64,000 nucleotides of DNA from an uncultured Nitrospiraceae bacterium (GTDB lineage Bacteria > Nitrospirota > Thermodesulfovibrionia > Thermodesulfovibrionales > Dissulfurispiraceae). Shown here in pieces: positions 1-64,000 of the stretch. A program made the translations under genes and the position numbers. Under the pieces are notes generated by a model. The model was not told the DNA's origin, did no database searches, and saw only the letters and a list, made by a program, of their open reading frames with translations. Within the stretch, counting starts at the first letter, position 1. Each line of letters begins with the position of its first letter. The stretch covers positions 544,001 through 608,000 of the forward strand of contig CAVPIW010000005.1 of assembly GCA_963705105.1 (NCBI GenBank). The letters are read 5' to 3'.

Positions 1-1
1 C

Positions 2-1273
2 CGCATCAACGCCTATCTCCTCGATGCGCACTCCCGGGGCCGCAGGACCGTCGTCATCGTCGAGGAAGCTCAGAATCTCAGCTATGACGTCCTGGAGCAG
101 GTGCGGCTCCTGACGAATCTCGAAACGAACGAGAAAAAACTCCTGCAGGTCATCATGATCGGTCAGCCTGAGCTGAAAGAGATGCTGGAACGGCCGGAGT
201 TGAGGCAGCTTGCACAGAGAATCACCGCCCGTTATCATCTCGGCCCGCTGACGGAAGACGAGGTCCCTCTCTATATCAAACACCGCCTCTCCGTCATGGG
301 GGTGCAGAGGGGCATTTTCACCGATTCCGCGTACAAGGCTGTTTTCCGCCGCAGCGGCGGGATTCCCCGCCTCATCAACGTGATCTGCGACAGGGCGATG
401 CTCGGCGCTTACGTGGAAGGAAAGGACCGCATCGACCGCAAGACGGTCAACAAAGCGGTAACGGAAGTATTCGGAAAGGATCCCTCGTCCCTGAAGACGG
501 GCGCAGCCAGGAGGGCGGCAGTAATCCTCATTTCTGTCGTCGTCCTCTCCGGGCTGCTCACCCTGTCCTTCTTCGCACTCAAACAGCCTTCGACAGGCCT
601 GGTTTCGACCGATCAGGGGACCATGAAAACGGATGTTTCCTCCCTTTCTCCCGGGACCGGCAACCCTGCACCCCCAGCAAAAGATGAACGCGTCCAGGAG
701 GGTCCGTACGAAGCCCTTTTCCGGCTCTGGGGAGCGGGATTCCGGAAAGACGGAGGCAGTACCTGTGAACAGGCGCTGACTCAGGGGCTCCTCTGCATTG
801 AAGACGCCGGCAGCCCCGACGACCTCCGGATCATGAACAGGCCGGCCGTCGTGAAACTGAAAGAAGCGGAGGGAAAAGAGAAGCCCGTTCTTCTGACCGC
901 CTTCGATGGCCAGTCCGTCACGATTGTCACGGATGGTGAGACGAAGACTTTCGCCCTGGAGGATTTCAGGGGGCGGTGGACAGGAGCATACACTGTCCTC
1001 TCGAAGCGGCCCTCCGGGTACCGGGAAAAGATCAGTCCCGGCTACAAAGGCGATTTCGTATCCTGGATAGAAGAAAAGCTGACCCGCCTGCAGGGGCGGA
1101 AGATACGGAGCGGGACTCCGGGCGAATATGATGAAAAGCTCTCCGGTGAGGTCAGGAACTTTCAAAAGTCCCGGGGCCTGAAGCCCGACGGGGTCATCGG
1201 TCTCCGAACGATACTCGTCCTGAATGCTGATGGCTCGGACGGGCCGGTTATCAGCGGGAAGGGGGGGCAGTAA
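2..1273 (+). CDS. ExeA/GspA-family AAA ATPase with C-terminal peptidoglycan-binding domain (5' end outside window)
   Basis: Walker B-like VVIVEEAQNL, RLLTNLET, GQPEL, GGIPRLIN motifs; TM segment; C-terminal FQKSRGLKPDGVIG PG-binding motif. Confidence 0.9.
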   Translation, partial: RINAYLLDAHSRGRRTVVIVEEAQNLSYDVLEQVRLLTNLETNEKKLLQVIMIGQPELKEMLERPELRQLAQRITARYHLGPLTEDEVPLYIKHRLSVMGVQRGIFTDSAYKAVFRRSGGIPRLINVICDRAMLGAYVEGKDRIDRKTVNKAVTEVFGKDPSSLKTGAARRAAVILISVVVLSGLLTLSFFALKQPSTGLVSTDQGTMKTDVSSLSPGTGNPAPPAKDERVQEGPYEALFRLWGAGFRKDGGSTCEQALTQGLLCIEDAGSPDDLRIMNRPAVVKLKEAEGKEKPVLLTAFDGQSVTIVTDGETKTFALEDFRGRWTGAYTVLSKRPSGYREKISPGYKGDFVSWIEEKLTRLQGRKIRSGTPGEYDEKLSGEVRNFQKSRGLKPDGVIGLRTILVLNADGSDGPVISGKGGQ

Positions 1274-2002
1274 GTGTCATACATCCTTGATGCCCTGAAG
1301 AAAGCCGAGAGAGAGAGCAGGAGAGGCCCCGTGCCGGACCTGCTGACGACCCACGAAAAGCCCTCACGGCCGCAGGGCCGCCGCGGGCTCTGGGCTGTCA
1401 TTTTCGCGGCGGCGCTCCTCCTGAACGCCGGGGCGCTGTTGTGGTGGCTTGGACCATTGAAGAGCGACAAGCCTGCCGTCGCTCCATCGGGACCTCCCGC
1501 CGCAAATCTTTCAAAGCCGGACAGCCCGACCGCCGTGCAACCTGATGTCAAGGGAGCCATAAAGGAATCGCAGGTCGATCAGAAGAGAGGCAGCGTACCA
1601 AAATCTGCCGATGTCCCGAAGGGAAAGGCCGGTCCCGGCACGACCGGGCCCGCAGGACAGGGCGACGGGAAGGCCGCGGAAAAGACAGCGGAAAAGACAC
1701 GACCCGGTCCGCCCTCCAAAGACCGGGAGGCGCCTGCCGCCCCGTCACCCGAACCGCCGCCGGACAGGAACAGGCTGTATCAGATCGGGGAACTTCCCCC
1801 CTCGGTGCGCCAGGGACTGCCGTCTATCGCCATTCAGCTTTCTATGTTCTCCGATGAACCCGCCTCACGCCTTGTGAGGATCAACGACAGGGTGCTGAGG
1901 GAGGGGAACTATCTCACGGAAGGCCTGAAGGTCGAAGAGATCGGCCGTGAAGCCGTGATCTTCAGCTACCGCGGCTATCGCTTCCGCGTCGCTGTACGGT
2001 AG
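1274..2002 (+). CDS. General secretion pathway protein GspB/ExeB
   Basis: MSYILDALKKAERE N-terminus, TM, Pro-rich linker, C-terminal RLVRIN..LREG domain; abuts exeA. Confidence 0.85.
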   Translation: MSYILDALKKAERESRRGPVPDLLTTHEKPSRPQGRRGLWAVIFAAALLLNAGALLWWLGPLKSDKPAVAPSGPPAANLSKPDSPTAVQPDVKGAIKESQVDQKRGSVPKSADVPKGKAGPGTTGPAGQGDGKAAEKTAEKTRPGPPSKDREAPAAPSPEPPPDRNRLYQIGELPPSVRQGLPSIAIQLSMFSDEPASRLVRINDRVLREGNYLTEGLKVEEIGREAVIFSYRGYRFRVAVR

Positions 2003-2021
2003 TCCCTTTCATCAGCGTCCG

Positions 2022-2219
2022 TTAACCTTATCCTGCAACAAAGCCTCCGGAAAGGCGGGGTGTATGTGCCGAAAACCTTTATGCGGCGACACCTCAATCG
2101 TCACACAAGACGATGTTTCAAGCCGATGTCAGGAAAATTGGACATCTTTTCCGACACTGTCACTCACACTCACACTGACACTGTTTTCAGACCCCTTCGC
2201 CCCGCCTTTCTATGCACAG
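2022..2219 (+). repeat. Palindromic element family A, copy 1 (alpha-left + CACTGA-hexamer module)
   Basis: TTAACCTTATCCTGCAA..CCGGAAAGGCGGGG ... CGCCCCGCCTTTC-TATGCA; between convergent genes. Confidence 0.9.
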
Positions 2220-4742
2220 TTAGCGTCTCTTTGTTTGTCTCGTCGGAGGGGCATTCCAGGGATCGTCGGGCCAGGGATGCTTGGGATATCGCCCCTTCAG
2301 TTCCTTCCTGACATCCTGGTACCCGCCGTTCCAGAACCCCCTGAGGTCCTGCGTCACCTGGACGGGTCTCCGGGCCGGGGAGAGGAGATGGAGAAGCACC
2401 TTGACCCGTCCGCCGGCGACGGTCGGCGTGTCACCGAGGCCGAACATCTCCTGGAGCTTGACGGCGAGCACGGGGATGTCTCCCGCCGCATAATCGAGCT
2501 GCACGCGGTGGCCGCTCGGTACGACGATCGCCGAGGGTGCGCGCTCGTCAAGGAGCCGCTGTTGCCGCCAGGTAAGCTTTTCCCATAGTGCCGGGAGGAG
2601 TTCAATCGATGCAATGTCCCTCATGCTGCGGATACCGGTGAGCCTGGAAAGGATCCATTCCTCAGGTGCTGACGCAAGGCGGTCATCGGACAGATCGGGC
2701 CATTTCTCCTCCGGGAAGACCCGCCTCATGAGAGCGACTCTGCCCTGGAACTGACGGGCCTCTCTCGTGAAATGCAGCAGCGCCGATGGATCGGAACGGA
2801 TTGCATCGCACAGGAGAGGTGTCGCCTCGTCGTCACCGGGATCGAAGTTCTTCGACGAAAGGGTGACGGCGCCCAGATGCTCCTCAATGGTCGCGATGAT
2901 TCTTTTTTCCTTTTTGTCCACCCTGACCTGTTTCAACGTCCCGATGCGCCCTGCACATTCACGACGGATATTGTCGGCGGAAACGGGCGCGGCTATATGG
3001 ACAACACCATCACCGCCCTCGCCGATGTCGGCGGAGACAGCAACGATATAGGGGCTCTCTCTCGGTCCGCCCGTCGAAGGCAGGCGGACACCGCGGCCCG
3101 AGACGAGAACGAACCGTCCTTCGCCGCGCAACTGGGCGATCCTGTCGGGGTAGGCCGCCAACAGGAGGGTCGAAATGACATCCTCATCAGGCTCCTCCGT
3201 CGTGGATATTCCCCGTGGCCCGTGAACAAGCCTGCCGAGATGCTGCGCAATCCTGTCCGCGTTCCGGAGGGCCCAGGGATCGGCCCCGTGCAGCCGCACT
3301 CCCCGGCGCCAATCCTGCAGCATCTCCACCCTTTCAGTCATGCCTTCGGGATGCCCGCGCAAACTCTTATCGAAGGAAGATCCTCTGCGGGCGACATCGC
3401 GCTCCGAGAGCAGGGCGGCAAGGTCCGCACCGAGCCGCGGCCTGTCCATGTCACGGGCCCTCAGCATCAGTTTCGAGAGTCGGGGGTGCACGGGCAGACG
3501 GGCCATAGCCTTGCCCAGAGGCGAGACATGACCGCTCCCGTCCAGGGCGCCGAGATCGATGAGGAGACGTTGAGCAGCCTCCCAGGCCGTTGCGGGAGGA
3601 CAGTCGAGCCACGAGAGCCTGGAGGGATCCCGGACTCCCCAGACGGCCAGTTCAAGCGCCACCGGCGACAGGTCCGACACGAGGATCTCCGGCGGGGCAA
3701 AGGGGATCATCGAGCGAAAGGTGTGAGGGCTGTAGAGGCGGAAGCAGATGCCCGGCCCGAGCCGTCCGGCTCTTCCCTTGCGCTGCTCCGCCGAAGCCCT
3801 CGAAACGGGGATAGTAACGAGACGATTCATGCCCGTTGAAGGATCGAAGTGGAGTCTCCGTGTGAGACCGCTGTCAATAACGGTCCTGATGCCTTCGATG
3901 GTGAGACTCGTCTCCGCAATGTTTGTGGCGAGGACGATCTTGCGCGTTGCCAGCGGTACGATTGCCCGTTCCTGCTCCTCGAAAGGCAGATCCCCGTACA
4001 ATGGGTGGACCGTTATGCCGCCGCCTCCGCCTTTCACCACCGGGCCGAGGGCGTCGCAGCAGGCGCGGATCTCCCGGGCTCCCGGCAGGAAGACGAGGAC
4101 GTCACCGGGCTGCTCCCGCAAAGCCCTGATGATCGCGCCGCATACCTTTTCCGTGAGCGGCCTGTCCCGGTTGTCCGAGATGTAACACTCATCGACGGGG
4201 AAGGGCTTTCCCTCCGACCTGATGACCGGGGCTTCAGCGAGAAGCTTTGCAATGGGGCCGCTGTCGAGAGTTGCCGACATGACGAGGATCTTCAAATCCT
4301 CCCGCAGGCCCCGGTGGACGTCGAGGCAGAGTGCGAGAGCAAGGTCCGCATGGAGGCTGCGCTCATGGAATTCATCGAAGATGACCATGGCGACGTCCTC
4401 CATCGCCGGGTCGGACTGGATGCGCCTCGTGAGAATGCCCTCCGTGACGACTTCGACGCGCGTTCCCGCTGACACCTTCCTGTCGAATCGGATCGTGTAC
4501 CCGATCGTCAGTCCCACCCGTTCATCCAACAGACGGGCCATCCACCGGGCCGAAGAAACGGCCGCGATCCTGCGGGGCTGGAGCATGACGATCCGTTTTC
4601 CCGCCGGGATGAGGTCGAGCAGGGCGAGTGGCACCCGTGTCGTCTTGCCCGCCCCGGGCGGCGCCTGCAGGACGACGGAAGACCGGGCACGAAGGGTCTG
4701 TATCAGCTCCGGCAGGATGGCATCGACGGGACAGGGTGTCAC
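2220..4742 (-). CDS. hrpB: ATP-dependent helicase HrpB
   Basis: APPGAGKTT, DEFHER, MSATL, QRKGRAGR, C-terminal GRYPKHPWPDDP. Confidence 0.96.
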   Translation of the reverse strand: MTPCPVDAILPELIQTLRARSSVVLQAPPGAGKTTRVPLALLDLIPAGKRIVMLQPRRIAAVSSARWMARLLDERVGLTIGYTIRFDRKVSAGTRVEVVTEGILTRRIQSDPAMEDVAMVIFDEFHERSLHADLALALCLDVHRGLREDLKILVMSATLDSGPIAKLLAEAPVIRSEGKPFPVDECYISDNRDRPLTEKVCGAIIRALREQPGDVLVFLPGAREIRACCDALGPVVKGGGGGITVHPLYGDLPFEEQERAIVPLATRKIVLATNIAETSLTIEGIRTVIDSGLTRRLHFDPSTGMNRLVTIPVSRASAEQRKGRAGRLGPGICFRLYSPHTFRSMIPFAPPEILVSDLSPVALELAVWGVRDPSRLSWLDCPPATAWEAAQRLLIDLGALDGSGHVSPLGKAMARLPVHPRLSKLMLRARDMDRPRLGADLAALLSERDVARRGSSFDKSLRGHPEGMTERVEMLQDWRRGVRLHGADPWALRNADRIAQHLGRLVHGPRGISTTEEPDEDVISTLLLAAYPDRIAQLRGEGRFVLVSGRGVRLPSTGGPRESPYIVAVSADIGEGGDGVVHIAAPVSADNIRRECAGRIGTLKQVRVDKKEKRIIATIEEHLGAVTLSSKNFDPGDDEATPLLCDAIRSDPSALLHFTREARQFQGRVALMRRVFPEEKWPDLSDDRLASAPEEWILSRLTGIRSMRDIASIELLPALWEKLTWRQQRLLDERAPSAIVVPSGHRVQLDYAAGDIPVLAVKLQEMFGLGDTPTVAGGRVKVLLHLLSPARRPVQVTQDLRGFWNGGYQDVRKELKGRYPKHPWPDDPWNAPPTRQTKRR

Positions 4743-4787
4743 AGGGCTGTCCTCAGGGCTTGTGATTCATGCGAGGAGCGCAGGTCC

Positions 4788-5612
4788 TCAGAAGGGAAAG
4801 GATGTTATGAGACGCACGCCTGTCATGTTTGGGCCGAAGAGGAATCCCACCCCGAGTCTCTCTACCTTGAAACCGAGGACATCCCAGGGTTTCTTCGGAG
4901 CGGTCAGCAGGCCAATCTCCGTCTCCCCTTTCAGCGACACCGTCTCATTGCCGGGAAGCAGGAATTCGAGGTCGTTGAAATACCAGGTATAGATCGCGTG
5001 CATGCCGACCCTGATTGACTGATCCGAATCGATGGTCCAGGGGCTGATCCACTCAACGCCTATTCCAAAAGAGGACAGGGTATCGGCATTTCCTTTGTCA
5101 TTGCGGGCGCCTGAAAAAATGAGCGATCCGCCGAGCGTCATGTCGGACTGCTCGACGTTCAGATGATAGCGGCTCCTGACGCCGATGACTCCGAAGGCCG
5201 CCGTTCCCCCGTTCCGGACTTCCCATCCCGCCCCGATGTTGAAAAAGGGAGTGACCATCCAGGAGGGGGACAGCGGCATCTCCACCTCCACCCCGGGTGC
5301 GACGGCGATCAACGCGACCCGTTCATAGAAGGGATCATCGTCGCCCACCGAGCCGAAGCCGACGGTGACGGGGAAGAGGAGCTTTATTCCCCAATACTGA
5401 TCGGTGGCCTCCTGAAGGCGGAATGAAAAGGGTATGCGGAGAACGGCCACTTCAGCGCTGTCGACTTTGTAATAACCTGTTCCAAAGGCCGTCGAGAAAT
5501 ACCAGTTCAGATTGAATTCCGAGTCTTCAGCCGGGGAAGGAGAAGTCGTCAGGTGCAGCAGGCATAAAACGCAGAGTGCGATGAGGAAAAGCCGGAGCGC
5601 GATAGAACCCAT
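4788..5612 (-). CDS. Putative outer-membrane beta-barrel protein (start could be 5675)
   Basis: Signal peptide, alternating beta-strand pattern, C-terminal Phe. Confidence 0.6.
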   Translation of the reverse strand: MGSIALRLFLIALCVLCLLHLTTSPSPAEDSEFNLNWYFSTAFGTGYYKVDSAEVAVLRIPFSFRLQEATDQYWGIKLLFPVTVGFGSVGDDDPFYERVALIAVAPGVEVEMPLSPSWMVTPFFNIGAGWEVRNGGTAAFGVIGVRSRYHLNVEQSDMTLGGSLIFSGARNDKGNADTLSSFGIGVEWISPWTIDSDQSIRVGMHAIYTWYFNDLEFLLPGNETVSLKGETEIGLLTAPKKPWDVLGFKVERLGVGFLFGPNMTGVRLITSFPF

Positions 5613-5712
5613 ATGTCTGCGGTCCTGTGAACAGTCCGGAGGCCTGCGCGGCCGTCTTGTTCCGTTCATAGACATCTGCACAATTATATCATACTTCGCC
5701 GGTATCCAAAAT

Positions 5713-5756
5713 AACGTTATCCTTGCATTAGACCCCCGGAAAGGTGAGGCGAATGC
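5713..5756 (+). repeat. Family A left-end fragment
   Basis: AACGTTATCCTTGCATT..CCGGAAAGGTGAGGCGAATGC. Confidence 0.7.
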
Positions 5757-5816
5757 AATGAAGCAGTAAATGTTAGAGAGCAGGCAAAGGCAGGAACCAG
5801 ACAAAAAACGCGCCGA

Positions 5817-6070
5817 CGGGAAGGCTGATGTGGCGAAAAGCCTTTCTGCTAAGCTTCCTTATCGTTGCATACGCCATCCGGAAAGGTGAGGTGAATGCTT
5901 CGAAAAGCCTCGGTGCTGCGACACCTTTGCCGTCCCATAGAGACCATTTCAGGCCGACGGTTGATGACACAAAGGATGAAATCCTGAGAAACCAATAATA
6001 AACAATCATGCTCGCTATCAGCGAGGCTTTGAGGAGCTTTGCCCCGCCTTTCCATGCAACCGATTAGGGT
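5817..6070 (+). repeat. Family A copy 2 (delta-like module at 5817-5853 + full beta element at 5857-6070)
   Basis: CCTTATCGTTGCAT ... GCCCCGCCTTTCCATGCAACCGATTAGGGT; internal GATGACACAAAGGATGAAATCCTGAGA. Confidence 0.9.
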
Positions 6071-6127
6071 AATCAGAAATATCCGTGGTAAAATAGCGGA
6101 ACCATTCTTTTGAACAGGAGGATAACG

Positions 6128-7114
6128 ATGAACTATTCTGTGACGTCATTCGTCTGCCTGATCTCGGCGACAGCGCGGTCCTGCGCCCGCCGGGTGATCG
6201 CGGGATCAGCCTCGATCCTTGCTTTCATAATGCTTCTGCCCATGCTTGTTCAGCCTTCCCCCCTGTATGCCCAGGAGGGGGGAGACACCGGTGACGTGCG
6301 GTTTTCGTTGACCGCCCTGGGCAGTTACCAGTTCGAGTCCGATGTCGACGGCGGGGGCGATCTCAGCATTGCCCGTTATGCAGTGAACGCCGAGGTCGTC
6401 GGCCGGATCGATAACAATCTCAGGCTTGGGCTCGGTCTTCTCTATGAGTTTGATGACTATGATTTTTCCGGACTGACCGACTTCCCCGTTGCTCAGCCCT
6501 GGGGTGAAGTTCACCGCTTCGGCATCAGCGTGCCTATCTTCTATTCCATAGACAGCAACTGGCGCCTCTTCCTCAGCCCCTCGGTTCAGTGGTCAGGGGA
6601 ATCGGGAGCGAAATGGGGAGACGCTGTCACGTACGGCGCGGTCTTCGCAGTGTCACACTCTTTCAGGCCGGGCCTTGTTCTCGGCCTCGGGGCAGGCGTT
6701 TTCTCGAACATCGAAAAGACGACCTTCTTCCCCTACATCGCCGTCAACTGGCAGATCAACGAGCAGCTCCGGCTCATCAATCCCTTCAGGACGAGCCCGG
6801 CCGGGCCGGCAGGACTTGAGCTCGCCTATGCCTTCAACAGGAACTGGGAGCTCGGAATCGGCGGGGCCTACCGGTCATACCGTTTCCGTCTCGATGAGGA
6901 CGGGCCCATACCGAACGGCATCGGCGAATCGAAGACTGTCCCTGTCTATGCCCGTTTGTCCTATTCGCTGTCCCGGGACTTCAGGGTCGATCTGTACGGC
7001 GGGGCAACATTCAGCAACAAGCTCAGGGTCGACAACGAGGACGGAGACGAAATCTACAGGACGAAATATGACGTGCCGCCGCTCGTTGCCCTGTCGCTGA
7101 CGGCAAGGTTCTAA
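6128..7114 (+). CDS. Outer-membrane beta-barrel protein (DUF6268-like)
   Basis: AGGAGG RBS before ATG 6128, signal peptide, amphipathic strands, C-terminal Phe. Confidence 0.7.
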   Translation: MNYSVTSFVCLISATARSCARRVIAGSASILAFIMLLPMLVQPSPLYAQEGGDTGDVRFSLTALGSYQFESDVDGGGDLSIARYAVNAEVVGRIDNNLRLGLGLLYEFDDYDFSGLTDFPVAQPWGEVHRFGISVPIFYSIDSNWRLFLSPSVQWSGESGAKWGDAVTYGAVFAVSHSFRPGLVLGLGAGVFSNIEKTTFFPYIAVNWQINEQLRLINPFRTSPAGPAGLELAYAFNRNWELGIGGAYRSYRFRLDEDGPIPNGIGESKTVPVYARLSYSLSRDFRVDLYGGATFSNKLRVDNEDGDEIYRTKYDVPPLVALSLTARF

Positions 7115-7147
7115 GGGTCTCCCGCGCGTTCACCTCATCGTTTCGTG

Positions 7148-7302
7148 CCCCGGAAATGCGGGGCTGGGGTGAATGCGTCGAAAACCTTGCTGGGGCGACA
7201 CCTGTATCAAAACGAGAGATGAACTGATACGCCAATGGTCGATTCTACATGACACAATGAGTGGATTCCTGTAGGGGGCCATAGCCCGAAGGGCCGACAT
7301 TA
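7148..7302 (+). repeat. Family A copy 3 (partial alpha, ends in degenerate GTAG-type REP)
   Basis: GAAAACCTTGCTGGGGCGACACCTGTATCAAAACGAGAGATGAAC...GACACAATGAGTGGATTCCTGTAG, matching copies 12 and 17. Confidence 0.85.
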
Positions 7303-7370
7303 ATGACTTTCCTGATCGTTTCTCTTAGAAATTCCCGTCGGGACGTCTGTTTTTCCTGCCCGTCGTTCAT
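7245..7370 (-). CDS. 41-aa peptide with twin-arginine-like motif (MNDGQEKQTSRREFLRETIRKVI...); candidate RiPP precursor, 3' half derived from repeat
   Basis: Translated by hand; AGGAGG 5 nt before ATG; SRREFL; directly downstream of PqqD/kinase pair. Confidence 0.6.
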   Translation of the reverse strand: MNDGQEKQTSRREFLRETIRKVINVGPSGYGPLQESTHCVM

Positions 7371-7431
7371 GCCTGCCTCCTATGAGCCTGCACTGTCTAA
7401 ATCTACTCTTGCAGGTTCTCAGTCTATGACA

Positions 7432-7447
7432 TGCATAAATTGTGCCA
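7432..7447 (-). promoter_or_regulatory. Sigma54-type -24/-12 promoter for the peptide gene
   Basis: TGGCAC-AATTT-ATGCA, GG-N10-GC spacing. Confidence 0.55.
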
Positions 7448-8353
7448 CTATACCGATAATGATCCTCCGGCTGTTTCTGCGAATTGGCCGACTATGTCTG
7501 TTGCGGCAATGAGGTCATGGGATTTCAGCATATAGGCCGGGTATTGGCGGACAAGGAGGGAAAGATTGTCCAGACCCTCCGCTCCAAGATCGGCCAGGTT
7601 GATCGAAAAGGCTGTCAGAAGCGACAGGGCAGGTGTCTCACCTATAGGTACCATTTCGGTCGCATGCCCCGGACTGTGGTCAGGGAAGACGAGGCACCAC
7701 GGCATTGCTGAGAACGACCACCAATCGGGCCTGACGACGGCGGGATCGATCCTTACCTTTCCGGATGTGTCGCCGAAGGGCATCACCACACCGGGCTTAT
7801 TCAAGGCCGGGAAAAGGCCTGTCGTTTTCCGATCGACCTGGAAGGGTCTCGGGAAAGAGAGAAGCCGCAGCGTTGAAGGTTCAATAAAAACAACCTCATC
7901 GGAAAGGCATTTCCACCCCCGCATGAGAAAACTGAGAGCGAGAGACGATTTCCCTGCGCCGGAGGCCCCGGCAAAAAGGATCGCCCTGCCACCCGATACG
8001 ATTCCCGATGCGTGCACCTGAATGAGGTGTTTCAGATGCTCCAGCATCGTCATCGTCATGGACCATTCGAGGGCGTTGAAGAGATCCTCGATGTTCTCTT
8101 TTTCAAACAATATGGCGCCGTCCTTTCGGACCTGGTACAGTGTCTTGTTGTTTCTTTCGTATACAGCTTCTTGTGTACTGTTTCCTTTGTATACAATCCT
8201 CTGAAGATTGAAATCGACTGTCGTGTTCGCCGGTGTTGACCGAAGGGACGGAAAAAGGTGGTCGATCATGCCTTTCAAATCTAGGCAGTCATAGGACAGA
8301 GAGAAACGAAAATCATGAAGCTCGAAGAACTCCTGCTTCGCGGCCACTGGCAT
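7448..8353 (-). CDS. HprK-related P-loop kinase
   Basis: VHASGI, Walker A GASGAGKSS, LSDE motif, FPRP. Confidence 0.8.
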   Translation of the reverse strand: MPVAAKQEFFELHDFRFSLSYDCLDLKGMIDHLFPSLRSTPANTTVDFNLQRIVYKGNSTQEAVYERNNKTLYQVRKDGAILFEKENIEDLFNALEWSMTMTMLEHLKHLIQVHASGIVSGGRAILFAGASGAGKSSLALSFLMRGWKCLSDEVVFIEPSTLRLLSFPRPFQVDRKTTGLFPALNKPGVVMPFGDTSGKVRIDPAVVRPDWWSFSAMPWCLVFPDHSPGHATEMVPIGETPALSLLTAFSINLADLGAEGLDNLSLLVRQYPAYMLKSHDLIAATDIVGQFAETAGGSLSV

Positions 8354-8640
8354 TACGGCTCGTCAAATAACAGTAAACCCTGATTACGAAGGGTCTCGAC
8401 GGCATACAGAACGTCGTCGGAGACACTGTCAGCAGTTCGCCCGCTCGCATCGGCAAGCAATTCCGAAATCGCGGCAAGGGAATGCCTGCCGTCGCAAAGT
8501 GACCACACGAAGGAAGCCGTCACATTGAGCGAGTATATCATCCCCTTCTCCTCGTCATGGAGCACGCAACCATCAGCGAGGTCTCTCTGCTGAACATGCG
8601 CTTTCCGTTTCGGAGCGATCCGGCCATATTCGTTAATCAT
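8353..8640 (-). CDS. PqqD-family RiPP recognition element (peptide chaperone)
   Basis: LNVTASFVWSLCDGRHS..I...L......DV...VETLRNQGLL pattern; TAATG overlap with kinase start. Confidence 0.88.
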   Translation of the reverse strand: MINEYGRIAPKRKAHVQQRDLADGCVLHDEEKGMIYSLNVTASFVWSLCDGRHSLAAISELLADASGRTADSVSDDVLYAVETLRNQGLLLFDEP

Positions 8641-8895
8641 CGTGTCATCACCCTTGTCCATAATGACTCTTCGTGAACCTTTGAATCTGGAGATCGACAC
8701 CGTATTTTAGCAGAAAATTTTCCCCCCGTCAGTCACCGGCGTCCAAAATGATCTGATACGAGGATAGGTGTACCCGTAAAGTTTACTTCGGAAATCAACC
8801 GCTATCCTCGTTTTCAAGGTTTTACTGCAAGCCGTTTTGGACACGAGTGCCCGTCAGTCGCCCACATGGATTGCCGCGATGATATCGTCATACTG

Positions 8896-10062
8896 TCACA
8901 TCGACCGCAGGGCGTCGACGATGTTCATTCGCGATGCCCGGTACGCTGGCAGGACACCGCCGATGAAGCCCATGACGAGGGCGAACGCGAGTGACATGAG
9001 GACGATTTCCGCGTTCAGGGTGAACGAGAAGGCGAGCTCCGAGAAGGTCTGGAAGTTCACCGTGGATATGGTGAGGAGCTGGAGAAAGGATGCGAGAAAG
9101 AGGCCTGTGCAGCCTCCCAGGAAGCCCAGGAGCAGCGATTCTATGAGAAAGGCGATGAGGATGCTTCCGCTCCGGAACCCGAGGGCCCGGAGTGTCCCGA
9201 TCTCCCCGATGCGGTTCGCAACAGCGGAAAACATGGTTATCATGGCGCCGATCATGGCGCCCAGCGAGAAGATGATCGTCAGGGAGATACCGAGGATGCG
9301 GAGGAAACTGGCGAGCATCTCAGACTGCTCTTCGTAGTAACGTTTCTCCCGTTTCGCTTCGACTGTCAGCCGGGGATCGCTCTCGATGCGGGCCTTGAAT
9401 TTACTGAACTCGGAGGGGTCGCGGAGACGGAAGAGGATCGACGAGTAGACGGGCCGGCGGAAGGCCTGCATGAGCTGATCGGCGTCTCCCCAGATCTCGG
9501 AACTGAATCCCGTGTTGCCGGCATCGAAGATACCCACGACGGTCCAGTCGCGCATCCCAAAGCGCAGGGTCTCGCCGATGCCGCCGCCCTTGAAGCGCTT
9601 TGCAATGCTCTCGCCCGCGATGATCTCCGATGAACCCGGCTTCGGCAGACGCCCTTCCACGATCTTTACCTGGGGACGCAGGGCAAGGGAATGCCCTGCC
9701 GTTCCCCTGATGACGACGTTCGACGGTTTGTCGCTGCCGCGCTTGGGCAGACTGATAAGGACGACGACCTCTTTTGCGAGAAAGGGCTGACCATCCTCAC
9801 CGATCGCCACTTCCGGCTGCGTCTCGACGATGGATGCCTGGAGGCGTTCGACACCGCTCTGGACCTCCGATGCCGAGGCTTTCCGTATCACGACGACATT
9901 TTCCGAAAGTCCCGTCTGGACAAGGGTCTTCCGAAGACCGGCGGCGAGCATGAGGACCGCGGCGAAGACGAAGACGACGAGGGCCATGCCCGAAGCGGTG
10001 AGGAAAGTCGTGAGTTTTCGGGTCCAGAGGTTGCGAAAGCTGTATGAAAAGGGGATCTTCAC
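8896..10062 (-). CDS. MacB/FtsX-type ABC transporter permease
   Basis: N-terminal TM, periplasmic domain, EIGTLRALGF motif. Confidence 0.92.
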   Translation of the reverse strand: MKIPFSYSFRNLWTRKLTTFLTASGMALVVFVFAAVLMLAAGLRKTLVQTGLSENVVVIRKASASEVQSGVERLQASIVETQPEVAIGEDGQPFLAKEVVVLISLPKRGSDKPSNVVIRGTAGHSLALRPQVKIVEGRLPKPGSSEIIAGESIAKRFKGGGIGETLRFGMRDWTVVGIFDAGNTGFSSEIWGDADQLMQAFRRPVYSSILFRLRDPSEFSKFKARIESDPRLTVEAKREKRYYEEQSEMLASFLRILGISLTIIFSLGAMIGAMITMFSAVANRIGEIGTLRALGFRSGSILIAFLIESLLLGFLGGCTGLFLASFLQLLTISTVNFQTFSELAFSFTLNAEIVLMSLAFALVMGFIGGVLPAYRASRMNIVDALRSM

Positions 10063-23927: not shown

Positions 23928-25129
23928 CATTCTTTTCCGCCTGCCTTTTCGATCAGCTCGACCATACCCGTGTACCCCCGTGATTTCGCGATGCGCAGGG
24001 CCGTCATGCCCCGGAAATCAGCGGCATTCACGTCGGCGTCTTTGTCGATGAGCAGCCCGGCGACTTCCGTCTGGTTCGTGTATGCCGCTGCCATCAGGGC
24101 TGTCCAGCCGTCCCTGGTCTTTCCCTTCACGTCAGCGCCGGCCTCTATCAGCAATTTCACGACAGCCGGCCGTTCCATCTGGACCGCGTCGATCAGCGGC
24201 GTCCACCCGTTGGCCATGGGGGCATTCACGTCGGCGCCGCCGTCGATGAGCAGTTTGACCACCCCGGCGTGTCCCCAGTGGGATGCGAACATGACAGGCG
24301 TCTGTCCCTTGGGATTCTTCTCGTTGACACGGGCCCCCTTCTCCAGGAGGAGACTGACGATGCCGCTGTGCCCCTTGCTTGCCGCCACCATCAGGGCGGA
24401 CCAGCCGTCGCTGTTCGTCGCGTTTGCATTCGCCCCGCGGGCCAGTAACTGTTTCGCCTTTTCCGATTTGTTCTCGTTCACCGCTTCAAGAAGCTCCTTG
24501 CTGAGCGACGACATCGGAAAGGCGGGGTCCTTTATCTTCAAACCCGCAATGACGGGATGTATCTCTTTGGGATTCGGCGTGTGCAGCCCCTTGGTGAAAG
24601 CGTCGCTGAAGAAGAACACATAAAAAACATGGTTTTTTTTGTAGTCTGCGGGGAAATGGAGGTAGATGACGGCCTCTACGGTGACCTCCGGTCCTGTACC
24701 CTTATAGCTCATGAAATGGAGTTTCTTCCCGCCGATTGTCGTCGTGCCTTTCTTCAAATCCTTCAACTCCTGTTTTGTCAGCGCATCGAAGGACTCCTTC
24801 GCACTTTTTTCCTCTTTCCTGAGATATGACTCCGCCATCTCATTTTCACCGAGGTCCCACTGTTCCGTCGGTGCACCCGTCCTGATGACCTGAATCGACG
24901 CCGATGACAGGGGCATTTTCGGATCGGCAGGATTTCGTATCACCCTTTGAAACTGGACGCTTCCCGATTCCCTGTCGATCGTTTCGGTCCAGTCCTTCCC
25001 GTCCGGCGGCCGTATCATAAAGCTGCCGGCATCGATGGTTTTCGCCGATGCCTCTTGTTGGGCGAGTGATCCTATCACGATAGAGCAGAGCAAAACCAGA
25101 AAAGTCATCAAGAAAAAAGATCTCTTCAT
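23927..25129 (-). CDS. Exported ankyrin-repeat protein
   Basis: Signal peptide; about six C-terminal ankyrin repeats (G.TPL/TAL..A...G....V.LL...GA.VN). Confidence 0.9.
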   Translation of the reverse strand: MKRSFFLMTFLVLLCSIVIGSLAQQEASAKTIDAGSFMIRPPDGKDWTETIDRESGSVQFQRVIRNPADPKMPLSSASIQVIRTGAPTEQWDLGENEMAESYLRKEEKSAKESFDALTKQELKDLKKGTTTIGGKKLHFMSYKGTGPEVTVEAVIYLHFPADYKKNHVFYVFFFSDAFTKGLHTPNPKEIHPVIAGLKIKDPAFPMSSLSKELLEAVNENKSEKAKQLLARGANANATNSDGWSALMVAASKGHSGIVSLLLEKGARVNEKNPKGQTPVMFASHWGHAGVVKLLIDGGADVNAPMANGWTPLIDAVQMERPAVVKLLIEAGADVKGKTRDGWTALMAAAYTNQTEVAGLLIDKDADVNAADFRGMTALRIAKSRGYTGMVELIEKAGGKE

Positions 25130-25240
25130 AATGAATCCTCCATTGTCCGACGAGTTGTAGGAATTACTGTCAGTTTACCCGATTGAACGGGATCCGGGAA
25201 AGAATGCTTTTTTCACGCTAGGGCTTATCGGGGAGAGCAC

Positions 25241-25385
25241 TCTCTGTCCGTAATTCATTTAGTACAGGTTGTCCGTCATTCCGGCTTGTCCGGAATCTTT
25301 ATTTCAGAAGGATTCCCCGACGGCCCCCGCTTCATGCACGGGGCTGCGGGAATGACAATGAAGGTGACTTTATAACACCGGTGTT
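25241..25385 (+). repeat. Repeat family B (GTCATTCC...GGAATGAC palindromic element)
   Basis: Reverse complement closely matches 41511-41650. Confidence 0.8.
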
Positions 25386-25464
25386 CTGACTGGCTGATGG
25401 GTCCCGCGGTGGATTTTTCGGGACTCCATCGGGTAAAATGATATGTTATATTCTTCGCCTGAAC

Positions 25465-25537
25465 GGCGGCGTACCCAAGTGGCTAAGGGAGAGGTCTGCA
25501 AAACCTCGATGCAGCGGTTCGAATCCGCTCGCCGCCT
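25465..25537 (+). tRNA. tRNA-Cys(GCA), CCA not encoded
   Basis: GGCGGCG/CGCCGCC acceptor stem, anticodon GCA, U73 discriminator. Confidence 0.95.
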
Positions 25538-25668
25538 CTCTTCAATTCATCTCTGCAGTGACTTCGCTTCCCTCGTCTGTCTTACTGAGGCTCTCACAGT
25601 GTAATCAGGAACATTCTTGACCGACTTCTTGACAAACCAACGGAAATCTATGCACAGGTCGCTATGAT

Positions 25669-25719
25669 AACCATTGTAGTTGCATAGAAAGGCGGGGCGT
25701 GTAGTACAACGATAAGGAT
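25669..25719 (-). repeat. Family A ends-only mini-element (~50 bp)
   Basis: AACCATTGTAGTTGCATAGAAAGGCGGGGCGTGTAGTACAACGATAAGG. Confidence 0.75.
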
Positions 25720-25765
25720 ACATCAGGCGCTCTGAATGAAATCTTCATTTATCGACTAATGATTA

Positions 25766-25794
25766 TTGACATAGTTGAACTCATTTGCTATGAT
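25766..25794 (+). promoter_or_regulatory. Heat-shock operon promoter with overlapping HAIR-like HspR operator
   Basis: TTGACA-N17-TATGAT; TTGAca-N7-ACTCAt resembles TTGAGT-N7-ACTCAA. Confidence 0.65.
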
Positions 25795-25815
25795 AAGAAA
25801 TAAGTGAGGTGAACT

Positions 25816-26883
25816 ATGGCAACGACCGTGAAGGATTACTACGCCGTACTGGGAGTAAACAAGGACGCCTCTCAGGATGACATCAAGAAGGCCTTCAGGA
25901 AACTTGCGCGGAAGTATCATCCTGACCTGAACCCCGGCGACAAGAAGGCGGAGGAAAAGTTCAAGGACCTCAACGAGGCCTATGCGGTCCTCGGTGATGC
26001 ACAGAAGCGCGCGGAGTATGACAAGGGAGGCACGGCTGCCTTCGAGGGGTTTGAGGGAGGCGGCTTCGATTTCAGGGAGTCTTTCGATTTCGGCGATATC
26101 TTCGGCGACATCTTCGGAGGACGCCATGCTGCGGGTCCTCACTATGGAAAGGGTGAGGACATCCTCATGGGCATGGAGATGACCCTTGAGGATGCCTACA
26201 ACGGCATCACGAGGCCGATCTCCGTGACGAGGGCGTCGAACTGCGATGCCTGTGGAGGGAGCGGCGCCGAGGGATACCAGACCTGCGACCGGTGCAAGGG
26301 GACCGGCCAGAGCCAGGCGTCAAAGGGATTCTTCAAGATGTCCCAGGCCTGCCCCGAATGCAGGGGGACAGGAAGGAAGATCACCGCCGCCTGCAGAAAG
26401 TGCGCGGGCAGGGGAAAGGTCCTGATGACCGATACGGTGAAAGTGAAGATTCCGGCCGGCGTCGACAACGGCTCCGTTGTCCGCCTGAAAGGCAAGGGCC
26501 ATGCGGGAGAGGGAGGAGGGCCTCCGGGCGACCTGCTCATCGAAATAAGCGTTCGGCAGCACCGCCTGTTCCGGAGGAAGGGAGATGACATCCATGTGCA
26601 GCTTCCCGTCACCTTCGGCGAGGCGGCCCTGGGCACGAAGATCGAGGTGCCGACAATTGACGGCGTTTCGGTCATGAAGCTGCCGCCCGGTACACAGGGC
26701 GGGCAGAGGTTCAAACTTTCCGGGAAGGGGTTTGTCTCTCCCAGGACGAAACAGCGGGGAGACGAGGTCGTCGAGATAAAGATCGTGGTTCCGAAGAACA
26801 TTCCGGATAGCGCGAGGGATGCCCTGAAAGTCATTGAATCGCTCTATACGGAGAGCCCGAGAAAAGGGACGGTGTCGAAATGA
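25816..26883 (+). CDS. dnaJ: DnaJ chaperone
   Basis: J domain with HPD, G/F region, four CxxCxGxG repeats. Confidence 0.95.
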
Positions 26884-27239
26884 AGGGGAGAAAGCGTGAA
26901 GATACAGCCAGACCTCTGTACATGATCAGTGTCGTTTCAAGGATGCTCGAAGTGCATCCGCAGACCCTGAGGATGTATGAAAGAGAGGGATTTATCATAC
27001 CCCGCCGGGTGAACAGGCAGCGGCTCTATTCAGACGACGACATCGAGCGGCTGAACCTCGTAATACAGCTGACGAAGGAAATGGGTGTGAACAAGGCGGG
27101 CGTTGATATCATTCTGAGGATGAGGAACCGCATCGAGGCACTCCAGGACGAGATGAGGGAGATGATGAGATTTCTCGAAGATGACGTGAGAAGGGAGTTC
27201 GAGGAAAAGATCCGGTCCCTCTATTCCGAGGAAAAGTAG
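26880..27239 (+). CDS. hspR: HspR-like MerR-family heat-shock repressor
   Basis: [26 protein letters not shown]; between dnaJ and clpB. Confidence 0.88.
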
Positions 27240-27255
27240 CGCCGGTGACACATAT

Positions 27256-27451
27256 AAACCTTACTCTCGCCATCGGACCTCCGGAAAGGCAGGGCGTATG
27301 CGCCGACAAGCCTCGGTGCTGCGAAACCTTTGCCTTCCCATGAAGATTATATCGGGCCGACGGCTGACAAAATCTCTTTCTGGCACTCACACTGTCACTG
27401 ATACTGTTTTTCAGAGCGCTTCGCCCTGCCTTTTCATACAACTGGGGGTAA
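27256..27451 (+). repeat. Family A copy 6 (beta-left + hexamer module)
   Basis: AAAGGCAGGGCG ... CGCCCTGCCTTT arms with matched substitution. Confidence 0.9.
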
Positions 27452-27537
27452 AGATCGTGTTATTGGAGTCCAACATGATGTTCCGCAGCGTCTTGCTGCA
27501 AACCGCTTTGGTTACGAGTGAGTTCAGGCGGTATTTC

Positions 27538-27564
27538 GGGCCGTTCGGGGAACGGCCCCTGCAG
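27538..27564 (-). repeat. GTAG-type REP-like palindrome
   Basis: GGGCCGTTCGGGGAACGGCCC; near-identical unit at 63093-63119. Confidence 0.6.
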
Positions 27565-27649
27565 TGAAAAAATGCTGTTGCAGACGCCCGTTCCGTCGTT
27601 TTACCCATCTGCAACATTGAGATATATTTTATGAAGGAGGCTATATATC

Positions 27650-30295
27650 ATGAGACTGGATAAATTGACTGTCAAGAGCCAGGAGGCCCTCCAGGAGGCC
27701 CAGCGCATCGCCGAGCGGAAGGGCAACCAGCAGCTCGACGTGGAGCATCTCCTGTCGGCGCTGCTCGTCGATGAGGAGGGGACGGTCTTCCAGATCCTCT
27801 CCAGACTCGGCGCGGACATCAACGCCGTCAGGGCGGAGATCGAGAAAGAGATAGAGAAGTTTCCCAAGGTATCTGGCGCGACGCCCCTCGGCCAGATATA
27901 CCTTTCGCCGCGCCTGAAGGCAGTGTTCGAGAAGGCCTTCGAAGAGGCGGGCCATCTGACGGACGAATTCATCAGCGTGGAGCACCTGCTCATCGCCATC
28001 GTGAACGAATACGGGCCGGCTTCGGAGATCCTCAAACGGCAGGGTGTCACAGCCGATACCATCCTCACCGTATTAACCGACATCAGGGGATCGCAGCGCG
28101 TGACGGACCCCAATCCCGAGGAGAAATTCCAGGCCCTCAAGCGGTACGGGAAAGACCTTACCGATCTTGCCAAGAGAGGCAAGCTCGATCCCGTGATCGG
28201 CAGGGATGAGGAGATCAGGAGAGTCGTCCAGGTCCTTTCGCGGCGGACGAAGAACAACCCCGTCCTGATCGGGGACCCCGGAGTCGGAAAGACCGCCATC
28301 GTCGAGGGCTTGGCCCAGAGGATCGTGGCGGGAGACGTGCCCGAGTCGCTGAGGGACAAACGTCTCATAGGCATCGACATCGGGAGCCTCGTCGCAGGCT
28401 CTAAATACAGGGGAGAATTCGAGGAGCGCCTCAAGGCGGTGCTCAAGGAGATCGAGAAGTCGGAAGGCAAGATCATCACTTTTATTGACGAACTTCACAC
28501 CCTTGTCGGCGCAGGCGCCGCTGAAGGCGCTGTCGACGCGTCCAACATGATGAAGCCGGCACTTGCCAGGGGCGACCTCCGGTGCATCGGCGCGACGACG
28601 GTGAACGAATACCGGAAACACATCGAGAAGGACCCTGCCCTCGAGCGGCGGTTCCAGCCCGTCAACGTCAGCGAACCCTCCGTCGAGGACACCATATCGA
28701 TCCTGCGAGGTCTCAAGGAACGGTACGAAGTGCATCACGGCGTGAAGATCAAAGACGCCGCACTCATCGCGGCCGCCATGCTCTCGCAGCGCTACATCAC
28801 CGACCGATATCTCCCTGACAAGGCGATTGACCTCATCGACGAGTCCGCCGCCCGGCTGCGCATGGAGATCGACAGCATGCCCGTGGAGCTCGACGAGATC
28901 GAGAGGAAGATCAGGCAGCTCGAGATCGAAAAGCAGGCCCTCATGAGGGACGACTCGGACGACGGGCGGGAGAAGCTCGATAAACTGGTGCGGGAGATGG
29001 CGGAGCTCGGGGAGAAGAGGGACGCGCTCAGGACCCAGTGGATGAGCGAGAAAGAGGTGATCCAGAGGATCAGGGACATCAAGGAGCAGATCGAGAAGAC
29101 CAAGAACGAATCGGAGCTTGCCGAGAGGGACGGCGATCTCACCAAAGCGGCGGAGCTCAGATACGGCACACTCATTAACCTGCAGCGGTCCCTCGACGAG
29201 GAGAACAGGAAACTCAAGGACACCCAGACGAAGCGCCAGATGCTGAAAGAGGAGGTCGACGAGGAGGACATCGCCGAGGTCGTTTCGAAATGGACGGGAG
29301 TGCCGGTGACGCGCATGATCGAGAGCGAGGTGCAGAAGCTCATCCACATGGATGATCGCCTGAGGCTCCGCGTCGTCGGGCAGGACGATGCGATCGTCGC
29401 CGTCTCCAACGCCATCAGGAGGGCACGGGCAGGCATCCAGGACCCGAACAGGCCGATCGGCTCCTTCATCTTCCTCGGACCCACCGGTGTGGGCAAGACG
29501 GAGCTCGGAAAGGCGCTGGCCGAATTCCTCTTTGACGACGAAGGCGCCATGATCAGAATCGACATGTCCGAATACCAGGAGCGCCACACCGTCTCCCGCC
29601 TCATCGGCGCACCGCCGGGCTATGTGGGCTACGAAGAAGGCGGGCAGCTCACCGAGGCCGTCAGGAGGAGGCCCTACGCGGTCATCCTCTTCGACGAAGT
29701 GGAGAAGGCACACCCCGAAGTGTTCAACGTGCTGCTCCAGCTTCTCGACGACGGCCGGCTCACGGACGGCCACGGCAGGACCGTGGACTTCAGGAATTCC
29801 GTCGTGATCATGACGTCCAACATCGGCAGCGTTCATATCCAGGAGATCCTCGAGAAATCAGCGAAACGGAAGGCCGTCCACTGGAGCGGTGAAGACGGCG
29901 GTGACCTCAAAGAAAAGGTCATGGAGGACCTGAAGGGTTTCTTCAGGCCCGAGTTTCTGAACAGGGTCGACGAGATCATCATCTTCAATCCCCTCTCGGA
30001 GGAGCTCCTGAGGGCGGTCGTCCGGATTCAGGTGGAGCGTATGAAGAGGTACCTGAGGGACAAGAAGATCGATTTCACGCTGACCGACGCAGCCACGGCG
30101 TATATCGCCCGCATCGGATACGATCCGGTATATGGCGCCCGTCCCCTGAAGCGTGCCATTCAGAAGGAGATTCTCAACCCTCTCGCCCTGAGGCTTCTGG
30201 ATGGCTCGATCAGGGAGGGAGATGCCGTCGAGATCGATTATGCCGATGACAAGATGATCTTCAACAAGATAGATGTTGCCGAGACCGTTTCATAG
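27650..30295 (+). CDS. clpB: Chaperone ClpB
   Basis: Two AAA modules ([16 protein letters not shown]), long coiled-coil middle domain, 881 aa. Confidence 0.98.
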
Positions 30296-30373
30296 GGCGG
30301 TCTTTGGCCGCCTGAAAAAAGGATACGAAGGGGTCGGGGACTGTGACAGCCCGGCCGGCAGAAGGAGGATATC

Positions 30374-30829
30374 ATGTCGATCATGAAATGGAGCCCCATG
30401 AAGGAACTGGAAGAGATGAGGAGGGACATGGACCGGCTGTTCGATGAAGTCTTCACGCCCGGCCGGAGGAGGAGATGGCCCGGCAAGACGGAACCCGGCA
30501 TCGTCGTACCGAGCATCGAGGTGTATGACCGGAAAAGCGAGATCGTCGTCAAGGCCGAGCTGCCCGGAGTCACGAAGGACGACATCGATCTCACCATCAC
30601 GAAGGATTCCCTGACCCTGAAGGGAGAAGTAAAGAGGGAGGAGGAGGTCAAGGAAGAGGACTACTATTCCTGCGAGCGGACCTTCGGCAGTTTCGCGAGG
30701 ACCGTCGCCCTTCCCGTCGATGTGGACAGTGAAAAGGCGAAGGCGACCTTCACCAACGGTATCCTCGAGATCGTTCTTCCCAAGAAGGAGGAGGCGAAGC
30801 CGAAGGAGATCAAGATCGAGGTGAAGTAG
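30374..30829 (+). CDS. Hsp20/alpha-crystallin small heat-shock protein
   Basis: AELPGV, ERTFGSFAR, NGILEI, C-terminal IxI. Confidence 0.95.
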   Translation: MSIMKWSPMKELEEMRRDMDRLFDEVFTPGRRRRWPGKTEPGIVVPSIEVYDRKSEIVVKAELPGVTKDDIDLTITKDSLTLKGEVKREEEVKEEDYYSCERTFGSFARTVALPVDVDSEKAKATFTNGILEIVLPKKEEAKPKEIKIEVK

Positions 30830-30912
30830 ACCGGGCAGGATTGTACTCTCACGGGGGCGGGGATGACCTTCCCCCATCTTGTTTCGCGTCCCCGGCAAAA
30901 AAGCTTATCGTC

Positions 30913-31132
30913 ACCCCTGTAGTTGTATAAAAAGGCGGGGCGAAGCGCCTCAAATCCTTGCTGAAGGCGACGATACGCCCCCTCGTTAGCTTTGTGTTTC
31001 AGGATTCCACTCTTTGTGTCATCGACCATTGGCGTATAGTTCGTCTGCCCTTTCGATACAGGTGTCGCCGCAGCAAGGTATTCGACGCATACACCCCGCC
31101 TTTACCGGCATGTATTGCTCAACGATAAGGTC
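30913..31132 (-). repeat. Family A copy 7 (alpha, full length)
   Basis: Reverse complement closely matches copy 12 (51856-52084). Confidence 0.92.
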
Positions 31133-31277
31133 AATTCAATCAGCTATCAAAGAGCGTGTGGCCCCCGGCAGGCCGGAAGCCCCGACAATCCCATTTCCTC
31201 ATTTACCCTGCCAAAGAGAGGTCTCGCAAGCCGAGTCGTGAGATTGTCGCAAGCTGTGTCGCAAGATTGTCGCAAGT

Positions 31278-32327
31278 TCAACCAGTCCCCTTCATCCGGT
31301 AGACGAGCTTGTTGGTCGATCCCTCCGAAACCAACAGCCCCATATCCACCATGGCCTTCAGGTCGCGCTGCAGAGAGCGGCGGTTGACCTCGGGAAAGTA
31401 GTGCTCGAAATCCTGGATGGTCAGACTGCCGTGTTCCAGAATGTGGCCGAGGACTTTGGTCTGGCGCTCCGAAAGTCTGTGCTCTTTGATGAGCACATCC
31501 CGGCGGATGGCCTGCTCTCCGCGCTCCCTGACTTCGGCAAGCTGCGTGGTCAGCCCCTCGACGAAATATTCCAGCCAGCCGGTCATGTCCATGCGGTGCT
31601 CGCGGACGCTCTGGATAGCCCGATAGAATGCCGGCCGGTCTCGGTCGTAGTATTCGCTGATCGCAAACAGCCGCTTGAAGTCGTACCCGGCCCGGTAGAG
31701 GCACAAGGTCGAGAGCAGCCGGGAAGTCCGGCCGTTGCCATCCAGAAACGGGTGGATATGCACGAGCTGGAACTGAGAGATGCCGCTCACCAGAACCGGG
31801 TGAACCTCCGTCTCCTGGTTTAGCCAGTCCACCAGATCCGCCATCATGATCGGCACATCATGCGCCGGGGGCGGAGTGTAGACCGTCTCGCCGGTGGTCG
31901 AGTTGACCACGTAGTTCTGGATTTTCCGATACTCGCCGGGAGCAGCTGCTCCGCCACGCACGCCCTCGACGAGCCGCTTGTGAATTTCCCGAACGAGCCC
32001 CTCCGTGACCGGACCGCCGTCCTCGAGATACTCGGAAACGAACTCAAAGGCTTTCTTGTAGTTCAGCAGTTCCCGCACATCATCGGGATCGGCCTCGGGG
32101 ACCGGCTTGCCTTCCAGGAGTTGCTCGGCCTGGTCCAAGGTCAGACGTGTTCCCTCGATGTGAGTGGTGTGATGGGCTTCAAGGATCAGCGCTCGACGTC
32201 CCATCTCCCTCACCCAGGCCTCGGATAAAGTCGCGGCCTCCAAGAACCCCCGGGCCCGCTCGATGCGGGTCAGCCCGGCGGTGACCCGGTTGGTGATGGT
32301 GAATGCGGGGTGAAAGCCTTTGGTCAT
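31278..32327 (-). CDS. Fic-family protein with C-terminal HTH
   Basis: [12 protein letters not shown]ic motif; HTTHIEG inhibitory-type helix. Confidence 0.93.
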
Positions 32328-33097
32328 TTGCCACCGCCTCTCCCCGGCGAATTCTTCAGTAGGACCAGGTCATCATCCAGCCCGTGACGGAGAATGTCGA
32401 GCCTGGATGACGCAGCCACAAGGCTTTCGGCGTGAATTGGCTTGATCCGGAACGGGAAGAGGCTCGGGCTATCGATCAAGTCTTTGCGCGGGGCCGAGCC
32501 GTTGGCGCGGGCATGAAGGGATGCTTCGGCCAGCCAGGCTATCAGTCGGGAATCATCAACGGCCAGCGTCGTCCCGGCGGTATAAATTCCCTTTGTGCCG
32601 GTCTCCTGAAGCACGCCCCAATCCAGGTACGAACGCAGTATGCGCCGGGCTGCTCGGGAAACAGTCTCCCGCTCGCCGTATTGCTCGCGGACCCGGCGCT
32701 GGACATGAGCCGCGGCAGCGGAGCCCTGAAGCCTCAGAAGACGGCCGGTCTGGGTGGCTACACCCGACCAGAACGGGTAAACGGCCATGACCATCCCCCA
32801 GTGGATAGCCAGATGATCGCGTCGAGGAACACGTTTGAGGAGCTCCAGTCCTTCGACGCGCAACGACTCGAGTTCGCTCGGAACCTTCAGCCACGTCTTG
32901 AGGAGAATCGTGATGATCTTCTCGCGATTGCCGCGCACGGCCTGGCCGCCGACGGACACCTTGTCCTTCAGCAGCTCCTGCAAGGCATCGTTGACCGCAG
33001 CCTTGTCATTCCCTGCCAGGATCAGGTTGGCCGTCTGCTCAAGCCATTCCAGGCGCACCCGCTGACTGAATCCGATCTGGTCGGTCCGTCTGGTCAT
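32324..33097 (-). CDS. BrxA-like BREX-3 accessory protein
   Basis: Position directly after pglZ in type-3 order, ATGA coupling; identity mostly from synteny. Confidence 0.6.
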
Positions 33098-34554
33098 TCG
33101 CCCCTCCTCTCAATTTGGATCAGAGGGACGATGAGTTCCTCTACTGAAACGCCGCCGTGGCTAACGGTGCGCTGTTTTTCTTGGACAAACGCCTGCCGAG
33201 CAGGGGCCAGCAGGGCGAGGTAGTCCTCCGGGAGACCAACGGGGCCCCATTCCAGCGCGGCGGGAAAACGTTCCTTCACCTTGCCGCGAAGGGCCGCGTC
33301 GGGATAGATGCGGACTCGTTCACCGCGCAGGTCCGCCACAGCTCCTTCAGACGGACGACCGCAACCTGTCGCCTCGATGTTGCCGTGATCGGAGGTCAGG
33401 AAGACCCGGAACCCATGATCCAGGAGCAGATCAAGGAGGGCGCTGAGATACGGCTGCTTGGCCCACTGGCCCACTTGGTTGTGCATCCCGGCGGTGCCCA
33501 TTTCCATCCCGTGCATGATTTTGTCTACCTTGTCCACGACCAGCCCGGCGACCCTTGCCTTGGGATGAGAAAGCGCTTCGGAAACGGTATCCAGACTGCC
33601 ATCGCCCAGCCCCTTGATGTAGACGACATCGTTTGGCATAAGGCCCTGATCCGCCCAGAATTGCGCCCAGAGAGAGGGTTCCTTGTCCGTGGTCTGGATG
33701 CTATTAGGAAAAAAGATGGGAGCCTTGCCGGCGAAGGTTGCTTGGCGCGAGACGGAGGTGAGCGAAGGAATCCAGGCAAAGACCGCCTGCTCCCGGAATC
33801 GCAGCCCAGGCTGTTTTGAGGCAAGTGCTTCGCGGACTACCAGCCATTGGTCCAAGGCAAGGCCGTCCACCACGATCAGTGCGATCTTGGCGTTGCGGTC
33901 TTCTCCCATTTGGCGGGCAAGAAATCGCGGGAGGTGATGCAACATGACCGGAGGCACCGGTGGCAGATTAACCAGCCCGGCATACCGCTTGAAGAGCCAG
34001 GCTGCGAAACCGGCATCCACCTGTGCCTGCAAGTTCTTGATGCGTTCATCCGTCGGTTCGGAAATCGCTTCGGCCTGATCGTTCGCCAGCAGGATCGTCT
34101 CCGCCCATCCGCGGGCAAAGTGGAACCAGTCCCTGTGCTTCGCGTCCTCGGCCGGAATGGATGCCTCCAGACTTTTTCCCGTAGATGTGTCTTTATCCAT
34201 AAGGCCTTCGGCTGCATGAGAGAAAGGCGCATGACCCAAATCATGCAACAAACTTGACAGTCGAACTAAAACCCTATCACGCCCTAATCCGTCATAATTG
34301 AAATCCAACTCCGATTTTAGAAAGTCACCTCGCCTTACCCGTATATGATCGAACATACGTGTAGCAACCTGCATCACTCCAAGAGAATGTTCAAAACGGT
34401 TATGCATCGCCGCCGGGTAAACCATATCCGTGAAACCAAGTTGCCGGATGCGTCGTAGGCGTTGGAAAACTGGATGATTTACGATATCTCGTTCCCACTC
34501 GTTCAAAGTAATGAAGCCGTGAATAGGGTCCCTGATTTCAGTGATTTTACCCAT
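33094..34554 (-). CDS. pglZ: Chimeric HD-domain phosphohydrolase N-terminus (~128 aa) fused to C-terminal part of BREX-3 PglZ
   Basis: RDPIHG, FQRLRRIRQLG, RFEHSLG, LLHDLGHAPFSH then VVDGL, SLTSVSR, SDHGN; GC shift at ~34170. Confidence 0.8.
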   Translation of the reverse strand: MGKITEIRDPIHGFITLNEWERDIVNHPVFQRLRRIRQLGFTDMVYPAAMHNRFEHSLGVMQVATRMFDHIRVRRGDFLKSELDFNYDGLGRDRVLVRLSSLLHDLGHAPFSHAAEGLMDKDTSTGKSLEASIPAEDAKHRDWFHFARGWAETILLANDQAEAISEPTDERIKNLQAQVDAGFAAWLFKRYAGLVNLPPVPPVMLHHLPRFLARQMGEDRNAKIALIVVDGLALDQWLVVREALASKQPGLRFREQAVFAWIPSLTSVSRQATFAGKAPIFFPNSIQTTDKEPSLWAQFWADQGLMPNDVVYIKGLGDGSLDTVSEALSHPKARVAGLVVDKVDKIMHGMEMGTAGMHNQVGQWAKQPYLSALLDLLLDHGFRVFLTSDHGNIEATGCGRPSEGAVADLRGERVRIYPDAALRGKVKERFPAALEWGPVGLPEDYLALLAPARQAFVQEKQRTVSHGGVSVEELIVPLIQIERRGE

Positions 34555-34702
34555 GATTGCTACTCCAAAACGAAAATCTCTCCGCATGAAACAACTTGGT
34601 CGCTCGTCCACTGACCAAGTTCGTTTATGGGTATACCCGACTTGTACAGTGACTTGGTCAGTTCTGCATGGAAAATAGCCATTGATGATCCCGTTAATGC
34701 CG

Positions 34703-35818
34703 TCATGATCTCGTTTCCCGGACCTGTTCCTCGATAAAACGCTGCATCTCCTCCTTCTTCGGCAGTTCGAGTTGGTATTTGGAAACGAAAAGGCCGTTGT
34801 CCATGCCGGCCAGCGCATATTCCACAAGGGTTTGGTCGCGCTGCGTGCACAGAAGGATGCCTATGGGCGGATTGTCCCCCTCCGACATCATGTTTTTTTT
34901 GTACCAGCTCACATAGGTATTGAGCTGGCCGATATTTTCGTGGCTGAACCGTTCGAGTTTTAGCTCCACCAGTACGTGGCACTTGAGTAGTCGGTGGTAA
35001 AAGACAAGGTCCACGAAGTTATGCATATCTCCGATCAATATCCGCTTTTGGCGGGCCTCAAAACAGAACCCGTGCCCCAGCTCCAAGAGGAAATCTTGCA
35101 GTTTATCAAGGAGCTGATCCTCCAGATGCGACTCGCTCATCACTTCCCTTGGCTTCAGTCCAAGGAATTCGAACACATAGGGGTCGCGAATTGCCAGCTT
35201 GGGATCGGCAGCTTCGGCTCCTTTTTGCACCAGTTCAGTCAGTTTTTTCTTGTCCTTTGAAAGTCCGGATCGTTCGTAGTAAAGGCTGGCGATCTGGCGC
35301 TTCAGTTCACGCACCGACCAGTTGCCCCGGAGGCACTCGAGTTCATAAAATGCCCGTTTCAGGTCGTCATCGAGATCGACGAGCAATTCCAAATGGCTGT
35401 AGGAAAACCGTTGGATGATGGTATCCGGCGGGGTGCGCAATTGTGGGGACGCCGTCCCCACTTTCTCAAGGGCCTTTGTTCCAGCAGGCAACAGCTTTTT
35501 CAATTGTGCGGACAGTGTCCCCACAATCTCAGGGTAAAGGCGATAGAAACGCAGATAACGATACAGCTGACGACGGTTGCAGTTACTTACCTTCAGTTCT
35601 GTAAGGCATTTGGCAAGTTCAGCGAGGAGATTGTCGCCGTATTGGGCCCGGTCGGAACCCCGCAACTCGTACTCAGCGATGTAGCAGCCGATTAGCCAGT
35701 TACGCAGCGTCAGGCTCAGGTTAACCGCCCGACCGGCTTGCGCCGCCAACTCTTCATGAGCCTGCTGAATAGCGCCGGTCAGCTTTTCAAAGCTTATTTC
35801 GTGTTCATTCGTGTCCAT
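34703..35818 (-). CDS. DUF1016/YhcG PD-(D/E)xK nuclease-domain protein
   Basis: WSVRELKRQI, RDPYVFEFLGL, LLELGHGFCF, DLVFYH, VELK. Confidence 0.92.
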   Translation of the reverse strand: MDTNEHEISFEKLTGAIQQAHEELAAQAGRAVNLSLTLRNWLIGCYIAEYELRGSDRAQYGDNLLAELAKCLTELKVSNCNRRQLYRYLRFYRLYPEIVGTLSAQLKKLLPAGTKALEKVGTASPQLRTPPDTIIQRFSYSHLELLVDLDDDLKRAFYELECLRGNWSVRELKRQIASLYYERSGLSKDKKKLTELVQKGAEAADPKLAIRDPYVFEFLGLKPREVMSESHLEDQLLDKLQDFLLELGHGFCFEARQKRILIGDMHNFVDLVFYHRLLKCHVLVELKLERFSHENIGQLNTYVSWYKKNMMSEGDNPPIGILLCTQRDQTLVEYALAGMDNGLFVSKYQLELPKKEEMQRFIEEQVRETRS

Positions 35819-35827
35819 TCGTGGTTC

Positions 35828-37291
<1,464 letters not shown>

Positions 37292-37292
<1 letters not shown>

Positions 37293-37495
37293 TAGCGATC
37301 TCCTCCTGAACCGGGCTCGTTGACACCGGCTCCGCCAGACTTCACCCACTCGTCCACTTCGTCTTTGCGGAATTTCCAAAGGCGGCCCATCCGGTGCGCA
37401 GGCATCTGCTTTTCAGAAATCCACTTGTAGACCGTATCCCGCTTGATGCCGAGATAGGCCGCAATCTCATCCACAGAAAGCCATCGATCTTTCAT
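37292..37495 (-). CDS. Excisionase-family helix-turn-helix protein
   Basis: WLSVDEIAAYLG..RDTVYKW...MPAHRMGRLWKF; TAATG-coupled to brxF. Confidence 0.9.
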
Positions 37496-37622
37496 CACTG
37501 ACTCCAGTCGATTCATTTCACGTCCCAAATCTGAATACCTTCACCTTGTCGATTGACGATCGGTAGCTGCCGGATGAACTCCATCGGCTTTCATCCGGCT
37601 TAATCGGAACAAACTGACCTAA

Positions 37623-37650
37623 ATTATACAAAAGGTGGCGTGCCTGTCAA
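37623..37650 (-). promoter_or_regulatory. Consensus sigma70 promoter of BREX remnant
   Basis: TTGACA-N16-TATAAT; 10-bp inverted repeat at 37569-37599 in the leader. Confidence 0.75.
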
Positions 37651-37690
37651 CTTGTTTTTCCGAGTTTCTCTAGTTTTGACCGAACGGAGG

Positions 37691-37860
37691 CTATCGGGGC
37701 CAACTGGAGCTGCCGAGAGGGGTAAGCCTGCCCGAGATCAGGCCTTCACCCACATAGAGCCAAGCCAGGAGATCGAAGTCGTTTGTCCGGACGGGGACCA
37801 GGACGCGGCGGTAGAGGCAGGTCCCGTCGGGATTGAAACCCTCCAGCCAGTCGATGGCCG
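37691..37860 (-). pseudogene. C-terminal fragment of gamma-glutamylcyclotransferase-like gene
   Basis: IDWLEGF....CLYRRVLVPV....AWLY pattern; N-terminal FVYGTL region absent. Confidence 0.5.
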
Positions 37861-37936
37861 AGCGGCTGGCTTCGAAACGCAAAATCAAGAAGGACGTGAA
37901 GGGTGGCGTAGGTGGGCGTGAGTATGGCAGAAACGA

Positions 37937-37972
37937 CGAGACCCCGCAGGGATCAACCCACGGGGTCTTGCG
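37937..37972. terminator. Stem-loop downstream of tRNA-Asn
   Basis: AGACCCCG / CGGGGTCT inverted repeat. Confidence 0.5.
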
Positions 37973-38008
37973 TTTTATAAGGACCGCTGAAGTCAGCGGA
38001 TTGAATGC

Positions 38009-38084
38009 TGGCTCCTGGGGAGGGATTCGAACCCCCGACCAAGTGGTTAACAGCCACCCGCTCTGCCAGCTGAGCTACCCAGGA
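38009..38084 (-). tRNA. tRNA-Asn(GTT)
   Basis: Cloverleaf TCCTGGG/CCCAGGA, anticodon GTT, CCA encoded. Confidence 0.97.
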
Positions 38085-38249
38085 ACAGATGATTATTATA
38101 CAAGAAGGATGGATTCAGAGGCAACAGCGCCCCGTTCAAAGAAAACGTTTTTTGTTGCAGAAACCTGTTACAGAAACATGGTACACTAAAGACATACCGG
38201 TTTTTTACATGGGACCGGCAAAGACTGTCAACGCAAAGGAGGACACACC

Positions 38250-38795
38250 ATCGCCAATCCAAGAGGAGCACCGCCCGTGCGGGTCGTCGATACAACCCGC
38301 GTCAATGAGAAGATCAGGTTAAGCAAAGCGAAAGAGATCCGTGTCGTCGCCGATGAAGGCCAAATCGGCATCATGGACATCGATTCGGCATTGAAGATCG
38401 CCGCGGAACGGGATCTGGACCTCGTGGAAATCAGCCCCCAGGCTGAGCCGCCGGTCTGTAAGATCATGGACTACCGGAAGTTCAAGTTCGATCAGGGCAA
38501 GAAAGCGCGGAAGGCCAAAAAGCAGCAAACGACCTCCACACTCAAGGAAATCAGGATGCGCCCGACCATCGATACCAACGATTATGAGTTCAAGGTGCGA
38601 AATGCGCGGAAATTCATCGAACACGGCGATAAGGTGAAGGTAACCATGCGTTTCAGAGGGCGGGAATTCAGCCGTCAGGACCTCGGGGCGGATGTTCTGA
38701 ACAGGTTTGCTTCGGATCTGGCGGATATCGCCAAAGTAGAATCGCAGCCGAAAATGGAGGGCCGCCAGATGGTCATGGTCCTGAAAGCGTCATAG
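38250..38795 (+). CDS. infC: Translation initiation factor IF-3 (probable ATC start)
   Basis: DLVEISPQAEPPVCKIMDY, KEIRMRP, GDKVKVTMRFRGRE; AAGGAGG-N7-ATC in frame. Confidence 0.95.
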   Translation: MANPRGAPPVRVVDTTRVNEKIRLSKAKEIRVVADEGQIGIMDIDSALKIAAERDLDLVEISPQAEPPVCKIMDYRKFKFDQGKKARKAKKQQTTSTLKEIRMRPTIDTNDYEFKVRNARKFIEHGDKVKVTMRFRGREFSRQDLGADVLNRFASDLADIAKVESQPKMEGRQMVMVLKAS

Positions 38796-38823
38796 ATTTC
38801 CTCCGAGGAATGCGGGGAGAGAC

Positions 38824-39043
38824 TTAACCTTATCGTTGCAATAGGACATCCGGAAAGGCGGGGCGAAGATGCCGAGAAGCCTTGGTGCTGCGAAACCTTT
38901 GCCTTCCCATACGGATCATGTCAGGCTGACGGTTGATGACACAAAGGGTGGAATCCCGAATGTCCAATTTCAAATGATCATGCTCGCTATCAGCAAGGCC
39001 TTGAGGCACTTTGTCCCGCCTTTTGATGCAACTGGAAGGTTAA
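38824..39043 (+). repeat. Family A copy 8 (beta, full length, TTAA at both ends)
   Basis: TTAACCTTATCGTTGCA ... TGCAACTGGAAGGTTAA. Confidence 0.92.
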
Positions 39044-39084
39044 AAGATCTCAAACCGGAGCCTGTGAGCGTTCGTATGTGCGCT

Positions 39085-39882
39085 TCACTCCGGTTGCATA
39101 TCCTGCTGCGCTTTTTCCTCATAAGCAGGAAGGCGAAATGAAAAACACGCCCCGCCTCCCAATGTGCTCTCGCACCACAGTTCCCCGCCGAGCTTATCGA
39201 TCAGCTCCTTGGCCACCGCCAACCCGTAGCCGCTCGAAGATTCGTCCCCCGTGGGTGCGGAGCTGAGCCGGACACCCCGCTGAAACAGCTTCGCCTGGTC
39301 CTCCTCGCTCAATCCCGGTCCTTCATCGCAGACGCTGCACGCCACACCTGTCACTTCCCGTCGCACCTGAACCCGTATTTTCTTTCCGGGAAAAGAATAC
39401 TTCACGGCGTTTGACAGAAGGTTGTCCAAGACAGCCGACACGGCCACGGGATCTGTCCATACCGGAGGAATGTCGGCATTGAGCTCACAGGAAATGGAGA
39501 TATTCTTGCGGTCAGCGATGCGCCGGTAATAATTGCATACCCGCTGCACCAACGGAGGCAAATCCCACTTCAGGAACCGGAATGCGGCATCCGTGGGTGC
39601 CGACAACGTTATCAACTGGCTGACCGTGTGACGCATCAACTCCGTCACATGGGACAGTCCTTCAAGCCATTTTCGGATCTGGGGATCCGGGTTGTCTGTC
39701 AATGATATGAGGAGTAATTCAACGGTGGCCCCTGCGATCGTCAAATAGTTATTGAGTGCATGCGCCGAAAAACCGACCACTCCCGGATCGAAAGCCGGTA
39801 TCTTCTCGATCTCGCGCAGCGCCTGCTCCAGATCGGCCTGTGCCCTCAGGATCGATGCAGAAGCATGCTCTTTCTCGTTCAT
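39085..39882 (-). CDS. Soluble histidine kinase without sensor domain
   Basis: AHALNNYL H-box-like, NLLSNAVKYS, DEGPG, GYGLAV. Confidence 0.85.
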   Translation of the reverse strand: MNEKEHASASILRAQADLEQALREIEKIPAFDPGVVGFSAHALNNYLTIAGATVELLLISLTDNPDPQIRKWLEGLSHVTELMRHTVSQLITLSAPTDAAFRFLKWDLPPLVQRVCNYYRRIADRKNISISCELNADIPPVWTDPVAVSAVLDNLLSNAVKYSFPGKKIRVQVRREVTGVACSVCDEGPGLSEEDQAKLFQRGVRLSSAPTGDESSSGYGLAVAKELIDKLGGELWCESTLGGGACFSFRLPAYEEKAQQDMQPE

Positions 39883-40100
39883 GTCCCCCCCAAACTGCCT
39901 CTCTGTACCATTAGTATATACCGCCGTTTGGTAAGAGTGATGCCCTTAGGATCACGGAAACAGCCTCTGCCGTTAATTTTATCACAGGTTCGGGCAAACT
40001 GTTTCGTGAAGGACGGAAATCGCACCAAATTGCAGCATCCGACAAAAACACCGTCTTCCGTCAAAGCAAAGAGCGTCATCTCACGCCTCACCGTCATACC

Positions 40101-41000
40101 TCAGCATGCTCCTTTTCCGGAGCTGAGAACGAGGCATTCCTCCTCCGCATCGTCAGGAAGAAGGAATGCCGTTCTGTCCAGCTCATTGCCCGTGATGTCA
40201 CGGTAGACGAGCTCATCCGTTTCGAGGTCGTATTCCGGTATGGAGGGGTCCTGCCATCGCGTCTGGAAATGCTGGTACAGGGGGTTGTAAAAGCTTCCGG
40301 GATTATTGCCGTGCTTGAAGACGAACTCCGGCATCTGCCGGACATCGAGGCCGGGGTGATAGTGGCGCACATAGAGGTAGTCGCCCAGTATGGCAAGTTT
40401 GAACAGGGGGGCGTCCCGGTAGAGCTTGAGCCTGATGTTTTTCTGGATTGCCTTCAGGCCCTTGAGAAACCCGATGCTCTTCCGGATCTGTTCCTGGAAA
40501 CCCTCCTCCATGGCCGTCAGGCTCCGGGCCCGGGCGCGCGCTCCCTCTCCGCTCGGGTCGAGGAGCATGATCCTCGCCTCGCGGCAGGTGTGCAGGACAC
40601 GGTGCAGGTCTCCTGCGGGATCGGCAAGGGTCCTGTAGCCAGTGGAACCGATGATCATCACATCCCTGCCGAAGCCTTGCTTCTCTCTCAGTTTCTTCTG
40701 TCTCGTCTGTGTGAAAGGCCCGCGGACTGACGATGAAAAGACGAGCCCGGCCCCTCTCGCTATCCCGGACATGAGCCTGTCCTTCCAGCTCCTTCCCAGG
40801 TAGTTGAAAAACAGGATCAGGGTGACGGCCAGCGCGATCTCGACGGAAATGAGAAAGACCTTCTGGCTCTCGACAAAGGACCAGTACAGGAGGAATTTCC
40901 TCGCGAGAAAAGCGACGGCGGAGGGCAAGGAAAGTGCTATACCGGCGCTGAGAACGACGATGACGACATGATGCAATATCTGAAATAAATTTTTCAGCAT
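40101..41000 (-). CDS. Hypothetical membrane protein (2 N-terminal TMs + cytoplasmic domain)
   Basis: GAGGT RBS, coding-like composition, TM segments. Confidence 0.7.
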   Translation of the reverse strand: MLKNLFQILHHVVIVVLSAGIALSLPSAVAFLARKFLLYWSFVESQKVFLISVEIALAVTLILFFNYLGRSWKDRLMSGIARGAGLVFSSSVRGPFTQTRQKKLREKQGFGRDVMIIGSTGYRTLADPAGDLHRVLHTCREARIMLLDPSGEGARARARSLTAMEEGFQEQIRKSIGFLKGLKAIQKNIRLKLYRDAPLFKLAILGDYLYVRHYHPGLDVRQMPEFVFKHGNNPGSFYNPLYQHFQTRWQDPSIPEYDLETDELVYRDITGNELDRTAFLLPDDAEEECLVLSSGKGAC

Positions 41001-41069
41001 GAGTACCTCTTTTTCTTTGTTGTTGCTGTGAAGGCGGGGGCGAAGCGCCCCGCGGGGAGAAAGAAGATG

Positions 41070-41423
41070 TCAGGAAAGCGCGATGAGTGCCATGACGAGG
41101 GAAAGCGCGAGTTCCGCTCCGGCGCTCCCGCTTTCCCGTTCTATCCGGCTGCAGAGGGAACCGATAAGCCTGAGATCGTCGTCACTCAGGGAGTTGAGTT
41201 TCTCGTGCACCTTTTCGATGAGGCGTCTGTCTCCGATCCTGACTTCGAGGATCGAAAGGATTTCGGCTATGCTGTCTTTCGACGCTGACAGTATGTGGGT
41301 TTCCGCTACGATGTGCGCAGCGCCCCTTGCGAGGGCCTCTGGTGCATGAATGGCGAATGCGAGCATGATCACCAATAGACACTTTAGAAGAATCTGAAAG
41401 AGATGATGAGATTTATTTCTCAT
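41070..41423 (-). CDS. Small exported/membrane hypothetical protein
   Basis: GGGAGG RBS, signal peptide, hydrophobic C-terminus. Confidence 0.7.
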   Translation of the reverse strand: MRNKSHHLFQILLKCLLVIMLAFAIHAPEALARGAAHIVAETHILSASKDSIAEILSILEVRIGDRRLIEKVHEKLNSLSDDDLRLIGSLCSRIERESGSAGAELALSLVMALIALS

Positions 41424-41472
41424 GGTACCTCCCTTTTCTAACTATATCCTGAATACGACTTCAGCAATTATA

Positions 41473-41488
41473 AGCAATATGCATGCCA
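41473..41488 (-). promoter_or_regulatory. Sigma54 -24/-12 promoter
   Basis: TGGCAT-GCATA-TTGCT. Confidence 0.7.
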
Positions 41489-41510
41489 GATAGGCATTGT
41501 CCATACATAA

Positions 41511-41650
41511 TTAGAGCCTGTCCATAAAGTAACCTTCATCTGTTATGCCCGCAACCCCGCACTTGATGCGGGGGCGTCGGGAATCCTTCTGAAAGAACGA
41601 AGCCGGAATGACATACAAACTGCAACTTCCTGAGTTTATAAACAATTTGA
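41511..41650 (-). repeat. Repeat family B, second copy (extra fragment at 41676-41712)
   Basis: TTAGAGCCTGTCCATAAA...GGGAATCCTTCTGAAA..AAGCCGGAATGAC; matches 25241-25385. Confidence 0.8.
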
Positions 41651-41836
41651 GATGATTTTTTACCTGTGATGTAAAACCTGTCCACATAGACAGTAATCTG
41701 GTCATTCCGGTTTAAGCGTACTCCATCAGTAAAAGGACGCTCTTGTCGGATGAACCAGAAATTTGCCTGCAGATGTATATATTTTCATACACTCCGGGGC
41801 GGTCAAAATATCTGCTGCCGATCGTCGCTTTGCAGA

Positions 41837-42304
41837 TCACCCCAGGGGGATGATTTCGGCGGTGACGCCGTTTCCCCTGACCCTGAGCAGTGCCAGGGTG
41901 ACGGGCAGGCGGAACCGGCGGGGGCCGGCGCTTCCCGGGTTCAGGTAGAGGACGCTGTTGCGGGAGAAGATGGCGGGGCGGTGTGAGTGGCCATAAATGA
42001 CGGCGCTGAATCCCGATACGGACGGATTAAGGTCGAGGTCGCCGATGTCATGGAGCACATAGAGCATGACGTCGCCGACCGTGACCGTCTCCGTCAGGGG
42101 GAGATCGCGGGACCACATCATGCTGTCCATATTCCCTCTTACCGCCACGACGGGGGCGATTTTTCTCAGGCCTTCGAGGATCTCCGGCGAGCCGATATCC
42201 CCGGCGTGGAGGATCGTCTCGACACCCTTCATCGCGGCGATGGCCTCGGGGCGCAGGAGTCCGTGCGTGTCGGAGATGACGCCGATCAGATGTTCCTGTT
42301 CCAT
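41837..42304 (-). CDS. YfcE-like metallophosphoesterase
   Basis: SDTH, HAGD, GNMD, GHSH, NPGS. Confidence 0.92.
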   Translation of the reverse strand: MEQEHLIGVISDTHGLLRPEAIAAMKGVETILHAGDIGSPEILEGLRKIAPVVAVRGNMDSMMWSRDLPLTETVTVGDVMLYVLHDIGDLDLNPSVSGFSAVIYGHSHRPAIFSRNSVLYLNPGSAGPRRFRLPVTLALLRVRGNGVTAEIIPLG

Positions 42305-42374
42305 AGGCGGACCGGAATATTATACGGGAAAGTCTTAGTATCTGAAAGCAGGTCATTTTCTGCTAAAATATACG

Positions 42375-43226
42375 ATGTGTTCCACCGTCATGCGCAGGTT
42401 CCTCTACCGGTCCGTCGGTGCGCTGGCAATGCTTGCCACCCTGTGCACGGCGCCTGCCTATTCCCATGAAACCATTAAGATAGGCAGCATCGGCGCCGCC
42501 GCGGGTATGATGAAAACCGTCTCCCGGGAGTTCGAAAAACACCACCGCACGATCAAAGTCAAGGTTCTCCCGATCCCGGACCCCTCGGGCGGGATCCAGG
42601 CTGTGTCGGAGAATGCGATCGACATCGGGGTGACGTCCCGCTCCCTCCGGGGGGATGAGAAGAAACGGGGACTTGTCGCCGTTCTCTTTGCCAGGACGCC
42701 TCTCATGCCCGTCTCGAACAGGGATGTCGGGATCAAGGGATTGAAGACCCACGAACTGGTGAGCATCTACCAGGGAAAAACCCTGAAGTGGCCGAACGGC
42801 AAGCAGGTGCGCCTCATCATGAGACCCGCTGCGGAGACCGACATGCAGCTCATCAGGAAGATTTCGCCGGAGATGAGGGCCGCCGTCGACAACGCCCTTT
42901 CCCGGCCGGGGATGAATCTGGCACGGACCGATCAGGACAATCTGAAAAAACTGGAGCGGGTGTCCGGCGCCGTCGGATTTGCGACATTGTCGCAGGTACT
43001 CTCGGAAGGGCGGAGCGTCAGCCCTCTTGCCTTCAACAGCCTGGCCCCGACCGTCGAAGCCGTTGCAAAGGGGCGTTATCCCGTCGTGAAGTCCTTTTAT
43101 TTTGTGAGGAAAAAAGATCCTTCCCCTGAGGAGCGGGCGTTCGTCGCTTTTCTCCTGTCGGCGAAGGGCAGGAAGATCCTGAAGGAAGCGGGCTGCGCGC
43201 CCGCTCCGGGAGCGCCGGAGAGGTAA
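42375..43226 (+). CDS. PstS-like periplasmic binding protein
   Basis: Signal peptide, GGIQAV..IDIGVTSRSL, IYQGK..KW, GRYP. Confidence 0.8.
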   Translation: MCSTVMRRFLYRSVGALAMLATLCTAPAYSHETIKIGSIGAAAGMMKTVSREFEKHHRTIKVKVLPIPDPSGGIQAVSENAIDIGVTSRSLRGDEKKRGLVAVLFARTPLMPVSNRDVGIKGLKTHELVSIYQGKTLKWPNGKQVRLIMRPAAETDMQLIRKISPEMRAAVDNALSRPGMNLARTDQDNLKKLERVSGAVGFATLSQVLSEGRSVSPLAFNSLAPTVEAVAKGRYPVVKSFYFVRKKDPSPEERAFVAFLLSAKGRKILKEAGCAPAPGAPER

Positions 43227-43228
43227 TC

Positions 43229-44611
43229 ATGCCGGAGAGAAAGAACATCACGAGGATCATCAGTTGGCTCACGGCCCTTATCCTTGCCGTCGTCCTGATC
43301 GTTCCTCCCTGCGGATATTACCTCATCTCCTACAACTATGCCGCCGGAAGTCTCGAGACGGAGGCGACGATCACGGCCGGTATCATTACCCAGATCATCA
43401 GCGCAAACCCGGGGTTGTGGGAATATGAGCAGGCAAGCCTGAAAGATCTCCTCCTTCACCGTACCGCTGAGGGTGAAGCGTATGCCGAGGTGCGCCGTAT
43501 TTATAATGCCGAGCAGCGTCTCATCGTCGAGATCGCCGAGGAACTGCACTATCCAGTCATCGTCCGGTCGAGGCCCCTCTATGATTCCGGAGTCGTCGTG
43601 GGCATGATCCAGATATCCCGGTCCCTGCGCCCCCTCCTCGTTCGTTCGGCCGTCATCGCCCTCGTGATGATCCCCCTGTGCGTCGGCGTCTTCCTCGTGC
43701 TCCGCCATCTACCCATCCGCACGATCGAGGAGGCGGAGGAAGCCCTTAAGCAGGCCAAGCAGCGGTACCAGAGGATTGTCGAGGACCTGCCGGACCTCGT
43801 CTGCAGGTACAAGCCCGATACGACGATCACCTTCGTCAACGACGCGTACGCCCAGTTTTTCGGCAAGACCGCCGATGAGCTCATCGGGACGAGCTTCCTC
43901 GCCCTCGTGCCCCGGGAGACCCACGAATACATCCTGCAGAGCATCGCCTCGCTGACCCGCGAATTGCCTGTCATTTCCATGGAGCACGAGGTACGCGCTC
44001 ACGACGGGTCTGTGCGATGGCAGCACTGGCGTGACCGGGCCTTCTTCGACGAGACGGGAACGATGACGGAGATCCAGTCCATCGGCCAGGACATCACCGA
44101 GCGGAAGGAGATGGAGGAGAAACTCAAAACCCTTTCGATCACCGATGATCTGACGGGCCTCTATAACCGCCGGGGATTTTACGCCCTGGCGGAGCAACAG
44201 ATGAAGATGGCGCGCCGGATGAAGGCCGACATGGTCATCCTGTCGGCGGACCTCGACAATCTCAAGGAGATCAATGACACCCAAGGCCACCAGAGGGGCG
44301 ATCAGGCAATTTCGGAAGCGGCCCGGGCCATACAGGAATCATTCCGCGCGTCCGATATCATCGCCCGCGTCGGAGGCGACGAGTTCGCCGTTTTTCAGAT
44401 AAAAAACAGCGCTGTCGACACCGGCATCCTCACGAACCGCCTGGCGTCGAAGCTCGAACAGATCAACAGGGAGGGGAGAAACGGGGTGGTTGTTGCCATG
44501 AGCGTCGGCGTGGCGTCCTTCCCGGCCGATTCACCCTGTACGATCGACGAGATGCTCGACCGGGCGGACAAGCTCATGTATGAGCAGAAACGACTGAAGC
44601 GGGGGGCATGA
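43229..44611 (+). CDS. Membrane-bound PAS-GGDEF diguanylate cyclase
   Basis: 2 TMs, PAS/PAC, DDLTGLYNRR, RASD I-site, GGDEF. Confidence 0.93.
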   Translation: MPERKNITRIISWLTALILAVVLIVPPCGYYLISYNYAAGSLETEATITAGIITQIISANPGLWEYEQASLKDLLLHRTAEGEAYAEVRRIYNAEQRLIVEIAEELHYPVIVRSRPLYDSGVVVGMIQISRSLRPLLVRSAVIALVMIPLCVGVFLVLRHLPIRTIEEAEEALKQAKQRYQRIVEDLPDLVCRYKPDTTITFVNDAYAQFFGKTADELIGTSFLALVPRETHEYILQSIASLTRELPVISMEHEVRAHDGSVRWQHWRDRAFFDETGTMTEIQSIGQDITERKEMEEKLKTLSITDDLTGLYNRRGFYALAEQQMKMARRMKADMVILSADLDNLKEINDTQGHQRGDQAISEAARAIQESFRASDIIARVGGDEFAVFQIKNSAVDTGILTNRLASKLEQINREGRNGVVVAMSVGVASFPADSPCTIDEMLDRADKLMYEQKRLKRGA

Positions 44612-45514
44612 TCAGGCGCTCCCGCTCTCCTCTTCCCCCATCTTCCGGAGGAGGGGAGTGAAAGCGGCAGGGAGCCTGCTCCCAAATGCCATAACCGTGC
44701 CTGTGACGGGGTGCCTGAATGTGATCGACGAGGCATGGAGGGCGAGGCGGCCGATCGGGTTCGTCCGTGAGCCGTATCTCCTGTCGCCCGCCACGGGATG
44801 GTCGATCGAGGCGAGGTGCACTCTGATCTGGTGTTTCCGCCCCGTCACGAGCTTCACTTCCACAAGTGCGTGGTCCCTTCCCCATCTCAGCACGCGATAC
44901 TCCGTGACGGCAAGCCGGGCGCCGCTCGTTTCCCCGGCGACGTAAACCTTGAGGGTGCTCATCTCGCTCACATAGCCGCTGATCACACCCTCCCGCCGTC
45001 CCGGCACGCCATCGACGACGGCGAGGTACCGTTTTTCCACTGATTTCCATTGATTGCGGAGCCGTTGCTGGACATTTTCCGACTTCGCGAAGATCAGCAG
45101 CCCCGATGTGTCGCGGTCGAGACGGTGGACGATGAAGACGCGCTCTCCCTTGTCCGGGCTTTTCGCCTTCAGGTACTCGTTCAGCAGAAAGTAGAGCGTG
45201 TTACGCCTTTCCGACTCCGTCGCCATTGTCAGCAGACCGGCCGGTTTTTCGACGACCATGATGGCATCGTCCTCGTAACGGATTGCGATGCCCGAACGGC
45301 GGATGACATCGGTTGCGACGCCGGCGGACGATGTCCTGACGGTGATCCTGTCGCCCGGCGAAAGGGGCATTTCGGGATGGCGGACCGCCTCGCCGTTGAC
45401 CGAGAGTGCCTTGTATTTAAGGAGTTGCCTGATCCTGTTCCTGCTGTAGCCGTGGCGCAGGAGCAGGCCCGAAAGAGTGTCATTGTCGCGGACGGTGTAG
45501 GTGATCACGTGCAA
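44612..45514 (-). CDS. RluA-family pseudouridine synthase with S4 domain
   Basis: KPAGL, HRLDRDTSG, GRKHQIRVH, LHA. Confidence 0.94.
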   Translation of the reverse strand: MHVITYTVRDNDTLSGLLLRHGYSRNRIRQLLKYKALSVNGEAVRHPEMPLSPGDRITVRTSSAGVATDVIRRSGIAIRYEDDAIMVVEKPAGLLTMATESERRNTLYFLLNEYLKAKSPDKGERVFIVHRLDRDTSGLLIFAKSENVQQRLRNQWKSVEKRYLAVVDGVPGRREGVISGYVSEMSTLKVYVAGETSGARLAVTEYRVLRWGRDHALVEVKLVTGRKHQIRVHLASIDHPVAGDRRYGSRTNPIGRLALHASSITFRHPVTGTVMAFGSRLPAAFTPLLRKMGEEESGSA

Positions 45515-45759
45515 TTATACCCGAAGGACCGGCCCGGATAAAAGTGCCCTGTGAATCTTGCAGCTGCATGAAAAGGCGGGGAAATGATGCCACGAAATAT
45601 TGGACAATAGACTTAGTCGGAACAAGGCCAAAAACACAATGACGGGAGCACTGCTCACAGCAATGTTTTCGATGTTTGGTGAACTGCCGGCGCAGCGTTC
45701 CCTTTTCACCGGAACCATGATATCATGTCACTGGGATCTGATAATTTCAAGGAGGCTCT

Positions 45760-47223
45760 ATGAAACAGGACGGCGGAGAGATCCTTATCGCAAAGGGAAA
45801 GCATGATATGTCTCTGCTCCTCGGTATGGCGAACCGTCACGGGCTTATCGCCGGCGCAACCGGCACCGGCAAGACCGTCTCGCTGCGTGTCATGGCAGAG
45901 CAGTTCAGCACGAACGGTGTGCCTGTCTTTATGGCTGACGTCAAGGGTGACCTTTCAGGTATGGTCCATCCGGGCGGTGACAACCCGAAAGTGGCGGAAC
46001 GGGCGGAGAAACTCGGCCTCGAGGGCTTCGGCTACGAGGGATACCCGGTCGTGTTCTGGGATGTTTTCGGGGAGCAGGGACACCCCGTGCGCACCACCAT
46101 ATCGGAGATGGGGCCGCTTCTTCTCGGCAGGCTGCTCAATCTGAACGATATTCAGAGTGGCGTCCTGACGATCATCTTCAAAATCGCCGACGACAACGGC
46201 TTCCTTCTCCTCGATCTCAAGGACCTGAGGACAATGGTCGAGTTTGTCGGAGACAACGCCGCCCAATTCAAGACGTCCTACGGGAACATATCCGCTGCCA
46301 GCATCGGCGCGATTCAGCGGAATCTCCTGGCGATCGAAGAGCAGGGCGGCAATCAGTTCTTCGGCGAGCCGGCCCTGAATCTCGAAGACCTCATGCAGAC
46401 CGGTGCAGACGGCAAGGGGATCATCAACATCCTCGCCTCAGACAGACTCATAAGCGCCCCGAAACTCTATGACACCTTCCTGCTCTGGATGCTCGCAGAG
46501 CTTTTCGAACAGCTTCCCGAGGTCGGAGACCCGGAAAAGCCGAAACTCGTCTTCTTTTTCGACGAGGCCCATCTCCTCTTCGACGACGCGTCGAAAGCGC
46601 TCAAGGAGAAGGTGGAGCAGGTGGTCCGCCTCATCCGGTCGAAGGGCGTGGGGGTGTATTTCGTGACCCAAAATCCCCTCGATCTTCCTGATGAAGTACT
46701 CGGGCAGCTCGGCAACAGAGTGCAGCACGCCCTCAGGGCCTTCACACCGAGGGACCAGAAGGCCGTCAAGGCGGCTGCCCAGACCTTCCGGTCGAACCCG
46801 AAGCTCAATGTGGAAACGGCCATCACGGAACTTGCCACCGGCGAGGCCCTTGTGTCCTTCCTCGACGGGAAAGGGTCCCCGGGCGTCGTGGAGCGCGCCC
46901 TCGTCTGCCCGCCCCGGAGCCGCCTCACGCCTCTGGCGGCAGAGGAGAGGTCGGAGGTGATCAGGTCTTCGGTCCTCTTCGGGCATTACGAAGAGGCGGT
47001 GGACAGGGAATCGGCCTATGAGAAACTGAAGGAGAAGGCCTCGCAGGCGCAGCCGGATCAGGCTGAGACGCCCCGGGAGAGCGGGCGGGCCTCAGAGGTG
47101 ACGAGCCAGGCGGGGGTGCTCGTGAAGGCCCTTGCAAAGAGCGCCGCTCATGCCATCGGGAGCCAGATAGGGCGTCAGATCATCCGCGGCGTGCTCGGGT
47201 CCATATTCGGCGGCAAGCGGTAA
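45760..47223 (+). CDS. DUF853/YjgR HerA-like ATPase
   Basis: [33 protein letters not shown]. Confidence 0.92.
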
Positions 47224-47232
47224 ACATTCCGT

Positions 47233-47548
47233 CTCCCTTTCTGTTTCATGAAAAGGCGGGGCGAAGCGCTCTGAAAAACAGTGACAGTGTGAGTGACAGT
47301 GTCACTGTCGGTGTCACTGCCGCTGCCTGCGGGAAGGCAGATATGGTTCAGAGCCTTTCCGTCCGAGTGTTCGTGGCCTGGTTATGACCGTCGAATGTTT
47401 TAATGACTCAATGACTTTATGGTGGCGCATACGCCCCGCCTTTCCAGGGAGTGTATTGCAACGATGAGGTAACATTGCCATCGGGAAGGCGAATGACACC
47501 GGTAAGGTTAAGGATTTTTCCCGACACTGACACTCACACTGTTTGCAG
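47233..47548 (-). repeat. Family A copy 9 (47233-47472; hexamer + delta modules) plus adjacent fragment
   Basis: AAAAGGCGGGGCGAAGCGCTCTGAAAAACAGTG ... CGCATACGCCCCGCCTTTCC..TTGCAACGATGAGGT. Confidence 0.9.
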
Positions 47549-47559
47549 AATGATAAGAT

Positions 47560-48606
47560 TTACGGGATGAGATACTCGTTGACGCGGCCCACGTCGAACC
47601 GGTCGGCAAGGAGCACCTTCCGGACGAATGTGAAGAGCTTCCGGCGTACGTCCGGTGACAGGTCGGGATAGAAGACCGGGTTGGCAACGACGACGCCCCG
47701 GAAGGCGAAGAAGGGGGCGACGACCGCAAGGATTTCCTCGTCACCCGTCATCGAGACGTAGTCGTCGAAGAACAGGCGCAGGCCCTCGATGAACGGCCCC
47801 CGCACGTCACCGAAATAACGCAAGGAGAAAAAGATGTAATTGATCGTGAGGGCCGTCACGTCGTCGGCGGCATCGCCCCAGGGTCCCCGGGAACGGTCGA
47901 GGAGCGTGAAGTCCCCGCCGTTGCGGAACCAGATGTTGCCGGGGTGGAAATCGCCGTGAATCATGCAGAGCCGGTCCGTTTTCCTCTTGAGCCTTGCCCT
48001 CCAGTCAATGCAGAGCTTCTCGATCTCCGCCATTTCCTCATACCTGAGGGTCCCGTCGGGATAGGTGTCGAAGACTCCCATGAGACACTCGCCGTGGCCG
48101 ACGGTATCCCGGATCTTCCGCCAGTAAAGCTGCCGGGATATCTTTTTTACGGCATGGATGCCGGCGAGGTATGAAACCATGGCCCGGATCTTCGCGCGGT
48201 CTTGCTCGTCGAGACAGCTTTTGTCCGTGAAAGACCGTAGGTCCTCGAAGTAGTCCGTTCCTTCGGCCCGCTCCATGAGGAGGTAGTATTCCCTGCCTCC
48301 CCCGATCGATTTTATCGAACCATCTTCCATCTCGGCGAGGACGTCGACGGCGCGCACATGCCCAGGCAGATTGGCGAACTCGTCGAGGTCGAGGAGAAAG
48401 ACGGAGGCACGGTCGGCGGGATAGTCGTGGCCGAGTCCCTCGGGGATGAGGGCCTTGACGACGTATGACTGCGTTCCCCCTGGCCCCTGCATTTCGATAA
48501 GGAACCCCGCTCCCTGCACGCCCGCCCCGAGCTTGCGGATCGTCACCCCTTTTGTATCAGGGAATTCCTGCAGGATGTATCGTGTGATCGCTTCTTCGTT
48601 GATCAT
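47560..48606 (-). CDS. Aminoglycoside-phosphotransferase-like kinase
   Basis: LGAGVQG loop, HGDFHPGNI Brenner motif, LLDRS. Confidence 0.85.
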   Translation of the reverse strand: MINEEAITRYILQEFPDTKGVTIRKLGAGVQGAGFLIEMQGPGGTQSYVVKALIPEGLGHDYPADRASVFLLDLDEFANLPGHVRAVDVLAEMEDGSIKSIGGGREYYLLMERAEGTDYFEDLRSFTDKSCLDEQDRAKIRAMVSYLAGIHAVKKISRQLYWRKIRDTVGHGECLMGVFDTYPDGTLRYEEMAEIEKLCIDWRARLKRKTDRLCMIHGDFHPGNIWFRNGGDFTLLDRSRGPWGDAADDVTALTINYIFFSLRYFGDVRGPFIEGLRLFFDDYVSMTGDEEILAVVAPFFAFRGVVVANPVFYPDLSPDVRRKLFTFVRKVLLADRFDVGRVNEYLIP

Positions 48607-48611
48607 CAGTC

Positions 48612-48873
48612 TTACCTCAGCGTTCTATACGCCCTCCGGGAAGGCCGATATGGTTCAAAGCCTTTCCAATGCGATGAAGAGACATCTTCAGGTGTTCGGC
48701 GTCTGGTGCCTGACGGGCTTTTGTCATCGAATAACACGGCAAAGGGTAGTTTTCACCACATCAGCCTTCCCGTCCCGGTGTTCGTGGCCTTGTTCCGAAT
48801 GACGTCTGACGACTGCCGATCGACGACGACAACTGATGTGTTGACGCATTTCTATCCCGCCTTTGCCGAAGTG
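48612..48873. repeat. Family A copy 10 (degenerate; two opposed delta modules)
   Basis: GGGAAGGCCGATATGGTTCAAAGCCTTTCCAATGCGATG and TTTTCACCACATCAGCCTTCCCG, ending CCCGCCTTT. Confidence 0.8.
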
Positions 48874-49803
48874 TCATTCCCCGAAGTTTTCACGGTAACG
48901 CGTGATGAACTCGGCGTATGTGTAGGAATGCTCCTGGGTCCCGTAATGCTCCACAGCATAGGTTGCAGCAACGGCCCCCATCTTCGCCGAGTTGATGATG
49001 TCCTTTCCCATGGATATCCCCTTGAGAATGCCTGCCCTGTATGCGTCGCCGGCGCCGGTGGGGTCGACGACGGCGGACACAGAGGCTGCTGGAATGGAGA
49101 ATTCGCCGTCCCTCGTGCTGATGAGGGAACCCTTCTCTCCGAGGGTGGTGACGATCATGCCCGTCATTGCGAGGAGGCCCCTCTTGTCCTCTCCCGTCAT
49201 CGTCATGATGAGTTCAAGCTCATAGTCGTTCGAGATGAGCAGCTCCGATCCGTTAATCCACTCCCGGAAGGCCCCCTTCTCCCACGCCGTAAGGGACTGC
49301 CCGGGATCGCAGATGTAGGGAATGCGTCGTTTCCTGCAAATCCGCGCGTATTCCTCCATGTCGCCGAGGTTGCCCGGCGCAATCAGGAGGAGCGTGTCTT
49401 CGGGCCCGTCGCCTTCGAAAGTGCATCCCGACGGGAATTTCATCGCGCCGGGATTGAACCCTGTTATCTGGTTGTCCGATCGGTCCGTCGTGATGTACGC
49501 ACCGGCGGTGAACTCTTCGGGGATGACCCTGATCCCTTCCACTGGTATTCTATGTTCGCGGAGCCATTCGAAGTACCGCTCATAATCCTTCCCGATCGTG
49601 GCGAGGATATGGGCTTTCTCGCCGAGGAGGCTCAGGGAATAGGCGATATTGCCCGCCGTGCCGCCGAACTTCTCGACCATGCCGTTGACGGTGAAGCAGA
49701 CGTTCAGGATGTGGATCTTGTCCGGGAGAATATGGTCCGAGAACTTTCCCGGGAAGTCCATGATCCTGTCATAGGCAAGGGATCCCGAAACGTAGATTTT
49801 CAT
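48874..49803 (-). CDS. PfkB-family carbohydrate/nucleoside (adenosine-like) kinase
   Basis: GSLAYDRIM, GGTAGNIAY, NDYE, DPTGAGDAYRAG. Confidence 0.93.
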   Translation of the reverse strand: MKIYVSGSLAYDRIMDFPGKFSDHILPDKIHILNVCFTVNGMVEKFGGTAGNIAYSLSLLGEKAHILATIGKDYERYFEWLREHRIPVEGIRVIPEEFTAGAYITTDRSDNQITGFNPGAMKFPSGCTFEGDGPEDTLLLIAPGNLGDMEEYARICRKRRIPYICDPGQSLTAWEKGAFREWINGSELLISNDYELELIMTMTGEDKRGLLAMTGMIVTTLGEKGSLISTRDGEFSIPAASVSAVVDPTGAGDAYRAGILKGISMGKDIINSAKMGAVAATYAVEHYGTQEHSYTYAEFITRYRENFGE

Positions 49804-51572
49804 ATGGTCTCCTTTTTTCTTAGTGCGTCGAGAAGCTTCTCGGCGAGGGGCCTGCTGAATCCTTTCACCCCGGCGATATCGTCCACCCCGGAGGACCGTA
49901 TCCGCTCGATGCTGCCGAAGGCGCGCAGGAGCGCCAGCCTTCGTTGTTTGCCGATCCCCGGCACCTGCTCCAGGGGCGATTCCATGAGACGCTTGTCCCG
50001 CAGCTTTCTGTGGAACCCGATGGCGAAGCGGTGGACCTCGTCCCGTATTTTTCTAAGCAGGAGCGACGACCTGCTCCTGTCCCCGAGCTCCACGACCGTC
50101 CCGTCCAACAGGAACGCCCTGTCGGGCTTCTTCGCAACGGCGATCAGGCCGCTCCTGACTCCCAGGTCCTCCATGGCCTTCCGGGCGATTTCGAGCTGCC
50201 CCTTCCCGCCGTCGATGACGACGAGGTCCGGCACGACGTCGCCGCCCTTTTCGAGCACCCGCGTCACGATCTCTCCGATCATGGAATAGTCGTCGACGCC
50301 TTCGACGGTTTTGATCCTCAGTCGCCGGTAGAGCTCTTTCCTGAATTCCCCCCTTTCCCAGAACACAAAGGCCCCGACGGACTCGCCCCCCTGGATCGTC
50401 GAGGCATCGAAGGCTCCGATCCGCAGGGGGACATTGTAGAGGCCGAGCCGCTCCTGCAGCTCCCTCGGGGTTTCGTCTTCCCTTCGCTTTTTTGCAACAA
50501 GGGCGAGCCCCGCGTTCTCATTCGCCATGCCGAGGAGTTCCCGCTCCTTTCCTTCCTGCGAGACCCTGATCCGCACCCCTTCTCCCCGTCTTTTTGAGAG
50601 AAAAGCGCTGAGATCGTCCGCCAGGTCCGGCAGGACATGCACGATTATGTCGCCGGGCGGGATGATCTCCTTTGTGTAGAAAAGCTCGATGAAGCTGTGC
50701 AGGATCTCCGGGTCGTCCGCTCCCAGGAGGTTGTCCGTCACGAAGGACTTCGTTCCGATGAGCATGCCGTTTCTGACGAACAGGATCTGCAGGGCGCTCC
50801 GGTCCCCGTCGTGGGCGCTGCCGATGATGTCGAGGTCCTCCAGCTCCGGCGCGATGATCTTCTGCGACTCGAAGGCCTTCCGGATGAGGGTGACGCGGTC
50901 GCGTATCTTCGCCGCCTCCTCGAATCTCAGCTCATCTGCGAGGCGCTGCATCTTCTCTTCAAGGCTATCGATGAGGGCGCCCTTTTCCCCCCTCAGGAAG
51001 AGCTCCACGTCCCTGACGATCCTGAGGTATTCATCCCTGCCGATGCCCCCTGCGCAGGGCGCGGGGCAGCGCTTCATCTGGTGCTGCACGCAGGGTCTCC
51101 TCCGCCTTTCCATATTGTAGCCGCACCGCCTGATGAAGAAGTTCCTCCTGATGAACGAGAGGACCTCCCACATCCCCTGTGCCGGCACATAGGGACCGAA
51201 GTAGAGGTTGCCGTCTCTCCTGATTCTCCGCACCACTTCGATTCTCGGCCATTCCTCGGTCACGGTGAGACAGATGTAAGGATAATTCTTGTCGTCCCTG
51301 AGGATGATATTGAACCGCGGCTTGTATTGCTTGATGAGGTTCGCCTCGAGGATGAGGGCCTCCAGTTCGGTGTCCGTGACGACGGTCGAGAAGTCCCTCA
51401 CCTGCCTGACCATCGCGAGCTTCCTCTGATCGAGGGCCGCTGATTCCTGGAAATAGCTCCTCAGGCGGTTCCGCAGGTTCTTCGCCTTGCCGACATAGAG
51501 GACCTTCTCGCCCCGGCCCTTGAAAATGTAAACACCCGGCCGCTGCGGGACATCGGAAAGATCGGGAATCAT
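49800..51572 (-). CDS. uvrC: Excinuclease ABC subunit C
   Basis: GIY-YIG (PGVY, YVGKA), UVR, IDGGKGQ, RDEVHRFA, HhH. Confidence 0.97.
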   Translation of the reverse strand: MIPDLSDVPQRPGVYIFKGRGEKVLYVGKAKNLRNRLRSYFQESAALDQRKLAMVRQVRDFSTVVTDTELEALILEANLIKQYKPRFNIILRDDKNYPYICLTVTEEWPRIEVVRRIRRDGNLYFGPYVPAQGMWEVLSFIRRNFFIRRCGYNMERRRRPCVQHQMKRCPAPCAGGIGRDEYLRIVRDVELFLRGEKGALIDSLEEKMQRLADELRFEEAAKIRDRVTLIRKAFESQKIIAPELEDLDIIGSAHDGDRSALQILFVRNGMLIGTKSFVTDNLLGADDPEILHSFIELFYTKEIIPPGDIIVHVLPDLADDLSAFLSKRRGEGVRIRVSQEGKERELLGMANENAGLALVAKKRREDETPRELQERLGLYNVPLRIGAFDASTIQGGESVGAFVFWERGEFRKELYRRLRIKTVEGVDDYSMIGEIVTRVLEKGGDVVPDLVVIDGGKGQLEIARKAMEDLGVRSGLIAVAKKPDRAFLLDGTVVELGDRSRSSLLLRKIRDEVHRFAIGFHRKLRDKRLMESPLEQVPGIGKQRRLALLRAFGSIERIRSSGVDDIAGVKGFSRPLAEKLLDALRKKETI

Positions 51573-51665
51573 AGACTAATATAGCATATCATCCTTGTCC
51601 AAAATATCTTGCAGCCGGACTTTGAAAACGAGGATGGGGTGTGGTTTCTGAAGCATAATTCACGG

Positions 51666-51857
51666 TTGCCTTGCACGAAAAGACGGTGCAAAACGCTCCG
51701 AAAAACAGTGTCAGTGTCAGTGTCAGTAAAAGGTTCACTTTTCTTCAGACGTCTGCCTGAAATGGTCTGTACGGGAAGGCAGAGGTTTCGCAGCGCCGAT
51801 GCTTTTCGGCTCATACGCCCCGTTTTTCCTGAGATCTCATTGCAGTGATACGGGTTT
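51666..51857 (-). repeat. Family A copy 11 (beta-left + hexamer module)
   Basis: CAGTGTCAGTGTCAGTGTCAGT ... GGGAAGGCAGAGGTTTCGCAGC..CATACGCCCCG. Confidence 0.85.
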
Positions 51858-52084
51858 ACCTTATCGTTGCAATGCGCGCCCGGGAAAGGCGGGGCGTATG
51901 CGCCGAAAACCTTGCTGCGGCGACACCTGTATCAAAACGAAAGATGAACTATACGCTAATGGTCGATGACACAAAGAGTGAAATCCTGAAACACGAAGAT
52001 GACGAGGCGTATCGTCGCCTTCAGCAAGGCTTTGAGGCGTTTCGCCCCGCCTTTCCTGATATCTCATGGCGGTGATAAGGGTTT
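51856..52084 (+). repeat. Family A copy 12 (alpha, full length), back-to-back with copy 11
   Basis: ACCTTATCGTTGCAAT..GAAAGGCGGGGCG ... CGCCCCGCCTTTC. Confidence 0.93.
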
Positions 52085-52208
52085 ATTATGCGAAGAAATC
52101 ATGCCCCATCCTCGTGTCACATTATTTTTGAATTTCAATGATAGCGTCTGAACGAAACGCAGGAATGCAGAGATGAGACTCCCCTGATGCCCTTTGGTAT
52201 AATAAGAC

Positions 52209-53987
52209 ATGTCGTTTCGTCGCAGCCTCCGTGTCTCCCTCATCATCGTCATGTCCGTGATCGTCGGCGCAGTCGGCGGTTTCATCGTCTGGGTCCTCAA
52301 CGACCTCCCCGAAATCAGGAGCCTCGAGGATTACAAACCCCTGGAATCGTCCTTCGTCTATTCCTCCGACGGGAAGGTGCTTGCCGAATTTTACCTGGAG
52401 CGCAGGAATTTCGTCCCTCACCACAAGATCCCGGAGCGGGTCAAGAAAGCATTCATCGCCATAGAAGACCAGCGTTTCTACTCCCATCCCGGCGTGGACG
52501 TCATCGGCATTCTCCGGGCCCTCTACAAGGACATCCTCTCCCAGAGGATTGTCGAAGGGGGCAGCACGATCACGCAGCAGCTCACGAAGATGCTGTTTCT
52601 CAAGCCCGAGAAGAGTTTCGCCCGCAAGTTCAAGGAGGCGATCATCGCCGCGCAGATCGAGAAGCGGTATACAAAGGACGAAATTCTCGGCATGTACCTC
52701 AACAAGTCCTATTTCGGCACAAGGGCATATGGTATAGAGGCGGCGGCCCAGACCTATTTCGGCAAGCCCGTCGCGGACATCTCCCTGTCCGAGACGGCCC
52801 TTCTTGCCGCCCTCCAGAAGGCGCCCTCGGCATTCTCGCCCTTCAAGAACCCTGATCAGGCCAGGACGAGGAGAAACATTGTACTCAGGAAGCTGCTCGA
52901 AAACGACGACATTTCGCAGGAAGAGTACGACAGGGCGGTCAGGGACCCCCTTCCCCAGAAGCCCTTCTACCGGAAATACGAGGCGCCCTACTTCGTCGAA
53001 TTCCTCAGGCAACAGCTCGAGGCGCGATACGGGGAGAGGATCTATACTTCGGGATTCCGTATCTACTCGACCATTGACTACTCCATGCAGAAGATCGCCG
53101 AAGAAGCCCTCCGGCAGGGCATCGCCGCCATAGGACAGCGCTCGTCCCCGGGGGTGCAGGCCGCACTGATCGCCATCGACCAGAGGAATGGAGAGATCAG
53201 GGCGATGGTGGGAGGAACGGACTTCTGGGAGACCCAGTTCAACAGGGTGACGATGGCCCTGAGGCAGCCGGGATCGGCTTTCAAACCCTTCGTCTACGTC
53301 ACGGCTCTCGAAAAGGGCATGACCTCGGACTCACAGGTCCTCGACTCGCCGATTTCCTTCCCCGGGGCGAAGGCGAACAGCGTGTGGTCGCCAAGAAACT
53401 ACGACAACGAGTACCACGGCCCCGTCTCCCTGAAGACGGCCCTTGCCCTCTCCCTGAACACCGCAACAGTGAGGCTTTCCCATTCCGTCGGCATTCGGGA
53501 TGTCATAGAAACGGCGAAGAAATGCGGGATCAGGAGCAACCTTGAGCCCTACCTCCCCGTCGCCCTCGGCGCCTCCGACGTCACCCTCCTGGAGCTCACA
53601 TCGGCCTATGTCTCCCTCGCCACGGGAAGGCGGATCGAGCCGATGGCGTACGAAAAGATCCTGAACAGGGAAGGCATTGTCCTTGAGGAAACCTCGCCCT
53701 ATTCCTCGGATATCCTCGATCCCGAGGTCGTCAGTGACATGAGGGTGCTCCTGCGGGCCGTCGTCGAGATGGGGACGGCACAGAAAGCCAAAGAACTCCA
53801 GAGGACCGTCTACGGAAAAACGGGGACGACGAACGATTTTTCCGATGCCTGGTTCGTCGGCTTCGACGACCGCCTCGTCCTGGGCGTCTGGGTCGGGAGG
53901 GACAACCACCGGCCGATCGGCGTCAAGGAGACGGGGGCGAAGGCCGCCCTGCCGATCTGGATGGAGTTCATGAGGAATATGCCCTGA
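52209..53987 (+). CDS. Class A penicillin-binding protein (PBP1A family)
   Basis: EDQRFYSHPG, GGSTITQQL, RKFKE, SAFK, SLN, KTG. Confidence 0.96.
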   Translation: MSFRRSLRVSLIIVMSVIVGAVGGFIVWVLNDLPEIRSLEDYKPLESSFVYSSDGKVLAEFYLERRNFVPHHKIPERVKKAFIAIEDQRFYSHPGVDVIGILRALYKDILSQRIVEGGSTITQQLTKMLFLKPEKSFARKFKEAIIAAQIEKRYTKDEILGMYLNKSYFGTRAYGIEAAAQTYFGKPVADISLSETALLAALQKAPSAFSPFKNPDQARTRRNIVLRKLLENDDISQEEYDRAVRDPLPQKPFYRKYEAPYFVEFLRQQLEARYGERIYTSGFRIYSTIDYSMQKIAEEALRQGIAAIGQRSSPGVQAALIAIDQRNGEIRAMVGGTDFWETQFNRVTMALRQPGSAFKPFVYVTALEKGMTSDSQVLDSPISFPGAKANSVWSPRNYDNEYHGPVSLKTALALSLNTATVRLSHSVGIRDVIETAKKCGIRSNLEPYLPVALGASDVTLLELTSAYVSLATGRRIEPMAYEKILNREGIVLEETSPYSSDILDPEVVSDMRVLLRAVVEMGTAQKAKELQRTVYGKTGTTNDFSDAWFVGFDDRLVLGVWVGRDNHRPIGVKETGAKAALPIWMEFMRNMP

Positions 53988-54030
53988 TCCTGTCCCGTGT
54001 TTGGTTGCAGCAGGGCGTTCCTGGTACTGT

Positions 54031-54239
54031 AAACCTTATCGCTGCAATACACTTCCGGGAAAGGCGGGGCGTATGCGCTCTGAAAAAAGTGTCAGTGACA
54101 GTGTGAGTGTCAGGAAGAGGCGCGCATTTCAAACATCGCTTTGAACCGTTGTCTCTTGTGATGGTGCAGGTGTCGCCGCACCAAGGTTTTCGGCGCATAC
54201 GTCCCGCCTTTCGGTCGGGCGTTATTACAACGGCAAGGC
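54031..54239 (-). repeat. Family A copy 13 (two left-type ends; inverted twin of copy 14 core)
   Basis: 54059-54212 is the near-identical reverse complement of 57909-58061. Confidence 0.92.
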
Positions 54240-54242
54240 AGA

Positions 54243-55919
54243 TCAGAGCCTGAAGGTGTCCTTGTCCGTCCCGGTCTTCCGTTCCCGCTCCATCCGCTTG
54301 AGCACGGCCCGCTTGATCTTGCCGCTTATCGTCTTGGGGAGCTCCTCGATGAACTCGATCTCCCGCGGGCATTTGTAGGAAGCGGTCTTCTGCCTGACGA
54401 ATTTCTGGATGCTCTGGGCGAGCTTCTGCGTCGCCGTATAGCCCGGCGCGAGGACGACGAAGGCCTTGATCATCTCTCCTCTCAGCGAATCGGGACTGCC
54501 GACGACGGCGCTTTCCGCAACGGCCGGATGTTCCTGGAGCACGCTCTCGACTTCGAAGGGACCCACCCTGTATCCCGATGACTTGATGACGTCGTCGGCC
54601 CTGCCGAAGAAGTAGAAATATCCGTCCGCATCCTTGTACGCCTTGTCGCCCGTGAAATACCAATCACCCCGGAAGGCCACGCGGTTTTCGTCCTCATCGT
54701 CGAGGTACTCGTCAAACATCCCGACGGGCTTGTCCGGCTTCACCCTGACGCAGATATGGCCGATCTCTCCCGGCGGTAACGGATTGCGGTCGTCGTCGAG
54801 GACCTCGATCGCCATATCCGGCACAGGCTTTCCCGTGGACCCCGGCTTCACATGCTGGCAGGGATAATCGGCCAGGAGGACCGAAGACTCCGTCTGACCG
54901 TACCCTTGGTGGATCGTCAGGTTCGTCGCTCGTTGCCATGTGTAGATAACCTCGGGATTGAGGGGCTCCCCCGCCGAGGTGCATCGTCTCAGCCCGGAGA
55001 AGTCATAGGATGAGAGGTCCTCGAGAATCAGCATCCGGTAGACCGTCGGTGGGGCGCAGAACATGGTTATACCCTGTGACGTCAGCAGTTTCATCGTCAG
55101 GCGGGGCAGGAACTTGCCTTCGGCATTATGGACGAAAATGGCGGCCCCTGCAATCCATTGCCCGTACATCCCCCAGGCCGCCTTCGCCCACCCTGTGTCG
55201 GAGAGGACCCATATGAGGTCATGGGGCTTGATATCGTGCCAGAGCAGGGCCGTCCGCAGATGGCCGAGGGGATAGGAACAGCGGTGGAGCACCATTTTGG
55301 GGTATTTCGTGGTGCCCGACGTGAAATAGATCATGAAGGGGTCCTCCGCGGACGTCGTTTCGTGCGACCCCGGCGCCAGGCGGAGGGGGGCATCGGCGGT
55401 CATCTCCCCGAGATCGGTCCACCCGGCGGCGCCCCCGTCGATGAGCACTTTGTGTTTCAGAGCGGGGAATGCCGTTGCGGCACAGGCGGCGTCCACCTTC
55501 GGGGCGTTCGCCAGGTTTGTGATCACCGCTGCGGCCTGTCCCCTCATGATGCGGTATTCAATGTCCGAGGGCGTCAACATAACCGGGGCGGGCATGACGA
55601 CGGCGCCGATCTTGTGGCATGCGACCATGACGAAGTACCACTCAGGGAGCCTCGGTAGCATGATGAAGACCCGGTCACCCTTCCCGATGCCGAGAGAGAG
55701 AAGGGCATAAGCTATCTTGTTGGAGTGGCTGGAGACATCCCAGTAGGTAAACTTTCTGATCTCCCTTCCCAGCGGGTCCGTCCAGGCGAGGGCAAGCTTC
55801 GTCCTGTCCGCGGCGTGGCGGTCGATGACGTCGAAGCCGAAGTTGAAGCGGTCAGGGACGGGGATCGTGAACGTCTCCTTCGCCTTTTCATAATCCGTCA
55901 TGTCATAGGAAAAGAGCAT
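54243..55919 (-). CDS. Acyl-CoA synthetase (AMP-binding, medium/short-chain type)
   Basis: YFTSGTTKYPK, GYGQTE, TGD, GRADD, PKTISGK; AGGAGG RBS. Confidence 0.93.
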   Translation of the reverse strand: MLFSYDMTDYEKAKETFTIPVPDRFNFGFDVIDRHAADRTKLALAWTDPLGREIRKFTYWDVSSHSNKIAYALLSLGIGKGDRVFIMLPRLPEWYFVMVACHKIGAVVMPAPVMLTPSDIEYRIMRGQAAAVITNLANAPKVDAACAATAFPALKHKVLIDGGAAGWTDLGEMTADAPLRLAPGSHETTSAEDPFMIYFTSGTTKYPKMVLHRCSYPLGHLRTALLWHDIKPHDLIWVLSDTGWAKAAWGMYGQWIAGAAIFVHNAEGKFLPRLTMKLLTSQGITMFCAPPTVYRMLILEDLSSYDFSGLRRCTSAGEPLNPEVIYTWQRATNLTIHQGYGQTESSVLLADYPCQHVKPGSTGKPVPDMAIEVLDDDRNPLPPGEIGHICVRVKPDKPVGMFDEYLDDEDENRVAFRGDWYFTGDKAYKDADGYFYFFGRADDVIKSSGYRVGPFEVESVLQEHPAVAESAVVGSPDSLRGEMIKAFVVLAPGYTATQKLAQSIQKFVRQKTASYKCPREIEFIEELPKTISGKIKRAVLKRMERERKTGTDKDTFRL

Positions 55920-56045
55920 CGTATTCATCCTCCTGAATGCAGAAGTTGTGATAGAAGATAGCACTTCGCGGAAGGGAAGGTCAATGGAAACAGCATGATC
56001 CGTCCCGAAACGGGGCGATCTCTGATACAATAGGGGGAAGCACTC

Positions 56046-56582
56046 ATGAATGCCCTCGACATATCCATCGCCGCGGTCCTCTGCATCGCTGCCGTTCACG
56101 GCATGTGGAAAGGCCTTGTCAGGCAGCTTGCCTCAGTCGCCGGCATCGTTGCCGGGTTTTTCATCGCCTCAGGATACTATGAGCGGTTCGCGTATCTCGT
56201 TCCCCATGACGATCCCGGGGTACGGAAGCTGCTCTGCTTCATCGTCCTCTTCCTGGGTTGCCTCATTATCGCAGCCTTTGCCGGGTGGCTGATCGCAGGG
56301 ATTACAAAGAAGTCAGGCCTGGGGTGGCTGAACAGGCTCACCGGCGGCATCGTCGGGTTTCTGAAGGGCTTTCTTATCATCCTCGTCATGACTATCCCTG
56401 TCATTCTGCTGCTGCCTGCGGACAGCCGACTGGTCCGGAACTCCCTAGCGGTCCCCTACGTCCTTTCCGGTGCCCGGTTCCTGTACGGCGCCGTCCCCGG
56501 TGAGTTCAGGGATGCCTATGCTGAGAAGGTCAGAGCCCTGACGGGAGGCCAGGGGAAGTCAGACCGGAAAAAGAAGAATTGA
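56046..56582 (+). CDS. cvpA: CvpA-family membrane protein
   Basis: MNALD.., GMWKGLVRQ, GLGWLNRLTGG..GFLKG. Confidence 0.88.
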   Translation: MNALDISIAAVLCIAAVHGMWKGLVRQLASVAGIVAGFFIASGYYERFAYLVPHDDPGVRKLLCFIVLFLGCLIIAAFAGWLIAGITKKSGLGWLNRLTGGIVGFLKGFLIILVMTIPVILLLPADSRLVRNSLAVPYVLSGARFLYGAVPGEFRDAYAEKVRALTGGQGKSDRKKKN

Positions 56583-56595
56583 AGGCGCGTCTCCC

Positions 56596-57883
56596 GTGAG
56601 TGATCTGATCGCATATGGCGGACTCGTTCTTGCCGTCGCCGTCTTGATCCTGCTGATGCTGAACATGCGTCGACGTCCGCTCGGAGGAACAGTCCAGTCT
56701 CGAAGGGAGGATCGCATCCGTTGAGCGGATGCTCGGGGCGATGGAGCTGCGCATGATGGAGGAGCACGCCCGGAATCGCGAAGAAGGGACCCTGAACGCC
56801 CAGAGGCTCAGGGATGAAGTGAGCGGCACTCTCCACTCACTCAACAATTCTCTCCTGTCGCGGCTTTCGGAGTCATCGGGACAGCAGAGAAGCCAGATCG
56901 AGACCCTGGCAGACAATGTGCAGCGCAGGCTCGAACGGATGCGCGATACCCTTGACGAACGGCTGAACATGGTCCGGGAAGAAAACGCGAAAAAGCTTGA
57001 CGAGATGAGGGCAGTCGTGGACGAGAAACTCCATGCGACACTTGAACGCAGACTCGGCGAGTCCTTCAGGCTTGTGAGCGAGAGACTCGATCTCGTTCAC
57101 AGGGGGCTCGGGGAGATGCAGTCCCTGGCATCGAGCGTGGGAGACCTCAAGAGGGTTTTCGCAAACGTGAAGACAAGGGGGATCTGGGGCGAGGTGCAGC
57201 TCGGAAGCCTCCTTGAGCAAGTGCTGACAAAGGACCAGTTCGAGTGCAATGTGGCCACGAAAAGGGGAAGCGCCGAGCGGGTGGAATTTGCGATACGGCT
57301 GCCGGGCAGGGACGACACGGGAGAAATCATCCGGCTCCCCGTGGACGCGAAATTTCCCCACGATGATTATGAAAGGCTCGTCGAGGCGCAGGAGCGCGGC
57401 GACGTCCCCGGTGCAGAGGACGCCGCCCGGAGCCTTGAGGTGAGGATAAAGACCTGCGCACGGGAGATCCGGGACAAGTACCTTGATCCCCCCTTCACGA
57501 CGGATTTCGCGGTCCTGTTCCTGCCCATCGAGGGGCTCTACGCCGAGGTCCTGCGGAGGCCGGGCATCTGTGAACTGCTTCAGAGGGAGTACCGGGTGAC
57601 CGTGACGGGACCAACGACACTCGCCGCATTTCTCAACAGCCTCCAGATGGGATTCAGGACGCTGGCCATCGAACGCCGTACCGGAGAGGTATGGCGACTC
57701 CTCGGCGCCGTCAAGACGGAGTTCGGCAAGTTCGGCGATATCCTCGACAAGACGCACCGGAAGCTCCAGGAAGCGAGTTCTTCCATAGAGACGGCGACAC
57801 GGAAGAGCCGCACGATCGAGAGGAAATTGCAGGAAGTGCAGGAGATGCCGCCGGAGGAGTCACTGCCCGGCGTTGATCAATAA
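56596..57883 (+). CDS. rmuC: DNA recombination protein RmuC, apparently frameshifted after its N-terminal TM (open frame from 56663, first ATG 56729)
   Basis: KTRGIWGEVQL, PVDAKFP, TTDFAVLFLP, GPTTL; TM anchor from GTG 56596 is in a different frame. Confidence 0.9.
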
Positions 57884-58186
57884 ACCTGATCGTTGCATAT
57901 GATCTCCGGAAAGGCGGGGTGTATGCGCCGAAAACCTTGCTGCGGCGACACCTGTACCATCACAAAAGACACCGGTTTAAAGCGATGTTTGAAATGCGCG
58001 CCTCTTCCTCACACTCACACTGTCACTGGCACTTTTTTCAGAGCGCTTTGCCCCGCCTTTCGGCGCATCTGCCAAAATGGTCCTCATCATCGCATTGGAA
58101 AGGCTTTGAACCATATCTGCCTTTCCGGAGGCAACGTCGCTATCAATAAGGCTTCGAGGCATTTCGTCCCGCCTTCTCATGTAACC
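57882..58186 (+). repeat. Family A copy 14 (composite: alpha-left + hexamer + delta + beta-right)
   Basis: Begins within rmuC stop (TAAACCTGATCGTTGCA); two CCCGCCTT arms. Confidence 0.92.
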
Positions 58187-58198
58187 GCCAATTAAAGA

Positions 58199-58358
58199 GG
58201 GCGGCTCAGTCAGATTGAAGAGCCGCCCTGTCGACTATGGCAGCGAGTCCTCCGGGGGGTCGTATGCACGCAAGAAATACCCTTCAATGAGGGGAAGATG
58301 ATCGTGTGTCCTTCCCGAGCCCTCCCAGCACTGCGACAGACTACCACAGGTTTCTTTC
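58199..58358 (-). ncRNA. Candidate structured ncRNA (6S-like rod?) with terminator hairpin at 58199-58229
   Basis: Non-repeat, non-coding; CTGTGGTAG pairs with CTGCCATAG, CTGGGAGGG with CCCCCCGG; AGGGCGGCTC/GAGCCGCCCT stem. Confidence 0.35.
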
Positions 58359-58477
58359 AGTCATAACGGCGTCCCCGCCCCGTGATGATCCCGACCGCAC
58401 CTCGTCCCATTCACCGGGATCCGGACTGCGGGGCCGCGCTTACCTATGTTATCGTCACTGCCCCCGGAAACTTGATT

Positions 58478-58916
58478 TTAACTCCTCGTTGCATACTCGT
58501 TCGGGAAAGGTGGGAAAAGGCGCCACTCACTCCGGCGGGAAGGCTGATGTGGTGAAAAGCCTATCCGCGAAGATACCTTGTTCATCCCCAGATCACCTTT
58601 TTCCGTAGTCCATTGATAGGAAGAGCCCGTAAGGCAACAGGCGCTGAACACCCCGATATGCACACCCATAGGCCCGACCGAATGGCGCGGTGAAGCGCCG
58701 AAAAGCATCGGTGCTGCGAAACCGCTGCCGTCCCGCTGAGTGTATGTAAGCAAAACTGTTGATGATACAGAGGATGAACTCTTCAACAAACAATAATAAA
58801 TAATCATGCTCGCTATCAGCGAGGCGTTGAGGCGCTTTGCCCCGCCTTTCGGCGCATCTGCCAAAATGGTCCTCATCATCGCATTGGAAAGGCTTTGAAC
58901 CATATCTGCCTTCCCG
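58478..58916 (+). repeat. Family A copy 15 (composite, degenerate 5' half, beta + delta)
   Basis: 58832-58912 identical to 58043-58123. Confidence 0.88.
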
Positions 58917-58931
58917 TCAGAACATGGTTCG

Positions 58932-60188
58932 TCAGCGCATTCCCTCTCCGATGAGGGACAACAGGGACGAGAAAGGGATCTCGCCCTGCTCACCCTTTTT
59001 CAGATGCTTCCATTTGATCATGCCCGCCTTGAGCTCTTCGTCTCCGATGATCAGGGCATAGGCGGCGCCGAGACGGTCCGCCTTTCGCAGTTGGCTCTTG
59101 AGGGACGCGCCGCCATAGTTCGGCTCGACGCGGTGGCCCGCTTTTCTGAGCGTTTCGGCGATCCGCAGGCCCTCGATGCCGGCATCCTCCCCGAGGGTCG
59201 CAACAAATACTGCCGGGCCCGGTCCGTCGATACACGTTTTCTCCTTCAGCAGCGCCGTGATCCTTTCCATGCCCATGGCAAAACCGATGGCCGGCGTGGG
59301 TGACCCGCCGAATTCCCCGACGAGACCGTCGTAGCGTCCGCCGGCAGAGACGGCCTTCTGGGCGCCGAGATGTTCGCTCGTCACCTCGAAGGTCGTTCTC
59401 GTGTAGTAGTCAAGACCCCTGACGAGGTTGGGATTGACGACGTGGGTGATCCCCAGGAGTCTCAACCGCCTCAGGACATCGTCGAAGTGGCATCGGCAGT
59501 CCGGGCAGAGGTGGTCCTGGATGGACGGCGCCCCTTTCCTGAGTTCGACGCACCTGTCGACCTTGCAGTCGAGGATCCTCAGGGGATTGGTCCCGTACCG
59601 GCGCTGGCAGTCGGGGCAGAGCTGGGGCAACAGGTCCCGGAAATGGCCGAGAAGGGCCTGCTTGAAGGCGGGCCTGCACTCTTCGCAGCCGATCGAGTTG
59701 ATCTCGAAGGAAATCCCCTCGATCCCGATCCGTTCGAGCAGGCTCTGCAGCATCGTAATCATCTCGGCATCGAGAGACGCCTCGGCAACGCCGAACGCCT
59801 CAGCCCCGATCTGGTAGAACTGCCTGAACCGTCCCTTTTGAGGGCGTTCGTACCGGAACATCGGTCCGGTGTAATAAAACTTCTGGGGAGAGGGGAGGGT
59901 GTGGAGGTGATGTTCGATATAGCAGCGCACGGCCGGCGCCGTGCCCTCAGGCCGCAGGGTGATGCTCCTGCCCGCCCTGTCGAGGAAGGTGTACATCTCC
60001 TTTTCGACGATATCCGTCGTCTCGCCGATGCTGCGCGTGAAGAGATCCGTCGATTCCACGACGGGAAGACGGATCTCCTGATATCCATAGAGGGAGAAGA
60101 CCTCGCGGGCCGCCGACTCGACGTGCTGCCAGATCGCAATCTCCGGGGGCAGGATGTCCTGCATCCCCTTCGGGGCGCTAAACTTCAC
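58932..60188 (-). CDS. hisS: Histidine-tRNA ligase
   Basis: LRPEGTA, FRYERPQKGRFRQF, LVRGLDYY, GGRYD. Confidence 0.98.
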   Translation of the reverse strand: MKFSAPKGMQDILPPEIAIWQHVESAAREVFSLYGYQEIRLPVVESTDLFTRSIGETTDIVEKEMYTFLDRAGRSITLRPEGTAPAVRCYIEHHLHTLPSPQKFYYTGPMFRYERPQKGRFRQFYQIGAEAFGVAEASLDAEMITMLQSLLERIGIEGISFEINSIGCEECRPAFKQALLGHFRDLLPQLCPDCQRRYGTNPLRILDCKVDRCVELRKGAPSIQDHLCPDCRCHFDDVLRRLRLLGITHVVNPNLVRGLDYYTRTTFEVTSEHLGAQKAVSAGGRYDGLVGEFGGSPTPAIGFAMGMERITALLKEKTCIDGPGPAVFVATLGEDAGIEGLRIAETLRKAGHRVEPNYGGASLKSQLRKADRLGAAYALIIGDEELKAGMIKWKHLKKGEQGEIPFSSLLSLIGEGMR

Positions 60189-60654
60189 CGGAGTCTTCCC
60201 CTTCTCTCACCTTGTCGAACTCGAGCATCCTCATGTGGCCCTCGATCAGCCTCTTCAGCTCTTCCTTGAAATGCTGCCTGATCCCCTTCAGGTCGACGAT
60301 ATCCTCATGGATTTTCACGACCTTCTCCTGGGCGCCCTTGATCAGGGTGTCGGCGTTCAACTCCGCCTCTCTTATGATGAGCTCGGCTTCCTTCTTTGCA
60401 TTCCCCTTGTACTCCTCGACCATCTGCTGCGCCGTCAGGAGCGTCTCGCGGAGAGTACTCTCCATCTGCCTGTATTCTTTGAGCTGTTCGTCGGTCCTGC
60501 TGATCTGCTCCTTCAGCGTGGCGTTTTCCCTGAGGATCTCTTCCATTTCCTCCCTGACGAGTTCAAGGAACGAGTAAACCTCTTCGACGTCAAAGCCGCG
60601 GAAAAGCCTCACGGGAAACTGCTTCTGCTGGATGTCGAGCGGCGTGATCCTCAT
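60178..60654 (-). CDS. divIVA: DivIVA-domain protein
   Basis: ITPLDIQQKQF..FRGFDVEEV, coiled coil. Confidence 0.92.
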   Translation of the reverse strand: MRITPLDIQQKQFPVRLFRGFDVEEVYSFLELVREEMEEILRENATLKEQISRTDEQLKEYRQMESTLRETLLTAQQMVEEYKGNAKKEAELIIREAELNADTLIKGAQEKVVKIHEDIVDLKGIRQHFKEELKRLIEGHMRMLEFDKVREGEDSGEV

Positions 60655-60965
60655 ATGATCCCACCTCCTTTCATTTTGTACCCTAGTTCGACAAGGGAAT
60701 GAATGATGAATTTTTGAACAAATATAATAGCAAGAATGACGACGAGAGGTGAAATATCGATGGGACCGAGACGGTGGCCGATCACTCGCCTGATGGGACG
60801 GAAAACGGGCTCCGTCACGGCATGCAGAAAGCGGACGATCGGGTTGTAAGGATCAGGGCTCACCCAGCTGATGATAGCCGAGATGATGACGATCCACGTG
60901 TATATGTCGAGCCCGATGTCGAGAACCCTGGCGACGGCGATAATGAAATTAGCAAAAATGAACAC
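60651..60965 (-). CDS. yggT: YggT-family membrane protein
   Basis: SWVSPDPYNP, TEP...IRR, IDISP. Confidence 0.93.
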   Translation of the reverse strand: MFIFANFIIAVARVLDIGLDIYTWIVIISAIISWVSPDPYNPIVRFLHAVTEPVFRPIRRVIGHRLGPIDISPLVVILAIIFVQKFIIHSLVELGYKMKGGGII

Positions 60966-61754
60966 CTAATCCCTCCTTCCCAATTCCTCTGCCCGTCTGA
61001 GTGCAGCGCCGAGGGCGCTCTTCACACATTCACGGAACCCCAGCTCCCCGAAGACGCGGAGGCCCGCCGCCGTCGTTCCCCCCGGCGAGGTGACCATCTC
61101 CCGGAGCCGCGCCGGGGGCATCCCGTTGTCGAGGAGTCTTGCCGTCCCGAGAGTGGTCTGTACGGCCAGTTCGCGCGCCGCGTCTTCATCGAGTCCCATG
61201 GAGACGCCGCTTTCGATGAGGGCTTCGACAAAGAGAGCGATAAAGGCGGGCCCGCTTCCCGAGAGGGCCGTGACGGCGTTCTGATATTTCTCGGGCAACG
61301 TGAGGACCTTACCGACAGACATGAATATGTCGCGGACAATGGCAATATCCCTGTCCGAAAAACACTCGCAGAGTGACAGGACAGACATCCCCTCCTGGAC
61401 GATGGCGGGCGTGTTCGGCATGACCCGCACGAGTTTCCTGGTCCTGACCCTGGAGGAGAGATACGAGAGGGGCACTCCGGCCGCTATGGAGACGACGGTC
61501 TGATCCTCCCTGACGGCGCCGCCGATCTCGTCAAGGACGGCAGGGAGCATCTGGGGTTTGACGGCAAGGATGATCACCTGCGAGGTGTCGACGACCTCCC
61601 TGTTCGACGATGTGACCGTGATGCCGTATGCCGACCGGAGGCGTTCCCTCTTATCCGTTTCGGGTTCCGAGACGATGATCGCGCGGGAACCGCGTGATGT
61701 CATGCCCCGGATGAGCGCCTCCGCCATGTTGCCGCCGCCGATAAAACCGATCAT
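60966..61754 (-). CDS. proC: Pyrroline-5-carboxylate reductase
   Basis: IGFIGGGNM, AVKPQ, RVMPNTP, SGSGPA, VTSPGGTT. Confidence 0.97.
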   Translation of the reverse strand: MIGFIGGGNMAEALIRGMTSRGSRAIIVSEPETDKRERLRSAYGITVTSSNREVVDTSQVIILAVKPQMLPAVLDEIGGAVREDQTVVSIAAGVPLSYLSSRVRTRKLVRVMPNTPAIVQEGMSVLSLCECFSDRDIAIVRDIFMSVGKVLTLPEKYQNAVTALSGSGPAFIALFVEALIESGVSMGLDEDAARELAVQTTLGTARLLDNGMPPARLREMVTSPGGTTAAGLRVFGELGFRECVKSALGAALRRAEELGRRD

Positions 61755-61780
61755 ACCATCTCCTTTCGTTATCATAAGTC

Positions 61781-62222
61781 TACCCTACTGCTGGAACACG
61801 CCCTCCGGAAAAGCGGGACGTAGATGCCACAGAAACAGCGGATAATAGACAGTAGTCAGTAGTCACAGGCACTGACCACCCTGATATGTACATATCGCTT
61901 CATACACTCTCCGGAAAGGCTGGGTGAACGCGCCGAAAAGCATCGGTGCTGCGACACCGCTGCCGTCCCATGCAGAGCATGCAAGGGTGACTGTTGATGA
62001 TACAAAGGATGAAAACTTTAAAATCCAATAATAAACAATCATTCTCGCTATCAGCGAGGCTTTGAGGCGCTTCGCCCTGCCTTTCCACATATCTGCCGAA
62101 ATGTCTCATCATCGCATTGGAAAGGCTTTGAACCATATCTGCCTTCCCGCAGGCATCGGCAGTGACACTGACACTGTCACTGTTTTTCAGAGCGCTTCGC
62201 CCTGCCTTTCCATGCAGGGTAT
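61781..62222 (+). repeat. Family A copy 16 (left fragment + beta + delta + hexamer composite) between yggS and proC
   Basis: Two CGCCCTGCCTTTCC arms; modules match copies 2, 9, 15. Confidence 0.92.
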
Positions 62223-62226
62223 AGCC

Positions 62227-62922
62227 TCACGCCCTCTCGCCGAATATGGCTGTGCCGATCCGGACGAGAGTCGCTCCTTCCTCGACGGCGACGGTGAAGT
62301 CATGAGACATGCCCATGGACAGCTCGGGGAGCGGGAATCCCCGTTTTTCTGCATCGTCCCTCAGCTCCCTGAGTTTCCGGAAATAGGGCCTCGTCTCCTC
62401 GGCCTCCAGATACGGGGGCATGGTCATGAGGCCGAGAGGATGGAGATTCCGCAGGGACGATATCCCTTCAAGAAGCGGAATGAGTCCCTCCACGGGGACG
62501 CCGTGCTTCGTCTCCTCTTCGGAGAGCTTCACCTGGACGAGGACCTTCTGCACCTTGCCGAGCCTTTCGGCGTGATGATCGAGCACGGTTGCGAGCTCAA
62601 GGGAGTCAACGGTATGGATCATGTCGAAGAGAGAAACGGCGTGCTTCGCCTTGTTTTTCTGAAGATGGCCGATCAGGTGCCACTCGATCGTGCTCCTCAG
62701 GGGACCGAGCTCTGCCGATGTCACCTTGTCCTGTGCCTCCTGCACCCTGTTTTCCCCGAACACCCTGAGACCGGCATGATGGGCCTCCAGAACACGAGGG
62801 GCCTGTATGGTTTTCGTGACTGCCACGAGCCGGACTTCCGCCGGGTCTCTTCCGGCACGCATGGCGGCATGGCTCATCTGTCTGTATATCCCGGATGCCC
62901 TCTCCAGGATCGTATCTGCCAT
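62227..62922 (-). CDS. yggS: YggS pyridoxal phosphate homeostasis protein
   Basis: LVAVTKT, FGENRVQE, WHLIGHLQKNK, LSMGMS, VRIGTAIFG. Confidence 0.97.
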   Translation of the reverse strand: MADTILERASGIYRQMSHAAMRAGRDPAEVRLVAVTKTIQAPRVLEAHHAGLRVFGENRVQEAQDKVTSAELGPLRSTIEWHLIGHLQKNKAKHAVSLFDMIHTVDSLELATVLDHHAERLGKVQKVLVQVKLSEEETKHGVPVEGLIPLLEGISSLRNLHPLGLMTMPPYLEAEETRPYFRKLRELRDDAEKRGFPLPELSMGMSHDFTVAVEEGATLVRIGTAIFGERA

Positions 62923-62968
62923 ACAAAACCTCTTATGTCCTGCTCATCGTATTGTCAAGACGATGGTA

Positions 62969-63247
62969 TACCTCTCGGTTGCGTGAAGAGGCGGGGCGAA
63001 TGCGCTCTGAAATACAGTGTCAGTGACAGTGTGTGTGTCAGCAAAAAGTTCACCTTTTTCAGCCGTCGGCCTGAAATAGCTTCATCGATGTCGGGCCGTT
63101 CGGGGAACGGCTCCTACAGTAATCCACTCTTTGTGTCAAAGACCACCGGTGTATAGTTCGTCTGCCCTTTTGATACAGGTGTCGGCGCAGCAAGGTTTTC
63201 GGCGCATACACCCCGCCTTTCCGGAACGCGTATGCAACGATACCGTG
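62969..63247 (-). repeat. Family A copy 17 (alpha + embedded GTAG REP + hexamer module)
   Basis: GAGGCGGGGCGAATGCGCTCTGAAA ... CGCATACACCCCGCCTTTCCGG..TGCAACGATAC. Confidence 0.9.
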
Positions 63248-63293
63248 AAAAGGCTAATTTGTCATGACGGTTAAGGTTAGCCTCTCAGCCCCT

Positions 63294-63324
63294 GCAACTC
63301 GTAACTCGCAACCCGTAACCCGTA
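63294..63324. repeat. Heptamer tandem repeat (GYAACYC)x4
   Basis: GCAACTC GTAACTC GCAACCC GTAACCC. Confidence 0.75.
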
Positions 63325-63431
63325 TAGTAAGTATCTCCGGTGATTTTATGCAAGAGAAGGCCATGCAAAGGGGAGGAGGAAAAGCCCGCGGCGACGCTGA
63401 CGGCCGCAGGATGAGTGTGCTAATATAGACC

Positions 63432-64000
63432 ATGTTGAACCGGCTGACCTTCTCGCTCAACATGAAACTCATCCTCATGATGCTTTTCCTGAGTTTCGTC
63501 CTCATCTCCATGATCCTTGTCCTTTATTCGCAGTCTGAAAAAACGCTCTTCCGCGAAATCGAGCGTCAGACGGCGGAGCTCGCAAAGGCGATCCAGATCG
63601 GTGTCGAGGAAATCACCGCCTCGGGTACCACCGATGAGGCCCGTCTCGAGCACTACCTGAAGAACCTCAATGCGAAGGGTGTCAACGAGATATCGATCAT
63701 CAGCAATTCCGAAGAGATCGTCGCCAGCAGCAATCCCTCGAAGGTCGGCCAGCCGATCACGCACAAAAGGAAGGAACTGATCATCAGGGCCGAGCTCGGC
63801 GAGCCCGTGTCGGAGGAAGGAATGGCGTATAACATGATCCTGCCCGTCATCGCCGGGGGAACCCAATATGGATACATCCACCTCAAGATCAACAAGGACG
63901 ACTTCTCCGACGTTCTGCGCCAGAACGCCATCAGCAGGATCCTGGCGACCCTTGCCGTTTTCGGACTGGGGATCATCATGACCCTCGTGCTGTCGAAACG
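63432..64000 (+). CDS. Membrane sensor protein, probably histidine kinase (3' end outside window)
   Basis: Open frame MLNRLTFSLNMKLILMML..., TM-periplasmic-TM layout. Confidence 0.7.
   Translation, partial: MLNRLTFSLNMKLILMMLFLSFVLISMILVLYSQSEKTLFREIERQTAELAKAIQIGVEEITASGTTDEARLEHYLKNLNAKGVNEISIISNSEEIVASSNPSKVGQPITHKRKELIIRAELGEPVSEEGMAYNMILPVIAGGTQYGYIHLKINKDDFSDVLRQNAISRILATLAVFGLGIIMTLVLSK

Follow-up and report, generated by a model that had tools for sequence, protein, structure and literature searches.

A dense MITE family with a conserved hairpin core, probably mobilised by IS1380-type transposases, in a Nitrospiraceae genome

Family A in the window and in the genome

The window analysed here is a stretch of 64,000 nt from a 4.23-Mb, 19-contig Nitrospiraceae assembly (Dissulfurispiraceae, Thermodesulfovibrionales). 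A first-pass annotation of its sequence had described a dense family of about 20 palindromic copies occupying about 4 kb, or 6-7% of the window. This description was borne out using a library of 120 copies verified by their target-site duplication (TSD), which located 19 loci of the family, here called family A, covering 4,128 bp (6.45%) between positions 2024 and 63243. With the same library, 802 loci totalling 160,459 bp were found genome-wide, equal to 3.8% of the 4.23-Mb genome. Copies are almost without exception intergenic, with 3 of 249 overlapping a called gene. As the annotation had also stated, the rRNA operon (15600-20833) and the BREX-3 genes lie in stretches free of the element (11978-23733 and 31131-38822, respectively), and none of the three transposase families searched (Y1_Tnp, DDE_Tnp_1 and IS1380) has a match in the window.

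The reference copy (38828-39039, plus strand, 212 bp, a2/b2 type) is located between infC and a histidine kinase gene and is flanked by the duplicated target TTAA on the left (38824-38827) and on the right (39040-39043; both plus strand). It is composed of terminal repeats, an outer stem, an inner stem and a loop of ~88 nt. Among the TSD-verified copies the size mode is 212 bp, with 61 of 120 measuring 211-213 bp, a second class at ~194-200 bp and a range of 160-421 bp, in line with the 200-230 bp given for full copies in the first-pass annotation. The consensus fold contains 36 core pairs and 10 terminal pairs, matching the description of arms that pair over at least 40 bases. The 3' arm of the inner stem is missing from 32 of these 120 copies, so that movement does not require this stem. 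Both the outer and the inner inverted repeats proposed for the family exist; however, the AA and TT assigned to the outer repeat belong to the duplicated target, so that the element itself starts at CCTT. Its true ends, CCTT..GTTGCA and TGCAAC..AAGG, form 13-bp terminal inverted repeats (CCTT-NNN-GTTGCA) on both sides. Across the genome, long-type ends number 467 and short-type ends 398, and an exact end pattern had 225 matches in this genome versus 0 for a reversed control.

The remaining copies in the window illustrate the modularity of the family. A full a1/b1 copy (30915-31130, minus strand) and a full a2/b2 copy (5857-6069) preceded by an e-arm fragment (together 5717-6069, plus) are accompanied by an a1/b1 copy without the short-type end (23733-23927, minus) and by a recombinant a1/b1 copy whose far end is long-type (51859-52080, plus), which stands back to back with an a2 plus module c copy (51671-51853, minus). 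The hexamer-repeat module c also occurs with an a1 arm in a copy whose right end is worn (2026-2217, plus) and in a 274-bp copy (62971-63245, minus), with an a2 arm (27259-27449, plus), with a d arm (47236-47469, minus) and, together with both ends, in a 78-bp copy carrying an internal deletion (11901-11978, plus). Composites combine a1, module c, a d arm and a partial b arm (57885-58187, plus), an e arm, an a2/b2 core and a d arm (58512-58921, plus), or an a2/b core, a d arm and module c (61798-62217, plus). A second core lineage with an e/d hairpin lies at 48628-48813 (minus), and a mosaic with long-type ends on both sides at 54034-54238 (no strand assigned). Fragments comprise an a1 arm with loop (7133-7307, plus), a 46-bp remnant consisting of the two ends (25672-25717, minus), a 32-bp internal-module piece (27533-27564) and a module c piece (47523-47552), the last two with no strand assigned. 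Mosaic copies presumably arise by recombination among the hundreds of family A copies.

Target duplication, ends and the mobilising enzyme

Of 250 paired copies, 120 carried an exact 4-bp TNNA target duplication, against a mean of 13.9 and a maximum of 25 in shuffles; two 5-bp alternatives accounted for only 5 and 1 of the 250. A 2-bp duplication within T-NN-A was rejected because the flanking T and A covary, indicating 4 bp. A 2.3-kb end pair with matching flanks proved to be a tRNA-ligase gene between two copies.

Individual copies are present or absent between strains. A contig from run X7 joins position 38824 to 39041, skipping 216 bases (212 + 4). It differs from the window at 9 of 800 bases and so represents a strain of ~99% identity, in which the reference copy is absent and a single TTAA remains where the filled site carries TTAA twice. 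Runs X2 and X4 likewise lack this copy, making it absent from all three DNA runs. Two other runs have contigs that join across the copy at 48628-48813, and an X4 contig bridges the site of the mosaic at 54034-54238 without it.

Family A is therefore a MITE, being short, gene-less and present in many copies, with terminal inverted repeats and a target duplication. It shares with the type II prokaryotic MITEs (Correia/NEMIS, ERIC, RUP, Nezha, Chunjie and QMITE) a short non-coding body, IS-like terminal repeats and target duplication, as far as these are described in the accessible text of PMC10969869 and PMC3184786, and also empty and filled sites, intergenic position, a stable predicted fold and a likeness to IS elements confined to the ends; it differs from them in its ends and its sequence. 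The accessible parts of these two reviews do not name IS1380, nor was a conserved core inside several end types found there. The open-access literature (without supplements) yielded no paper on an IS1380-linked MITE matching family A, on a Thermodesulfovibrio MITE or on MITE interiors shared between end types. In agreement with the statement that the family matches none recognised, Rfam returned only rRNA and tRNA matches in the window, none for five family A copies and, for 20 loci from relatives, four chance-level matches only (E 0.48-1.6).

The enzyme had been left without a name. Members of the IS1380 family (NF033539, PF13701) have short inverted repeats starting with CC, duplicate 4-5 bp and insert into AT-rich targets, and family A shares these traits. 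Four IS1380 elements in other genomes of the order (L033, L035, L036 and L037) end in CC(C/T)..GTTGCATAA, the left end resembling the short end of the MITE and the right end the long one, so that family A has ends in common with autonomous IS elements. All three IS1380 proteins scanned scored above the NF033539 cut-off. Of the four elements, only L035 has an exact 4-bp duplication, the uninformative AAAA. The accessible text of PMC3281130 gives 16/13-bp inverted repeats and a 5-bp direct repeat for IS1247, an IS1380-family member, and describes mobilisation of adjacent DNA by a single IS1380 copy (TMos). Since the ends and the 4-bp duplication of family A match IS1380 elements of the order, the enzyme can be placed at the level of a family, and an IS1380-family transposase is very probably what mobilises the element in trans. 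No IS1380 gene or remnant was found in the 19-contig assembly (best tblastn E, 0.074), so the helper is deduced from other genomes; since there is no IS1380 transposase match in this genome, family A, which encodes no such enzyme, works like a dependent of the IS1380 family and not like an IS. The 15 DDE_Tnp_1 matches in the genome (IS1634-, IS4- and IS1182-like by eye) were rejected as a source because their ends differ. The first-pass reading is right in that the palindromic family is modular, lacks autonomy and is spread in trans.

The hairpin core and its end types across the order

The family had been called lineage-specific. At the level of sequence this holds: BLAST against 40 relatives gave two weak 40-44 bp matches and one 33-bp match, in 2 of the 40. 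At the level of structure it does not, as the element is order-wide. Exact end or arm patterns had no match in 300 genomes belonging to the order, in viral contigs or in JGI metagenome contigs, and 13 scattered, chance-like matches in part of the GTDB contigs. Model R1 detected the core in 9 of 67 genomes from the same bacterial family, and model R2 in 34 of 100 further genomes from the order; outside the order the core occurred in 1 of 63 genomes. It is kept in 8 of the order's 13 families with the loop fixed at ~88 nt. It was absent from all 38 IS1380 loci tested.

The fold of the core covaries: both partners have changed in 22 of 42 pairs, a number reached in none of 500 shuffles. With one core taken from each of 24 genomes, pairing favours one strand (G-U 51 versus A-C 5), although the covariance model rewards G-U pairs and may inflate this bias in relatives. 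Tandem GA/GA occurs in 14 of 24 genomes, and the two-base 3' bulge reads AT in 42 of 61 cores. Within this genome, the G-U bias is similar in sense (19:11) and antisense (19:8) copies. Relative to GC skew, a weak strand bias was observed (170:124; P value, 0.009), the skew being noisy and some copies being neighbours; it is given no weight here. RNA run X20 contained only short diverged pieces, as contigs, which have no bearing on expression. Among known repeats, bcr1 of the Bacillus cereus group is likewise a mobile repeat with short direct repeats and fold-keeping compensatory changes; according to the accessible text of PMC3184786, however, it has 5-bp repeats, forms a two-stem-loop cruciform and is transcribed, whereas family A is a ~40-bp rod with a ~88-nt loop.

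Across the order the core is framed by four end types, one of them in both orientations. Three of the four match distinct IS1380 elements; a search of 88 loci turned up no transposase with T2 ends, and T4 ends are clear in only ~4 of 8 copies. The T1-framed cores of genomes G019 and G295 share 77-81% identity with the T2-framed cores nearest to them, and the G019 core is 45-48% identical to the T1-framed cores of this genome. In the core tree, a single group of all T1-framed cores was not rejected (P value, 0.34), while a forward-T1 group was rejected weakly (P value, 0.039). The core has probably exchanged its ends repeatedly, either captured between the ends of the IS1380 subgroup then active or drifting towards them. 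Because the core recurs in relatives inside several different sets of transposon ends, the central hairpin is likely to persist longer than the enzymes by which it is carried.

Persistence of the hairpin

Taken as a whole, family A is a ~212-bp non-coding MITE with 13-bp terminal repeats and a 4-bp TNNA duplication, likely cut and inserted in trans by an IS1380-family transposase; its one-strand hairpin core probably persists by helping the element to spread. Tentatively, and with somewhat less than even confidence, we suggest that the fold of one defined strand, as RNA or single-stranded DNA, is selected in the copies that found new insertions and not as a service to neighbouring genes. A bolder version, in which the ~165-nt core would be a selfish module made of structured RNA or single-stranded DNA that repeatedly adopts the ends of different IS1380 subgroups in either orientation, assisting IS1380-type DDE transposition as cofactor or enhancer and travelling as a passenger that outlasts each carrier, is speculative and rather unlikely.

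It is similarly unlikely that the hairpin is instead kept after insertion for its use to the host, processing or stabilising read-through mRNA in the manner of RNase III substrates, which Correia elements are reported to be, or binding a chromosome-organising protein. The intergenic position of the copies would suit such a role, and RNase III processing of MITE transcripts is on record in the accessible text of PMC10969869. Moreover, per-site differences among 70 independent close copy pairs were lower in the stem (0.039) and inner stem (0.021) than in the loop (0.079) and the ends (0.18), and terminal-branch rates agreed. However, restriction to columns invariant in young copies shrinks the gap to 0.047 in the stem versus 0.066 in the loop, with almost none left for C, G and T, and recombination between copies can yield the rest. 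Singleton counts failed to separate stem from loop (0.37 versus 0.53 in one set, 0.71 versus 0.52 in another). Further against host use, copies show no orientation preference relative to host transcription (86 versus 81), the G-U bias is alike in sense and antisense copies, and strains exist without individual copies. Host selection on inserted copies is only weakly supported.

Improbably, family A could be a plain type II MITE whose arms serve as double-stranded subterminal binding sites homogenised by gene conversion or template switching, the fold having no role. In keeping with this, the a1 arm remains conserved when it lacks its partner (0.030 versus 0.021 deviations per site), a sign that sequence matters and not the fold alone, and whole copies fold to similar stability on either strand (mean, -79.8 and -83.2 kcal/mol). 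Gene conversion can also produce compensatory-looking changes in the absence of selection. It should, however, erase the asymmetries of bulge, tandem GA/GA and G-U pairing described above, which persist order-wide.

A REPIN-like route, in which a RAYT/HUH tyrosine transposase or an integron-type recombinase acts on a folded single strand, is very improbable and for insertion largely refuted. Such enzymes act on strand-specific bulged hairpins, the genome carries four Y1_Tnp genes and 12 tyrosine recombinase matches, and REP/REPIN sequences share with family A the form of abundant intergenic palindromes. Yet all four Y1_Tnp genes bear their own, unrelated terminal repeats with no family A end abutting, so that the suggested REPIN analogy is not supported, and the clean 4-bp duplications, IS1380-like ends and single-TTAA empty site fit DDE chemistry. 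Amplification by transcription and reverse transcription before integration by a transposase is the most remote of these readings: it would account for the folding of one strand, for the mosaics and for damage to the ends that does not track internal divergence (rho 0.02 and 0.13), but the only reverse transcriptase in the genome is a 512-aa stand-alone protein, resembling a defence type by eye, neither poly(A) tails nor a pattern of 5' truncation was seen, and both ends are usually complete.

Family A is an ordinary kind of element, a MITE, in an unusual variant. At 3.8% of the genome it varies between strains and offers hundreds of recombination substrates, and it allows testing of how MITEs survive helper loss. 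MITE interiors are usually regarded as filler between transposase-binding ends; in family A, the interior is the long-lived part and the ends change. The dependence of a DDE-type bacterial transposon on a folded single strand thereby becomes open to direct test.

Copies, ends and insertion sites of family A

Repeat finding revealed many direct and inverted repeat families in the window. A library of 120 verified copies was used to locate family A, a gene-less palindromic element of ~212 bp, and matched 19 loci of the window (4,128 bp, 6.45%) and 802 loci (160,459 bp, 3.8%) across the source genome, which is 4.23 Mb in 19 contigs. This agrees with the copy counts and motifs of the first-pass annotation, as does the absence of copies from the rRNA operon and the BREX-3 genes of the window. 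Copies lie between genes, with 3 of 249 overlapping a call of a simple gene caller, and their orientation to host transcription is random, with 86 in the same and 81 in the opposite direction.

Other features were seen alongside. Among the BREX-3 genes (window 31278-37379), BrxF and PglZ scored above the cut-off and the BrxC match was weak; a Fic-like gene accompanies them, and a tRNA lies close by at 38012. A second, unrelated dispersed repeat family occupies 8774-8843 and 51596-51665, with loose ends at 52128, and short 7-bp repeat arrays were noted by eye beside element copies at 31215-31280 and 63290-63325. Long (TC)n runs are present in the source genome. Its contigs C1 and C3, possibly plasmid or foreign, have a GC content of 45.5% and 67.2% (~57% elsewhere) and carry no family A copies.

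The long end of family A reads CCTTATCGTTGCA-N11/12-GAAAGGCGGGGCG (467 matches) and the short end CCTT-NNN-GTTGCA-N2-GAAAGGCGGGGCG (398 matches). When long and short ends 150-450 bp apart were paired (n = 250) and the element was bounded from CCTT to AAGG, an exact 4-bp duplication was found in 120 pairs, compared with a mean of 13.9 and a maximum of 25 in shuffled controls; 5-bp alternatives gave 5 and 1. The commonest targets were TAAA (22), TTAA (21), TTTA (16), and TGAA (9). Because the 4-bp duplication fits an element spanning CCTT to AAGG, the outer AA/TT, previously assigned to the inverted repeat, is target DNA.

Empty sites in public sequencing runs confirmed insertion. At the copy at 38828-39039, a contig of run X7, ~99% identical to the window, joins 38824 to 39041 and so lacks 216 bases (212 + 4); this copy is missing from X2 and X4 as well (three of three DNA runs). 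The copy at 48628-48813 is skipped by contigs of X4 and X7, and that at 54034-54238 by X4. Since 20 runs from 15 studies contain parts of the queried stretch, family A is not an artefact of one assembly.

A candidate IS1380-type mobiliser

Two transposase groups of the source genome, Y1_Tnp (4 genes) and DDE_Tnp_1 (15 matches), were rejected as mobilisers, their ends differing from those of family A. IS1380 models gave 0 matches there, and tblastn likewise found none (best E, 0.074). Of 30 IS1380 loci retrieved across the order, four (L033, L035, L036, and L037) have family A-like ends (CCTAAACGTTGCATAA, CCTTCCAGTTGCATAA, CCTTGTAGTTGCATAA, CCCTAACGTTGCATAA or CCCTATCGTTGCATAA) and encode proteins 60-82% identical; all three of these proteins that were scanned passed NF033539. 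The left end of the IS resembles the short end of the MITE and its right end the long end, and of the four loci only L035 has an exact 4-bp duplication (AAAA). From these ends we infer a putative IS1380-type helper, with matching IS1380 elements found in other genomes and none in the source assembly. The IR and DR of IS1247 and IS1380-driven modules are described in PMC3281130, and IS1380 serves as a piggyBac outgroup in PMC10813416.

The four Y1_Tnp genes of the source genome are RAYT-like, 221-323 aa long (L001-L004; C5:264943, C7:292773, C5:339860, and C6:957998), and each closely bordered by its own terminal inverted repeats beginning GGGG(T/A)CAG; L002 has partial duplicates close by. An IS1634-like element (L016, C10 near 242400) interrupts, by insertion, the module c hexamer repeats of one family A copy. 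The sole reverse transcriptase (512 aa; L294:1141-2679, on C14) is ~3 kb from a tyrosine recombinase and by eye looks like a defence type.

The core hairpin and the ends that frame it

A first model of the core, the central hairpin, was built from 18 copies and applied to 67 other genomes of the family; 9 of them contain homologues, with the same length and ends and, in some, 4-bp duplications. Of 100 other genomes in the order, the cross-genus model detected the core in 34, spanning 8 of 13 families; outside the order it did so in 1 of 63 genomes, and 38 IS1380 loci gave 0 matches. No Rfam family matches the core.

Read from 61 cores, the architecture comprises an outer stem of ~18 bp that is free in sequence, a tandem GA/GA mismatch, a middle stem of ~13 bp, a 3' bulge of two bases, which are AT in 42 of the 61 cores, a stem of 5-6 bp (GCGAT/ATCGC), and a loop that spans 77-98 nt and is 87-88 nt long in 23 of the 61. 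Both sides had changed in 22 of 42 pairs of a 19-row alignment, a count reached by 0 of 500 shuffles, with slid controls giving 9-13. Between groups the outer arms share 49% identity, yet pairing with the own partner reaches -30.3 kcal/mol versus -17.9 across groups; the own partner was better than every cross partner in only 11 of 19. The fold is strand-specific, since G-U outnumbers A-C both in a set of 24 cores, one per genome (51 versus 5, a count that includes non-independent kin and comes from a search model favouring G-U), and among deviations inside the source genome (53 versus 24).

About 70 of the 120 verified copies, mostly 211-213 bp, have both inner-stem arms (a1/b or a2/b), 32 combine a1 with hexamer-repeat module c, and ~8 carry the e/d hairpin, whose arms number 131 and 137 genome-wide (spacing of 130 in 75 of 110). 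The e/d hairpin represents a second core lineage, which the cross-genus model matches at window 48637-48772. Right-end haplotypes reappear in otherwise different clusters, and some copies have the long end on both sides; both patterns probably arose by recombination among copies.

Four end types frame the core. T1, the source-genome end with its 4-bp duplication, does so in forward orientation in G000 (the source genome) and its relatives G004, G019, G295, G304, G017, and G133; in G052, G059, G115, G119, and a single G064 copy the core is flipped. Several of these cases show exact duplications. T2 (CCATAATCCGTAA; 209-211 bp; duplications of 5-6 bp where intact) is found in G008, G064, G021, and G029; no transposase with T2 ends was present among 88 loci, the closest end being that of L044. 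T3, CCCAAAT(C/T)GAGCG, frames the core in G075 and is similar to the end of IS1380 locus L051. T4 (208-209 bp) belongs to G032 and G066, where ~4 of 8 copies have ends similar to those of IS1380 locus L208 (left, 12-15/16; right, 11-12/16; shuffles, ~8). Many further core matches have worn or unrecognised ends.

The T1-framed cores of G019 and G295 are 77-81% identical to the nearest T2-framed cores, and that of G019 is merely 45-48% identical to the T1-framed cores of the source genome. A core tree of 27 rows, picked for recognisable ends from some 90 fetched matches, needs 7 end-type changes, with a minimum of 4; on it, forward T1 as a single group was weakly rejected (P = 0.039) and all T1 as a single group was not (P = 0.34). 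Together, the tree and the core identities indicate four or more switches of ends, with length and core retained throughout.

Elsewhere, the T2-framed core of L138 (G029, family f6) nests within those of family f1, which hints at horizontal transfer. An IS1380 of the type with 5-bp duplications (L029:1004-2890, in G104) lies within a 232-bp element with T1 ends, a TTAA duplication, and an interior unlike family A.

Maintenance of the core and relation to known elements

The simplest fit to the behaviour of the core, put tentatively at slightly below an even chance, is selection on source copies through the fold of one strand. As RNA or single-stranded DNA, this fold would raise the copying rate of source copies, and new insertions would land at random. 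The folded strand tracks the core's own polarity and depends neither on host transcription nor, in flipped frames, on the polarity of the IS ends. The a1 arm is conserved even when unpaired, and movement does not require the inner stem, as the 32 verified a1-c copies attest. Host selection keeping the core would agree with close independent copy pairs, in which stems differ by 0.039, loops by 0.079, and ends by 0.18; however, invariant columns alone give 0.047 for stem and 0.066 for loop, and damage to the ends shows no correlation with internal divergence, so that most of it is not simple ageing.

Family A has each MITE feature examined and fits a type II MITE as defined in PMC10969869, behaving like a dependent of IS1380 rather than being an IS itself. 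In structure, its closest published analogue found is bcr1 (PMC3184786). Searches of the open-access literature yielded no description of the element or of one core inside several end types. Family A is real and ordinary in kind; its conserved one-strand core that switches ends is an unusual variant and merits a test.
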